In this document: positions 1-64,000 of the stretch, piece after piece
Layout: the number at the start of each line of letters is the position of its first letter
Position numbering within the stretch: the stretch's first letter is position 1
NCBI RefSeq assembly: GCF_030684315.1
Contig: NC_081396.1
Location: forward strand, 3,844,001 to 3,908,000
From: Stegostoma tigrinum
Lineage: Eukaryota
Reading direction: 5' to 3'
DNA length: 64,000 bases
The notes under the pieces: model-generated
Seen by the model: only the letters and a program-made list of their open reading frames with translations
Told to the model about the DNA's origin: nothing
Databases searched by the model: none
Translations under genes and position numbers: made by a program

Positions 1-936
1 TCGCATTGTTTGATATCAGAGACAACAGGGACAAATTCCCGCATCAATCCTTTGCATTACAGATTTCTGTCTTATATTTGTAGAGCTACATAATATATGC
101 TATGTGTAACATGTGTACATCCCATGCATCAAGGCCAATCGTGTGTGTCATAGGGTAGTTTATATCATTTTAATCTGCCTTTAAACTTATTTCTTTGTTT
201 TGCTTTGTTCGACAAATATTCAACTACAGTAAAGATGCATAATTTTAGTTTTTACGTTTGAGATAGGATACAATTACACCAAAGTGGAGAGTGAATATCT
301 ACGGACGATATTACGGAGAGGTTTTTTCACGAGGAAATGAGCGTGAAGAGCGTGGGCTGTTCTTGTAAAACATGAATCTCAGGGTAAATATTGAAGAGGT
401 GTATACTAATTCTCACTGACCAACTTAGAGCAAATGTCACTTGTAATGCCAGAAGAATTGGAACCAGAAGTAAACACTCTACCGATGGAGATTGTTCTTC
501 CATTCAATGACATCATGTTTGAATATTCAATCCTCACCTCCACATTTCAGCCTTGTCCTCGCGAGCGTTGATTCCATCACCAATTAAAAATCTGTTCTTT
601 TCGCCTTTGAAAATATATTACAAACCAACCACAACATTCTTCTCTGATACAGAATTCCACAGATTCAAGGCATTTATGGAGAAGAAATTCTCGTCTGCCT
701 TAAATTTGTGACCTCTAATTCAGAAACCATATCCTTTGCTCCTAAACTCTCTCAAAAAGGAAATAATATTTCTAAAACGATACAGTTCCTGCAAAGTAAT
801 ACATCTTTCAATGCGTCACCATGCAAAATTCTACAGTGCGTTGAGAACCGGCCCTGAAATACTCAACCTTCACTCACAAGACAGTCCCTACATTCTTGGG
901 ATCATTCAACTGAATCAAATGCCGATTATCTCGCAT

Positions 937-1146
937 AATAACAAAGTGTGAAGCTGGATGAACACAGCAGGCCAAGCAGCATCTCAGGCGCACAAAAGCT
1001 GACGTTTCGGTCCGAGACCCTTCATCAAACCTCGAGGCCCGAAACGTCAGCTTCTGTGCTCCTGAGATGCTGCTTGGCCTGGTGTGTTCACCGAGCTTCA
1101 CACTTTGTTTTCTTGGATTCTCCAGCATTTGCAGTTCCCATTATCT
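937..1146. mobile_element. Short palindromic Penelope-like (PLE)-derived element
   Basis: Inverted arms (tgtgaagctggatgaacacagcagg... / ...cctggtgtgttcaccgagcttcaca). 15-bp TSD ccgattatctc(g/a)cat at 922-936 and 1147-1161. Empty site in duplication copy B near 56790. Confidence 0.8.
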
Positions 1147-3329
1147 CCGATTATCTCACATTCGACTGCATCTTCTCTTCGACACAAAGCCCAAAGCAGG
1201 TCCGAGCATTCTATCTGTTTTGTGACGGGTGATTGTGTAGCTTTAACAAGGTGGAGAATTTCATAGAATTGTACTGTCCGAGAAAGCCTTTCAGTCTAAC
1301 TTATTTGCACCGAGTAGAGATCCCAAGCTAACTTAGTATGACTTGGAAGCATTTGGTCCACATTCCTCGAAATTCTTCGCATTCACAGACCCATCCAGGT
1401 TCATTGTAAATGTTGTCATTCTATGTATCTACATCATTTCCTCTGACAGCCCGTTCCACAGACGCAGCACCCTCTGCCTGAAAAAAATACCCTGTAGATC
1501 CTTTTTAAAAATTCCCCTCCCGCCTTAATCAAATAATCTCGAGTTTTGGGCTCACACACACCAAAAGGAGTCCTTGGAGATTCAACCAATCAAAGCCCCT
1601 TGAGATTTATAAATTTCAATAAGGTCATCTCTCAGCCTCCGATGCTGCAGAGAAAATGTCTATTCAGCCCTTGCCGACAGAAAAAATTCTCCAGTTCCAG
1701 CACCATCCATGCGAATCTTAGCTTCATTCTCTCAAATTCCACTATTTTAACAAAACCCTCCCGATATAATTCCCAATACAATTGTATGAAGTATTCCAAA
1801 AGTGCCCACATGAATGTCCTATGAAGTTGCAACATGACATCACAACTCCTGCACTAAAGTTCTGACCAATGATGCCAAATGTGCCAAATGTCTTCTTCTC
1901 CTTACAGCACAGAAACAAATTTGCCAGACCGACCATTCCTGAAGACCATAACTCCAATGTAAAGACGTGCAGACACTTGGCCAATATCCGTCCAAATCTT
2001 TCTGATTCACGTTCACGTCCAAATGTTTCCAAATCTTTTAACTGTGCTAGTATCGACCACTTCCTCTGGGAGTTCTTTCCACAAATGAACCAATCTCTGT
2101 GTAAAAGAAAATGCCCTCGTTTCGTTTCTAAATCTTTATCCTCTAACCTTAAAAATATGCAAATTGGTCTTGGAACACCAAAAAAGGGAAAATATACCTA
2201 TTGTTCACCTTATCTATACAGGTCATGATATATATTTAAAAAAAAACAAACTTTAGGATCACCCCTCAAACATCTACAGTCGAGAGATAAAAGCCACAAT
2301 CTATTCAACTCCTCCTTATATCAAAATCTGCAGTTCCAGAGCATGAGATAGCTTTGGCAAAAGTTTTTCAGGAGGATACAGGGTGATTTCACAAATGCAT
2401 TCAGGACACCAGATTAACTGATGAGACATTAGGACCTTAAAGTTCAGCAAGGCCATCTATGTGCGGAACCGCACATGAGGGTCAGAAGAAGGTCGCCAAA
2501 TTTGGAGTGTTTCAACTACAAGGAGAGTCTGAATAGGCTGGGTGTATCTTCCGTGGAACTTCGGAGGCTGAGGGGTGAACTTACAAAAGTTTATTAAAGC
2601 ATGACGGAGATGTGTATCATGAAGAGCCAACGTCGTTTCCCCGCTGTCAGAGTGTAAAAAAAAAACAAATGGTGTAAGTTTCAGTTCGGAGCACACAGAT
2701 TTGGAAGCGACAAAAGGAGCAACTCTTACCCGCAGAAGTGGTGCATGGACAGAATGAAGTGCTGGAGGAAGTGATTGAAGCTGGTGTCATTGAAACCGTT
2801 AAAATGTATCAGAATTGGGAGATAATAAGACTGTTTCAATGGATGTCGGCGAAATGCTGGCAAAGAGACTCGATTAATTTAGAATATTTGATCAGCACAG
2901 ACGAACTGGACTGAAGTGTCTGCTTCTGTGTTGTCCATTTTTAATCAATCTATGACTTTATACAGTCTCTCCCTATAATTCAAATCTTCAGTTCCCACAA
3001 TATCCTGATAAATCATTTCTGCATCCTCTCCAGCTTGATAACATACTTCCTATAATAGGGCGACTAGAGCTGGATACAGTCCGGCAGAAGGGTCCTCATC
3101 AATCTCCTGCAGAAACTCAATATCGGATTGTGACTCTGATATTCAACAGTCTGAGAAATGAAGGTATGCATGCTTAACGCCTTCTAAACCATTCCGACAA
3201 CATGTGAAACAAACTTCAAAGAATAAGTCTCTTGGTACTAAAATACGACATAAAGCACCAGTGTCACTCAAAACATGTCATGACTCAGTTGTTTTACGAA
3301 AGCACAACACATCACATTGAAATAAAATG

Positions 3330-5340
3330 AACATGGAACATAGAACAGCTGTGACAGGCTCTTCAGCCCATGATGTTGTGGCGACCTGTAATACCACTAA
3401 GATCAATCTACTCTGCATACCCTCCATTTTATTCTCCTGTATGCACCTATACAAGTGGGGGTCAAAAGTTTCCAGAGTGTCTGACTCCACTACCACTGTT
3501 GGAAGCAAATTCTCCATGCTCCTCACTCTCCATTTGAGAAATTACCTCTGATGTCTTTCTTACCTTCCTCCAATCGCCTTAAAATTATGTCCCCTCATAA
3601 TCATCATTTTCGCCATTTGAAAAATAAAATGTCTCTGACTATCCAGTCTATCTGTGCATCCCATCATCTTGTACAGCTCTATTAAGTCACCTCTCGCACT
3701 TCTTCACTTCAATGGAAAAAAAGCCCTTGCACCCTCAACCTTTCATCATAAGATCTGCCCTCCAGTCCTGGCAGCATCCTGGTAAGCCTCCTCTGCACCC
3801 TCTCTAAATATTCCACATCTCACCAGTGCTGCGGTGGACCTGAACTGAACACAATACTCCAAATGGTGTCCAAACAGAACTTTACAGAGATGCAGCATGA
3901 CCTAACATTTCTTGAACACTAGCCCACTGCCAATGAACACGAGTACATCACGCACCTTCTTTGCAACCCTATCAATTTAAAAGCAACTTTGAGGGATCAA
4001 TGGCCGTTGGCCCCAATATCCCTCTGTTCCTCCACACCGCTGAGAATCCGGTCATTATGCTTGTAATCTGCAGTTAAATTCTATCTTCCAAAATGAATTA
4101 CTTCACACTTTACTGGTTTGAATTCCATCTACCATTTCTTTGCCCAGCTCTGCATTCTGTCAATGTCCCGTTGCAACGACAACAGTCCTCCATGCATTCC
4201 ACAGCCCACCAACCTTCGTGTCATCGGCAAACGTATTCAGCCATCCTTCCACTTCCTCATCCAAGCCATTTGTAATGATCACAAAGAGCAGGTCTCCCAG
4301 AACAGATCCCTGGGGGACACCATTGGTCACCGAGCTCCAGGCTGAATACTTTCCATCTACTAAAATATTCTGTCGTCTCTTGGACAGCTAGTTTTGTATC
4401 CAGCCAAACAGATGCTCCTGAAACCCCTGCCTCCTTACTCTCTGAATGAGCCTACCATTAGGAATATTGCCAAATGCCTTGCCAAAATCCATATACACCA
4501 CATCCATTGCTCTACCTTCATCAATGTCTTTTTTTTCACATCCACAAATTATTCAATAAAGTTTTTCAGGCACCGCGTGCCCCTCACAAAGCCATGTTGA
4601 CCACATGTAATCGAATTGTGATTTTCCAAATATCCATAAATACTATCTCTGAGATTCTTCTCCAATAAATTGCCTACCACAAAAAGAAGCCTGGCCGGTC
4701 TGTAATTTCCAGATTTATCCCCATTCCCTTTGTTGAGCAAGGGAATGACATTTGCCACCCACCAATCATGTGGCACTGGTCTAGTGGATAGTTAGGATGC
4801 GAAGATCATTGTCAAAAGGGCAGCAATCGCTTCCCTTGCTTGCTGTATATACCTTTGGTTATATCCCTTCTGCCCCAGGAGACTTATCTGTGCTCATGTG
4901 TTGCGAAACTTCCAGCACATCCTCCTTCCTAACATCACCCTCTTCGAGCATATCTGCCTGTTTCATGCGATATTCACAAACTTCAACGCCCCACTCAGTG
5001 GTAAATACTGAAGCAAAATACTCATTAAGAACCTCGACCACCTCCAGGTGCCTCCATGCAAAGTTTCACACCACTATCCCTGAATGACCTGACCCTCATT
5101 CTGCCGATTTTCTTCTTCCTGATATTAACGGAGAAATCCTTTTGGTTTTCCTTGATCCTACTTGTCAATGTTATCTTGTACATGGTTGAAACTCTCATAA
5201 GTGCATTCTTCGATTCCTTTCTGGCTGCCTTGTAGACCTCGACAGCACCGTCCGACCGTTGCCTCCTAAACATGAAGTCATTTACCTGTTTAAAGTCTGG
5301 TTTCCACTCCTCAGTCCACCGACCCAATTAATCAAGATAT
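3330..5340 (-). mobile_element. CR1-family LINE, degenerate ORF2 (RT region) and 3' end
   Basis: Minus-strand ORF pieces such as DWWVANVIPLLNKG..PGNYRP..QHGFVRG and EVLNEYFASVFT..KSPG; CR1-type 3' tail (acatagaaca) near 3330. Confidence 0.9.
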
Positions 5341-7660
5341 TTTTGTCATCATGGATTTTGTTTCACTGTCATTTGTAAGACCAATTTTGGTGTCAACCGC
5401 AAACATACTAATCATGCCTTCTATATTTTCATCTAAGTCTTTTATATTCATGATGAACAAAAGAGGACTCAGAACTGAACCCTATTGTACACCTCTTGTT
5501 ACACACTTCCATTCCGAAAAACAACCCTCCAATGACGTGTCGAGACCCGAAAAATCAGACTTCCTGCTCTTCTTATGCTGCTTGGCCTGCTGTGTTCATC
5601 CCACTCTGCACCTTGTTATCTCCACGACCATGTTTATCTTTTGCCATTAAGCGAATTTAATACCAAATTGGCAACCTTAGACTGAATCCATAACATAACG
5701 ATTAGGTCTACTGAGCGGAATTTTGTCAAAGGTTTTATGAAAGTCCAAGTAAACACAATCCACTGCTCTGCTCCGTGAATGCATTTTGTCACCTCCACAA
5801 TAAACTGAATCAATATTATGGGGCAAGATTTTCCACCCAAATATCATGATGACTATCTCTCATCAGTTTTGGCTATACCAGATGCATGCAAATCCCATCC
5901 CTCAGAATCCAACAACTCACCCATTGCTGTCTTCAGGCTCACCAATCTGTAGTTCCTTAGATTTTTCATCTTGTCTTTCCTATTTAAATAGTAGCACAAC
6001 ATAAGCCACACTCCGGTCTTCCTGCACCTCACCTGTGGCTGTCGATGGTATGAATATCTCAGTAAAGGGCCTCGAAATCTCTTCCCCATATTCAGATTAA
6101 GCTCTCCGGAGCACGTTATCATTTCCCTAGTTTCCCAGCTCCCGAGATTCCACTCCTCTCTCCACAGTAAAATCCGACCCAATATATTTGTGTAGAACCT
6201 CACCCATCTCCCTTGGTTCCACGCATAGACGGCCACGTTGATCTTTAAGGGTCTCCATTTTTACCCGAGTCACTGAATTGCCCGTAATGCAATCAAAGAA
6301 ACACTGAGATTCTCATTATCTTCATTTACCATTCTGTCTAATGTCCACCTTTGCCCTACTACGATGCCTCTCAGGTATACTATTTCTGCAATTACACTCT
6401 TCTCAATATACACTCGATCCAAGCTATCCATACCTCATGATTGCCTTCATTTAGTCTGCTAGAGACACAAATTCTCTACTCAGACAGCATTCCCTACTCG
6501 AACAGCCTTACCCTTTGCACAAATAGGTACGTCCTGGAGCTGAACTGCCGTTATCTCATCCTTAAAGTTCTCCGACTTCCCAAACATTCCTTTAAATTTG
6601 AATATCTTCTCTCAATCAATTTCGCACAGCTCCTGACTCAAACTATCAAAATTGTCCTTACTCTAATTCAGAATATTATTTTTGCGCAGTTCTCTCGTTT
6701 CCCCTAATTCTTTTAAAACTGATATAATTATAGTCACTAGCCCAAGTGTTACCCTCCACATAGACTTTAGTCAATTGCCCTGCATTACTTCGAAACAGAA
6801 CGTCAAGGAAAAAAATCTCCAGTTGGTACAACCACATATTGAATAAGAACGTTTTCTTGTGAATAGTGTCACTTTCCTCCACGTCCAAGCTCTCAACTGT
6901 GTGACAGTCTCATTCTGTGTTTGGAAAGTTAAAACCCTCTCCCATTATGCTATTTTTCTTCCAGATATCCGAGATCTACTCGCATATTTGCTTCTGATTT
7001 TCCCACACACTGTTGGGAGGCCTCTAACACACACCAAATAAGATGATCATCCTTCTCTCATTTTAAAATTGACCCACATCACTTCACGAGCCGGTTTCAC
7101 AGCAATACATCCACTTTGTATAACTGTAACGTTCTCACAAAATAAAAGCGCCACTCCCCCTTCTGACATGCTTCCCATTGTCTCCTTCCTATAGCCGTAC
7201 ACCTGGAACATCAACTGCCAGTCCTGTCCATCTCTGACGCAGTTTTTCTAATTGCAATCTTCCCGAAAATACCTTAAGCCTATCTGTATTCTCTGTCAGT
7301 CCTGTTGCTTTCAAATAACAATGGTTTCATTAATTCGTCTTACTTTGTCTTTGTCAATGCCTTGTCGTTATTGACTATTCAATTGCTCATATTATCTACT
7401 GTATTGGTTTCAGACTTACTCTTTTCTTCCTATCGCTTTGGTTCCCACCACTGCCATACCATTCCCTCAACTAAAATAAAGCATCACAAACAGTGTAAGC
7501 CCATACCGCTTCAAGGATATTGGTTGTCTTCCATTTCGGCTGGTAACCTTCCCTCTTACACAGATCATTTGTACCACTGAAGAGATCCCAACGGTCCAAA
7601 AAGTCAAAACTTGTCCCCTGCAAGACATCGTGAGCCACACAATCATATGCCCTATCCTTC
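5340..7660 (-). mobile_element. CR1-family LINE fragments (ORF2 endonuclease/RT, ORF1 end)
   Basis: Motif KNLRNYRLVSL and frameshifted RT/EN remnants; the same block is present at about 60310-62650. Confidence 0.8.
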
Positions 7661-7719
7661 TACTCCTACGCTCAAAGTTACATTAGATAGGAAATAAAGC
7701 CTAACACTAATTTCGCCTT

Positions 7720-9360
7720 CCTTATAAGTGATTGTTAAATTTAAAAAAGTTAGATTTTCTTGTGATTTAAGGACGAGCACACGCAAATCTGTTGTGTTGA
7801 TTTCTCAATTTATTTTTATTTAACTAATATTTAACTGCTATATTTTTGCTCTCAAACTGCATAACCTCAACTTTTCCATTTATTCTCATTCTTTTCATCT
7901 CTTCTGCATTAATATGCCAAGTTTATTTTTTGAAAACTTTGTGCTGACTGTCACGTCCTGTCTATGTCCCTCAGCTTTTTTGTGCCATATTCACCATTTA
8001 GCTTTTCTGATTTTTTTGTTTTATTTGTAAACTTACCGAAAACATACTGACTTTTCTCAACTCAGTCATTGTTGTACCTTTCAAATATTTGTGCACCTTG
8101 CACTGATTCTTGTGACGCTACATTAGTCAGACGTTGACATCCTATAAAATAAAATTCTTCATCTAAGTGTCTTTCTGCTTTGATTTTGGCAATCCTCTGT
8201 CCAGGCTACTGCACGACCTCCAAAGCCATGGGCTCTTATCTGGTTAAGTTATCGTACGTGTGGCACCATATCTAATGTCTTTGGAAAATCTCCACATATT
8301 GCAAGAACTGAACCCTCCTTATTTTGTATTCTACGTTGTCACATCTTTCTATGTTATTTATTAGGCGAAATTTCAATTTCATGAAACTCTTTTCTGTCCT
8401 CTTGATTATGCTATGTAATTTTTAAACGCAATGTTGTTACATTTTCCCCAGTAATGATGTTCAGCAAAGTGACTTTACTCACCCTTTATGTTGTCTTTTT
8501 TTAATAAAGGTGTTATCCAATCATCAGGGACTTTTCCAAACTTAAATGATTGCCGTATAGTTAAATCCACTATGTTGAACGCTTCTGCCCTTATTTATTC
8601 TTTTTTTAAAATCCTCAATCGGATCTCATTAGTTGCAATGTAATTAGTTATATTTAGTCCTATTGATTTATCTGCTCTTTTTCGCAGTGAAAGTTTCTGC
8701 GTTGTATTCTTCACCTTTTATTTTTGCCCTTTCGTATTTAGCCATTTTGGAATGCTAGTGTGAAGTGAGATGCACGGGATTTTTTCAACTCGCCTGTCTC
8801 ATTATGGTTCCTAAACATTCATCCCCAGCTCCATTCAAGAGGAGGCTCTGTTCATTTTGGCCTATCTTTTCCTTTCAATACATTTAAGGAAGTTTCTGCT
8901 GTCCGTTTCAATATTACCTGTAATTTTTCGTTCAATGTTTACCTTCTCACGCTTCATTAATTTTTTGCTTTCCCTTTGATAGTTTTTTAAACTTCCGTAA
9001 TACTCTCTGTAGCAATAATATTTATGACATTTCAAGTTATGTCTTTTTATTCATTTTTTGCTGTCTTTAACTTCCCTCCTTAACCATAATAACTTGACTC
9101 CTTCCTATAATTCTCCCATCTCACTGGGATATACCTTTTCTCTGAGCCATGAAATATGAAAATCTTAATGCATGCTATTGCTCATCATAATTCTTCGCTG
9201 CTAAACTCGTTTGAAGTCCATTCCAGCCAGCTCTGCCCTCATTTCTTTATAATTATCCTGATGTACGCTTGTATCCAACACAAATTTCTGTCTCTCCAAC
9301 TGAATACTAAATTTTGTTGTTCCCACCTAATCATAGAATCTGTCATTATTTACTAAAATT
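7720..9360 (-). mobile_element. Old CR1/L2-like LINE ORF2 remnant
   Basis: The paralogous copy (62911-63135) translates as VASQESVFGAQ..DNDL..VVGKFANETRI, a decayed GVPQG/FADD RT region. Confidence 0.6.
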
Positions 9361-9374
9361 GCCTCATTCTGCAT

Positions 9375-12300
9375 TACCAGATCCAACATGTCGAGTTGTC
9401 AGGTTGGATGCACAACATATTGTTGGAGGAATCTGTCCCGCAAACAGCCGTAGTGGACAGGTCTCTGGCAGTGAGCCTGGACTTGCAACGCAGAAGGGAA
9501 GGGGGTAGAATAGGAAAGCAATTTTTGAGGGGAAATTCAATAGTAAGAGGCAAAGACAAGCCGCTTTGTGAATGCGAACGAGACAAACAGAATATATGTT
9601 GCCGCTTGGGTGCCAGGGTCTGTGACGTCTTTTATCGTGTTTTCAAGATCGTTAAGGGGGACGGAAAGCAACCAGCGGTCATGGTACACATCATTGCCAA
9701 CGAGCAAAGGTAGAAAAAAGGACTGACAATGTGAAAAATGACTGTAGAGAGTTAGGTTATATATTCATGTCAGCAATAAACAGGGTAGCTATCTGTGGGT
9801 TATTAACAGTGTCATGTGATAACGATGTAAGGAATATGGAGAGAATGGAACTTAACAAGATTACCATAGGGTTTGTGTCGGAAGGAGGATTTCTATAATG
9901 TGGTTAATTGTACCACATTCTGGGGAAGGTGGGACCCGTACTGTAAGGATGGTCTGCACCTGAACAGGAAGGTCACAAATATCCTGGGAGGGAAGTTTGC
10001 TGAAGCCGTATGGCATGGTTAAGCTAGATTGGCAGGGGGTGGGAAACGGGATTTATGAGTCAGTGGATGTGGTATTCAGCCTTCCAACAGACACAACAAG
10101 GAGTGATCTTGTTAATAAAAATGTACGTTCGATGGAGCTTAAGTGTTAACATAGGGATGGTTTGAAGTGTGTATACTTCAATGGTCAAAGTTTCAGAAAA
10201 AAGGCGGAAGAACTTAGAGCATGGGTCACTACTTGATACTACGATAATGTGACCAATATGGAAACTTGGGTAACTCAGGGTCAGGGATAGTTTTTGGAAG
10301 CTCCAGGATTTAGATGCTATCAAAGAAATAGGGAGGCCGGTAAGAGAAGCAGGGAGTGGCGTTGTTGGTTTGGGCAGAGATAGCAGCTCCTGAAAGGCAT
10401 TGGAGTATGATAGGGCGACAGAATCAGTTTGGGTTGAGGACCAGAACAAGAAAGGAGCAGTTACTTTTTAAAAATTTATTTACAGACCCCTTAATAGTTG
10501 CAAAGAAGTGGTGGAGAGAATTGGGAGGCAGATATTCGAAAGAGGCAAAAGTCACAGGATTGGAGTTATGGTTGACTTCATATTTCCAACTGTTGATTGG
10601 AAACTTTTTAGTTGTAATAATTTAGATGGAACAGATTATGCCCAGTGCATTCAGGGAGGATTCTTGACACAGTGTGGATGCACAAAAACAGAAGGAGAGA
10701 CCACTTTGGATTTTGTGCTTGGCAATCAACTGGGCCAAGTGTTAGACCCGTTGGGAGGAGAGCATTTTTGGGGAAATTATCGTAAATCAAAAACATAAAA
10801 TAGGAACAGACGCTGCCACGGAAGAACACTTTTGAAATGTGGAGATTGTTTCAGGCATGCACACTGCGTGTGCGTGATATGTTTGTCCATCGATGGCAGG
10901 GAGGATACGGTTGAGAAATCGGACTTTGGTTCTCAAGAGAGGTCGAATGACTGATTCAGTGGAAGAAGGATGCTTACATAATATATAGGAAAAAAAAAGT
11001 GAGGAAAAGGCTCTCAACGGATAAAAGTTAGCCAGGAAGGAACTGAAGAAAGATCAGAGGAAAGCAATAAAGGGTCATGAGAAGACCTTGGCGTTACGGT
11101 TCAAGAATAACTTGAACCCTTTTTACATGGACAGAAGCAGTAAAGGAATGACCAGCGAAACAGTAGGGCCGATCAACAATTGTAAAAATAATTAGTGCAC
11201 AGAGTCTAAAGAGACAGGAGAGGTCCTTACTCAAGAGTTTTCTTCAGTTTTCACCATTGAGAGGGAGCTCGTTGTAGGGAAGAACAGTGTGAAACACATT
11301 GGGCGGCGACAGGAGATGGATGTTAGTAAGGAAGATGTACTGGGAATATTGAGGAACTTGAAGATAGACAAGTTCCCTGGTCCTGATGCAATTTATCCAA
11401 GGAACCTATGGCAAGCGAGGGAAGAGAGCAGAGGGCCTTTGGTGATGCTCTTTTCGGTCTCACTGTCTCTAGGTGAAGTGCTGGAAGATTGGTGAGAGGC
11501 AAACATTATTCCCTTGTTGAAAAAAGGAAATAGGGATACCCCCAGAAATTACAGATGAGTTGGCCTTCCTTCAGTGGTGGGCAAATTATTGGAAAGGGCT
11601 CTGAGACCTAGTATGAATGATCACATCGGTAGTCACTGTTTGATGTGTGACAGTCAGCATGGATTTGTGAGGGGTAGGTCATGCCTTAGAACCCTTCTTG
11701 AATTCCTTCAAGAGGTGGCCAAACACGTGATTGGAGTGAGAGCAGTTGCTGTGGGATGCATGGATATAAGGTTCCCTATGGTAGGCTCATGCTGAAAGTG
11801 AAAAAGGCATTGGACAGGTCAGATGTGGCAGATTGGTTTCAGAATTGGCTGAACCTTAAAGCACAAAGGTGGTATTGAATAGAAAATTGTCCACATAATG
11901 ATCAGTTTCGAGTGGTGTACCACAAGGATCTGTTCATTGTCCTCTTTAACTTTTGATTTTTGAAAATGATTTGGATGTAGTTGTGGAAGAGTGGATTACT
12001 AAGTTCACGGACGATATGAACGTGTGTCATGTTGTGAATAGTGCGGGGGCCTGTCCGAGGTTACAAAGGGAAATAGATAAGATGCAGAGCTGGACTGAGA
12101 AGTGGCAGATGAAGTTTAACCCTGAAAAGCGTGAGGTGATTAATTTTGGAAGGACAAACATGAAACCAGAAAACAGGGTTAACAGACAGTTTCTTAGCAG
12201 TGTGGAGGAGTTTGAGGGATCTTGGGGTTCATAGTCACAGTTCCCTGAATGATGCCATCCAGGTGGATAGTTTTGTTAAGAAGACTTATGGTGCCTTACC

Positions 12301-12900
12301 TTTCGTTACTCGTGGGATTGAGTTCAAGAGCCGTGATGTTATGCTCCAGCTGAACAAAACCCTGGACTGGACAAGTCTGGAATATTGTGTCCAGTTCTGG
12401 TTGCCTCATTACAGGAAAGATGTGGAAGTGTTGGAAAGGTGCATAGGAGGTTTACCAGGATGTTGCCTGGAATGGTGGGAAGGCCTTTGAAGAAAATTTT
12501 GAGAAGAGGTAGGGCTTTTCTCTTTGGAACGCTGAAGGTCAGAGCTGTACAAGATGATCAGCAGTATAGGTAAAGTGGACAACAAGACACTTTTTCCTCG
12601 GGTGGACGTAGCTATTTCGAGGGGGCGTAGTTGAAAAGTGAGTGGATGTAGATATAGGGGAGAGGTCAGAGATAGATGCTTAACTCAGAGAATGGCAGGG
12701 GCGCTGAATGCTATGCTGGAGAGGGTAGTGGTTTGGCATTGTTAGGGGCATTTAAGCAGCTGTTAGTTTAAATTATGGGTGAGAGCCTGAGATAATGGTC
12801 GAGGTTAGATTGACCTTAGATTTGGGTGAAAAGTTTGGCACAACATCATGGGCCGCAGGCCCTTTGCTGTGCTCCACTGTCTTAAGGTCTATGCTCTATG
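9375..12900 (+). mobile_element. Near full-length degenerate CR1 LINE (ORF1 SGNH-esterase plus ORF2 EN/RT)
   Basis: ORF1: GNSIVRG..CCRLGARV..VMVHI..N and DGLHLN. ORF2: LDFVLGN, KFPGPDAIYP, QHGFVRGRSC, FTDD, LEYCVQFW. 3' tail gtctatgctctatg near 12900. Confidence 0.92.
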
Positions 12901-13689
12901 ATGTGCAGTCCATGAATTCTTTTTCATGACTAGCTTTGCTAATCTGACTTTTTTTTTCAATTCATGTGAAGATTCAATTTGCCGATGATTAATGTAATGC
13001 CTTTTTGAATCTGCGTAGTTGTCTTCAGAATATTCTCTGTCTTTCTTTAAATATATTTCCATCACCCTATAAATTTCTTCCATCAGTGCCTTCTTTCCCT
13101 TTTTATTGCTTTCTTCCACAAATTCAAAGGTAGTGACCGTTGACCTTATGAAAACGTGTAATCTAGCTAAACTTTTCCAGTGGAGTGTCTTCACAGGTCT
13201 GATCATGTTGAGTGAATTATCCACTATCAACCTTCACTTCCATCTACTGGAGAACCACAGCCATTGCATCTCCCTTCAAAATACCAACAACAGAAAAATG
13301 ATGTTGATCGACAGAGAACACAATTTTGCTGTTGCTCCAGTTCATCGCCATGAACTGGTGTTCCCAGATTTGACTTCGCAAATTACTGAAAATAGAAAAG
13401 GTTATTTAATCCCACACCAAAGGCACCATTGCGCAAAAAATATCAACTGCTTGACACGTATTTTTGATCATCTCATTTGAGAGGAAATTGCTCAGAGAAA
13501 AGTGTGCCGATAATTAGTGCTTTGTTCTTTCACGCAAAACATAATTCATCCCCCTCTTGAAAGATAGTGTAGAGACACCATCTCTCAAATTTCAATGACA
13601 AAGAGCCTCCAGAAAGACATTCACCGTCCAAGGCTGATCGTGAGCAACACCTTTGTCTGTCCAACTGCCTTTTCTCTCTTTGGTTTTTA

Positions 13690-13850
13690 TGCTCTCGTTT
13701 TCTCCCTAACCGACCAACGTCTCTACTTCCTGCACTTAAATACCCGTTTTCCAACAGTTCTGAGGAAGGGTCACCGGACCCGAAGTGTTGACTCCTTTTA
13801 TCGTTACCAGATGCTGCTCGTCCTGCAATGTTTCTCCAGCAAATTTGATT
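13690..13850 (+). mobile_element. PLE-derived fragment with decayed hammerhead core
   Basis: ttctgaggaagggtcaccggacccgaag..gatgctgctcgtcctgc. Confidence 0.6.
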
Positions 13851-16800
13851 CTGCTCCAGGGAGTAAAGATTTGTTGTTTGAAGAGCGTTTTTTCTCCTTC
13901 ATTCTTAACACAAGATGTCGTTTTGTTCCATGTTTGTTTGTGCATGTATGATTGTTATTCAGTGTGTAGATATGTCTGTATGTCTATGCCTTTGTCTGTG
14001 GTCACTTGAAGACCATAATTCTTTCTGCAAGCTAATTTCGTTGTCTGAGGCGAAAAGCATGCTCAGGTCGATTTAAAGTGCTCAAGTGCTCAGATTGCTC
14101 CACTTCATGCAATGGAACTTATATGCTTCCTGAAGTCATCGATTCTTAAGAGGCAGTTTCTCCCACCAATAACTCCTTTAATGCTGCAGAATGCCAGTTA
14201 TGAGTTATTTACCTCTGTTTTGGCATCTAAACCTGCTGTCTGGTCATTGTCACGGTTCATGCGAAAGCAACGGAAACGTACCATTTGTCTCCATCACTAA
14301 AGACCTCTCCCACGTACAGTCAATATGCAGGCTGTTTCTATCATTCTTAAGCATTCTTGAAGTGAGACTTTTGGCGCATCTCTCGTGGCCTGGCTTTAGG
14401 AATCTTACCATGAAGAAAGTCAATTTGCCGGGAACATGCTTCCATTCTTTTGATGTATATTCGACACATGAGTTTGAAACAGGAACACTCCATTTGATAG
14501 TGCGGCTGAATTTTCGTGCTATTTAATGCAATTTTCAAATCCCAGCGTTCCAACTGGGAAAGCTTGATACACATTTCCATTAAAACCAATAGCCTCGCGT
14601 GTCCCCATGCAAAATTACAAAATGAAGCAATAAGCCTTTTCACCCATCCTCCAGGACGACAACAATGCCTTGCAGTTGCTTCTAAACAACGTAGGTTTTC
14701 CCGATCTGTCTGGCATGGAATGAAGACACTGATTGTTGTTGTGTTCTTCACATGTGTCCCTGACATCAGTAGGAGAGGTGGACAAAGTGGTAATGATGAC
14801 GTAAGAGACTCTTTCTTTCAGTTTTTTTTTGTTTTGTGTGTGCATGCAGAATTGTGATTATAATAATCCTGTGAACATAAAATGTTGAGGCTTGGGGTTT
14901 ATGTCAGTTAGGAGACGTGAGTAGCATCAATGGAACAATAAAATATCATTAAATGGAAGAGATAGAATACAGTTTGATTTGGCTCACTCACACCTGCTTC
15001 TGTGTGATTGTCGAGGTTGTCCATGGATACAGATACTTCGGGGCAGAATGACTGGACATACTGTGCAGGAATGGAAGTTAATATCAGAAGTGATAAGTGA
15101 TGTTATAATCCCAAAAATCTATTTGATAGATGTTTTAACGAGATCAGTGTTATGATTCATCTGACAATGTCAATCATCACTGTGGAGAATAATATTGAGC
15201 TCCAAGCTGAGGCGAATAATGCCCATTTGTGCTTCACGTTACATTGAGTGAAGATGACAAGCAGAAGGACATCTTGATCTGTGATGGTTCTTCTTTCTTC
15301 TGCAGGACTTGAACACGAGCAGACAGATACAGAGCCTGTGCAGCATTTCTTCATCTCTGAAAAGAAACAAAAAAGAAATCCTGAGGGCAAGTGTCAAACA
15401 ATTTATCGCATAAAAGCTCCCAGTGATAACCACTTAAGTTGTTGCGAGCTTGAGCAATCTCAAGAGCTTCAGATCCAGTTAAATACCACAGGCACTCTGG
15501 AATAGCTGACATTCTCAGTGACGTCCACTCAGAAGACGGTGGGAAAACGTGGTAATGTAAAGTTTAAAAATGCTGACATGTGTCTGGAGTTATCAGCAGT
15601 GCTGGAGATGTGGTATGGAGCGGCAAATGAACTTCACACACAGCTTAGCTCACAACGTGAGAAGAATAGAGACCAGCATGTGTTAATGTAAAGCTGAGGT
15701 GGAGACGAGGTGGGTGTCGGGGAGGATTGTGAATGTGAGTTCTTTACAGAAAATTGCACATTTCACGAAAATTTAATTTAAACAATCTGTCTGAACTATT
15801 GTGTGCTCAAGACAACACAACAGCTCTTTAAAACATAATTGAGCCCATTTGATGTGTAAGTCCGCAAAATTGAATAGAACTGGACATTGTACATTAAATC
15901 ATACAATCATCAGTACGCAAGAAGCCCTTCTGCCCAATGAGACTGCACAATGAAAACGGCACTAATTCTACATTGGCCCCATTTTCAAGGACTAGATTCA
16001 CCTCCTTCAAGGTGATGATATTTCAAGTGGCCATTCTGTAGTTTCCAATGGTTGTGAGCTTCACTGTCTGGTCTAACAATCGTTCTGTGCAGCTCCAAAA
16101 TAACTTCCATGCCCTTTCCATATATGCCTCCACTGAGTAAGGAGAATGCCCGTAAACCCTTCAAATATTCGAGTGATCTAACCTGCCACTTCGGGCAGAT
16201 GTGAAGTGCTGGGATTGGGCCTCGTCCTGATCCCTCTGTCATTCACGAAGAGCGTGTCTGTGTGTCTCCCTCTGTGAGAGAAATGAGGATCACTTTCCTC
16301 AGGGAAAGCTAACACAGATTGACCACCTGAAGTTCCAGTCACATTCATTATGTCGTTCCAGATGAAAGCGTCTCAGTGAAAATATCATTTAGGAGAACAT
16401 TTGAAACATCAGAACATACAGGGCAATGGGACAAGTGCTGAAAACTGTGACTAGAACAGTTGGATGTTTGATGACCGGCAGTAACACGATGATCTGAAGC
16501 CTCTTTTCCAATGTGAGAAAAATGTGTTGAAATGGAGATATGCATGTGGGGCAGAAACTGATCCATGTAGGTTAAGTTGTCAGGATTCTGCTAATTTAAC
16601 AGAAATATACAATTTATGAATGATTTCAGAAACGGGAAACAAGCTGTGGAGACGTCAAAATTATATCTGTCATCCCAAACTTTATACAGGTTAATACAAA
16701 ATAAAGAACTGTGGATGCTGCAAATCTGAAGCAAAAACTGAATTTGCTGGTGAACCTCAGCACGATGGCAGCATCTGTGGACAGAAAACAGAGCTAATAT

Positions 16801-19442
16801 TTCATATCCAGGGCCCCTTCTTCAGTATAAATTTAGTTGTGCAACTCCCCATTAAAATTCTGCAGTGGCAAAAATAAATCAAGTTTATCTATAGATTCAG
16901 CAATTTCCTTTTCATCAAACACTCTCTCAACTCTCTCATCAGATTACGATTTTCAATTTTACCAACTTAAGAGAGGCTCTAATACTCCGGCATTTCACGT
17001 AAGGTCGTGAATTTCTGTGCTCCAATTATTTCTTTCTGTCACTGAACAGGCGTGTCGAATGGAGAATTGGTCTCTCCAGTACCTATCGCACTTCATGTCT
17101 CTCATTGTGCCTCGTGATATCAGTGAATCCACCTCACCCTCCTTTATTCTCTCTGTCTCACTGTCCTTCTCGGTCATGGTCCATTTTTGTTCTTTCAATA
17201 GTCTGAAACTTGAGATTCATCTGTGAGTGGAGCTGTTCAGAGGTTTTTACCCCCTGCCTGGAGTGGGTGAGAATTGGTTTCACTTTCTACATATAACATG
17301 CCTATTACTTCGGTCTGATGTGTGGAGGCATTACTTCCTCAATGGATTGTGAATCTTGTCAATTCTAAATAGAATTTATCACCATCAGGAAAATAATCCA
17401 CAAGTATTGCAAAATTTATTGAAAAATCCTCACTGTTTGTGCAAAATAATGAAGGATGATGGCAGAGAAAGGGGATGGCAAGTTTATATTGTATGCCATT
17501 ACAATTGTATTATTCAGTCACTCTGCATTATATCCTGCCTCATCTCGTATTTATATCAAACTGGCAATGAACAAGAAACAATATGAGCACAGGGTTTGTG
17601 AAACAGAGGTTTAAAAAATCAATCAATTGTTATTGTTCACAAAGTAACAATGGGCATTTGATGGGGGGCATTTCTCGGCAACAAGGATGAGAATAATAAC
17701 AGGTTTAATTCAATCACAGGAAGCACATTTAGTCAATAGATGCTTTGTTCAACGTCACAAAATCTGCTGAACAGGGCATTTGAGAGAAGCTTGCACAAAT
17801 ATTCTTTAATTTAAGGTATGGATACTGTTGAGTGCTTGAACCCAGGGTTTCCTGTTTCTGCAGCAAAGGCCTGAATCAACCACGTCAGAATGCCATTGGT
17901 CTGGGTCGAGCCATTTGCCCTTTTCCCTCACCACTCGTTCACAGTATCGTCATGTATTTTTTGTTTTGCGTCCATCTTACTCAGCAAGATTTTCAAAACT
18001 CTTGCTTTTGTGGACAGCTGCCAAATGATTATTCCACACTGAAAATGCGCAAAAGAAAACAATTATTTTTGTAATTTTCATAAAACGGACATTTTCATCT
18101 CCACCCAACGGTTTGAAGGGGACTTCTTCATTCTGTTGAGGACCATTTAACTGTGCTCCTAAGCTAAATATGACCTCACAACAAAAACGAGGCCATTGCG
18201 TTGAATTGACCAAGAGTGACACATGAGCCAGTATCTAAAGTGTGCAGCAAATTCAGACCAGCCAGCACCAACATTGAGCCTTGCTGCGCCAGACCCATGC
18301 TCACTTCCTGCTCCATGCCTCCCAGTCATCATTGCCTTTCACTTTTATTTCACTTCCTCACTTCGACTCTTAACTTCGTGCAACGACAAGTCTCTGATTG
18401 GAAACTGCAACTTCTGAAAATTAGTTCCTGCGTTATGGAAGCTGCTCACTGGGATTCGATATATTGCTTTTCCCGAATTACCCTAGATATGGAGATGGTG
18501 AGTGGCTCTCTTGAACACTTGAAATCCTTGTTCTGTAGGTATGATGTTGATACTCCTAAGGTCGGAGTTTCAGGATTTTGACTCATTGGCACTTAAGGTG
18601 ACTGGCTTCAAGGGCTTTGGTGGATGATGTTGTCCTGTACATCCACTGTCGTTGTCCTTCGCGATGGAAGTAATCTCTCATTTGACTGAATCCTACAGAT
18701 ACAGGATGGCTGTTCTGTTTGTAATGAAAAATCCATTTCTGTCTCGATAATTCACAGACAATTTTCATTTCTTGACTTGGGGTTGTGTCCAGACATGGGT
18801 GATGTAAATTCAGAATCTGAATCAGTAACAACAACGATACCGAAACTGACCCTTGCGAACTTACTTTGACACACTCTTGTGCATATTCATCCTGTCAAAG
18901 CCAACATCACCAGTTTCTATACTTTGAAATGGTTCGTATCATCACCCTGTGTTTCAGTGTGAAGAATGAGGAGCTGTGATAATCTGATGTTCAGGAAATG
19001 TACTGTTGGAATGTGCAAAACAAGCCGACGGTAACAGTACTGAGCTACAGTGAAGGGTGCCTCTAACAAAGGCATCATTCAACTCGTCTGATTCCAGATC
19101 CCAGTCGAGAAAGGACAAAACGTTTGTCGCTGAATTTGTTTGGGGCCTTGACTCGAAAAAAAAAACCATAACTCAGGCTGTGAAAATAGATTCACTGGAA
19201 TAGGTTATGAAATATCTAAGTGACTTTAAATAAAATGATGGGAAGCTCCAGTAGAGAGAGATGACACTGAAGTGGCCAACTGAGGTCAAACGTGTTTCAT
19301 TTGCAAATGAAATTCAACACTTCACAAAACGGGGATCATTAAAATGCAGCAGTGACCAGTATTATGTTTACTGCTTTCTGACCTTGTGAATGTTCTCTTC
19401 CCCGTTCACACCACAAATCTGCAGCACATTTAAGCTGGAGGT

Positions 19443-19519
19443 GCACCAGGTACTAATGCAATCAATGATGCCGCTGACTGCAAGCCAGCAGATTGTTGGC
19501 TCAAATCCCACATGGTTCA
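19443..19519 (+). pseudogene. Degenerate tRNA-like sequence (Arg-like body, anticodon loop now reads GCA)
   Basis: Partial acceptor stem gcacca/tggttc; anticodon arm gctga-ctgcaag-ccagc; T-arm gttgg-ctcaaat-cccac. Several mismatches. Confidence 0.4.
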
Positions 19520-20199
19520 AGTTTTCTCCACTTTTGAGCGAAGTTTTCTGATTCCCATGAAGCTGGGTATTCTTGACGCCTCAGTGCAGTCAATGCCCCT
19601 GAGACTATGATCATCAACGTCTCAGAATCCTCAGAGAAAGTGAAGTTGAAATAATCAAGCAAACTGCTTGTGGTCAGCTCTCAGGTTCCCAAACCCAATG
19701 TGCAAATCACTCCAGATCCAGGAAGTGGAAAGACTCAGTGACTAGTTTTGTGAATCTCATTTAGAGTTGGAATCAGTCGAGAACGAAGGCTGAACGTCCC
19801 TGCGGGAGCAGTGACAGTCAGGACAACTTCCCTCATTGAAGGGGCTCAGTCCTTTCCACTGATACACTCGGGGATATTAACAGATCAGAGGAATTGAGAA
19901 GATTGTTGGTACAGATTTACGGATTTTTCTGTTGTCATTGTGAGGAACAGTAAAACTTGATCCCCAACTGTCTATCAAATCAGGCCATACGGGTGATTGC
20001 GCCATAAGTAAATGACGAGACTCCCGGGGCGAATGGAAAGCACACTTACATCTTTCCTATTGACAGAGAATTATTTTATTTTTATTGAACCGGAGTTAAG
20101 ATTGTCCTCCAGAATGGTCGACACAGCTAGTTTGTAAAAGCACAGAAAGAGGTCTTTCTGACCACCGTGTCAACTTCAGTCTTCAAACATCTGTCTGCT

Positions 20200-20558
20200 G
20201 GGGATGCAATGGGCCAGTCGTATTATCTCTGGACTGTCAATCCGGAGGCCCAGATGATGCTCTGGGGACCTGGATCGCAATCACACCACAGCAGATGGTA
20301 GAATTTTAATTCAATAAATATCTGGAATATGAGTCTTGTGATGACCGTGAATCCAGTGCCGATTATTGGGGGGAAATCAGTCTGGCCTCAGTCATGTCAT
20401 TTCGAGAAGGAAATTACGACCCTTGCCTGGTCTGGCCTCCATGTGCCCCCAGATAAACAGCAATGCAGTTAACTCATAACTGCCATCTGGTTCAATAAGG
20501 ATGGGCAATAAATGCTGTCCAAGCCAGCGTCACCCTCATTACATGAATGAATAAAAGA
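20200..20558 (+). mobile_element. tRNA-derived Deu-domain SINE (SacSINE1-like)
   Basis: Core ccttgcctggtctggcctccatgtg..cagcaatgcagttaactcataactgcc, then gggcaataaatgctg and tail catgaatgaataaa. Confidence 0.7.
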
Positions 20559-22129
20559 TCTGTTGCAATGCCTTGTTTCAGAACTTGGCCCGCAGCCTGA
20601 CGTCTCAAGGGATTATCTCGATGACATATTCCCTGCGAAGTTGTAATCATAAACGACTCAACAAATGGAGGTAAAGTTGAAACTGCTAAGCATTTTCACG
20701 CCCCTTCTGGGAACAGAACCTCATTTTCCACAAAAACGGAATTGCACAGACATCCCCCAAGAGTGACAGATGTCAGCACAAAACATTTCTCAGACTGCAA
20801 GGGCTTTAGTTCTCTTTTTTTCCCCCATCAAACCAGAGACTGTTTGAAGTAAAGGAAGGGAGAATTCGGTTGATTCCCTTTTCCTGTTACACACACATAG
20901 ATTCCCATCATTCATCGGGAAAAATCTGCTTCACGTCGTTCCCCCTGTCGAACCGGAACATTACTCTGATGAGCTGAATCGTATACTTATATTTGTGGCA
21001 GGGGAAGCCCGATGTAGAATTTGAGACACAAACAACTCAGCCACAGCCTGTGGAGAAAATGACATGATGGTGTTCTTGCTGATTCAACAAATGCAATTTC
21101 AAACAACGTTGAAAATGCACTTTTCATAGTCTGCTGCAGTAAGTGTGTGAAAATTCGTCGAAAACCCAGTAAGAATTAAAATTGAGATTCGTATTTTAGA
21201 AGACGCTGAATAAAGAATCCATCTTCCCCGGGACACAAAACCTGGCAACACGAGGCTTCTTCTCAGCAATTGGAACAAGGTAACCTCCAACTTCTTTGAT
21301 GCAGGATGGCAGCAGAGCACATGTGCATTAGCCTCGTGCCAGGGGAAACATCTTGTGAATCTCGTTCTTTTGGACTTAAAGGGACCTAGATTGTAAATTG
21401 CTTTTACAGGGGTGACGAAGGGAACCTTTAGACACAGTTTGAATAAGACAAATGTTTATCTCTTCCGAATTTTTATCCTGAACTAACGAATTTATTTTTT
21501 AGGATATTTAAAGAGGATTTGCTTTTTGGAAACTCAAACCAAACAATACATCAAGATCTGACAGTGTCACAAATCATTATTCAATCAACATTGGATATTG
21601 TTGGCCTTTGAAAGTAAGTTTTGAAGAATTGAAAAAAGCAACACATGGTTCCTTTCTTATATCCACCATTCGCCCAATAGCTTAAATCTATGTCTATTGA
21701 ATATCAGCTCATGTTAACAGCTGCTGTTTATCTGCCTAATCTAATCTAGGAGTTGCTAGTATTCACATCCACCTGCTCCACTTTTCCTTCTTTTTGGTGG
21801 AGACTGAAAGTTTGGAGGATTCTGAAAAGGTTCTGGTGAACTTTTAGGTGTCTAGAATCTCTCTTGTTCAGTCCCTGCCTTCGGCTCTCTGTCTTCACAT
21901 CGAAGCCAGAGTCTTGTAATTAATTCCCCCTCCCACTCTTTTTCTTTTATTCTTCTTTTTTGTTTGACTTTGATTTCACAGAATATTAGAAGGGGAAGAT
22001 TTACAAACTAACCGTGACAAATTAGTCTGATGGAGTCACACAAGTTATCACAAACAACATGTCATTAGATTTTTAACATGGAAGGAAAATACCAGAATCA
22101 CAGTGGAGAGAAAGTACATGTGTTGTGTT

Positions 22130-22230
22130 CGGAGAAGGCCTTACAGCGTAACTGCGTCATTGAATTCCGAGCTGAGGCAGGGAAATGAACTCCTCTCCAC
22201 AATCCCCACATCTCCATAGTTTCTGTCCAG
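22130..22230 (-). pseudogene. Inverted single C2H2 zinc-finger fragment
   Basis: Minus-strand translation QKLWRCGDCGEEFISLPQLGIQ*RS; it is an inverted copy of the first finger at 22256-22325. Confidence 0.7.
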
Positions 22231-22255
22231 CTAAACCCTATTTGTTGGCAGTCAA

Positions 22256-23020
22256 ACTGGGCGGAAAATGCAGAAATATTTGGATTGCGGAGAGGAATTC
22301 ATTTCCCTGTCTCAGCTGGGAATTAATTCACACTGAATTACCAGGAACAGTTCATTAAGCTACTCAGTGTGTGGGGAAGGATTCCTTCAGTCATCTGCAT
22401 TCCTGAAACACCATTTCAAAGTTTGGACTGCGGGAAATGTCGTAAAAAGTCAATTGGACAGCACTGCTATCAAGGCTTTTCAAATGTTCAGACTTGACAA
22501 ACCTTCAACTCGCTCACATTAATGGGAGACATTTTAAATGTCCAGAATGTGGAAATGTCATAAAACGTCTGGGGTCCTGACGAACAGTCAACATACATAC
22601 ATGGAGGAGAGACCGATCAAATGCCCAAACTGTGATGGAAGCGATTTTTTCATAGGGACTTGATGTCCAATCAACATGCTCACATTGATGAGTGACAATT
22701 TAAATGTCCAAACTGTGAAAACTGCTGCAAAAAACACCTCGAACCTGAGGTCCCACCATTTTTTTTTTCATACTGAGGAGAGATCTTTATGATTGTCTCT
22801 CTGTGGAACTAATTACAGGGGATTATCTCAACTCTCAGTACACCTGTGAGTTACACTGGGTAGAAACCATTAATCTAATCTGTGCGAGTTAGCCCATTCA
22901 ACCACTGTATTGACACGGAAGTGAGACCACACGGAGGGCAGATGTTTAACTGCTCTGTATGAGGTAAGTGCTTCACTAACTGAACTACCCAGCTGAGAGA
23001 GAACATAGCTCACATTATCT
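22256..23020 (+). pseudogene. Tandem C2H2 zinc-finger pseudogene
   Basis: Repeated decayed units with stops and frameshifts: DCGEEFISLSQL, SVCGEGF, FKCPECG, EERPIKCPNC, FKCPNCE, FNCSV. Confidence 0.8.
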
Positions 23021-24079
23021 CAAAAACGATTAGACTTTGGTGCGAATCACACATCGGTCTGAAAGCAGGGATTGAATAATCTGCATAAAATCAAACGAAT
23101 CAGCTGGGCGTTACAGTTACTTCGGCAGGTCATTTTAATGTTACACATACAATGCGTTCTTTTCAAAATGCTCTCCCTCTCCGTGGAAGAGAAATCTTTA
23201 TAGACCCAGATAAATGCAGAGCTACCCTCACATTGGAGAGAGTTTGAGAGGGAGGGAGAGAGAGAGAGAGAGAGGTGGGGGTTTTACTGGTGGCGACTTC
23301 AACTTCAGAGTGATAACTTCCATGATACACATCTCTAGTCCCTCGACACAAATGCTGCTAAACTGCTGAGGATACCCCGTGTTTCTTTTATCGCTAAAAG
23401 TTCCATCGCTTCTCGTTCTGTCCATGCCTCCAATAAATCCATCATCAACGCTCCTCAAAAATAATGACCCCTTTTGTGATCATTTTACAAACCACTCCGC
23501 GAGTGCCTTCATCCACTGAAGTCTCATTTCATCAGGCCAAACGCTCGGGAGATAAAAATCTAAAGGTTACCAGATACTGTCAGCAGTACCTATACCCCTC
23601 CCGTAATGTCCGCCCACACCCCAACCACCAGCCTCTGATGAAGCAGCTCTCCTCCATGTTGAATAGCATTTCCAGGAGCCAATCAGGATGACAAGGGTTT
23701 AGATTATATTCTGGGTGCAGAAGTTCAATGCCCACTGCAGCGCGTGGCCGACTGGCAGCACTTATACCCAAGCTTGGCAAGTCATCAAGAACATTGCTGC
23801 TAGACTGGATCTGCAACTTTTTAGAGGAAATCAACACATGATCGGAACAGGATGTTGTACATGTTCAAGAGTAGTCCCCTTGTGTGGGCAGCACGTGTCA
23901 TGACCAAAATGCCTTTGAGGCAAGTCGCGGCAACCTTAGAGGTGTTGCTCTCATCTGCAGAGCAGTCCCAAAACCTTTTGAATCTGGGAACGTTTCCATG
24001 AAGGCCGCAAGCCTCCTGAACATTGTTGAGGACATGTGTTCCTTGAGTAAAAAAAAACCCAAATGAACTGCGTACTCTA

Positions 24080-24900
24080 AATCAGGAATAAAATAAATAC
24101 AAAGTTGCTGGAACGGCTCAGCAGGTCTGGCCGCATTCAAGGAGGACAAAAAAAGTTAACATTTCGGGTCCGGTGACCCTTCATTAGAGCTGATAGTAGC
24201 TGGGAAAACACCAGTTTACATGAAGTAAATAGGGAGATGGGTCGGGTAAAAAACAAAGAATAGGATAGAAACAAAANNNNNNNNNNNNNNNNNNNNNNNN
24301 NNNNNNNNNNNNNNNNNNNNNNNNNNNNNNNNNNNNNNNNNNNNNNNNNNNNNNNNNNNNNNNNNNNNNNNNNNNNNNNNNNNNNNNNNNNNNNNNNNNN
24401 NNNNNNNNNNNNNNNNNNNNNNNNNAAGGAGTTTGTCACGATCAGGCTGGGAGAGTGAATAGTTGTTCATGTGTACTGTTCGTTACTCACAACAGCGGGT
24501 GTGTCGCGGCAGGCGATGTGGTAACGAGTTCTGGTGTGTGGGGTGGTGTGTGGCTTGGATACAGGAGAATACATAATCTAAAATTATTGAACTCAACATT
24601 TTTGAGGCCGGAGGGCTGTATGGTCCCCAAGAGGACAATGAGGTGTGGTTCCTCCAGCTTGAGCTGGGATTCACTGGTACACTGTAGCAAGCCAGAGACA
24701 GAAAAGTTGGGAGCAAGGTGGTGCATTGAGGTGGCAGGCAACAGCTAGTTCAGGGTCTGTTTTGCAAGCAGAATGTAGATGTTCTGTGAAGTGGTCGTCA
24801 AGTCTCTGCTTGATTTTCCCAACGTAGAGGAGACCACATTGTGAGCAACGAATACAGTAGGCTAGATTCTTGGAACTGCAGGTAAAGTGTTGCATCACCT
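24080..24900 (-). mobile_element. Penelope-like element 3' part with GIY-YIG endonuclease (spans the gap)
   Basis: FTCSSKNLAYCIRCSQCGLLYVGKIKQRLDDHFTEH..VACHLN and KLEEPHLIVLLGTIQPSGL; decayed hammerhead-like terminus at about 24160-24190. Confidence 0.85.
24277..24425. other. Assembly gap (N run)
   Basis: About 149 N bases, flanked by Penelope-like sequence on both sides. Confidence 0.99.
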
Positions 24901-25643
24901 AAAAGTTATGTTTCATCCTTCGCTGGCTTTCACAACCCACCGTAATGTGGCCATCTCATACTAGAAGCTGGATACCAGATATTGCGCCAAGAAAATTGCA
25001 TTGCCGGTCTTAGCATTGGCCAGTGCTCTGAGCTGTGTCAAGAACGCCCTTTGCTATTTCAGTTATCAGTCAATATACAGCCTATTCGGGTACCCTAGCT
25101 CTGAAATATCATGCCCACTTTCCACAAATCACCTGCCCTGTGTTCAATGCTGTGAGTATCAGATACATCTATTTGGCTAGGAGGCTGTGGGGAACTGAAA
25201 ATGGTGAAGATCCTGAATTTATGAACCGCGAGAAGTCCGTAGCCCTGACGTTCGTTATCTAACTCAGCTTCCTCCTCCAGTGGACAACCTATTTTCGTCA
25301 TTTGCTTTATCGATTGATTTCACATAAGGGTTACATCAGCAGCCTGAACTTCAAAGACCCGCAGTACATCCCTCAAGATATATCCAACAACCACCATATA
25401 ATCTGAAACAATATCATTAACTATACTGTTGCCCTGAACAAGGAAGAAGAGGATCTGAAAAAAATGCTGATGTGTCCTTTCACTGCTCCAACTGAATGAT
25501 TGAAATGGCAAAATAAGACACACCAAAACACCGTTCTGTTGGCTTTTGATAACAATGTGGCTGAGAATATAAGACACTAATTTTGAATTTTTTTAAGTAG
25601 TAAACTTAAACTGTGAAGAAAAAAAAACTAAAAACTGAAGGGG

Positions 25644-25869
25644 TATCACGGTGTGAAGCTGGATGAACACAGCAGGCCGAGCAGCATCAGAGGAGCAGGA
25701 AAGATTGCCGTTGCGGGTCGGTACACTTCTTCAGAAAACCTTCTGCGAAAGGTCCCGATCTGAAACGTGGAGTTTTCTTGCTCTACTGATGCTGCTTGGC
25801 CTGCAGTGTTCATCCAGCTTCACACCGTGTTATCTCAGATTTTCCAGAATCAGCAGTTCCTACTATCTC
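25644..25869. mobile_element. Short palindromic PLE-derived element
   Basis: cacggtgtgaagctggatgaacac ... gtgttcatccagcttcacaccgtg; imperfect flanking repeat aaaaactga. Confidence 0.75.
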
Positions 25870-26269
25870 GAAAAAAACTGAGGAGAGTTTATTCCCTTCA
25901 CAAAGTGCTAAAAAGAATTACGCATGCTCAGAGTTGATGCCTCACTTGGTAGAATTGTTACGGACCCTCTTAATGGAAAATGAAATACACCCCGTCGTCA
26001 TTTCATGAAATAAAAAGCAAGACAGTTATCTCCACAGTCCTGAGCCAATATTTATCTTTGTTTGGTAAGCGGGAATAGGGTACTAAGCATGATAATCATT
26101 CATTATCGTAACGAATGGCGGAGCTGACTGGAATACACATATGCTGTTCTTTCTCTTCTTGTGTGTATGTTTCGATGTTAACAGAGAACAGTGAAATCTC
26201 TTTTCTGCTTGTTTTTGTGATCACCGTTCGGGAGTAGTGAAATATTCCTCTGTACACAGTTGGTGACAT

Positions 26270-26793
26270 GTTCCTTGTATTACAATAATAAAGTGTATAA
26301 TTTCGTTCTTTCGTTCGTTCTCTCTTTCTTTCTTTCTTGCTTTCTTTCTTTTTTACCTTCTTTCTTTCCCCCTTTCCTTACTTCTTTATTTCGTATCTTC
26401 TTTCTTTCCTTCTTTTCATTCCAATTGCGAAATGATGAAATTGCTGAATTTTACCGATGTTGTGAGCTCACCAGAGAAACAGATATTCGAAGATTCACCT
26501 TTTAGCTCACCATCGTTCAAGTATTTAAACAATACAACATCGGGCTGTGAGTTTTGTTGTTGGTACCACAGGAAGTAGCAGCTGCTCCATGTCATGTCGC
26601 ACGTACAGTATAAAGATAACATTAATGCTGCATTAAAATCTGAAGAAAGCAGCTGATTTGGAAACATACAGTAATGTAAATATCAGATGGATTTGTGTTC
26701 AAAACTTAAATGAATACATTGCTCAGGTTGATATGTGATATCTTTATAATTACCTGTGAGAAAAGCTGAATACTGTTGAATTTCATCCTCCAT
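26270..26793 (-). pseudogene. TCR alpha/delta-type V pseudogene (leader exon, 114-bp intron, V exon with FR1 deletion and a microsatellite in FR3)
   Basis: Leader ends TTT CTC ACA G|GTAATT (exon end 26754); acceptor ctttcttcag| (exon start 26639). Translation: SLYCTCDMTWSSCYFLWYQQQNSQPDVVLFKYLNDGELKG..FSGELTTSVKFSNFIISQLE. After the microsatellite it resumes as NYTLYYC (YYC at 26290-26282), three substitutions from DSALYYC. No correctly spaced RSS. Confidence 0.8.
26301..26416. repeat. Degenerate (TTTC)n microsatellite
   Basis: tttctttctt... tract lying inside the V exon. Confidence 0.9.
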
Positions 26794-27174
26794 CTCCGAT
26801 TTGTGAAAGGTGGAGATAGAAATGATACAAAGGTCATTCCGTTCCTCAAACTCAAAAACCTGCTGTTGCGCGTCAGCTTGCTCACACTCCTTGTTTGCAC
26901 AGTGGCACTGTGAGGCCAGTCGGCGTTCAGCAGACTGTTACTGAATGGAAACATCTTGAAACAGATGAGAGACAGTGTTCCCATAGCGGAAAGGATACTG
27001 GAAATGAAGCATTAACCCCGACTTCCCTTCACAAATGTTATAAGATCTGCTGAGATTTTTCAACAAAATCTGCTTTTGTTCCTTACAGACAGAATGCTTC
27101 CACTCTTGGAAATATCGGGAATGATCCTGAAGCCGTTATTATTTTATGTCTCGAAACGTAAGCTGATCAATAGG

Positions 27175-27369
27175 TAGTAGGAACTGCGATGCTGTAGAAT
27201 CTGAGATAACAAGGTGCAGAGCTGCATGAACAAAGCAGGCCAAGCAACATCAGAGGACCAGGAACGCTGAAGTTTCTGGCTTAGAGTTTATGCCGGAGCC
27301 GTCAGCATTTCTGCTCCTATGATGCTACTTGGCCTGCTGTGTTCATTCATCTCTACACTTTGTTATCTC
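27175..27369. mobile_element. Short palindromic PLE-derived element
   Basis: Inverted arms; exact 14-bp TSD agctgatcaatagg at 27161-27174 and 27370-27383. Confidence 0.8.
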
Positions 27370-27672
27370 AGCTGATCAATAGGGCTTGTTTATTCTAACA
27401 GTAATACTAGCTTGCAATTACTTGTATTTTCTCGCTTCTCCTATTTATTTTGTCTTTGTGACTGCAGTCTGAATTATCAAAGCATAGAAACTCAGAGGTT
27501 TTCTGTCACCACTTCAGCTTCATTGAGTTAACCAATATTCCCCATTGGTGTGAACAACTTTAGCAGATGCATTATAATCATAACACCTCAATAACAATGT
27601 TAAAATAGAGAACCTTGATTCAAAATTCGAGAATAGATTCGGTTTATTTAAATGAAGATTTGTATCTACATC

Positions 27673-27860
27673 AGAAACAAAAGACACATTTCCTGGAGAA
27701 GGTTAGCATGTCTCGCAGCATTTGTAAATGAGAAAACAGAGTTAACGTTTTGGGTCCAGTGTCCTTTCCTCAGAACTGATGCTGCCAGATGTTCTGAACC
27801 TCTCCGGCAACGTTGCTTTAGTTCCTGAGTTATGGCATCTTCAGTTCCTTCGGTTTTTAC
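27673..27860. mobile_element. Short PLE-derived element (second subfamily)
   Basis: cctggagaag..agttaacgttttgggtccagtg..cagaactgatgctgcc; flanking direct repeat tatctacat. Confidence 0.6.
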
Positions 27861-28254
27861 TTATATCTACATTATCTGCTTGGGTCAGCAGTTAACAGTT
27901 AACATCCCACTGCAGCTTTGTGTCTTCATACTGTTAAAACTTTGTTCCATGCAAATTGTTCAACTTATCTCTTTATTTAAATACCTCACTGCATTGAAAT
28001 GAACTGAATGAGTGGCAAAAAGCCCAAATGGATGTGAAAAAATTATGCATTAATATCTTGCATTCATTCCAGGATTCAGCGATATTTTAGCTAATGGGCA
28101 TAGACATTTAAACGCCAACAGATAAGCTCTCTCAACTTTCTGTATGCAGACTGCACGATGCACGTTTAAGATAACCCCATGATTACTGTGCGGTTCTAGT
28201 CATTCAGGAAGATTAGTGCATCCCAGAAATCGCCCTAAACCCTTTATTAGTTCA

Positions 28255-28580
28255 CAAAATGAGGACGTCGCTGGCTAGGCAGAATTTATTGCCTATGCCT
28301 CATTGCCCAAAAATCAGTCCAAAATGCTATGGGTCTCGAAGACACATGTAGGGCAGACCAGGAAAGAATGGCAGTTTCCTTGCCGAAAAACCACTAATGA
28401 ACCAGATTGTTTACTTTTTCCAGATAATCAACTGTGAAATCATGGTCATCATTGGACACTCCATTCCAGATATTTTATTGAATTCAAATTCTACCATCTG
28501 CCGTAGTGGAATTTGAAACCATAACATTATCTTGTCTCCAGTTTTACAGTCGAATGATAATAACATTCGGCCGTCACTTC
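28255..28580 (-). mobile_element. Deu-domain SINE, degenerate
   Basis: Reverse complement of the SINE at 20200 (gaatttattgcc, cagaccagg, tttattgaattcaaattctaccatctgccgtagtgg). Confidence 0.65.
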
Positions 28581-29099
28581 ACCCTGATGTTCTTCCATAC
28601 TAAGTTATTTTCTTTCTCTTCATGGAGCCCTTACTTTAAGTGTAGAGTTGCTCATCTCACGAAATCGTTTCTACTTACAATTCCTTTTCCGTTGTCTATT
28701 ATTTCTTAGATTTCGTTTCATATTCTGTACTATCTGCAAACAGTTGCTTTCGCTATTTCGATCTATTAATCTCCTTTATTATGTACTGATCTATCAAACT
28801 TTTGGTCACTATCTCTACATCATTTCAATCACTGTTGTGTCACTGTTGATACCTCAATATCTTGCTCGAAACATGCATCAATTTCTCTCAATGTCTTTCT
28901 CTCTCATTCACTCAATGTTTCTTCTTTCTTCATTTACTTCTCCCAATTTCTTAGTTTTGCTTGTTTTTGTACTGTTGGTCATGGCACAGACCAATCACAT
29001 TCAACAGATTTCGCACCTTTGTGACACTGCAAATTACCAGCACATTTCAGAGCATGAGACATCAGTAATTGTGCAGACCTGAATTTGACCATCAGTGCA

Positions 29100-29690
29100 A
29101 TATCATGCTGACTCGTGATCATCATGGCTTATTCCTTTATCCTCGTTGAAAACATTCAAAAATCTTGAAGTTTTTTTTTGTTTTAAAATGTAGTTGTGAA
29201 TTGGCTTGTGCAAAGGGGAGAGAATGGAGGCGAAGTAGGAAGAGATGTGATCATTGTGGCAGTAGCTCGGAGAGACAATGAGTCGGCAGGGGTAGTTGTG
29301 CTTATGGATTTTGTGGAACAAGTTGAATCGGACAGTGTTGGTCTGGGGTGTCTATCAGGTTGGAATTTGGTGGGGGGTTGAGGATGGTTATCAGCAGAGG
29401 ACACCAGAAGCAATGAGGTAAGGGACAGTTTCGGAGACAGTGGCTTGATGAGCGGGGTTGTATCAATTTAAGACATGATGTCAGAGAGTTGAATTTTGGC
29501 CTTTGTGGCACAGAGCTGCTTCCTGCACAAACACCGTCCCTGCCTTTGTCAGCGGGCTTGACAGTGAAATTAGTAATGGTGTGGAGAGATTGGAGCACTG
29601 CACATTCGGAGGGAGAGACGTTAGAATTGGTTAGAGTTGTGGTAAAATTCAGGCGTTCGTTGATTTGGGAATTCATGCTTCAATAACTGA
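29100..29690 (-). mobile_element. Penelope-like RT N-terminal fragment
   Basis: NVSPSECAVLQSL..FTVKPADKG and FHKIHKHNYPCRLIVS. Confidence 0.75.
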
Positions 29691-32600
29691 AGAAATATTT
29701 TCTCTTTTAACCCATGCCTGTGTCAATAGTTTGATGTGCGAGACTGCTTTCATGTGTAACCGTGTCAGTGATTACCAGAGGTAGTTGGAGTTGTCGAGTT
29801 TAGCTGACAGTCAGATCAGCTCTCATCTGACTGACTAGCGGACCAGGCGAGTGTGACTGAATGAGTCATAGTCAAACCCAATTCACTTGATAGTATCTGA
29901 TGTTACAAATAATTCAAGAGAATCTTGGAGCAGTAGCAAGGGTGTGGGCACACGGTATGGCGAGTGATCCAGATCCAATTCTGCTTGAAATCATCAGACC
30001 ACAGGTGCTGGAGGTCAGAAATAAAAACTGGAAGGGTTTGGAATTCTCAGAAAATCAAATGCACCTATGGAGAGAAAAGATGAAGCTAAAAAAAATCAGA
30101 GCTAAACTTTCCAGTTCAATGTCATTCTCCTTTGGAACCGAAGAGATTTGGTGAATTATTAGTTTCAACATAGTGAAACGGGGGAGGAGGGGCGTGGTTT
30201 GGGAAGATGAAAACAAACAGAAGTTCTAAGAAAATAAAAGTGGGGAGTGACTTTGGAAACCATATTGCATAAACTAAGCTCAGAAACAGTCTTGATAACT
30301 GTAAAGAAGACAAACCATCGATCAAGTGCAACTGTTGACAACAGAAAGAAAACCCTGAATGAAAACAATGTCTTCAAAACGAAGACACAGATTGAGTAGT
30401 AATTTCCATACCAAAATGAAAAACACAGTTCGAAACCTGAACTGATTCAACTCTAAAACGCAAAAAATGGAGAATGTTGAAGTAACGTGTCGATTGACCA
30501 TATACTCCAACTATCCTTGCACATTTTCTTTTGCGCTTTTGCATTCTCTTTTGTACCTGCAATATAAATAATCCAAGAATATACAGGACAGCCATTCTCC
30601 TTGCAGATTTCGTCATCATATGATTTCTGTTTTCTTGGGCAAACTCATTTTCATTTTCTGTTGCATTTTATTTTATTTGAGGAAATATTCTTTGTCGATG
30701 TAAATCTTGCATTTCTTGCGTTTATTCTCACCTTCTCTTACGGTCACTCGTGAAATATTATTAGTAATTGTTGGTGATGCTGGATCTGCTTTATCAATAT
30801 GCCTGTGGAAGTTATCGCTTTGAACCATCACTAGATTCATTAAAGAAAAATAACCTGCTATCTCACTAATACTAAGAGATTCTGTCATTGGTGTAATGTA
30901 TTTTTTCTGCCTGTCCATCTCCTGTGAGTCTTCTATAGCTCATTCCAAACACTGGGCATAATATACTGTCCGGATATAATGATTCAGAAACAACGTAATG
31001 CAATGGCCCATTTCCAGAACAATCGATAAGGAAGAGTCAATGCAGTTTGACAGTAATTTCAACAAATCAAATCTATCAGCCTTTTGATGGCAGGAACTTA
31101 ATGCAAATAGAATAGACTATGTCATGACTAGCAGAGGATACGGGAAGAATGCGATCGAATGATGAGAGATTGTGCTTGAAATAAATGAAGGGAAATGTTA
31201 CTTCATATCCAGAAGGCAAATGGTGTGGGATTTCACAGTTCACAGCTGCGTAATCCAAACTCTCCCAGTGACTGTAATGAGCGAGATGTCTGAAAGACTT
31301 GTGCTGAAAAGCATTCACTTTACTTTCCAAAGATCGAGCGTTCCGTTACTCACAACAATGCATTTGACTGTTAGTTTTATGAATGAAGCTTAACAACTCC
31401 ATTGCCTACAATTGGCGATTGTTGGAATTGTATTGCATAGAATGTCTTGCACAGGAACTGTAGCTGGTCCGTGCCAATGTTTATTTTCGACACAAGTCTT
31501 CCCGCGGAATGCAACATCTGAAACTAATCATGTCTTTTCTGATTTTCTTTGTTCTTCCTTCTTTTAGCTCTTTTTAACATTATCCGTGATAATTAACTCA
31601 GTAAATCCATTTGAGTGCATGTGTGCGTGGACTGCAGTAAAATGCAGGAAGCAGTTATGAGGTTAAACAACAAGGTAGCTATTTCCTGATTACAATCAAC
31701 ATTGATGATCGTTGTAATTTTTAAATGTAATTCAGGTCCATTCATCAACACAATCTACATTTCCCCTCTATTGTAGCGTTATTATATCTCATGATTCTGG
31801 AATATTCATTTCAGCATCTGCAACACAAGACCATTATTGCATGCTTTATGTGGTCCTTGGCAGTTTGTGTATCACTTATGTGATTGTCAGACTGTTGCTG
31901 TTATTGATTCACTTTTTCGAAACATATCTTTGAATGGTGGTCATTTCTGAATATTGAAATGAACGACTGGACCTTTGGTACAAAGGAGTTATTGGACTTT
32001 AGGAAGTACCGTACTATAGGCTAAGAGTCAGGCAAAAATCAAGCAGACTATGTGGAAATCCTGTAACATCATATAGCAAAATGGCATAAAGGAACTAACG
32101 AAAAAAACCCTTACGTTCTATTTTCCAAATACAAGTCATCCAGTTATAATATTCGAGTTGGAATGTATTCGTGTTCATCATTTGCTTCACGATTGTTTAA
32201 AATCAAATTTGATAACACAGGAAATAGCAATTGCAGGACAGTGCAGATTTCAAGGTTTCTCCATTTAGATTACGCCATGGTTACTGTATATGAATGTCAA
32301 TTTCGTGCACTTGTCCCATGTCTTTCTTTCTTTTGATGTAAGAGCGTCTGTTGATTGATATTTTGAATTGATTTGGCCGCTGACTACCAATAACTGTCTG
32401 AGAAATAATCCACAGGTTTACAACCGCTTCGTGCAAAACTTCACCTTAGCTCTGCCCAAAATGTCTGAAAATTTCTGATACCTTAGCCTGGTAGAGAGAC
32501 TTTGCTGCATCGTGAATGAAAGCAGCAAGACCAATTTTTGCATCCTTTAATAATTCTATTATATTTCATTTCCACAGGGGAGGAATTTCAAAAGTCACCC

Positions 32601-33244
32601 ATGAAATGCTAATTGATCAGTTAAAGATAATATACCAAAATTCCTTCGATTTTGGAAAGAACCCAGGAATTTGGATCTGAACAAATATGACTTTTCAAAT
32701 CAAGAATACAGGAAGGCAACAACATAAAATGATCTGTCAGTTGGCTGAATATCTGTTATTGACGGTGTTGTAATTGATCGTGAAAGAGATTATATCTTTC
32801 CAGAAACTGCTGGAGATATTTGACACATTTGGCAGAATTTGTCCGGAGAAAGCTGAATTAGCATTTCAAATCCATTGACTGTTCAGAAAACCGAGCTCTG
32901 AGAAACAATCACCGGGCTGGGGCCATTGACACTGCTTTCTCACCACAAATTCTGCCCTTCATGCTCGGTTTCTCCTTTAATCGATGATTGTGTTTCAGAT
33001 GTCCAGCAGTTGCATTTATTAAATTTAGCATAACTGTGCCCTGAGACAATACTCAGAGTACTTGTGAAGATACAAGGTGGTTTCTTCAATCGGAGATTCT
33101 GTTCAAACAATTTGTTGGAATTCAGAAAGGAGCAACATGAGTTGTGATGAAAAGGAAAATTTGCAGGCCGACTGCACTGAGGCTTCGAAAGGCTTAAGTC
33201 AACGTTTTCGAGGCAAATCAAAGCTTTTGCTGTTGGGAATAGAA

Positions 33245-33495
33245 TACAAGAATCCCCTCCCTAACTCCCCACCTCTACTCTCCTCTCCACCTATCTTCTT
33301 TTCTCTCCATTCTTGTCCGCCTCCCCCTCGCTCCCTATTTATACCAGAACCCTCTCTCCACCCCGCTCTCTGATTTAGGGTGCAGGCCCGAAACGTCAGC
33401 TTTTGTGCTCTTGAGTTGCTGCTTGGCCTGCTGTGTTCATCCAGCTTCACACTTTGTACGTTGGATTCTCCAGCACCTGCAGTTCCCATTATCAG
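33245..33495 (+). mobile_element. PLE 3' terminal fragment
   Basis: Pyrimidine tract followed by ctctgatttagggtgcaggcccgaaacgtcagcttttgtgctc..gcagttcccattatc. Confidence 0.7.
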
Positions 33496-34269
33496 TGATA
33501 AAAAGATAGGTTGGTGGGGAAAAAATAGAGAAAATCGTAAGCAGGAATTCTTTTCTAATTGGAAGGATGAGACAAACTGAATCGGTCTATGTTGGACTCT
33601 CATGTATTGGCAATTTAACTAAATGACGTTGATGAGAGGTGCGAAGGTACTGTCAACAATAACAAAATGTGCAGCAATGTAAGATATGAACATACCCAGA
33701 AGTCGAAAAATGAAGAACAACTGAAGAATGCAAAGTTTCAGAAGAATTTAACTGTTTCACGTGCACACATCATAAACAGTCAGTATTCAGTCACAGATCA
33801 TTATCAGGAAGGCAAATGAGATGTGACCCTTTGTGGCCAAATGAGTTGAATATAAAGGTAACAATGACGTGATTTATTTCGACATGACATTCATGATATT
33901 ATGACACCATACCTAAGTGGAGATTTCTTCTCAGTTTTCACGAAGGATGTAAATATAATTGGTTCACGGGAGATGTTGACTGAACAAAGTGGAGTGTCGT
34001 GTCTGAATAGCTTGGAGTGAAGCTGATCACGAGTGAGTGGTGACGTGATTTAAGTTTGCACTTTCCAGAATGATCTTGGCAAGGGTTGCACACATATTGC
34101 CTTCTTTACCAGTGCACAAATATGAACGACTATTTTCAAATTGGCATCTGCAGCGATAGCTGAGAGACAAGGTCGTTGTTCACTTTTGAAACTTTGATTC
34201 AGAAGACTGTGAAAGCAGGAACATGAAATGCTTCAAGAAGTAAATAGATTCTTGATGAGATAGAGATTC

Positions 34270-35830
34270 ATAGATTCGTACAATCATGAAGTATGGGAAC
34301 AGACACTCCTTTCCAAACAGTTCGTGTCATAAATAATTCCAAACTGTAGTAAACCCATCTTCCTGCACCTGGATAATATAACTCCGAAACTTTCCAACTC
34401 ATATTTGCATCTAAATGTATTTTAAACTTTGTAATTTTAAACTCATTCCCCACTTCACCAGGAAGTTCATTCCACACGAGAACCACAATCTGTATAAAAA
34501 ATAACCTCATGTCTTTTTTTAAATCTTTCTCTTCTCACATTTAAAATGTGGCCCATAGTCTCTAATTTCGCTTCCTTTGGGAGAAGCGAACTACCAATGA
34601 TTCTACCTGTGCCTTTTGTTATTTTATGAACTTCTACCACGACACCTTTCAACCTTTTGCGCTTCAATGAAATAAAGGTAGCAGCCTATCCAGTCTTTCC
34701 TAGGAGCTCAAGCCTTCCATCCCCGGCAACCTCCTGGCTAATCTCTTCTGAACCCTCTCAAGCTCAAGAACATCCTCCTTTTACTGGCTGACCAGTACTG
34801 GAGAACCTATGCCAGAAGAGGTTTCATCGATCTCCCTGTCCAACATCACAAACGCGCCAAACCTTATGCTCAAAGGGCGAAGCAATGAAGACAAGATTGC
34901 AAAACACCATTTCAATCATTCTGTGTTCATATGAGGCTCACTTTCAAGAATTACGTGCCGAGTAGCGAGTTTTGAAAGATTTGTGGCTCAGTTTGAGTTT
35001 CTGGATGTGAGCTTGCTCGCTGAGCTGGAAGATTAGTTTTTAGACGTTTCGTCACCATTCTTGGTAGCATCATCAGTGAGGCTCTGATGAAGCGCTGGTG
35101 TTATGTCCCGCTTTCTGTTTTTCTGATTAGGTTGCCTTGGGTTGGTGATGTCATTTCCTGCATTGGTGATGTCATTTCCTGTTCTTTTTCTCAAACAGAG
35201 ACACACACGAGAATTCCTGCAAACATGGCATTCCAACCGGAACTCCATCAACAAACAAATTGATTTGGAGCCAATCTGCCATCATCTGAGAAAATGAACA
35301 AGAAATGACATCACCAACGCAGGAAATGACATCACCAACCCAAGGAAACCTAAACAGATCAATAGAAAGCGGGACATAACACTAGCGCTTCATCGGAGGC
35401 TGACTGATGATGTTAACTAGAATAGTGACGACACGTCTGAAAACTAATCTTCCAGCTCAGCGAGCAGTCTCACATCCAATTACGTGCCTCGTCCCCAAGA
35501 TTGCTCCCCTAGACTGCTTTGCCATTAATTGGTGTCTGCTCTATCCTTCTTATTTGGAACAAACTGCCTAGCCTCGCATTCATCCAAACTGAACTCGTGG
35601 TTCCATTTTCACCCAATTAACCATTTGATCAAGACCCCTTTGTAATATGAGAAAACCTTCTTCACTGTCTACAAAACGGACAAATATGATGTCGTCCACC
35701 AACTTAATAACTATACTTGTTATCTTTATCAGTAAAAAAAATCACACAAATGACAACCAAAAGAGGACCCAGAAGCAATCGCTGTGGAAAACCGCTGGTC
35801 GCAGTCTCCGGTCAGAAATGCAACGTCTCC
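34270..35830 (-). mobile_element. CR1 LINE 3' fragment interrupted by a Penelope insertion
   Basis: RLFFIQIVVLVWNELP and VEVHKITKG; the sequence continues after 35488. Confidence 0.7.
34960..35477. mobile_element. Palindromic Penelope insertion with GIY-YIG C-terminus and two hammerhead-like cores
   Basis: Arms about 35002-35190 and 35295-35477 are inverted; the centre encodes REFLQTWHSNRNSINKQIDLEPI. Exact 11-bp TSD aattacgtgcc at 34949-34959 and 35478-35488. Confidence 0.88.
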
Positions 35831-36331
35831 CATTTTTTCTATCTCTGTTTAACCGTTCCCTGATGGTATCGCGAACTCAATAGCTGTGAAACACGACTAG
35901 GGTACAAAGAAGAATAAAGAACCAGTTAATTGAATGTAGACATAAATGAAAGGGTTAGATAATAGAAGAACAGTGAGATAAATTGCACTGATCAACTGTG
36001 ATCCCTCATGCCAGTAACATGCTCGGTATGAGCCTTGTATTGCACACTACTTTTGTTCCAAATTTTAAATGTCTCTCTTGCAGTTGGTCTATTGTTTAAG
36101 GTACGGCAGGGGAGGTGCTGTGACGTGTTGGTCATTTCCATGCTTGTTAGTAATTGCTCTCCATGAATTTATCTGGCCAATCAATAATTGATTCTACGAA
36201 TGATGACGGCCATATTGTGTAGAAATAGACAAATAACATTCAGTGACAGCTCGTACCATTAGTTGATGTAGAAAATAAAATGTCATTCACTCTTCAAAGT
36301 AGGCATTGTCGAGGTGGCACTGTCAGCGCTC

Positions 36332-36339
36332 ATGCAAAT
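36332..36339 (+). promoter_or_regulatory. Octamer ATGCAAAT upstream of the V leader
   Basis: Exact motif about 160 bp 5' of the leader donor at 36501; function not shown. Confidence 0.35.
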
Positions 36340-36451
36340 TTAAACACTCGTATTAAGGATTTAACTCTTATCCACATTTTCAATTAATTATCGTCGTTTG
36401 GCAATGACTGTATTCCATTTCACGGTGTCTCAAATACAGCACAGCACTGAC

Positions 36452-36881
36452 TGGTCTCGCAACTGCGCTGAGAAGATTGCGCATGGATCATTTCTGACGG
36501 GTAATTGGCAACCTAATTCGTTTCTTTCTTTAATTTAAAAAAGATATCTGCCTTGTTAAAATGAACAAGCCTATTCTGTTAAAACATATTCCTCAGTTCT
36601 GAGGTTTGAAGATTCTGTCACTCCACTCCTGTTCTCAAAAAAAAACTAAGAGTAAAAACAATTACTTCATATTTTATCCATTACAACACACGGAACGTCA
36701 ATTGTTTATGTTGGTAACCGTGAGATTGCATTGACAAATATATTAGTGGTAATGAAGATAAACCAAATTGTGCAAAGGCCATTTCTTCTGCAGAGTTTGA
36801 AATCACAGCTAAAATCCTCACTTCATCGATGTCGTATTGGTAGCTCGCTGATACTACAGTTTGTTACTGCTCCATGAGAAG
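36452..36881 (+). pseudogene. TCR alpha/delta-type V pseudogene (leader without ATG, 96-bp intron, V exon with stops and frameshifts)
   Basis: Leader ends TTT CTG ACG G|GTAATT (36500/36501); acceptor cctcag| (exon start 36597). Translation: LRFEDSVTP..TIT..NTRNVNCLCW*, then KYISGNEDKPNCAKAISSAEFEITAKILTSSMSYW*LADTTVCYCSMR. Confidence 0.88.
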
Positions 36882-36920
36882 AACAGTGATGGAAGTCAGT
36901 CAACCTTTCAAGCAGAAACT
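36882..36920 (+). other. Degenerate 23-bp-spacer recombination signal sequence
   Basis: Heptamer AACAGTG (36882-36888; the essential first C is mutated), exactly 23 nt of spacer, nonamer GCAGAAACT (36912-36920), directly after the CYC-SMR codons. Confidence 0.8.
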
Positions 36921-37323
36921 TGCATCGATCTGAATGCTTTAGAAACACTTGTTTGAACAAGATCCAGCAGGTGTCAAATTGATGATGAAACGCAGCGTGC
37001 CTGGCCTGTCAAACATAATGGGATAGCCCCAGGAAGCAGCCCATTGTATGAAGCTATCAATGTAGTCAGGTAATTACGCAAATTTATCATTTCAACCTCT
37101 GAAAGGCATGGTTGACACGTGAATGAAAACGCCCAGATAATTTCAGAGCCACCACTCGGATTGAGTTGGCCAATGGACATCTGCAATCATCACAATTTAA
37201 TATTGAGGTCCATAATTGGGCAGCCTGATGATCTCATGTTATGTTCTTTACTCACGACCAAAACCCTGGCCCTGACATGACACGAGGTGCATTCATCACA
37301 GCCAACCAATTTGCATTCACAAA

Positions 37324-37605
37324 TGAGATGTTGTTGGGATAACAACGCATTGATTTCTATATTCTTGAGAAATCAATTGTTTTTATCTACTGGCACAGGG
37401 ATACACGGACACTGTCTTAAAACTTCCTTCTCGACTAGATTTAAGTGTGAAACTTTGTAAATCCTTATCTTCCAACACATAATTAGAAAGACACTGCCTC
37501 GAGATTCCTGCCTGAATAGAATTAGGTATAAGCTTTGTTAGTCTTTATCTTTCCGCACTTCGGTATGTGGAAACTGTCTCAAATAAGACTAAGTTGGGCA
37601 GCGTT
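37324..37605 (+). repeat. ERV 5' LTR (3' part and PBS apparently deleted)
   Basis: Aligns to 44935-45215; homology stops shortly after gaaactgtctcaaataag. Confidence 0.85.
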
Positions 37606-38094
37606 TCCTCAGGTAACTGGATTATCCGGGAGGTTAGAGTCCTTCAGTTGCCGGGGTTAGTGTGCCTAGGTCAGGTAAGTGGAAAGTCTGGGAGGTGAGA
37701 TTCCCCCGGTGGATGGGGTCAGAGTCCTTAGGCCAGGAAGTAAAACTGCCTTCGTAAGTCTTGGGGTGTTCGATTCAGATTGGAAAAGTAGGATAAGTCT
37801 TCAGACGTAGGTTTCGGATAGTTACAGTACCTGTCTGTCTCAACCACCCTGCCTCAGATCGGTTGTTCAGAGGGGAAATGCCCGACGCGAATGTTGGGTA
37901 CCCGAAGTGCGTGCTGAGACTAAGGAGACTGGTGTTGTATACAGAAATAAGTAAAAAGTAAAGGCACTAAAAATGGGACAAATGTTAGATTAGTCGGGTG
38001 TCGGAACCCTTTTTCATCGGTTTTACCAGGATGACCTCGAAGAGGATATACAGTACCGAAGTCTGTTGTAATGCCAAAACAAAAAAAAAGGAAA

Positions 38095-40093
38095 ATGAGA
38101 ATCGCCATTAGGTGGAACGTGGGATATTGATCTATGTGCTAAAGTACTTGAGGCAATATCGACACGTAATGCGGGAAGTAAATGGAAACGGTTGATATCA
38201 TCCCGGAAAAAAAAGAGAGCTGAAGAGCTGAATGAAACATCAAAAATGGCTAGTTGGGTGGAAAATGCACGGAGGAAAGGGATTAGTGCATGTGATAGTA
38301 AGGGAAAACCTAAACCTTGGGAGATTTTAACGCCGCAGTGTGAGGATCATGAAATGAATGAACATGGAAGAGTGAAACAGAAAGGCTGGAAAGGGAACGT
38401 TGGGTAAAAAAACGGGGATGAGAACTGCTGACAGAAGATAAAAAAATCGGAGGTAACTCCTGACATACCTGGCATGCCAATGTTTCTCAAAAAATAATGA
38501 CACAGGTAAGCAAGATGACGGGAACTGGGGAAGGCACCCCTTGTCCCATCGGGACTACTAACCCCTCCACAACTCGAACCATCCTTGATCAACCTACATC
38601 TGCAGGCGCCCCAATACCGCCATCAGTCTCAGGAATCGCCCGGAGCCCGATTACTGTTATTGCACGCTGACCACAAGAAACCTCCTACTACAGAATTCCC
38701 AAGTCCTTCAGAAATCAGTCCACGTGAACCTTCTGACAAACCCATGGCTTGGATAGGCTCTATTTCCTGTCATTGTACATCTGAGCCTAAACAGACAATC
38801 AGGAAACAAAATACGGAACAGACTACAAGTGGACAAAAGGAGTGGGGTGCATCACTCTTTTAAAACCCACAGGGGATGCCTGAAATAAATGTCAGCCCCG
38901 CATGCAGTTTCCTCAGCCCACGAGTTCCTGTCTTGTGTCACCTCGCGATGCTGCGAGTGGTGAGAGGGATGTTAGTTCCGATTCAAGGGCTGATGATAAT
39001 GAACCTGAGGACAGCGCTTGGGAGAGACCCTCGGACACCCCTCCCCGAAAGATAGACCCCCATAAAAGAAATCCACAATCTCTGAATCGTACGATCCCTC
39101 ACCTGAGCCCAACACAGGGGGATCAAAATACTATGCAGGCCAACACTCCTTGGAAGCTGCAGGAGATGTGTTTAATTATGCAAAGAGCCACTAATAGAAA
39201 GACTAATCCTGACGACTTCATAGGCTATGTCCTGAGCAGTATTCATATGCACCAAGGCACCCCGCAAGCCCTCTTTAGACTGCGCTGTATGGCTCTTACC
39301 CTCAGTGAATTTTCTCTGTGGAAAATCCCCCTGGGAGACCCAGCTCCCCAAGACTGGAATGCTTTTATAGGTCTTGTAGCTAAAGGTCTTAAGCTACTAA
39401 CCATTAAAGATCCCCTCAAGCGAACATTGCAGAAACCAGTAGATGTTCCCAGAGTGTCAGAGTGCAAATCCAAACGCGGGGAATGAGTTCTGGGAATGTT
39501 TCTGTTCCACATATGCCACCTACTCTGGTAATACTGCCTACTTTGCAGGGAATTCCTCACCACAGTTCAATGCTCTTTTGCTGCAGTGTATACCTGAGGC
39601 TGTGGCGGTGGCTATTCGTACCAATAACATGGATTGGCCAGATAATAACCGTCCTCAAGTGGGAAGGGCCTTAACTTATTAGCGGAAGGAATCCTTACTG
39701 ACCAGAGTCACATATGACATGGTGTAGCATCACCTGTGCCAAGCCAGGTCCAGAAAACCAGCTCATCCAGCATTGGGCTTTCAATTAGTGAGGGCATTTC
39801 ACACAGAATCCCAATACTATTTTCCTGGCTGCGTCGACAATCATGGTAACGGTTTTGTCACTCATCCACACGGTCCTAATGCTCTTCACTATGGAGGACC
39901 ATATGCACCCGCTCCACCATTCCGGAGACCCAGTGCCGCTTTGCCGCGAGGCGCAACACCACACTCCAATGAGGGATGTTTTAACTGTGGCAGTTGGGAT
40001 CAGTGGATGAGGACTTGTGCTCAGAATCAAGGTCAAGGGAGAACACAAGGAAGAAGGCAACCCTTTTCCACTAATAATCCTTTTTCAGCCTGA
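38095..40093 (+). pseudogene. gag: ERV gag, frameshifted
   Basis: Pro-rich region, capsid-like PWKLQEM..NPDDF, CxxxxGE..FWECF..Y..YSG, and zinc knuckle CFNCGSWDQWMRTC. The start is approximate. Confidence 0.8.
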
Positions 40094-43000
40094 TGATCTT
40101 CACCCCATAATCTGCACATTTTAAAGAGAGATCCGGAGGATCAACCTATTGTTAATTTAACTGCACAAAGGGTAGCAAGTTCTTTTGTGATTGTTACTGG
40201 GGCCAAGACACCTATGTTGGATGCATCATGTGTACAGCAATATGGGTTTACACTCTCACCCGTCTCAGTAAGCCTTAATGGACAGACTGGACAGGCAAAT
40301 GCATACTCTTTAACAGAACCATTGGAAGTTCAATTTGGCCCTGAAAACTGTATTATTTATTTTGCCCAGACCCTCACTTTGGGAGTTAATTTAGCCGGGA
40401 CAGATTTGTTGTGCCTTCTTCAAACTGAAATTCTGTGTCCCAAGAAGGGCATTAGTGTCAAAAGTGACCCGATTATGCGACATTTTTGGGTTCATCGATC
40501 GCCACAATGATGGACAATTGACTTATCTCTGTGAGATATCACCCTTTTCCTCCAAATCCCTCGTCCTCAAGTTGACTTGTGTTATGACCCTACAGGGACT
40601 TCCTGTTAATTGGCTGGTATTTACCCCCTATCTCGGATCAAGTTTATCTGTCACTATTGTCGGGTATATAGAGGGAAAGGAAGAATCAGCGTTTCTGGCG
40701 GAGGTGCCACCCCATCTATGCCATGAATCCTTCCTGGTATTCCCTTACTTCACACTGGCTGTGAGCACCGGCTACAATGTCAAGTCCTTGGGATTTCTAG
40801 TGCACCTCTTGATCCCACAATCATACGTGGAAGTGAAGGGTTATTCAGCGCAGGTGGCTGATGGTCTCATTACATATTATAGTGAACATTTTCTTGTATT
40901 TGGGCCATTACGTCGCCACCATGCTCATCATAGTGCCTCTAAGGAGTCTTCTCCAGACCTGTGGTCTACTTCCACACCTGAGGTAGGATACACGCCGGTC
41001 ACCATCGTAGGAGTGCGCTTACCCTCAATACCTCAGTACCCCGTCAAACCTGAGACAGTGGAAGAAATAACCTCCCTGATCAAGTCGTTCCTCCAACCAG
41101 GTATATTGTTCCTTTGTCAATTGCCTTGCAATACTGCTATTCTGCCCCTCCCTAAACCCGGTCGCCAGGAATGGCGACTGGTCCAGGACCTCAGACAAAT
41201 ACATAAGATAGTGCGACCCTGACATCCGATTGCCCCTAATCCTGCCACTATGCTTAGCAACATCCCCTCAGATGCGTGTGTCATCACCGTTTTGGACTTG
41301 CAACATGCATTTTTCATGATTCCCTTGCATCAGGGGCCTTAATATCGGTTTGTCTTTTCCTTTAAAGGACAGCAGGAGACCTGGACATGTCTCCCCCAAA
41401 AGTTCATTCACTCGCCTGCCCTAGTTTCCCAGGTCTGGCATCACCAGCTCCAAGATCTCCGACTCTTGGATGGCTCCACTGTTATCCAATATGTTCACGA
41501 TTTGCTCTTAGCAAGCCCATCATAATCCAATAATGTTTTGGATACAAACAGCCTTTTGAACGCTCTTCAATCTTGGGCATATCTTCTGACCACTGTGAAG
41601 GTTACGTGTAATGAACAGCAGGGGCCGTTCCCAAGGATTCTGCTCAGCGCCTGGGAACAAACGCTCACCCCTCAGCGCATTGCTCTTATTCAGATGAACC
41701 ACGCCCATAACCCCAAAACAAGTAAGGGCCTTTTTAGGCTTGGTAAATTCTTGTTGACAGTGGTTCCCTACTGTCCCTTTGCTTTTAAAAAAAACTACCG
41801 ACCCCTTTAGCTTCTTGTAAAAACCCAAAAAACCTTCACCCTCTCTGACAAACAACAGTCAGCCTTTGCAGACTTAAAAGCAGACCTTGCGGCTGCCCCG
41901 GCTTTGAGAAGACCTTTACATGACAGACCTTTCCGGCTATATGTTAATGTTGTGTATGGGTGCACCACTGGGCTATTGACACAGACTCGTCGCATGGGCA
42001 AACAACCGGCCAACGACGACTCTACCTGCCTGGACTCTGTCGCACATGGGCGTACACCTTTGTTCCAAGATTCTTCTTGCAATTTATACTTCAGTCACTG
42101 CAGCCTCTAAAGTTACTCTCCACCAGCCACTTACTGCCGAAAACTCACATGCCATTGACGTCATCCTCTCCTCCCACCAGACTCAACACCTTACCCAGGC
42201 ACATTTTAGCTGCTACGAAGTCGCACTCCTTCACAATCCGCTCTTGACATTCTCTTTCTGCTTCACAAATAACCCAACCACGTTTTTGAGCACCAAACTT
42301 CGATGAGTTTTTAGCACACCTGCATGACTGCTTACGAAGGAACCAATTTCTAACATTTCTGCGCCTGTACATGATTGATGTCACGGATCCTTCTCCGGAT
42401 GTTATCCTGTTTGTTGATGGCAGTTCCTCCAAGTTCCCCTTGGGTAACACTCTGGATATCCAATTGTCGACGTTGCCTCAGATTAGATTCAATGGTGTTT
42501 GAGCCCCCAGTGTCCGCTCAGAAAGCAGAACGTTTTGTCCTTACTCTGCTTGCATCCTAGCAACAGGGAAGTCAGCGAATATTTACACAAACTCTCCGTA
42601 TGCCTTCAGAGTCAACCACAACTTTGGCCAGTTATGGTGTCAGGATGGGTTTTTAACATCTTCAGGTTCACCCTTCCAACATTCCTCGTTTGTTAAAAAC
42701 CCTCTCCAGACAATTCTCTTCCCTAACCAAGTGGTTTTTATCAAATGCGTTGCCCATGCCTCCGACGAATCTGGAGTTACTCAGGGCAACACTCGGGCTG
42801 ATCAGGCGGCCAAACAGGCAACTGCAGATCAAACCTTTATTGTGCCATGTACGAACAAGCAGGTGGGAAATCCAATGCCTCATTCGGACTAGATGGGCAT
42901 ACCAGAAATAGTCACTGTTCAACACCTACAGGGCGATGTCCCTGCTTCTGAAAAGGACATTCGGACGGTGCATGGATGTTCGTATTCTGCATCGTCAGGC

Positions 43001-44085
43001 CTTTGGCTTACCCTCGTCGGCCAAGTGTGTATACCTGTTGCTTTGTTACCAATGCTTGTTGACTGTCTGCATTCTGACACCTACGTTGGCAAAGAGGCAA
43101 TGAGTGGTATTATGCTCCGTACCTTGTGGCACACCCGACTGGCTGAGGCACCCGCCCCCCCGTCCCAGTCTCAAAGACCATCATTTCTCACATGCAAGCA
43201 AAACAATTTTGGTCTGGGGGAGACGTGCTCACCAGGAAAAAAAATCAGGTGGACCGTTTGAATGCATTTAACTGGATTTGATTGAATTACCTCGTGTAAT
43301 TAGTTGTAAGTATTGTCTTGTCATTGCAGATTCATTCAGTAGGTGGAGAGAAGCTTTCACACTGACACAAAACAAAGCCTCAACAGTAGTGAAGTTATTA
43401 TTAATTGAAATAATGCCAAGGTTAGGAGTGACTCGACAATTTAGTTCTGTCAATGGCATCACTTTGTAGGAAAGATTAATAAGGAACTGTGTGATACGTT
43501 ATGCATCCAGCAGCAATTTCAACGTTCATACCAACCCTCAGTGTCAGGGATAGTGGAAAAAGAGAATGGAACGCTCAAAGCGAAATTGACCAAGTTGATA
43601 TTAGAGACTGGCCTGAGCTAGTTAAAGGTTTTGCCGCCAGCTTTGCACCACACGCGAATAACACCCTATTCTCAGACTGGACTCACAGCAACAGAAATCG
43701 CCTGTGGCTGACCCAGCAAAACACCTTGGGATGCCAATACCAGCCCACCCACCCAAATTGACTTGAATGTTGTGGGAGAAGAAATGCAAAGGTATTTCCT
43801 GCAGCCAACATCGTCTCCAAAGATTCTCCATTCACTGGTGAAGCTGGTGAAGTGTACCATTGGAACACCGTTGCAGGCACTAGACCAAGACCTGAAGCAC
43901 TAGAATCGCTCTTCATGATGACAGATTGGAGATTTCGTACTTGTCCGAGATTGGGATCACCCAAATCTTGGGTGGAGGTGGAACGGGCCATTCTTAAAAC
44001 TCCAACAGCTCTATAAGTTAAAAGACAGAATCACTGGATCCACCTCAGTAAATGCAAAAGACAGATTCCCTCTTCCCCTTGCAAT
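40094..44085 (+). pseudogene. pol: ERV pro-pol (protease, putative 2H domain, RT, RNase H, integrase), disrupted
   Basis: PR: IVTGA (decayed DTGA) and NLAGTDLL. RT: PQYP, CNTAILP, WRLVQDLR, LDLQHAFF, LPQKFIHSP, YVHD (41490-41501). RNase H: LFVDGSS, AQKAE. IN: DLIEL..LVIADSFSRWREAF, SGIVEKENGTLK, RWNGPF, WIHLSKCK. Confidence 0.93.
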
Positions 44086-44089
44086 TCAC

Positions 44090-44880
44090 CATTTGAATGA
44101 GGATTATTCTGACAGTGCATGTCCAGCAAACAATCTGTTGCACAGAACACACGTCCAACTGCACGGGAATCAGACAACATGTTACCTGCTACCAGGCAAG
44201 AAGGGATTCGTTTTCCTTCTTAATGAGACCTTCACGATTGCCACTAAAATTTTGCTGGTGCTGTTTGCTGTTGGGGCCATTGGGCGCCTCATGGTCTCTT
44301 GTCCCCAATGAGCGTGGATTCAATGGCGAATTGTCACACGCTTCCTGAGCCTGTAGTTTTGCGATGCATGGCAGGATCCAATTGCCTTGGGCTCTTCCTT
44401 GTGTTATGGCTTCCTTGGAACTGTTAGCTTGGGAGGATCCCCGCGGTGGAGTTCGTAAATAAACCGAAATTACCTGAGATGTAGACTCACCACCCTGGGA
44501 AACAGCACAATGAAAGCATTGGAGGCAGTCAACCGAGAATTTGCCAAACTTCATCTCTGTGCTCAGTCAACCCGGTATGCAATGGACCATCAACTGGCTC
44601 AGCAAGGTGGAGAATGTATTATCATGGAGGACAAGTATATGACCAAGTTACAGATGAGTCCTATAGTATTACCCAGGATATGCAAGCCATACAATGGCAC
44701 TTGGAACAGTAGAGAGAGGGGCCCTGACCGGGGCAGGGTGGCTCTTTAGCATGGTTTATGGGCGGGTCTTGGGTCTCATACCTGCTACATGAGCTAGTTA
44801 TTCTACAAGTTGTCATAGCGTTTGCTGTGTGTTTATTGTGTGCCTGAAATCTTGATTCAGGCATGCGTTTGCCAGATCAG
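44090..44880 (+). pseudogene. env: ERV env remnant (SU largely missing; TM with immunosuppressive domain)
   Basis: ALEAVNREFAKLHLCAQSTRYAMDHQLAQQGGECIIMEDKY is a decayed QNR-ALD-LLA-QGG-C ISD/CX6CC region, followed by a hydrophobic anchor LVILQVVIAFAVCLLCA. Confidence 0.8.
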
Positions 44881-44934
44881 CAGCTCCCTTCTTGTCCCTG
44901 ACATAAGTTAACATGAAATAATAAACGGAGGGAA

Positions 44935-45342
44935 TGAGATGTTGTTGGGACAACATCCCATTGATTTCCACATTCTAGAGAAGTAAATGCTCTTTACCTG
45001 CTTACCCAGAAGTATGTGGACAATGCCTTCAAACTTCCTGCCCGACTAGAATTAGGTGTAAAACTTTGTAAATTCCAATCTTCCTACACATAGGTGGAAA
45101 GACACTCCCTTAAGCTTCCTGCCTAAATAGAATTATGTACTAACTTTGCCAGACTTTATCTTCCTGCGCAGGGGTATGTGGAAACTGTCTCAAATAAGTT
45201 GAGGTGTGTAGTGTTTGGAAACGTGTGAGACTTCTGAAATCCTGTAAAGAATGTAACTTCTGTTTCTGCTAAATGGGCCAGGGCACTGAATATTTTTTTT
45301 TTCAAGCCAGACACTTTGGCGTCTTGAAGTTACATTCTTTCA
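44935..45342 (+). repeat. ERV 3' LTR
   Basis: Follows the polypurine tract; TG start and candidate CA end at 45342; internal ~80-bp tandem repeat carrying cttcctgcc (ETS-like). Confidence 0.85.
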
Positions 45343-45816
45343 CTTCAGCTACTTGAAATCGTCTCCTGCTCCGAGCAGTCACTTCACGAATGATCGATAC
45401 TGCATCCTGCTGTCTGCATGTTTTTCATGTTGTAATTGTTTGTGTATCATGTCATTGCCCGATGTAGAGATTGTTTCATGCAACATGCCATTGTGAGATG
45501 TAAAATTGCTTTGTCTGGTATGCACTCGATAAGGTATAAAAATTGGGGACTGTCCACTGCTCGGGGACAATCGCTTCTGAGACTCTGCACTCTGTGCCAG
45601 GTTGAGTACAGTGATCCTCCACAGATTGTACTTGCTTCCTAATACTGGATTTGTGTTTTTTTCTGAACAGGTCAGTGTCTTGTTATTGCATCAAGTACGT
45701 CAAGGTCTCCGAAAACAAACATATCAATAAATGGTCCCTATTATCAGTTGTTCTTGGTCCCCAGCTCACCATTACGCACAATGTTTGTCTGCCCAGCTGC
45801 TGTTCTCTTTGAGTTC

Positions 45817-46385
45817 ACAGAACATAGAACATCGAACACAGAACAGTACAACACAGAACAGGCCCTTCGGCCCTCGATGTTGCGCTGACCGGCAAAGTAA
45901 TCTAAGCACATCCTACTGACACTATCCCATCATTATCCATTTGCTTATCCAAGGACTGTTTAAATGCCCCTAATGTGGCTGAGTTAACTACAATTGCAGG
46001 CAGGACGTTCCAAGCGCTTACCATGCTCAGAGTAAAGAATCTGCCTCTGACATCTGTCTGATATCTATCACCCCTGAATTTGTAGCTATGCCCCCTCGTA
46101 CAAGCTGACGTCATCATCGTCGAAAAAAGACTCTCACTGTGCACCCTATCTGATACTCTGTTCATCTTATATGTCTCAATTAAATCCCCTCTTAGACTTC
46201 TTCTCTCCAATGAGAACAGACCCAAATCCCTCAGTCTTTCTTCATAGGGCCCTCACTCCAGACCAGGCAACATCCTGGTAAATCTCCTCTGCACCTTTTC
46301 CAATGCTTCCACATCCTTCCTGTAATGGGGCGACCAGAACTGTGTGCAATATTCCAAATGAGGCCGCACTAGCGTTTTATATAGA
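45817..46385 (-). mobile_element. Relatively young 5'-truncated CR1 LINE
   Basis: LYKTLVRPHLEYCTQFWSPHYRKDVEALEKVQRRFTRMLPGL and GLFSLERRSLRGDLIETYK; tail acagaacatagaac. Confidence 0.92.
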
Positions 46386-48119
46386 TCCATCTCAATCTGT
46401 CTCCATCTTACTAAATGCAAACATCCATGGCGACCCGACTTTCCCGTTTCCTTTGCATACAGATCTCTGTTTCCAGGTGCATTTGGCTCTGAAGGAAGCA
46501 TCACTGTACCGGAAATATTGAGGTTGTTGAATTTCCAAAGATGCTGTCAGGCCCCCTTAGATCCGAATCAATTTCTATTTCAGCCTTTTTTTGAATTTTG
46601 TTGGAATGATAACACTGCCGTCTATGTGCTTATTTCTAACAGCCAGTACTCCAATTCGTTGTCAATTCTTTCACGATGTTACCGCATTTCAGGACCAGAT
46701 GTTGAAATACTTGCTTCATCCCCACAGGCATTCATCTTTTTAAGGTCATCAATAGAAAGATCCAATTTTCTCCGAGACTGTCAGGCAAATTCGGTTTCCA
46801 AATGAAGGGGAATTTCAATCAATGAGGGATACATGGGCTCATGCACCCCAATAGTTGGATAAACAGCCTCTGGCTCTCAGCACTCATCCCACTCAGGTCT
46901 TTCTCTTGGCATGGGGATGATATCAATCACCCAAGGTCCACACTGACGAGGAGCACGCGCAGCAGAATGGTAGTAAAGCCTCCAAATGTGAGGGAGGATT
47001 GAGGCTATCAGTTGAATGAGAAGTTTCAGTAACACCTTGGGGAGGTTGCCAGGCCTGATTGTCAATATGCTACTACTTCCTGGGGTAGAGTTTGTCAAAG
47101 AGAGCAGGGCCGGAATTTCCTGGGTGCGGTCTGAGTCCTCGAATAAGAGAGTCTCACGTTGCGACTGTACCCCGCCGGCCTTACTGGCGGCTATCGTAGT
47201 GAGAACACCATCAAATGCCATTTCTGTGACAGAATTCCTATTTTGTGTCAGTCTTTTGCGTCATTGAGAGTTTGCTAAATTCACTCTGAGACAGCTGACT
47301 CTGAGTTTAGACTATGATCCCTAAAAACATGAAAAGGGAGTGAGAGTGGCATCCAGGATTAAAAAAAACAAAACCAATCATCGTATATAAATTAACCCAA
47401 ACGAATCTGTCAATTGTTGGGGATGGAGATGAAGCATTCAAGATGTCAGTCACCTGGTGTGAAAGTCCTTTGCTCATTGGTTTACTTTTTAGTTTGTCGG
47501 CAAGCTGGAGAAATGAACCCAAACATGGAATAGGATTGGAGAACAGTGAGATTTGAGGAAGGAAATAATGGGAATGGATTTGTATCTCAACCCATAGAAT
47601 CTAGCATTGTCTCATTAGTCGTCTTTTTTGATCCTGTCGTTATATTGACGTCTTTTGTAAACTCCTTTCATCGAGTGGTGCAAGCTTTAGATGGAAACGC
47701 AAACCAAAGAATGCATCAAACTTTGACCGTCTCCTTAGTTATCTGGGTCTGAATGTCATTGCTCTTTATATATGATACAACTAATATTTGTTCGTTCTGT
47801 CTGTGCGAAAACTGTTCAAAAATCAGCAAATTCTGTGACGTACACACACATTTCAACGTGAGGTTTCGACCTCACTGTATGTGGAAACAGTTTTAATTGG
47901 CAATATTTAAAAAAAAACTTGTGCTGTTCACATTCAAACGAAACGAAGTGTTCTGATGGTAAATGAGGCTTCATCTGATCATCCAAACTGCAGGGACACC
48001 TGGAAACCAGCAAAATGAAGAAACTGTGGTAATGTAATGATTATGGGAGAGTATTTAATTATCCATCCAGGTTACTAAAGGTTGACCACAGACATAAGGA
48101 GACCAGCACCACACCATAT

Positions 48120-48425
48120 CCATGGATCTGTGGGCACAGTCAAGAATTCGATTGTCATTCCTTTCTGGGATATTCACACAGTGAAATGAAGATGAAGTCA
48201 TTTACTTGCTCTGTGTGTGGGAAGGAATTTATTCAGTCCAGCATCCTGCTGTCATATGTGTGTTCTCACATTCAAGATTAGCCATTCTGCTGCACTGTCT
48301 GTGGAAGGAGGTCCAGGCGTTCATGTGAATTCATTACTGAGCAGCGAATTGGCACTGGAGAGAGGCCATTCACCTGCTCAGCATGTGAAAGAGATTCGCC
48401 CAGTCATCCAATCTGCTGAGGGTCC
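48120..48425 (+). pseudogene. C2H2 zinc-finger pseudogene fragment
   Basis: FTCSVCGKEFIQSSILL..PFCCTVCGRR..TGERPFTCSAC. Confidence 0.8.
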
Positions 48426-48542
48426 TCCCTGAGTATGCTCACAAATCAGACAATGTACCATGGCATGTAAACAACAAAAAATGTGATTTTTTAAAATTAC
48501 TGCTGGAGGCAACACATACACCGAAATATGTTAAAATGAAAT

Positions 48543-48566
48543 TTAGAATGAAGTCTCTGATCTCAC
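48543..48566 (-). pseudogene. Possible decayed IgM TM2 exon
   Basis: Acceptor ttttccag| then GTG AGA TCA, close to the expected GTG AAA TGA (VK-stop), 2.2 kb downstream of TM1. The match is short and may be chance. Confidence 0.3.
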
Positions 48567-50746
48567 CTGGAAAACCGCGTCCACTTTCAGACCTTTTTTT
48601 TTGAAAGAAAGGAAAGTCATGAAACAGAGGCAATACAAAATCACCATGCTAAAGCGCTGTTTCCGGGATGATGAGCTTTGCGAAGGCTGGCCGATCCTCC
48701 ACTGTTTAACAACAATTTTCAATTTGGTTGAATTCCATAAAATGCCACTGCGTTTTAGTAGAGTTGTACAGGGAGAAGCTGCTTCTATTGAAGAAGGATT
48801 GTAAACATTCAGACGATTGTCAAATATAACTGGCAATTAGAACAACTCAAAATTAGATAAAGTGAAGCTTATTTTAATGCAGTGACTGTTTCAGAGAGTT
48901 AAACCTGCTGCAAACTCCGCTGTGAACTCGGGATTATGCGCGGCACTCAAAGGTATTGTAGCCTGGCGAGATGGTTTGAAACAATATTTGTGATTTATCA
49001 GCAACGACGTAGGTGTCTGTGAAAAGAAGTAACCAAACAAATCTGTCCGAGCATCTCCCACATTTAGCAGCACAGCTTCTATTGTCAGTTTCTACTTTAT
49101 GCTTTGTTTCCGATCAATGCTGTTTTCGTTTCGGTTTCCACACTGTAAACCTGCTTGTGTACATCTTTTCTACACTTTGCACGTTTAAAAATTCCAGCGG
49201 TGGTGAAAGTATGTGACTTTTGCTCCAATAGTTTGGAAGAGTCTCTCTGTGTACCCAATTTAATTCAAAGGGCAATTTCTCTTTTTTGAATTTGCATGTA
49301 TGTAATGGTTGTATGTAGGAAAGTTGATCATTAATCTCATGTCATGATATAAGGTTCAATTTTAAGGATTAAATGGTAATTTGACAAAATTACGAAAATG
49401 CCGGAAATAATTATCTAGCTTTTAGTGCTCCAGCCAGACCATGACATCAGATCTAGCCGAAGCAAATCTTCATTGTTTGGTGTTTTGAAACAGCCGGTTT
49501 CATAAGAAATTTGTATTTCATGCGTAGCTGCTGCGTAAGTAAAATATAACGAGTGTAGAAATGTTCAGTGCATATAGAACAGGCAGTTTCCAGACTCTGA
49601 GAACGTTTCCTTTTTTTGACGCTGAATTGTATCTTGTGCCCCATATGTCTCAATGTATCTGTATTCTTGAGTGAATGTGATACTTGTGGCTGATTAACAT
49701 TTAATTGGACATGTTTTGTCGAAACTTATTCATTGTGAACTCATGGTCTACCGACGTTGGATGCCTTGTGGTTTTAGGCAGAATCGAGTGAACTTTTAAC
49801 TCCATTGTGTGTCTTTAGCAGCTTTCTTGTCAAACAATGGTCGTGATGTTTTTATAAAGGCTGTGACCTTTTGTGTATCAGAGGAAACATTGATGGCCTC
49901 CTTGCACTTTCATTCTGCCTGCAGATTATTCTATCAGACATATCGAGTGAAAGATGAGTTTACATTAATGGGCCACAAGTTAGAGAAGCATTAACTGAAA
50001 TGAATTCATGAAACGAAATCTGACATAAGTGTGTAGCATTTGACTGGAATCGGATCTAGGCGGACAAACTTGGGAAAATATATCATTACTGTTGGCCCTT
50101 GAAGTAAGAATTAAACAATTTCAAGTTTCATACATATTCATTCCACATTTCTTTGCCGTTTCAGACAGCATTTTTATCGAAACGTTTCTGTTAAAATTAC
50201 CAAAAAATAACATAATTACCCGATGCCACATTGAGATGATAATGCATGACCTCTGAGCTCTGAATTTTATGCTCATCGGTAACATTAACCAAAAGAAGAA
50301 AATACGGGGTCAACATAAAGGACAGACATCAATTCGGAACAAGAATAACAAGAAAAACAACCACAAGTTGACTTCAAACAACTGGAAACCTACAAATTAT
50401 TGAAAAAAATAGCTATTTCGACAATATGAAACAAGGTAAATTGGAAAACCATTAGAATATTTTCTCAGTTACTCACATAAACTATTTTTTCCCCCTCACT
50501 GCTAGTGTCGACAGCAGGAGCGATTATACATTTGGAATTCAGTGGCCTCGATAAACATAAAATTTATTCAAGGAATTTCCTTGGGGTCACAAATTCATTC
50601 ACTTGACCTGAAAAAAGAATGTTTAGGGAATGATTTAGATGTTTATGATCAGAACATACAGGTTTTAGTTTTAATTCAATGACACACATCAAGATTTCAC
50701 GAGCCACAATGGCCTGGTGATGTGTGAATGATTTCATTCTTCTCAC

Positions 50747-50863
50747 CTGCACCAGCGTGACAGCAGCACTATAGAAAATGGTCAGGAAGAAAAAGGTGAT
50801 GAATGTAGAAGCAGAAGATGTTATCATCCTCAAAGTCTTCAATCCAATTATGATCTTTCAAAT
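50747..50863 (-). pseudogene. IGHM: IgM transmembrane exon TM1, frameshifted
   Basis: Acceptor ttcatag| then DLKDHNWIEDFEDDNI, a frameshift, then ASTFITFFFLTIFYSAAVTLVQ|GTGAGA (CART motif). The 117-nt length is incompatible with a phase-1 to phase-0 exon. Confidence 0.9.
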
Positions 50864-53630
50864 CTATGAATATAAAGCCAAGATAACGGATTTAGAATGT
50901 TCATTTATCCAATCCGATGTATCTTTATCTAAATAATGTAATCAGGGACCATAACACATTCTTCAAACCGTCAGGTTGCTCTCAAATGTGTTACTTGATC
51001 TCTATCTATTATTGTGTTAGTTACTCTCAGCAATAACTTGCTAACACTAATTGCACACGTTCTTCCTTTGTTTTCCATGTCTCAACATTTTGACACATTT
51101 GTTCATTTAAACTGTTCTGGGAGAACATAATTATTGTGATCATTCCGGACATACTGATTGGGAAAGATGATATTAATTCTCTCAATATATTTTCAATACA
51201 GGCTTTTACAGCTGTTACGTTGAAAATTGTGGTCATCACTGAAGATGATTTCAAATGTGATTATTCATCTTCTTTATTTATATGCGTTGAATTGCTTGAA
51301 AAATAAGAAGCAAAACTTAGATCCAGAGCAAGATTTTTTTTCACTGTGAACTTTCCCTTATTTTATTTCAGTCTATCACTTACTGTGCATTTTTTTTTTC
51401 TTTATTGTTTGGTTATATGGTTATCAGGTTCTCTTCCTTCGCACTTGTCCACATTGAAGCTTATGCATGACTGAATATATTCCTGTTGCCTTGTTGCTGG
51501 TATGATCATTCACATCTTTGTGCTTGTGGAGGTAAATTGTGTTCATTTCACAATGTGTCAAAATCATTTTTTTTTTTGACACATCACTTCATTTGGTGAT
51601 ACCTATCTTTATTTTTTCATGACTTTGTGTTTTTTTCTTTTACGTCGTGCTCCGGAAAATGTGTGTTAATGTATCGATTTCAGATTCTACCAGACTGAAA
51701 TTATTTTCATGTTTGCACTCCATCAATATGTTGGTTTTTTATGTACCTTCATGTTTTGCTTGATGAGTATATTTAAGTGATGATATGGTTTCCTTGGGAA
51801 TGCATCCTAAACCATCTTCTGATAGGATTTCTTGTGCTGTTGCATCTGAATGTTTACTGATGTTGAGCCATTCCCCTTTTGTTGCAAATACCCGACTGTG
51901 TGTTGAAATATGCACTTCTGTGTCTGCACGTGAGACTCATTAATTGTGTTTAAAAGTGTCCGTGTTTATGCGCTGATCATTTATGGTTTAAAAGATGCCA
52001 CTAAGCTGCCTCTTTGTTCATATGACTATATTTCTTCAAGTGAGGTAATAATGAGATTAAATTTATCTCTGTGATCTTATATATGTGCGTGTGAGTGAAC
52101 CTGTGGGAGGATATGGCTCGGATATTTATATCTGTTTATAATTGCATGTCTGTACGTATGAATATATGAAAGGATATGGATTCATGAACATTTGTGTGCT
52201 GAAATGTGTCTATGATTTCAAGTTCATGTGGAGTTACCATTTTTTGTTTGGGTGTGTTTCTTTCCATGCACTGGATGTTTTTGTGAGAGTCTATGTGACA
52301 GCTCATAGATCATATGCAAATATTCCTCTCTGCATGTATGCATATGTGACAGTTTATCTGTATGTGCATTTATATTTGCACATATGTATGTCCCTTTAGG
52401 CGAAAGCTTGTGGATGAGTGTCTTTAGAGCAGTTGTGACTGTCTGTATCTGTGTTTCTTTCTGCTCTAACACAGGCTGTGTTTTATTTTTCATTATTTTG
52501 CAATTTTAATTGATTTGCAATGACTATTTCTGATCCTGATGGTATAGGGAACATTTCTCGTCTGAATTAAAGATAAGCACTTTGTGATTGACGCTTGATG
52601 CAAAGGCAGAATTTCTGTCTCTGTGATGAAAGACCTGAGATCAAATTTCCACGACTCCAGAGATGTGAAGCAACATTTCTGTGTATGTTGGATATAAAAT
52701 ATGTCCAAGGTAAGTGAAAGAAGATGACATCCGGTGTTTGTACAGCAGAACTGATACCACGGGTTCAAGGAATTTTAGTCAAGTCTGTGTAAAATAGCTA
52801 CACTAATGCTTATTTGGTTTTGTATGATGCGGAATCAATGTTAACAGATGATTAATGGAACAAGCATGTCCAACATACTTCAAAGGAAGTATGTGGCATG
52901 GAAAAATTAACTCATTGTTCAGTCAGGAAGAAACTGACTGTTCCTGTTCGGTACAAAATCACATAACAGAGGGTGTACAACGTGAAAACTTGGAGAGTGG
53001 AGTAAGCTGAGAGCTCGTTAATTGTATTCATTTCTCCGTCTCCTTGACAAGAACAAAATTTCTTTTTGTTATCTTTGGTGTGGAATTGAAGATACATTCT
53101 GTCAAGTGGTGCGCTGCTGCAAGATCACTGGACGCCCCAAGATAAAACAGAAAAATTCAAGTCATTCTGAATCCTATAAAATAAGTGTCCAAGTCAATGC
53201 TAACTTGTCAGTGTGTTCCAATAACAAATAATGATAAAATTCTCTGAAGTTGATATTGCCAGTTAATGCAGTGTGGCAGTTTAACGCTGGCATGAAATTT
53301 ACAGATATGTCTCATTGAGGACTCATCAAAACAAAGATCATAATTGGTGCTGTTCATTTGTGATGAAATGGGCATTGCAAAATTTCGTCGCAGTGTGATT
53401 TAAGTTGCAGAAGGTAATTTCTAGAATCCTGCAATGAATGAGCATCAGTCTGTCACTGAAAAGGACCAATCTAAGCAGGGAGCATTAACTGCGCAGGCTA
53501 AAGTACTGGAACTGCTAATTGTCGACATTAGCTAGAAGGACAGAATATTATAAAACGTTGGAAATCAATCAATCAATTAAACGATTGTCTATTTACAGAA
53601 CAATTGGAGGAAAGGAAACAGTTTGTTATT

Positions 53631-53636
53631 TTTATT
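53631..53636 (-). terminator. Poly(A) signal of the secretory mu transcript
   Basis: AATAAA on the minus strand about 28 nt after the tailpiece stop. Confidence 0.7.
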
Positions 53637-53663
53637 GAATTCTTTTGTGTATCCTTGAGACTT

Positions 53664-54002
53664 TCATTGGCATGAATTTATGGTGTCCATCAGTGCAAGC
53701 GAAATATTCACAAAACTCGGTTTCCCGCTTGATTTATCAACTGTTCTGTTGATGATCTTCAATGGGATCACTTCGTGTCCCACCACACAGGAGTAAGAAG
53801 CACCGCTGGCACACTCCTGCGCAGCAATGGATAATAGGATGTAGAAGAAGAAGGAGGTGTTATCGCTCTCTGTCGTCACCTCGGTGTTCATATTGTTAGT
53901 CGGATTATCGGGCTTGTCATTGGTTGTCCACTTGACGAAGCTCTCTCGGGGCCTGAAACCTCTCACTAAACAGTTGAGTGTCTGTGCGGACACTTCTTCT
54001 GT
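53664..54002 (-). pseudogene. IGHM: IgM heavy chain Cmu4 exon plus secretory tailpiece, 5'-truncated
   Basis: [68 protein letters not shown]: a C1-set domain plus shark mu tailpiece (NIS sequon, penultimate Cys). The splice acceptor is replaced by repeat DNA, and no CH1-3 or V/D/J was recognised in the 10 kb upstream. Confidence 0.93.
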
Positions 54003-54309
54003 TCGAATGGCCTCTTCTGTGCTGCATTGTTCTATGTTCTGTGTCAGCAACCAGTTGTCAGTTCTGCACAAGGGCCACCCGTCTGAAAATGTTAAGTCTG
54101 CTTTTCTTTTATCACAGATGCTTCCAGACCTGTGGGCTTTTCCAACTGATTTATTGCTTTCACAGCTCTTTCTTGTTTATTTTTCGGAGTAGAAGTACAA
54201 TTATACGTGAAACGTGAATGAAAGGAAAACCTGAAATGAGAAAAAAAGTTAAGTCTAATGGCAACAATGTAACCAGAGTCATTCGAAAATACAAAAATAG
54301 CCTCTTTGA

Positions 54310-54495
54310 CCATGTCCATTACCAAGGAAATCTGTAGGCATTACTTGGTCTGGCCTTCATGTCACTCCAGACGCACAGTAAAGTAATTGCCTGCTTTCTG
54401 GAGGGGCAGTGGCAAACTCCTGAATGGGTGACTTGGGATAATGACGCATTATTGCCGAGACAGCAATGTCGACATTCCATAATTTAATAAAATAA
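54310..54495 (+). mobile_element. Deu-domain SINE fragment
   Basis: aaggaaatctg..ttacttggtctggccttcatgtcactccagac. Confidence 0.55.
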
Positions 54496-55859
54496 AATAT
54501 GAACGTGACTAAAACTCAATAAATAATATCAATTAATTTAAATTGCTGTGGCAGGTCCTAATGTCCTTTCAAGCATTTTTAATGGAAACTCTGACACGAA
54601 CTTTGAACTATGTTGAGTTCTTGGATATGTTTTGGTCAAAACGGATTAAAGTGTAATGAACTGAATGTTCAAAGTAAATCCAATTGCACAGAAGCGTTTA
54701 CTTAAGTGTGGCTTCAAAATATTCCTGACTGAATTCCTAACTAAAATTAAACTGATAAAATTCGAGCCCACTGTTTGGAAATAAATGGCATTTGTTGCAT
54801 TTAATTGTCAAGAAATTTGCATTCATTTCTGCTCACTGTCAACATTCTTAAAATGATCTTGTTTCGATATGAAACTTTCCGATAAATAACTTCGATCAAC
54901 TGCATTTGTCTCCATCAGCAGTTCTTTGTAGCTGCTGAAGCGTTTATGTAAATAAATGCAGAAATAGAACTCTCAGAATAGATTGTAGAGCAACAAAAAC
55001 ACAATTTATCCTTTCCCACAAACACAGCACACTCTTTGAATATGAATTGACGTGAATGTGTTTGAGCACACATTGTTTTATGAGTATACAATCAAAGTAA
55101 TATCAGTTTTCACCGTAAACCAAAACATGCATCTCGACTTGCAAGATACATTGGCACAGCCAATGCTTCTATCTCTGCCTTTGTATCTCTCTCTTTCGCA
55201 CTTCTCATCCGATTTTCTCGCCTCCATTCTTTGTTGTGTAACGACGTGTTTTGCTGATCCACCATCGGAAAATGTTTTCCTCCATAACATGAAGTTGATG
55301 TACAACTAACATATCCTCTCAGTCCAAGTAATGCGTCGATATTCGAGTCTCTTGAGGAAGGTTTTCTCGAAAATCTGTCTTTGTGTATCCAGCAATCTTG
55401 AATTGCTTAAAAGGAACGGATGGAGTGGCCTTTAAACAGGATCTAATCTGTCATGTGTTGAGAAGGTGAGGCTTTACTGTGATAGTGTTGAAATGGCTTT
55501 TCATTGTGTCTCATCAGTATTTCTAATAGCTGAAGAATGCTTGATGGCTCAGTGCACTGCACGGTTAATCTATTATTAATCTTTCCTGCATATCTCATGG
55601 AATGTTGAAAATTAAAGTGAATTGGGTATTTACTCCTTGTCGAGAATGTGGTGTACATGCCCGAGGAGTGTTTGCGTTAAAGGGAATGTTGAAAGCAATT
55701 CGACTCTGCATCTAAGTCAGATTATATTTGACTTGATTGTGTTAATCTGAATAAAATAGAGGAATATTTCTTCTCAACATACTGTGACCGTGCAATCACT
55801 ACCAGCATCTGATGCAACAATGTTAACACTTCTTTCACTCCTGCCATTGTTTCCTGGTT

Positions 55860-57208
55860 TCGCCATGTTTGATATCAGAAAAAACAGGGACAAATTCCCG
55901 CATCAAACTTTTACATTGCAGAGTTCGGTCTTGTGTTTGTAGAGCTACATGATATATGATATGTGTAACATGTGTACATTTCATGCCTAAAGGCCAATCG
56001 TGTGTGACATAGGTTAGTTTATGTGATTTTGATCTGCCTTTAACCTTATCTCTTAGTTTTGCTTTGTTTGACGAATATTCAACAACAGTAAAGGTATATA
56101 GGTTTAGTTGTTACATTCGAGAAAGGATGCAATCTCACCAAAGTGGGAGAGGGAAGACCAATGGATGATGCTAGGAGGAGTTTATTTTTCAAGAGGAAGT
56201 GTACGTGAAGAGCCTCATTTGTTCTTGTAAAACATGAAACTCAGGGTAAATATGAAACAGGATTATCATAATTCTCACTGGCCAACTGAGAGCAAATGTC
56301 ATTTTTAATGCCAGAAGAATTGGAACCAGAAGTAAGTATTCTTCCGATGGAGATTTTTCTTCCATTCAATGACATCATGGTTGAACATTTAATCCTCACC
56401 TCCACATTTCAGCCTTGACCTCACGTGCATTGATTCCATTACCGATTCAAAATCTGTCCCTTTTGCCCTTGAAAATACATAACAAACCAACCACAAATTT
56501 CTTCTACGGTAAAGAATTCCGCAGATTCACGATATTTTGGGAGTAGAAATTCTCAACTGCATTAAATTTGTGACCTCGAATTCAGAAACCATAACCTTTG
56601 CTCCTAAACTCTTTCACAAAAGGAAATAGCATTTCTAAAACAATAACACTCCTGAACACAAAGAAATACATCTTTCAGTATGTCAACATTCAATATTCTA
56701 CATTTTGTTGAGAACAGGCCCTGAAATACTCAACCTTCACTCACAAGACACTCCCCACATCCTCGGGGTCATTCTACTGAATCACATGTCGATGATCTCG
56801 CTTTCGACTGGACCTTCTCTTTGATCTAAGGCCCAAAGCAGGTCCCAACATTCCATCTGTTGTATGACGACTGCTTGTATAGTTTTAACAAGGTGTATAG
56901 TTTCACAGAAACGTATTATGAGAAGAAAACCTTTCAGGATAACTTATTGCACCGATGAGAGATCCCAATCTAATTGAATACCACTGGTAAGCATTTGGTC
57001 CTGATTCCTCTAAATTATTCGCTTTCATTTTGCCATCCAGGTTCGTTGTAAATGTTGTAATTCTATACATCTACATTACTTCTTCTGGCAGCCCCTTCCA
57101 CAGACGCAGCACACTTGGCGTGAAAATAAAATTAACCAGTCGATCCTTTGTAAACATTTCCCCTCTCACCTTATTAGAATGATCTCGATTTTCGTACTCA
57201 CACACACC

Positions 57209-57259
<51 letters not shown>

Positions 57260-60200
57260 CAGCTCACCCGTCAAACATCTACAGTCGAGAGATAAAAGCC
57301 ACAGTCTACTCAGCCCCTCCCATTGTTAAAATCTCCAGTTCCAGAACATGGGATAACTTTGTCAAACATTTTTCAGGAGAACACAGAGTAATTTTATAAA
57401 TGCACTTCGGACAACAGATTAGCTGGTGAGATATGAGGACCCCCAGAAGATTAGCAAGGTGATAGGCCAGAAGAAGGTTGTCAAATTTGGAGGGTTTCAA
57501 CTAGAGGGAGAGTCTGATCGGCTGAGACGATCTTCCATGGAGCGTCAGAGGCTGAGGGGTGAACTGATAAAGGTTTATTAAATCATGACGGGCATGGATA
57601 TAGTGAACAGACAAAGTCGTTTCCCCGCTATAGGAGTGTCACAAAAACCAAATGACGTAATTTTAAATTGGGAGCACAAAGATTTGGAAGAGACCGAAAC
57701 AGCAACTCTTACCCGCAGAAGTGGTGCACGGACGGAATGATCTGCCGAAGGAAGTGATTGAAGCTGGTGTCATTGAAACATTGAAAATGCATCAGGATGG
57801 GGAGATAATGAGAAGATTTTGTACGGATGTACGCGAAATGCTGGCAAAGAAACCCGATTAATTTAGAATATTTGATCAGCACAGACAAACTGGAGTGAAG
57901 TGTCTGCTTCTGTGTTGTTCATTTCTATCAATCTATGACTTAATACAGTCTCTCCTTATAATTCAGAACTTCCATTCCCACAATATACTGATAAATCATT
58001 TCTCCAAACTCTCCAGCCTGATAACATATCCCCTATGATCGGGTGACTAGACAGGATACTGTCCAGCAGCAGAGGACTCATCAGCCTCCCGTAGAAAGTC
58101 AATATCGATTTGCGCCTCCAATATTCAAAAGTCTGAAAAATGAAGGCATGCATGCTTGACGCCTTCTTAACCATTCTGACATCATGTGAAACAAACATCA
58201 AAGAATATGTCTTTCTGCACTAAAATACCACATAAAGCACCAGTTTCACGGTAAACAAAATGGCCTAGTTGTTTTACCAAAACACTATACCTTGAATTGA
58301 AATAAAAAGAACACAGAACATAGAACAGTACAGGACAGTACAGATCCTTCAGCCAATGATGTTGTGGCGACCCGTTTTCCCATTGAGATCAATCTACTCT
58401 GCACAGCCTACATTTTACTTTCCTGTATATGCACCTATCCAAGAGTCGCTCATAAGTTTCCAGAGTGTCTGACTCCACTGCCACTGTTGGAGGCATATTT
58501 TACGTGCTCACCACTCTCTATGTGAGAAATTACCTCTGATGTCTTCTCTATCTTCCTCCAATCACCTTACAATTATCCGCCCTCATAATAATTGTTTCCA
58601 CGTTGGGAAAAAAAAGTCTCAAACTATCCACTCTATCTATGCATCCCATCATCTTGCACACCTGTAATTAGTCACCTCTCAAACTTCTTTGCTTCCCTGG
58701 AAAAAGCCCTAGCTCCTCAAGCTTTCATCATAAGATATGCCCTTCAGTCCTGGCAGAATCCTGGTCAACCTCCTCTGTACACTCTCTGAAGATTCCACAT
58801 CTTTCCTGTGATGAGGTGGACCAGAACTGAACACAATACTCGAATTGTGGTCCAAACGGTGTTTTAAAGTGCTGCTGCATAATTGAACGGATGTTAAACT
58901 CTAGGCCCCTGCAAAATGAAAGACAACACATCACACACCTTCTTTACAACCGTATCAAATTTACAACAACTTTTAGGGAACAATGGACATGGACCCCAAG
59001 ATCCCTCTGTTCCTCCACACTGTTGAGAATCCTGTCATTATGCCTGCATTCTGCATTTAAATTCTACCTTTCAAAATGAATCACTTCACATTTTACTGGG
59101 TTGAATTCCCTCTACCATTTCTTTGCCCAGCTCTGTATTCTGTCAATGTCCTGTTGCAACATACAACAAAAGCCCTCCATGCTGTCCACAACCCACCCAC
59201 CTTCGTGTCATCAGCACACCTGTTGACCCACCCTTCCACTTCATCATCCAAGCCATTTGTAAAGATCACAAAGAGCAGGTCTCCAAAACGGATCCTTGGG
59301 GTATACCACTGGTCACCGAGCTCCAGGCTCAATACTTTCCATCTACTAAAATCCTCTGTCTTCTGTTGGACAACTAGTTTTGTATCCAAACAGCCAGGTG
59401 CTGCTGATTCCCCTGCCTCCTTACTTTTTGAATGAGCCTACCATTTGGATCATTGCCACATTCCTTGCTAAAATCTAGATATACCACATCCAATATTCTA
59501 CCTTCATCAATGTGTTCTTTTCACATCCTCAAAGAATTCAATAAAGCTTTTGAGGCATGGCGTGCCCCTCACATAGTCAGGTTGACCATTTGATATCAAA
59601 CTGCGATTTTCCAAATCGCCAAAAATGCTGTCTCTCAGACACTTCTCCAATAAACTGTCTACCACAGAAGAAAGGCTGACCGGTCTGTAATTTCCAGGAT
59701 TATCCCTATTACCTTTGTTGAACAATGGGACAGCGTCTGCCACCCTCCAATAATCTGGTACTGCTCCACTGGGCAGTTATGATGCGAATATCATTGTCAA
59801 AAGGGCAGAAATCGCTTCCCCCGCTTGCTGTTATAATCTTGGTTCTATCCCTTATGCCCCAGGAGACTTATCTGCACTCATGATTTTCGAAAAGTCCAGC
59901 ATATCGTCCTTCCTAACATCAACCTATTCGACCATATTTGCCTGTTTCATGTGATACTCACAAACCTCAACGATCCACTCCATGGTGAATACTGAAGCAA
60001 AGTACTCATTAAGAACCTCCGCCACTTCCAGGTGATTCTATGGACAGGTACACGCCACTATCCCTGAATGGCCCTCCCCTCAATCTGGCTATTGTCTTGT
60101 TTGTCATATAAACGTAGAAAGCCTTGTTTTTTTTTCCCTTGATCCTAATCGTGAAGGTTCTCTTGCACATGCTTGAAGCTCTCATATGTGCATTCTTCAT

Positions 60201-63200
60201 TTCCTTTTTGGTTACCTTGTAGACCTCAAGAGCACGACCCGACTCTTGCTTCCTAACCCATAAGTAATTTATCTGCTTAAAGTCGATTTGCCACTCCTCA
60301 GTCCACCATCTCATTCAATCAAGATATTTTAATAATCTTGGGTTTTGTTTTCACTGTCAACTATAAGACTTATTTTGGTGCCATCCACAAACATACTAAT
60401 CATGCCTTCTATATTTTCATCGAAGTCTTTCACAAAAATGATGAACAAAAGCGGATCTAGCTCTGAAACTTATTGCACACTACTGGTGACAGACTTCCAT
60501 TCTGAAAAAACAACGCTCCACTGAAGGGTCTAGACTGGAAACGTCAGCCTTTCAGCTCTTCTTATGCTGCTTGGCCTGCTGTGTTATTCCCGCTATACAC
60601 CTTGTTATCTCCACCACCATCTTTTTCTCCTGCCATTCAGCGAATTTAACATCAAATTGGCAACCTCACCCTGAATCATAACATAGCTAATAGGTCGACC
60701 AAACGGAAACTTGTCAAAGGATTTATGAAAGTCCAAGACAACACAATCTCCAGCTCTGCCCCGTCAATGCTTTTGGTCACTTCTACAAGAAACTGAATCA
60801 ATATTTTGAGGCAAGTCTTTCAACGCAAATGTCATGATGACTCTCTCTCATCAGTTCTTGCTCTTCCAGATGCATGCAAATCCTATCCCTCAGAATCCAA
60901 CAACTCACCCATTACTGTCTTAAAGCTCACCAGTCTGTGGTTCTCTGGATTTTCCATCCTGCCTTTCCTATTTAAATAGTAGTACCACATGAGCAACAAT
61001 CCAGGCATCCTGCATCTCACCTGTATCTATCTATGGTACGTACATCTCAGTAAGGGGCCCAGAAATCTCTTCCCCAGGTTCCCATAAAGCTCTAGGGAGC
61101 ACCTCATCATTTCCCTAGTTTCCTAGTTCCCAAATGTCCATTCCCCACTCCACAGTAAATTGCAACACAAAATATTTTGTCGAACCTTACCAATCTCCTC
61201 TGGTTCCACGCATAGACGGCCACGTTGTTCTTTAAGGGTTTCTATTTTTACCTAGTCACAGAATTGTCCTTAATGTAATTACACAAACATTGAGATTCTC
61301 ATTACTTCCATTTACCATTCTGCCGCATGTCCGCATTTGTCCTCCCAAGATGCCTCTCAAGTAAACATTTACTATAATTATATTCTTCTCAATATACGCT
61401 CGATCCAAACTGTCCATATCTCATAATTGCCCTCCTTTATTTGGCTGGAGACTCAAATTCCCTCCTCATCTAGGATTCCCTACACTGTGCAGCCTTACCC
61501 TTTTCACAAACAGGTAAGGGCTGGATCTGAACTCTCGTTATCTCATCCTTAATGTCCTCAGTCTTCCAAATCATTCCTTTTGAATGTCGTCTCCCAATCA
61601 ATTTCACAAAGCTCCTGCCTCAAGCTATCAAAATTAGCCACACTCTAATGTAGAACTTTATTTTTTGAGCAGTTCTCTCGTTTTCCTTAACTGTTTCAAA
61701 ACTGATAGAATTGTGATCACTTGCCCCAAAGTTCTCCACAAAGACTTCCATTAATTGACCACTATTACATCCAGACTGAACGTCAAACTAAATTTCTTCT
61801 CCACTTGGTACAACCACATATTGAATAAGAACGTCTTCTTGTACACAGTGTCAATTTCCTCAACATCCAAGCTCTCAACTGGGTGACAGTCTCATTCTGT
61901 GTGCGGAAAGTTAAAACCCTGTACTATTATGCTACTTTTCTTACAGATACCTGCGATCCACTTACATATTTGCTTCTGATTTTCCCACACACTGTTTGGA
62001 GGCCTCTGATAGAAACACAACAAAATGATCATTTTTCTCTCATTTTAAAATTGAACCAAATGACTTTATTGGCCGGTTTCACAGCAATATCTCCACTTTG
62101 TATAGCTGTAAAGGTCTCCCAAATTAAAAGCGCCACTCCCGCTTCTGTCTTGCTTCCCGTTTTGTCCTTACGAGAGACATACCTCTGGAACATCAACTGC
62201 CAGTCCTATCCTTCTCTGAGGCATTTTGTTCTAATTGAGATCTCCCCATTCATACCTTCAGCCCATCTGAATTCTCTGTCAGTCCTGCTGCTTTCAAATA
62301 ACTCTGGTTAAATTTATCAGTCTTACTTCGTCTCTGTCAATCTCTTGTTGTTTTTGACTCTTAAATTGCTCATATCACCTCCTGCACTGGTCTCAGCCTT
62401 ACTTTAGTCTTAGTATTGCCATGGCTCCCACCAATGCCATACATTCCCGTGACTAACTTAAAGCCTCACAAGTAGCGAAAACACATTCCCCCTCAAGTTT
62501 ATTGGTCCTCTTCCAATTCAGCTTAACCCTTCCCTCTCACACAGGTCACTTGTACCACTGAAGAGATCCCAATGGTCCAAAATGGCGAATCTTTTCCCCT
62601 GCAAGACACGGTCAATCACACAATCATGTGCCCTGTCCTTCTATTTCTGCTGTCAAAGTTACAGTCGATACGAAATAAAGGCCAACACGAATTTCGCCAT
62701 CCTTATGAATGGCTGTTAATTTAAAAAGTTAGATTTTCTTGTGATTTAAGGACCAGCACACGCAAATGTGTCGTGTTGATTTCTGAATTCATTTCATATT
62801 TCAATAATATTTTGCCACTCTGTTTTAGCTCTCAAACTGCATAATCTCACTTTTTCCATCTATTCTCAGTTATTTCATCTGTTTGGCATGAATATGCCAA
62901 GTTTTTATTTTCAGATTTTGCTGACTCTCAGGTACAGCCAATATCCCTCAACAATTTTTCTTGTGTCATATTCACCATTTCCCTTTTCTGATATTCTTGT
63001 TTCATTTGCAAACTTACCGACAACACATTGATTTTTCTCATGTAAGTCATTATCGTATCTTTCAATTATTTGTGCACCAAACACTGATTCCTGTGATGCT
63101 ACCTTCGTCAGAAGTTGACATCCTGTGAAGTCCAATTCTTCATCTAAATATATTTCTACTTTGAATTTGGCAATCCTCTGTCCACATTAATGTACTGCCT

Positions 63201-64000
63201 CCAAAGTCACGGGCTCCGAGCTGGTTAAGTTATCATACGTGTGGCACCGTATCTAATGTCTTCAGAGAATCTCAGCATCTTGCAAGTCCTGAACCCTCCT
63301 TCTTTTGGATTCTACGTTATCAAATATTTCTACGTTATTTATCAGGCAAAATTTCACTTTCATAAAACTATTTTCTGTCCTCTTGATTATGCTATGTAAT
63401 ATTGAAATGCACTGTTGTTACTTTTTTCAGTAAATGAAGTTAAACAAAATGGCCTTCCTCACCCTTCATGTTATCTTCTCCTTTTTAAATAAAGGTGTTA
63501 TCCAATCATCAGAGTCTTTTCTGAAATTTTATTACTGCTGTAAAATTAAACCCAGCATAACAAACGCTTCTGTCATTTTTTAAATCCTTGATTCGATCTC
63601 ATTATTTGCAATGCACTCATTCATATTTAGTTCAATGATTTAAGTGCTTCTTTTCCCCCAGTGAAACTTTCTTTGTTGTATTCCTCACCCTTATTTGGCC
63701 CTTCCATATTCAGTCATTTTGGAATTCTACTGTGAAGGCAGATGCACAGTATTTTTTCAAAATGTCTATTTCATTATTGTTCCTAAATATGCATTCTGCA
63801 GCTCCAATCATGAGGGCGGTATGTTCACTTTGGCCCTTCTTTTCCTTTCTATATATTTTTGGAAGCGTTTGCTGTCTGTTTTAATATTATCTGCAATTTT
63901 AATTTCAATATTTTCCTGCTCACGCCTCATTAATTTTTTGTTTGCCTTTTGATATTTCTTCAAACAATCTGAATACTCTCCTGACCTATCATAATGATGA
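55860..64000 (+). repeat. Segmental duplication copy B (runs off the window); contains CR1 fragments at about 58310-62650 on the minus strand
   Basis: Colinear with 1-9025. Lacks the 937-1146 insertion and about 670 bp corresponding to 1567-2230. Confidence 0.95.
57214..57252. repeat. (AT)n microsatellite
   Basis: Pure TA tract located at the site of the ~670-bp indel between the two copies. Confidence 0.95.

Follow-up and report, generated by a model that had tools for sequence, protein, structure and literature searches.

Dead TCR alpha/delta V genes and an IgM stump in the spacer of an IgM repeat unit of Stegostoma tigrinum

The analysed window, a stretch of 64,000 nucleotides, lies between two intact-looking IgM miniloci and forms the spacer of one repeat unit. 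On its contig (C55), 18 IgM clusters are arranged in tandem from 2.79 to 4.87 Mb, in two halves of opposite orientation, and TRADV fields flank this array on both sides (0.97-2.5 Mb and 5.13-5.80 Mb). The same contig carries a TRDC-like (947,114-947,422; Cdelta) and a TRAC-like sequence (844,291-844,506; Calpha), with the window 2.9 Mb from TRDC and TRADV on either side. The left-hand minilocus has its VH 31 kb ahead of the window start. To the right, Cmu4 follows 5.5 kb beyond the window end as part of a minilocus with VH (C55:3931628), D1, D2, J, Cmu1-4 and TM, whose 3' spacer reaches into the window (54041..64000, minus strand) and is there 94% collinear with unit m3327. Layout and comparisons rest on one assembly of one species.

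Two decayed V segments are located within the window. V1, on the minus strand, consists of a decayed leader exon (26754..26793; ATG at 26793), with a donor context like that of intact TRADV leaders, and a pseudo-exon (26270..26639), which starts at 26639 and is split by an (AAAG)n insertion (26418-26301). Cys23 and WYQ are kept, FR1 is shortened, the insertion breaks FR3, the YYC codons (26290-26282) are out of frame, and no recognisable RSS was detected at the 3' end. V2, on the plus strand, has the same leader-intron-V layout, with a decayed leader exon that has lost its ATG (36452..36500), a pseudo-exon (36597..36881) that is frameshifted, has three stops in its main frame and lacks Cys23, and a 23-RSS (36882..36920). 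The leaders end in TTT CTC ACA G/GTAATT (V1, donor after 26754) and TTT CTG ACG G/GTAATT (V2, donor after 36500), so that the motif TTT CTx ACx G/GTAATT, noticed in a first-pass annotation, is present in both. The RSS of V2 consists of AACAGTG, 23 nt and GCAGAAACT; the annotated 23-RSS thus stands for the spacer length, but not for the heptamer, which is without its first C. This C is lost in every V2 copy with a kept 3' end, including copy 4876 in the inverted half, and because of it a strict RSS scan overlooked the signal.

Judged by sequence, V1 and V2 are dead TRA/TRD V genes. A nucleotide TRADV profile gave exactly two matches across the window, at the V1 and V2 sites (23.6 and 23.0 bits), and the best value among the controls (20 shuffles and the reversed window) was 5.7 bits; VH and TAILV profiles matched neither relic. 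In a tree of 62 rows, both were placed in a 99/95 clade with 10 Cdelta-proximal TRADV (99/97 in another tree; nine near-duplicate VH rows were removed from the V trees). The rearranged V-J-Cdelta protein P0006 resembles this Cdelta-proximal family at 85% and the V-J-Calpha protein P0009 at 66%. An identity as IgH V, IgW V or TAILV was rejected (AU p 3e-6 for V1, 4e-4 for V2), as were IgL V (5e-4 and 1e-4), whose three rows do not themselves form one clade, and NAR V (0.011 and 0.043, the second value being weak). The labels of the IgL, TRB and TRG rows are our own assumption, drawn from known motifs and contig context.

Taken alone, the protein-level evidence for the V relics would be weak: Pfam gave no match for V1 or V2, a V1 protein search among longer proteins gave none in 24 candidates, and the best PDB match, a TRA chain (E 0.003), is too weak to classify V1. 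Both relics have the split leader-intron-V structure and lie in cis with TRDC and TRAC; a 23-RSS is recognisable in V2 only, and its heptamer is dead. A functional TRADV gene, with open frame, both cysteines and a CAC heptamer, was ruled out for either relic. Profile and tree confirm the two TCR-like V pseudogenes of the first-pass annotation as well as their TRA/TRD type, and the place within the TCRAD V field proposed there agrees with the surrounding TRADV, TRDC and TRAC.

The third receptor element is an IgM stump on the minus strand. It is composed of a 5'-truncated Cmu4 with secretory tailpiece (53664..54003; C1-set E 9e-14; polyA signal at 53636), a TM1 exon frameshifted by an 11-nt net loss (50747..50863) and a TM2 exon (50599..50607). 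Cmu4 has a 9-nt deletion and, as the first-pass annotation had not noted, is without an acceptor and the initial ~14 codons; the tailpiece frame and the polyA signal are kept. That this piece holds C and TM exons, lies 14-27 kb from the V relics and is, like all parts, defective had been described correctly. Not noted in that annotation was that the window is without any trace of VH, D, J and Cmu1-3. The stump is of IgM type, since its exon is 7% from the neighbour's Cmu4 and nested among the IgM clusters in the tree. There it groups with m4022 (100/100), apart from its intact neighbour; a recent origin by duplication from the adjacent gene was rejected by this position and by 79-81% identity.

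The stump ends at a sharp junction (54003/54004), beyond which lies the 37-nt end of a dispersed repeat (54004..54040, minus strand), which we take to be a LINE and which has ~30 copies in the DNA compared. The intact neighbour and unit m3327 are 94% alike as far as offset 15,860, which coincides exactly with the start of the stump; past this offset the sequence follows the V2-bearing units. The junction has five full-length matches and one unfused donor, C55:3311818-3312234, which matches only as far as the junction base. Contigs of two samples (three runs of one study, possibly the source) cover 52800-54800; one 81-nt contig (X1, X3) spans the junction without mismatch, but its shorter arm has only 21 letters, too few for it to count as bridging. 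The stump is the 3' end of a cluster joined to its neighbour's spacer, likely by a deletion that fused two clusters.

Between V2 and TM2, a decayed endogenous retrovirus was identified (37322..45198, plus strand) as a passenger outside the receptor genes. It is bounded by 266-nt direct repeats (37322-37587 and 44933-45198; 79% alike) and contains an ORF (40395-41222) similar to the MMLV reverse transcriptase (E 7e-10). Unit m4095 is without it. The window has 14 long ORFs, 12 of which gave no Pfam match; the Cmu4 ORF and an ORF across an N run were left out.

An orientation that would bar a V-to-Cmu product had also been proposed. This holds for the stump, but V1 runs parallel to the next IgM cluster, 58 kb upstream of that cluster's VH, and is barred from use by its lesions and not by its orientation. 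From their lesions, V relics and stump probably make no product.

Comparison of the units revealed that V2, V1 and stump copies are periodic and in register. V2 is found behind 14 of the 18 clusters, each time in the same position and orientation behind TM2, and V1 has seven copies on the contig (six at 97-100%, one at 82%). Whole units are collinear including their spacers: the match with unit U4115 extends over 62 kb (77%), that with the inverted unit P4247 over 61 kb (72%). The fused unit of ~116 kb exists in five copies, and the one compared at length agrees with the window at 96.7-99.5%. The distances between V2 copies track those of the Cmu4-TM region (Mantel test, Spearman 0.87, p 0.0001; 11 of 14 copies, three being left out), a value that rests largely on two near-copy groups. 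From one half to the other, the divergence of V2 (0.24-0.26) is the same as that of the mostly intronic Cmu4-TM DNA (0.24-0.26), while VH differs by 0.14-0.18 and the Cmu4 exons by 0.06-0.07. This intron-like divergence, above that of VH and Cmu4 exons, indicates that V2 drifted unselected from the start.

Taken together, we consider the window to be the spacer of a ~116 kb IgM repeat unit between two TRADV fields, with the V relics likely duplicated passengers (probability roughly 0.85). A lone IgM cluster relic, as first suggested, gives way to a spacer between two intact-looking miniloci. Some observations count against co-duplication. By genome search and inspection of the flanks, V2 is absent at four clusters (2794926, the germline-joined 3058039, 3257907 and 3327316); a deletion explains 3327316, and the absence at two outgroup-like clusters has no explanation. 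V1 is missing from the inverted half, which has different TRADV relics (Vx/Vy) instead. Unit m4022 breaks the congruence, its V2 being 0.06 from that of the window and its Cmu4-TM region 0.18-0.19, which argues that later crossovers or conversion acted too.

These three observations, a mosaic m4022, relics limited to one half and clusters without V2, are what would be expected if TRADV pieces had reached a single spacer of an already formed IgM array and had then been spread by unequal crossover or gene conversion. Such a late entry is unlikely, as the divergence of V2 across the halves equals that of the IgM introns and its site and orientation are constant in 14 of 14 units within collinear flanking spacer. 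That relics or stump were retained for a job, as promoter, boundary, decoy RSS or alternative TM exon, is very unlikely: V2 was kept in 14 units and the stump has an intact tailpiece frame and polyA signal, but V2 changes at intron rate, several of its copies are split by insertions or have lost their 3' end to them, TM1 carries a frameshift and the Cmu4 acceptor is missing.

A misassembly of repeats that brought V and Cmu parts together is less credible still. The array is young and tandem, and V2 copies 4376 and 4480 are identical, so that copy number may be off; yet the order is the same in units only 72-80% alike, and five distinct copies share the junction. The orphon mixing both loci away from either, proposed in the first-pass annotation, fits the fact that every part inside the window is defective, but is contradicted by the intact-looking miniloci on both sides and by TRAC and TRDC on the same contig, unless this contig is misjoined; we give it next to no weight.

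Duplication of passengers could have proceeded from a single IgM minilocus beside TRADV genes, where V2, just behind the TM exons, would have died early with a change of its RSS heptamer from CAC to AAC. A block of 70-120 kb, comprising IgM and spacer and still recognisable by its homology, would then have been duplicated repeatedly, giving two oppositely oriented halves in which 14 of 18 clusters are followed by V2, seven by V1 and clusters of the inverted half by other TRADV relics. A later deletion may have begun at the repeat end, 15.9 kb behind the Cmu4 of one cluster, and extended into the Cmu4 exon of its neighbour, removing VH-D-D-J-Cmu1-3 of the latter and leaving the stump; the fused unit would then have reached its present five copies. 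Tandem co-duplication and one deletion-fusion would explain the mixing without exon transfer at the site, so that the Ig-TCR locus exchange first inferred is not needed. The first-pass observation was confirmed and its interpretation was half right.

Mixing of Ig and TCR parts is also reported from the nurse shark, whose TCR delta locus is said to contain IgH V relics and TAILV (Deiss in 2019, Ott in 2021); here the reverse is seen, TCR V relics inside IgM units. Five V genes at 1.05-1.19 Mb among the TRADV are presumably TAILV-like. The interleaving itself is already known, having been published for four other elasmobranchs: in the elasmobranch antigen-receptor complex (AgRC), IgM, IgNAR and IgW-like clusters are linked to TCR alpha/delta, and some TCR alpha/delta-type V exons sit between IgH clusters (PMC12227049, text covered in part). 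Its Table S1 has 'IgM (missing V)', 'IgM C only' and 'IgM pseudo' among TCRad V and NARTCR of great white shark and stingray, similar to the pieces seen here. That work gives gene models; the portion of its text covered reports neither TRADV relics as a fixed part of the duplicated IgM unit, nor a fusion junction, nor a contiguous 18-cluster array between two V fields. Co-amplification of TRADV relics and the fusion were not found in the literature searched, with incomplete coverage of key papers. Nurse shark IgM miniloci have VH-D-D-J within 2 kb and one Cmu at about 15 loci, with G2A and G5 linked at 120 kb and linkage otherwise unknown (PMC2435157, in part); in the present array, the spacing of ~100-120 kb equals one duplicated unit, which contains TCR relics.

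Dead TCR V in the duplicated unit argues that the array expanded inside a TCR V field and explains this cluster spacing. The locus thereby adds a history readable from sequence, in which a dead TCR V tags the unit of IgM cluster multiplication. With about even confidence, the main IgM array may be regarded as a tenant of a working TRA/TRD locus, grown in place from one minilocus with TCR V neighbours and now separating Cdelta from most NARTCR cassettes. The rearranged three-domain chain P0016, which may be from another species, best matches far-side Vs (83-88%), a J at 959.5 kb and Cdelta, and nine of the ten members of its V family lie on the far side of the array, one at 2.04 Mb. If the array is such a tenant, VH-to-Ddelta 'trans-rearrangements' would be ordinary cis joins, and an inversion of 4-5 Mb, with every one of these IgM clusters, would accompany a far-side NARTCR join. 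Most IgH are partly rearranged in shark thymocytes, an old puzzle (PMC2435157, in part), which the opening of TRA/TRD in these cells could explain; thymocytes should then show more rearrangement in clusters inside the TRA/TRD field than in IgH clusters outside it.

Two V-like segments are interspersed with IgM exons in the window, and the positions that the first-pass annotation had given for both, and for the IgM exons, were borne out. V1 (26793-26270, minus strand) has a decayed leader and retains Cys23 and WYQ, but its FR1 is shortened, a microsatellite lies within FR3 and a usable RSS is lacking. V2 (36452-36920, plus strand) has lost both the ATG and Cys23; three stops and a frameshift interrupt its exon, and its RSS reads AACAGTG-23-GCAGAAACT. 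Because of such lesions, the parts of the window would be expected to have no function. Orientation had also been thought to preclude a V-to-Cmu product, which does not hold: V1 faces the D segments of the next IgM cluster.

A nucleotide profile of TRA/TRD V genes (TRADV) matched the window at V1 and V2 alone (23-24 bits versus 5.7 for controls), while VH and TAILV profiles searched against the window gave no match at either. For phylogenetic placement, V exons of this genome were assembled into a panel; the TRADV label is based on position, 23-RSS and rearranged proteins, taken from a public collection, with V, J and C that map to the window's contig (C55), and the other class labels were assigned from motifs that we take to be characteristic. 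In the ML tree, V1 and V2 grouped with ten Cdelta-proximal TRADV, and the clade was starred (support 99/97). The clade persisted (99/95) after removal of joined pieces and addition of NAR and IgW V, in support of the proposed TCR alpha/delta identity. AU tests rejected placement with VH, IgW or TAILV as well as with IgL V; the rejection was weaker for NAR V (p = 0.011 and 0.043). V1 and V2 share 53-57% identity with the closest intact TRADV, whereas identity to the other classes does not exceed 41%.

On C55, where the window spans 3,844,001-3,908,000, a TRAC-like exon at 844 kb, presumably alpha, is followed by a TRDC-like exon at 947 kb, which is used by a three-domain NARTCR-type chain, and by J segments at 951-961 kb. 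TRADV fields extend from 0.97 to ~2.5 Mb and from 5.13 to 5.80 Mb. Between them lie at least 18 full-length and at least five truncated IgM Cmu4 exons, in an array of two oppositely oriented halves. To the right of the window, the IgM cluster comprises open VH, D1, D2, J, Cmu1-4 and TM, and its RSS fit; in the left one, VH and RSS were examined. Across the window, no remnants of VH, D, J or Cmu1-3 were found.

Further Ig-like and TCR-like elements were observed on C55. A germline-joined VDJ of an IgM cluster (L192, 3073581-3073889) has a stop in its J part; a frameshifted VH without its own Cmu4 lies close to the array's orientation switch (4194160-4194450); an IgNAR-like cluster with NAR V, RSS and C exons is flanked by two IgM clusters (2930198-2948257). 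Several multi-C clusters and a V that we take to be IgW-like lie just past Calpha (241362-556694), and a few TRADV-related V exons with RSS-like ends more than 3 Mb past the far V field (9077897-9183910). On another contig, C54, two Cmu4-like exons (74-77%; 14174702 and 15192184) together with a V-set match represent IgH clusters off the C55 array.

V2 is present in 14 copies, each behind an IgM TM2 and in opposite orientation to it, and V1 in seven copies confined to one half of the array. In the inverted half, TRADV relics of two further families lie behind IgM clusters (4280940-4284850, 4794270-4797020 and 4882627-4884690). Alignments between units, each an IgM cluster with its spacer, span 44-98 kb including the spacers. 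Distances of V2 and Cmu4-TM were correlated for 11 of the 14 V2 copies (Spearman 0.87, p = 0.0001), a value that leans on two groups of near-copies. Against a clean co-duplication, V2 is missing from four clusters and one unit, m4022, has a mosaic structure. Divergence of V2 between the halves is 0.24-0.26, as large as that of mostly intronic DNA, compared with 0.14-0.18 for VH exons and 0.06-0.07 for Cmu4 exons. Both halves share the heptamer lesion of V2, which, together with the intron-like drift, indicates that V2 had probably died ahead of the array's expansion. The units at 4367108-4383440 and 4471120-4487450, with identical V2, almost identical Cmu4-TM and a frameshifted Cmu4 in both, reflect either duplication in the very recent past or an assembly artefact that doubled one unit.

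The IgM stump consists of a 5'-truncated Cmu4 with tailpiece (54003-53664), a frameshifted TM1 and TM2, all on the minus strand. Unit m3327 aligns at 94% with the intact neighbour plus spacer until 15,860 bases past Cmu4, where m3327 runs on into a dispersed repeat; the window retains 37 bases of this repeat and then, at the junction (54003/54004), enters another Cmu4 at codon ~15. Beyond it, the window tracks V2-bearing units at 72-80% and, further out, m4022 at 92-94%. In the Cmu4-TM tree, with the L192 cluster as one of the outgroup rows, the stump groups with m4022 and apart from the adjoining intact cluster. The junction is common to five units, and m3327 represents the unfused form. A deletion would have joined two adjacent IgM clusters and left the stump; unequal crossover would yield the same product and is indistinguishable from it. 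Taken together, we consider tandem co-duplication plus one such fusion to be the correct reading of the anatomy with a probability of about 85%.

The window is 96.7-99.5% identical to a copy at 3.38-3.44 Mb, and the last amplification of the unit is therefore recent. Carried within the amplified unit, between V2 and TM2, is a decayed endogenous retrovirus (window 37322-45198) with a broken pol and an MMLV-like reverse transcriptase start; its end repeats are 79% alike over 266 nt, and it is old.

The mix of TCR V and IgM exons noted at first sight is thus real and known in outline, and the locus is a new example of an already described arrangement. In the part of the literature that was searched, no account of V-relic co-amplification or of such a cluster fusion was found.

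The NARTCR-supporting V family has ten members, nine of which are located past the IgM array and in opposite orientation to Cdelta. One of these nine lies 3.6 kb behind a NAR-type V with RSS (5393014-5397196), and the pair forms a NARTCR cassette at a distance of 4.4 Mb from Cdelta. A rearranged chain, with no source species stated, best matches the far-side copies of this family. If the far-side Vs are used in S. tigrinum, the IgM array would sit inside a working TRA/TRD locus. Partial IgH rearrangement has been seen in thymocytes (PMC2435157). A location of the array inside the working locus would offer a cause for it, and reported trans-rearrangements would then be cis joins.

Follow-up and report, generated by a model that had tools for sequence, protein, structure and literature searches.

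Remnant of a Pol two-histidine phosphoesterase domain, probably of CNPase-like fold, in an epsilon-like shark endogenous retrovirus

An endogenous retrovirus (ERV) of Stegostoma tigrinum contains additional codons between the protease and the reverse transcriptase (RT), and the question is what this stretch once encoded and what its product may have done in an active virus. The analysis was performed on a window of 64,000 nucleotides, i.e. the whole stretch of DNA under analysis, and all coordinates are positions within it. An earlier note, made from the sequence alone, had read the additional codons as a putative two-histidine (2H) phosphodiesterase domain with two decayed motifs. The stretch is almost certainly the remnant of a 2H phosphoesterase domain between protease and RT.

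Layout and decay of the provirus

The provirus is about 7.9 kb in length, lies on the + strand and is flanked by LTRs at 37324-37581 and 44935-45192, which share 78.7% identity over 258 columns (K2P 0.25, alignment of direct repeat D9). Its features are as follows.

37324..37581, + strand: 5' LTR with TGAGA...TCTCA ends (direct repeat D9 and alignment; boundaries approximate)
37974..40093, + strand: gag remnant, broken (translation; start approximate)
40124..40490, + strand: protease remnant, aligned to skate Pol P0005 from residue 9 on
40496..40606, + strand: N-terminal part of the 2H domain in the protease frame, with two in-frame stops and degenerate motif 1 at 40568-40579
40620..40925, + strand: C-terminal part of the 2H domain in the RT frame, with degenerate motif 2 at 40746-40757
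40950..42294, + strand: RT and tether, interrupted by stops and frame breaks, YVHD replacing YxDD
42323..44008, + strand: RNase H and integrase remnants (Pfam RNase_H E 9.5e-9; MLVIN_C weak; tblastn)
44097..44850, + strand: env-like remnant, short and broken (boundaries approximate)
44935..45192, + strand: 3' LTR, with a purine-rich tract just before it (repeat and alignment)

The gag remnant was matched by skate Gag-Pol model P0154 at 39118-39673 in tblastn and contains a zinc-knuckle-like Cys motif near 39977-40018. Pfam RVP was assigned to residues 15-107 of P0005, and the catalytic Asp position of the protease remnant is occupied by a residue other than Asp. The env-like remnant gave a weak Pfam Ebola-like HR1-HR2 match (E 0.08) at 44459-44746. 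When the intact skate Pol was used as a tblastn query, protease, RT, tether, RNase H and integrase were recovered over three frames from 40124 to 43792, and the element is heavily decayed, with stops and frame breaks in the translation along its whole length.

One frame break sits between the two parts of the 2H domain (40496..40606 and 40620..40925). Two other samples of a single study supplied near-identical contigs that run across this break ungapped (11 differences in 750 nt, 4 in 373 and 9 in 697), so it is not an assembly error. The region 40050-41250 was covered by 215-234 contigs per run at an identity of at least 80%, and about half of them were less than 90% alike, which indicates that the sequenced organism harbours multiple copies of this ERV family. 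Elsewhere in the window, a large block at 1-8300 is repeated at 55800-63300, about 55 kb apart, with 78-86% identity; this probably reflects a duplication or a long mobile element that is present twice.

The extra stretch and its intact relatives

PQVDLCYDPTG (from 40565) and PYFTLAVSTGYNVKSLG (from 40743) occupy different + frames and lie about 59-60 codons apart, just as the earlier note had placed them. In the window copy, 252 codons separate the active-site position of the protease from the start of RT. In an exhaustive phmmer search, the native downstream frame gave matches to 303 proteins at E<=0.001, and the best 150 of the 303 were used for the analysis; 149 of them align to the window RT, and 29 carry a D[TS]GA protease motif upstream. 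Among these best 150 of 303, the protease motif precedes RT by 101-131 residues in 19 of the 29 proteins and by 238-312 residues in nine, with the 2H domain in between (all nine sit in the profile described below, so that their match to it is by construction). Compared with the usual 101-131, the 252 codons of the window correspond to about 135 extra codons; the insert noticed earlier is thus real, while its size is nearer 135 codons than the roughly 150 first estimated. Since 19 of the 29 related Pol proteins among the best 150 of 303 are without the domain, retroviral replication as such does not depend on it. The form found in elasmobranchs is compact, with 238 residues from the motif to RT in skate and 252 codons in the window (40193-40950), compared with 290-312 residues in the other eight carriers; relative to the teleost form, it lacks about 60 residues at the N-terminus. 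Another insert of about 125 residues was seen between protease and RT of P0063 (Logan, 1320 aa; about residues 110-270), for which no match to the 2H profile or to Pfam was obtained.

Among the matches listed, the nearest relative over the spacer is P0014, with 55% identity over 65 aa in the downstream half (E 1e-19) and 67% over 18 aa at the upstream motif (E 5.5e-4), and an intact HxT is present in P0014 at both columns where the window motifs are degenerate. The skate Pol P0005 is collinear with the window, the upstream frame being matched through protease and motif 1 (E 7e-16) and the downstream frame through motif 2 (E 4e-9). As relatives align across the spacer, the motifs are not chance occurrences. 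Two HxT/S motifs about 60 residues apart are present in intact natural relatives (P0014, P0005, P0083 and others), and both sequences that had been read as decayed PHxT align with their intact HxT columns. Intact copies, i.e. an uninterrupted 1225-aa skate Pol and also teleost ERVs, fit selection for catalysis.

A profile was built from 18 natural relatives, 15 of which were picked by the two-motif pattern, so the invariant histidines of this alignment are partly by construction; in rows outside the profile, HxT/S was found at motif 1 in three of the four covering rows and at motif 2 in six of eight. Searched against the six window frames, the profile gave one clear match at 40623-40823 (14.1 bits, E 7e-6), with -1.5 bits for the next best and 4.3 bits for the best of 30 shuffles, and by itself did not detect the short motif-1 piece. 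The window spacer pieces matched nothing in Pfam and gave a single irrelevant match (E 0.85) in the PDB sequence search; no longer relatives of the native frame were found among 721 candidates in the word-index search, and no relative of the window stretch was found in IMG/VR. Faint matches to the Pfam 2'-5' RNA ligase superfamily were obtained for two relatives (E 0.027 and E 0.0038), and the Pfam CNPase model matched none of 17 relatives at E<=1.

In the window copy, both His and Thr of motif 1 and the His of motif 2 are substituted; translation and alignment thus bear out the earlier statement that both histidines are mutated here. The conserved Gly 15 residues past the motif 2 His position is retained in the C-terminal part. 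The window copy does not have the two HxT/S motifs of a 2H protein and is a relic rather than a working member; with its histidines lost, its stops and its frame break, it cannot make the enzyme.

Predicted fold, second location and distribution

In the profile search against the PDB, 25 sequences were returned at E<=10, of which 22 were weak matches to CNPase or goldfish RICH, the best at E 0.0043; the other three were Acb1 (E 0.4), penguinpox cGAMP PDE (E 1.1) and one unrelated protein. An AlphaFold model (pLDDT 79.6, pTM 0.73) was built for the natural stretch of the skate relative, the 18-row alignment serving as input; this relative is 27-29% identical to the window pieces, and the fold claim rests on it. 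The top PDB matches of the model in Foldseek were CNPase (E 8e-5, TMq 0.55-0.63). In a Foldseek-independent structure search with VIA over 48,161 chains, CNPase was matched at Z 12.7 (rmsd 2.7, 135 aligned), followed by rotavirus VP3 (Z 6.2), Acb1 (5.3), MHV NS2 (4.8), penguinpox PDE (4.8) and AKAP18/AKAP7 (4.5), and ranks 1-17 were all 2H proteins or 2H-containing ones, save 2fsq of unknown function. CNPase was therefore the nearest solved structure by both Foldseek and VIA, and the model was not nearest to the LigT/AKAP7-like 2',5'-PDEs (VP3 6.2, NS2 4.8 and AKAP18 4.5 vs 12.7). The intact relative is thus predicted to fold like CNPase, with the two lobes of a 2H fold. The intact motifs in relatives, the profile matches to CNPase in the PDB and this predicted fold together uphold the 2H identity first proposed from the decayed motifs. 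Two stand-alone viral proteins of about 153 aa in BFVD, A0A516LHL6 and A0A516LSI7, also matched the model at E 2e-6 and 8e-5, respectively.

When predicted viral structures were searched with Foldseek, the Env proteins of walleye epidermal hyperplasia virus 1 (WEHV1) and walleye dermal sarcoma virus (WDSV) were found at rank 1 (E 7e-8) and rank 4 (E 2e-5), respectively. The WEHV1 Pol (P0010) has no insert, with 114 residues between the protease motif and RT. IMGVR_UViG_638277100_000001 (L002; 12,708 nt, with a cyclin-like ORF), which we take to be walleye dermal sarcoma virus from its size and layout, contains an Env ORF of 1229 codons (L002:5962-9651) matched by the profile at residues 1028-1116 (iE 6e-11) with both HxT motifs intact, and its Pol gave no match to the 2H profile. 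When the walleye-type Env domain was used by itself as query against PDB sequences, no 2H protein was found. The Env domain lies beyond the last N-glycosylation sequon (775) and beyond the predicted membrane anchor, a hydrophobic segment at about 857-877 with basic residues after it, and appears to form part of the cytoplasmic tail, although additional hydrophobic stretches towards the C-terminus leave some doubt about this topology. In retroviruses, the products of Pol and the tail of Env are located inside the particle; both positions of the domain would accordingly face the virion interior, and we infer that the enzyme was packaged. The Pol-derived profile scored the Env domain at 30.8 bits and human CNPase at 18.5; this difference speaks weakly for a move within retroviruses rather than for a second capture.

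A quick RT tree was constructed from 48 of 149 rows, namely those in which 195 or more RT residues are aligned. In this tree the window RT falls in a 7-row clade (SH-aLRT 100), whose five named members are proteins of the cartilaginous fishes Mobula, Mustelus, Amblyraja, Leucoraja and Callorhinchus, and the clade is nested in a 13-row group with WEHV1 (SH-aLRT 91). Among the matches listed, the nearest RT is that of a Mustelus protein (68% over 187 columns), in keeping with a shark or ray host. The window element is placed among epsilon-like fish ERVs, as its RT groups with fish class I elements in the quick tree and the domain lies in pol. The domain is patchily distributed on the RT tree (5 changes, 15 carriers), a pattern with which repeated loss and repeated gain are alike consistent; P0008 (Callorhinchus) was scored as domain-less in this count, yet seems to retain the C-terminal strands of the domain and may owe its form to a faulty gene model.

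Candidate function and comparison with known systems

The proposal put forward here is that the remnant derives from a Pol 2H domain of CNPase-like fold in an epsilon-like retrovirus, which would have hydrolysed 2',3'-cyclic phosphates in the particle; taken as a whole, this reading has a little better than an even chance of being right. An active virus would have synthesized the domain within Gag-Pro-Pol, packaged it into the virion and probably freed it by means of the viral protease. There the domain would open 2',3'-cyclic ends on RNA, either the nicked genome or the tRNA primer, such ends arising from cuts by metal-independent host RNases, and the product would be a 2'-phosphate with a free 3'-OH; free 2',3'-cyclic nucleotides would be an alternative substrate. 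Two points favour hydrolysis of 2',3'-cyclic phosphates: no other structure comes nearly as close as CNPase, and this is the CNPase reaction, in which 2',3'-cyclic nucleotides are converted to 2'-nucleotides (passages of PMC5434554). That the substrates belonged to this class (RNA ends or cyclic nucleotides) is judged an even prospect or slightly above. The nearest fold does not fix the substrate, and 2H enzymes change substrates freely (PMC11410667, passages covered); the elasmobranch form, being about 60 residues shorter, may also have a pocket different from that of the teleost form. The earlier note had suggested either an antagonist of nucleotide-based innate immunity, by comparison with NS2 and VP3, or an RNA-end processing enzyme; the latter option is favoured by the CNPase-like fold, and the 2-5A comparison is the weaker one (Z 4.8 and 6.2 vs 12.7).

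The main rival is destruction of cGAMP or related cyclic dinucleotides, whether packaged in virions or made by cGAS on sensing of reverse transcripts, by which STING would be blunted. Viral 2H enzymes that cleave cGAMP are described in the passages covered of PMC11410667 (T4 Acb1 and avian poxvirus PDE), and cGAMP is carried inside lentiviral particles (PMC10242147, in part); this rival would also suit the two interior-facing locations, the faint profile matches to Acb1 (E 0.4) and penguinpox PDE (E 1.1), and the scattered occurrence over the RT tree (5 changes, 15 carriers), as expected of a conflict gene. The structural scores of Acb1 (Z 5.3) and penguinpox PDE (4.8) are, however, far under that of CNPase (12.7), and cGAMP cleavage by CNPase-type enzymes was not found in the literature passages covered; the rival is considered rather unlikely. 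Equally doubtful is the proposal that a CNPase-type enzyme was captured by fish retroviruses, at the Pol junction and in the Env tail, as a packaged destroyer of cGAMP or other nucleotide messengers; if true, retroviruses would have their own equivalent of Acb1 and the poxvirus PDEs, drawn from another branch of the 2H superfamily. A role as 2',5'-phosphodiesterase, acting on 2-5A to block RNase L as NS2 and VP3 do, is improbable: these proteins belong to the same superfamily and VP3 is the second structural match (Z 6.2), but NS2 (4.8) and AKAP7 (4.5) score much below CNPase, and both histidines are kept in teleost ERVs, whose hosts are not known to have OAS-RNase L. OAS is present in elephant shark (PMC6307210, passages covered), and the known viral 2-5A enzymes come from eukaryotic LigT-like genes according to the part of bioRxiv 10.1101/2023.05.12.540623 covered.

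Two readings in which catalysis is not the main role were also weighed. The CNPase-like domain may have been mainly a binding module or a decoy vs host CNPase, which binds Gag and blocks assembly of primate lentiviruses (PMC5434554 in part, citing Wilson 2012); the catalytic motifs are nevertheless conserved in the ERVs of both elasmobranchs and teleosts, as well as in the walleye-type Env, which pure binding does not require, and little probability is given to this reading. An ordinary linker with chance look-alike motifs would agree with the failure of the window pieces to match anything in Pfam or among PDB sequences. It is opposed by the collinear homology to intact relatives, by their predicted 2H fold and by the shuffle control, and was refuted by the alignment to relatives and the structure search, leaving it a vanishingly small probability.

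Domains of this type in fish retroviruses, which the earlier note had mentioned, are already in print: a retroviral 2H domain is reported in PMC9503650 (section 3.4.5, citing Mazumder 2002), and CNPase-encoding epsilon-like ERVs of ray-finned fish in PMC4977317 (citing Basta 2009), both in the passages covered. The shark ERV paper PMC4422223 contains no mention of CNPase, phosphodiesterase or phosphoesterase; 'retrovir' does not occur in the main text of two recent viral PDE papers, whose supplements may bear on the matter; and no functional test of a retroviral 2H domain was found in the literature searched, mostly outside subscription papers. The domain type is thus known, and the window copy is a further, dead example; added to the prior reports is the presence of the domain in the Env of a walleye-type virus without a Pol insert. 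A single dead copy matters little by itself. The domain family matters more, with both catalytic histidines conserved across retroviruses of cartilaginous and bony fishes, in Pol or in the Env tail; it bears on whether RNA ends are repaired or nucleotide immune signals disarmed by these retroviruses, and might illuminate the physiological substrate of host CNPase.

Compared with known systems, the best profile and structure match is to CNPase and fish RICH (2xmi, 1woj, 2i3e), with which two HxT motifs are shared. CNPase has an N-terminal kinase-like domain, for which there is no room in the retroviral domain; the identity to CNPase is only 9-13%, and the retroviral domain comprises about 140 residues vs about 215. 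The spacing of CNPase is kept at two positions, namely an aromatic residue at His1+5 (H230/F235 in CNPase, PDB titles) and a Gly at His2+15 (H309/G324, PDB titles), the latter also in the window, whereas R307 of CNPase (two residues before His2, PDB title) has no counterpart. The virus-encoded 2H fold is shared with rotavirus VP3 (4rpt/6o3v), MHV NS2 (4z5v), Acb1 (7t27) and penguinpox PDE (9bkq), but these viral 2-5A and cGAMP PDEs reach only Z 4.8-6.2, about half the CNPase score, and are a separate capture from the retroviral domain. With the ray-finned fish ERVs of Basta the window element has in common its epsilon-like character and a CNPase-like domain, which in the teleost relatives found here likewise lies between protease and RT; it differs from them in its cartilaginous-fish lineage, in its form, about 60 residues shorter, and in being a dead copy. 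The walleye-type virus has the domain in its Env tail and no insert in Pol, whereas the window element carries it in Pol.
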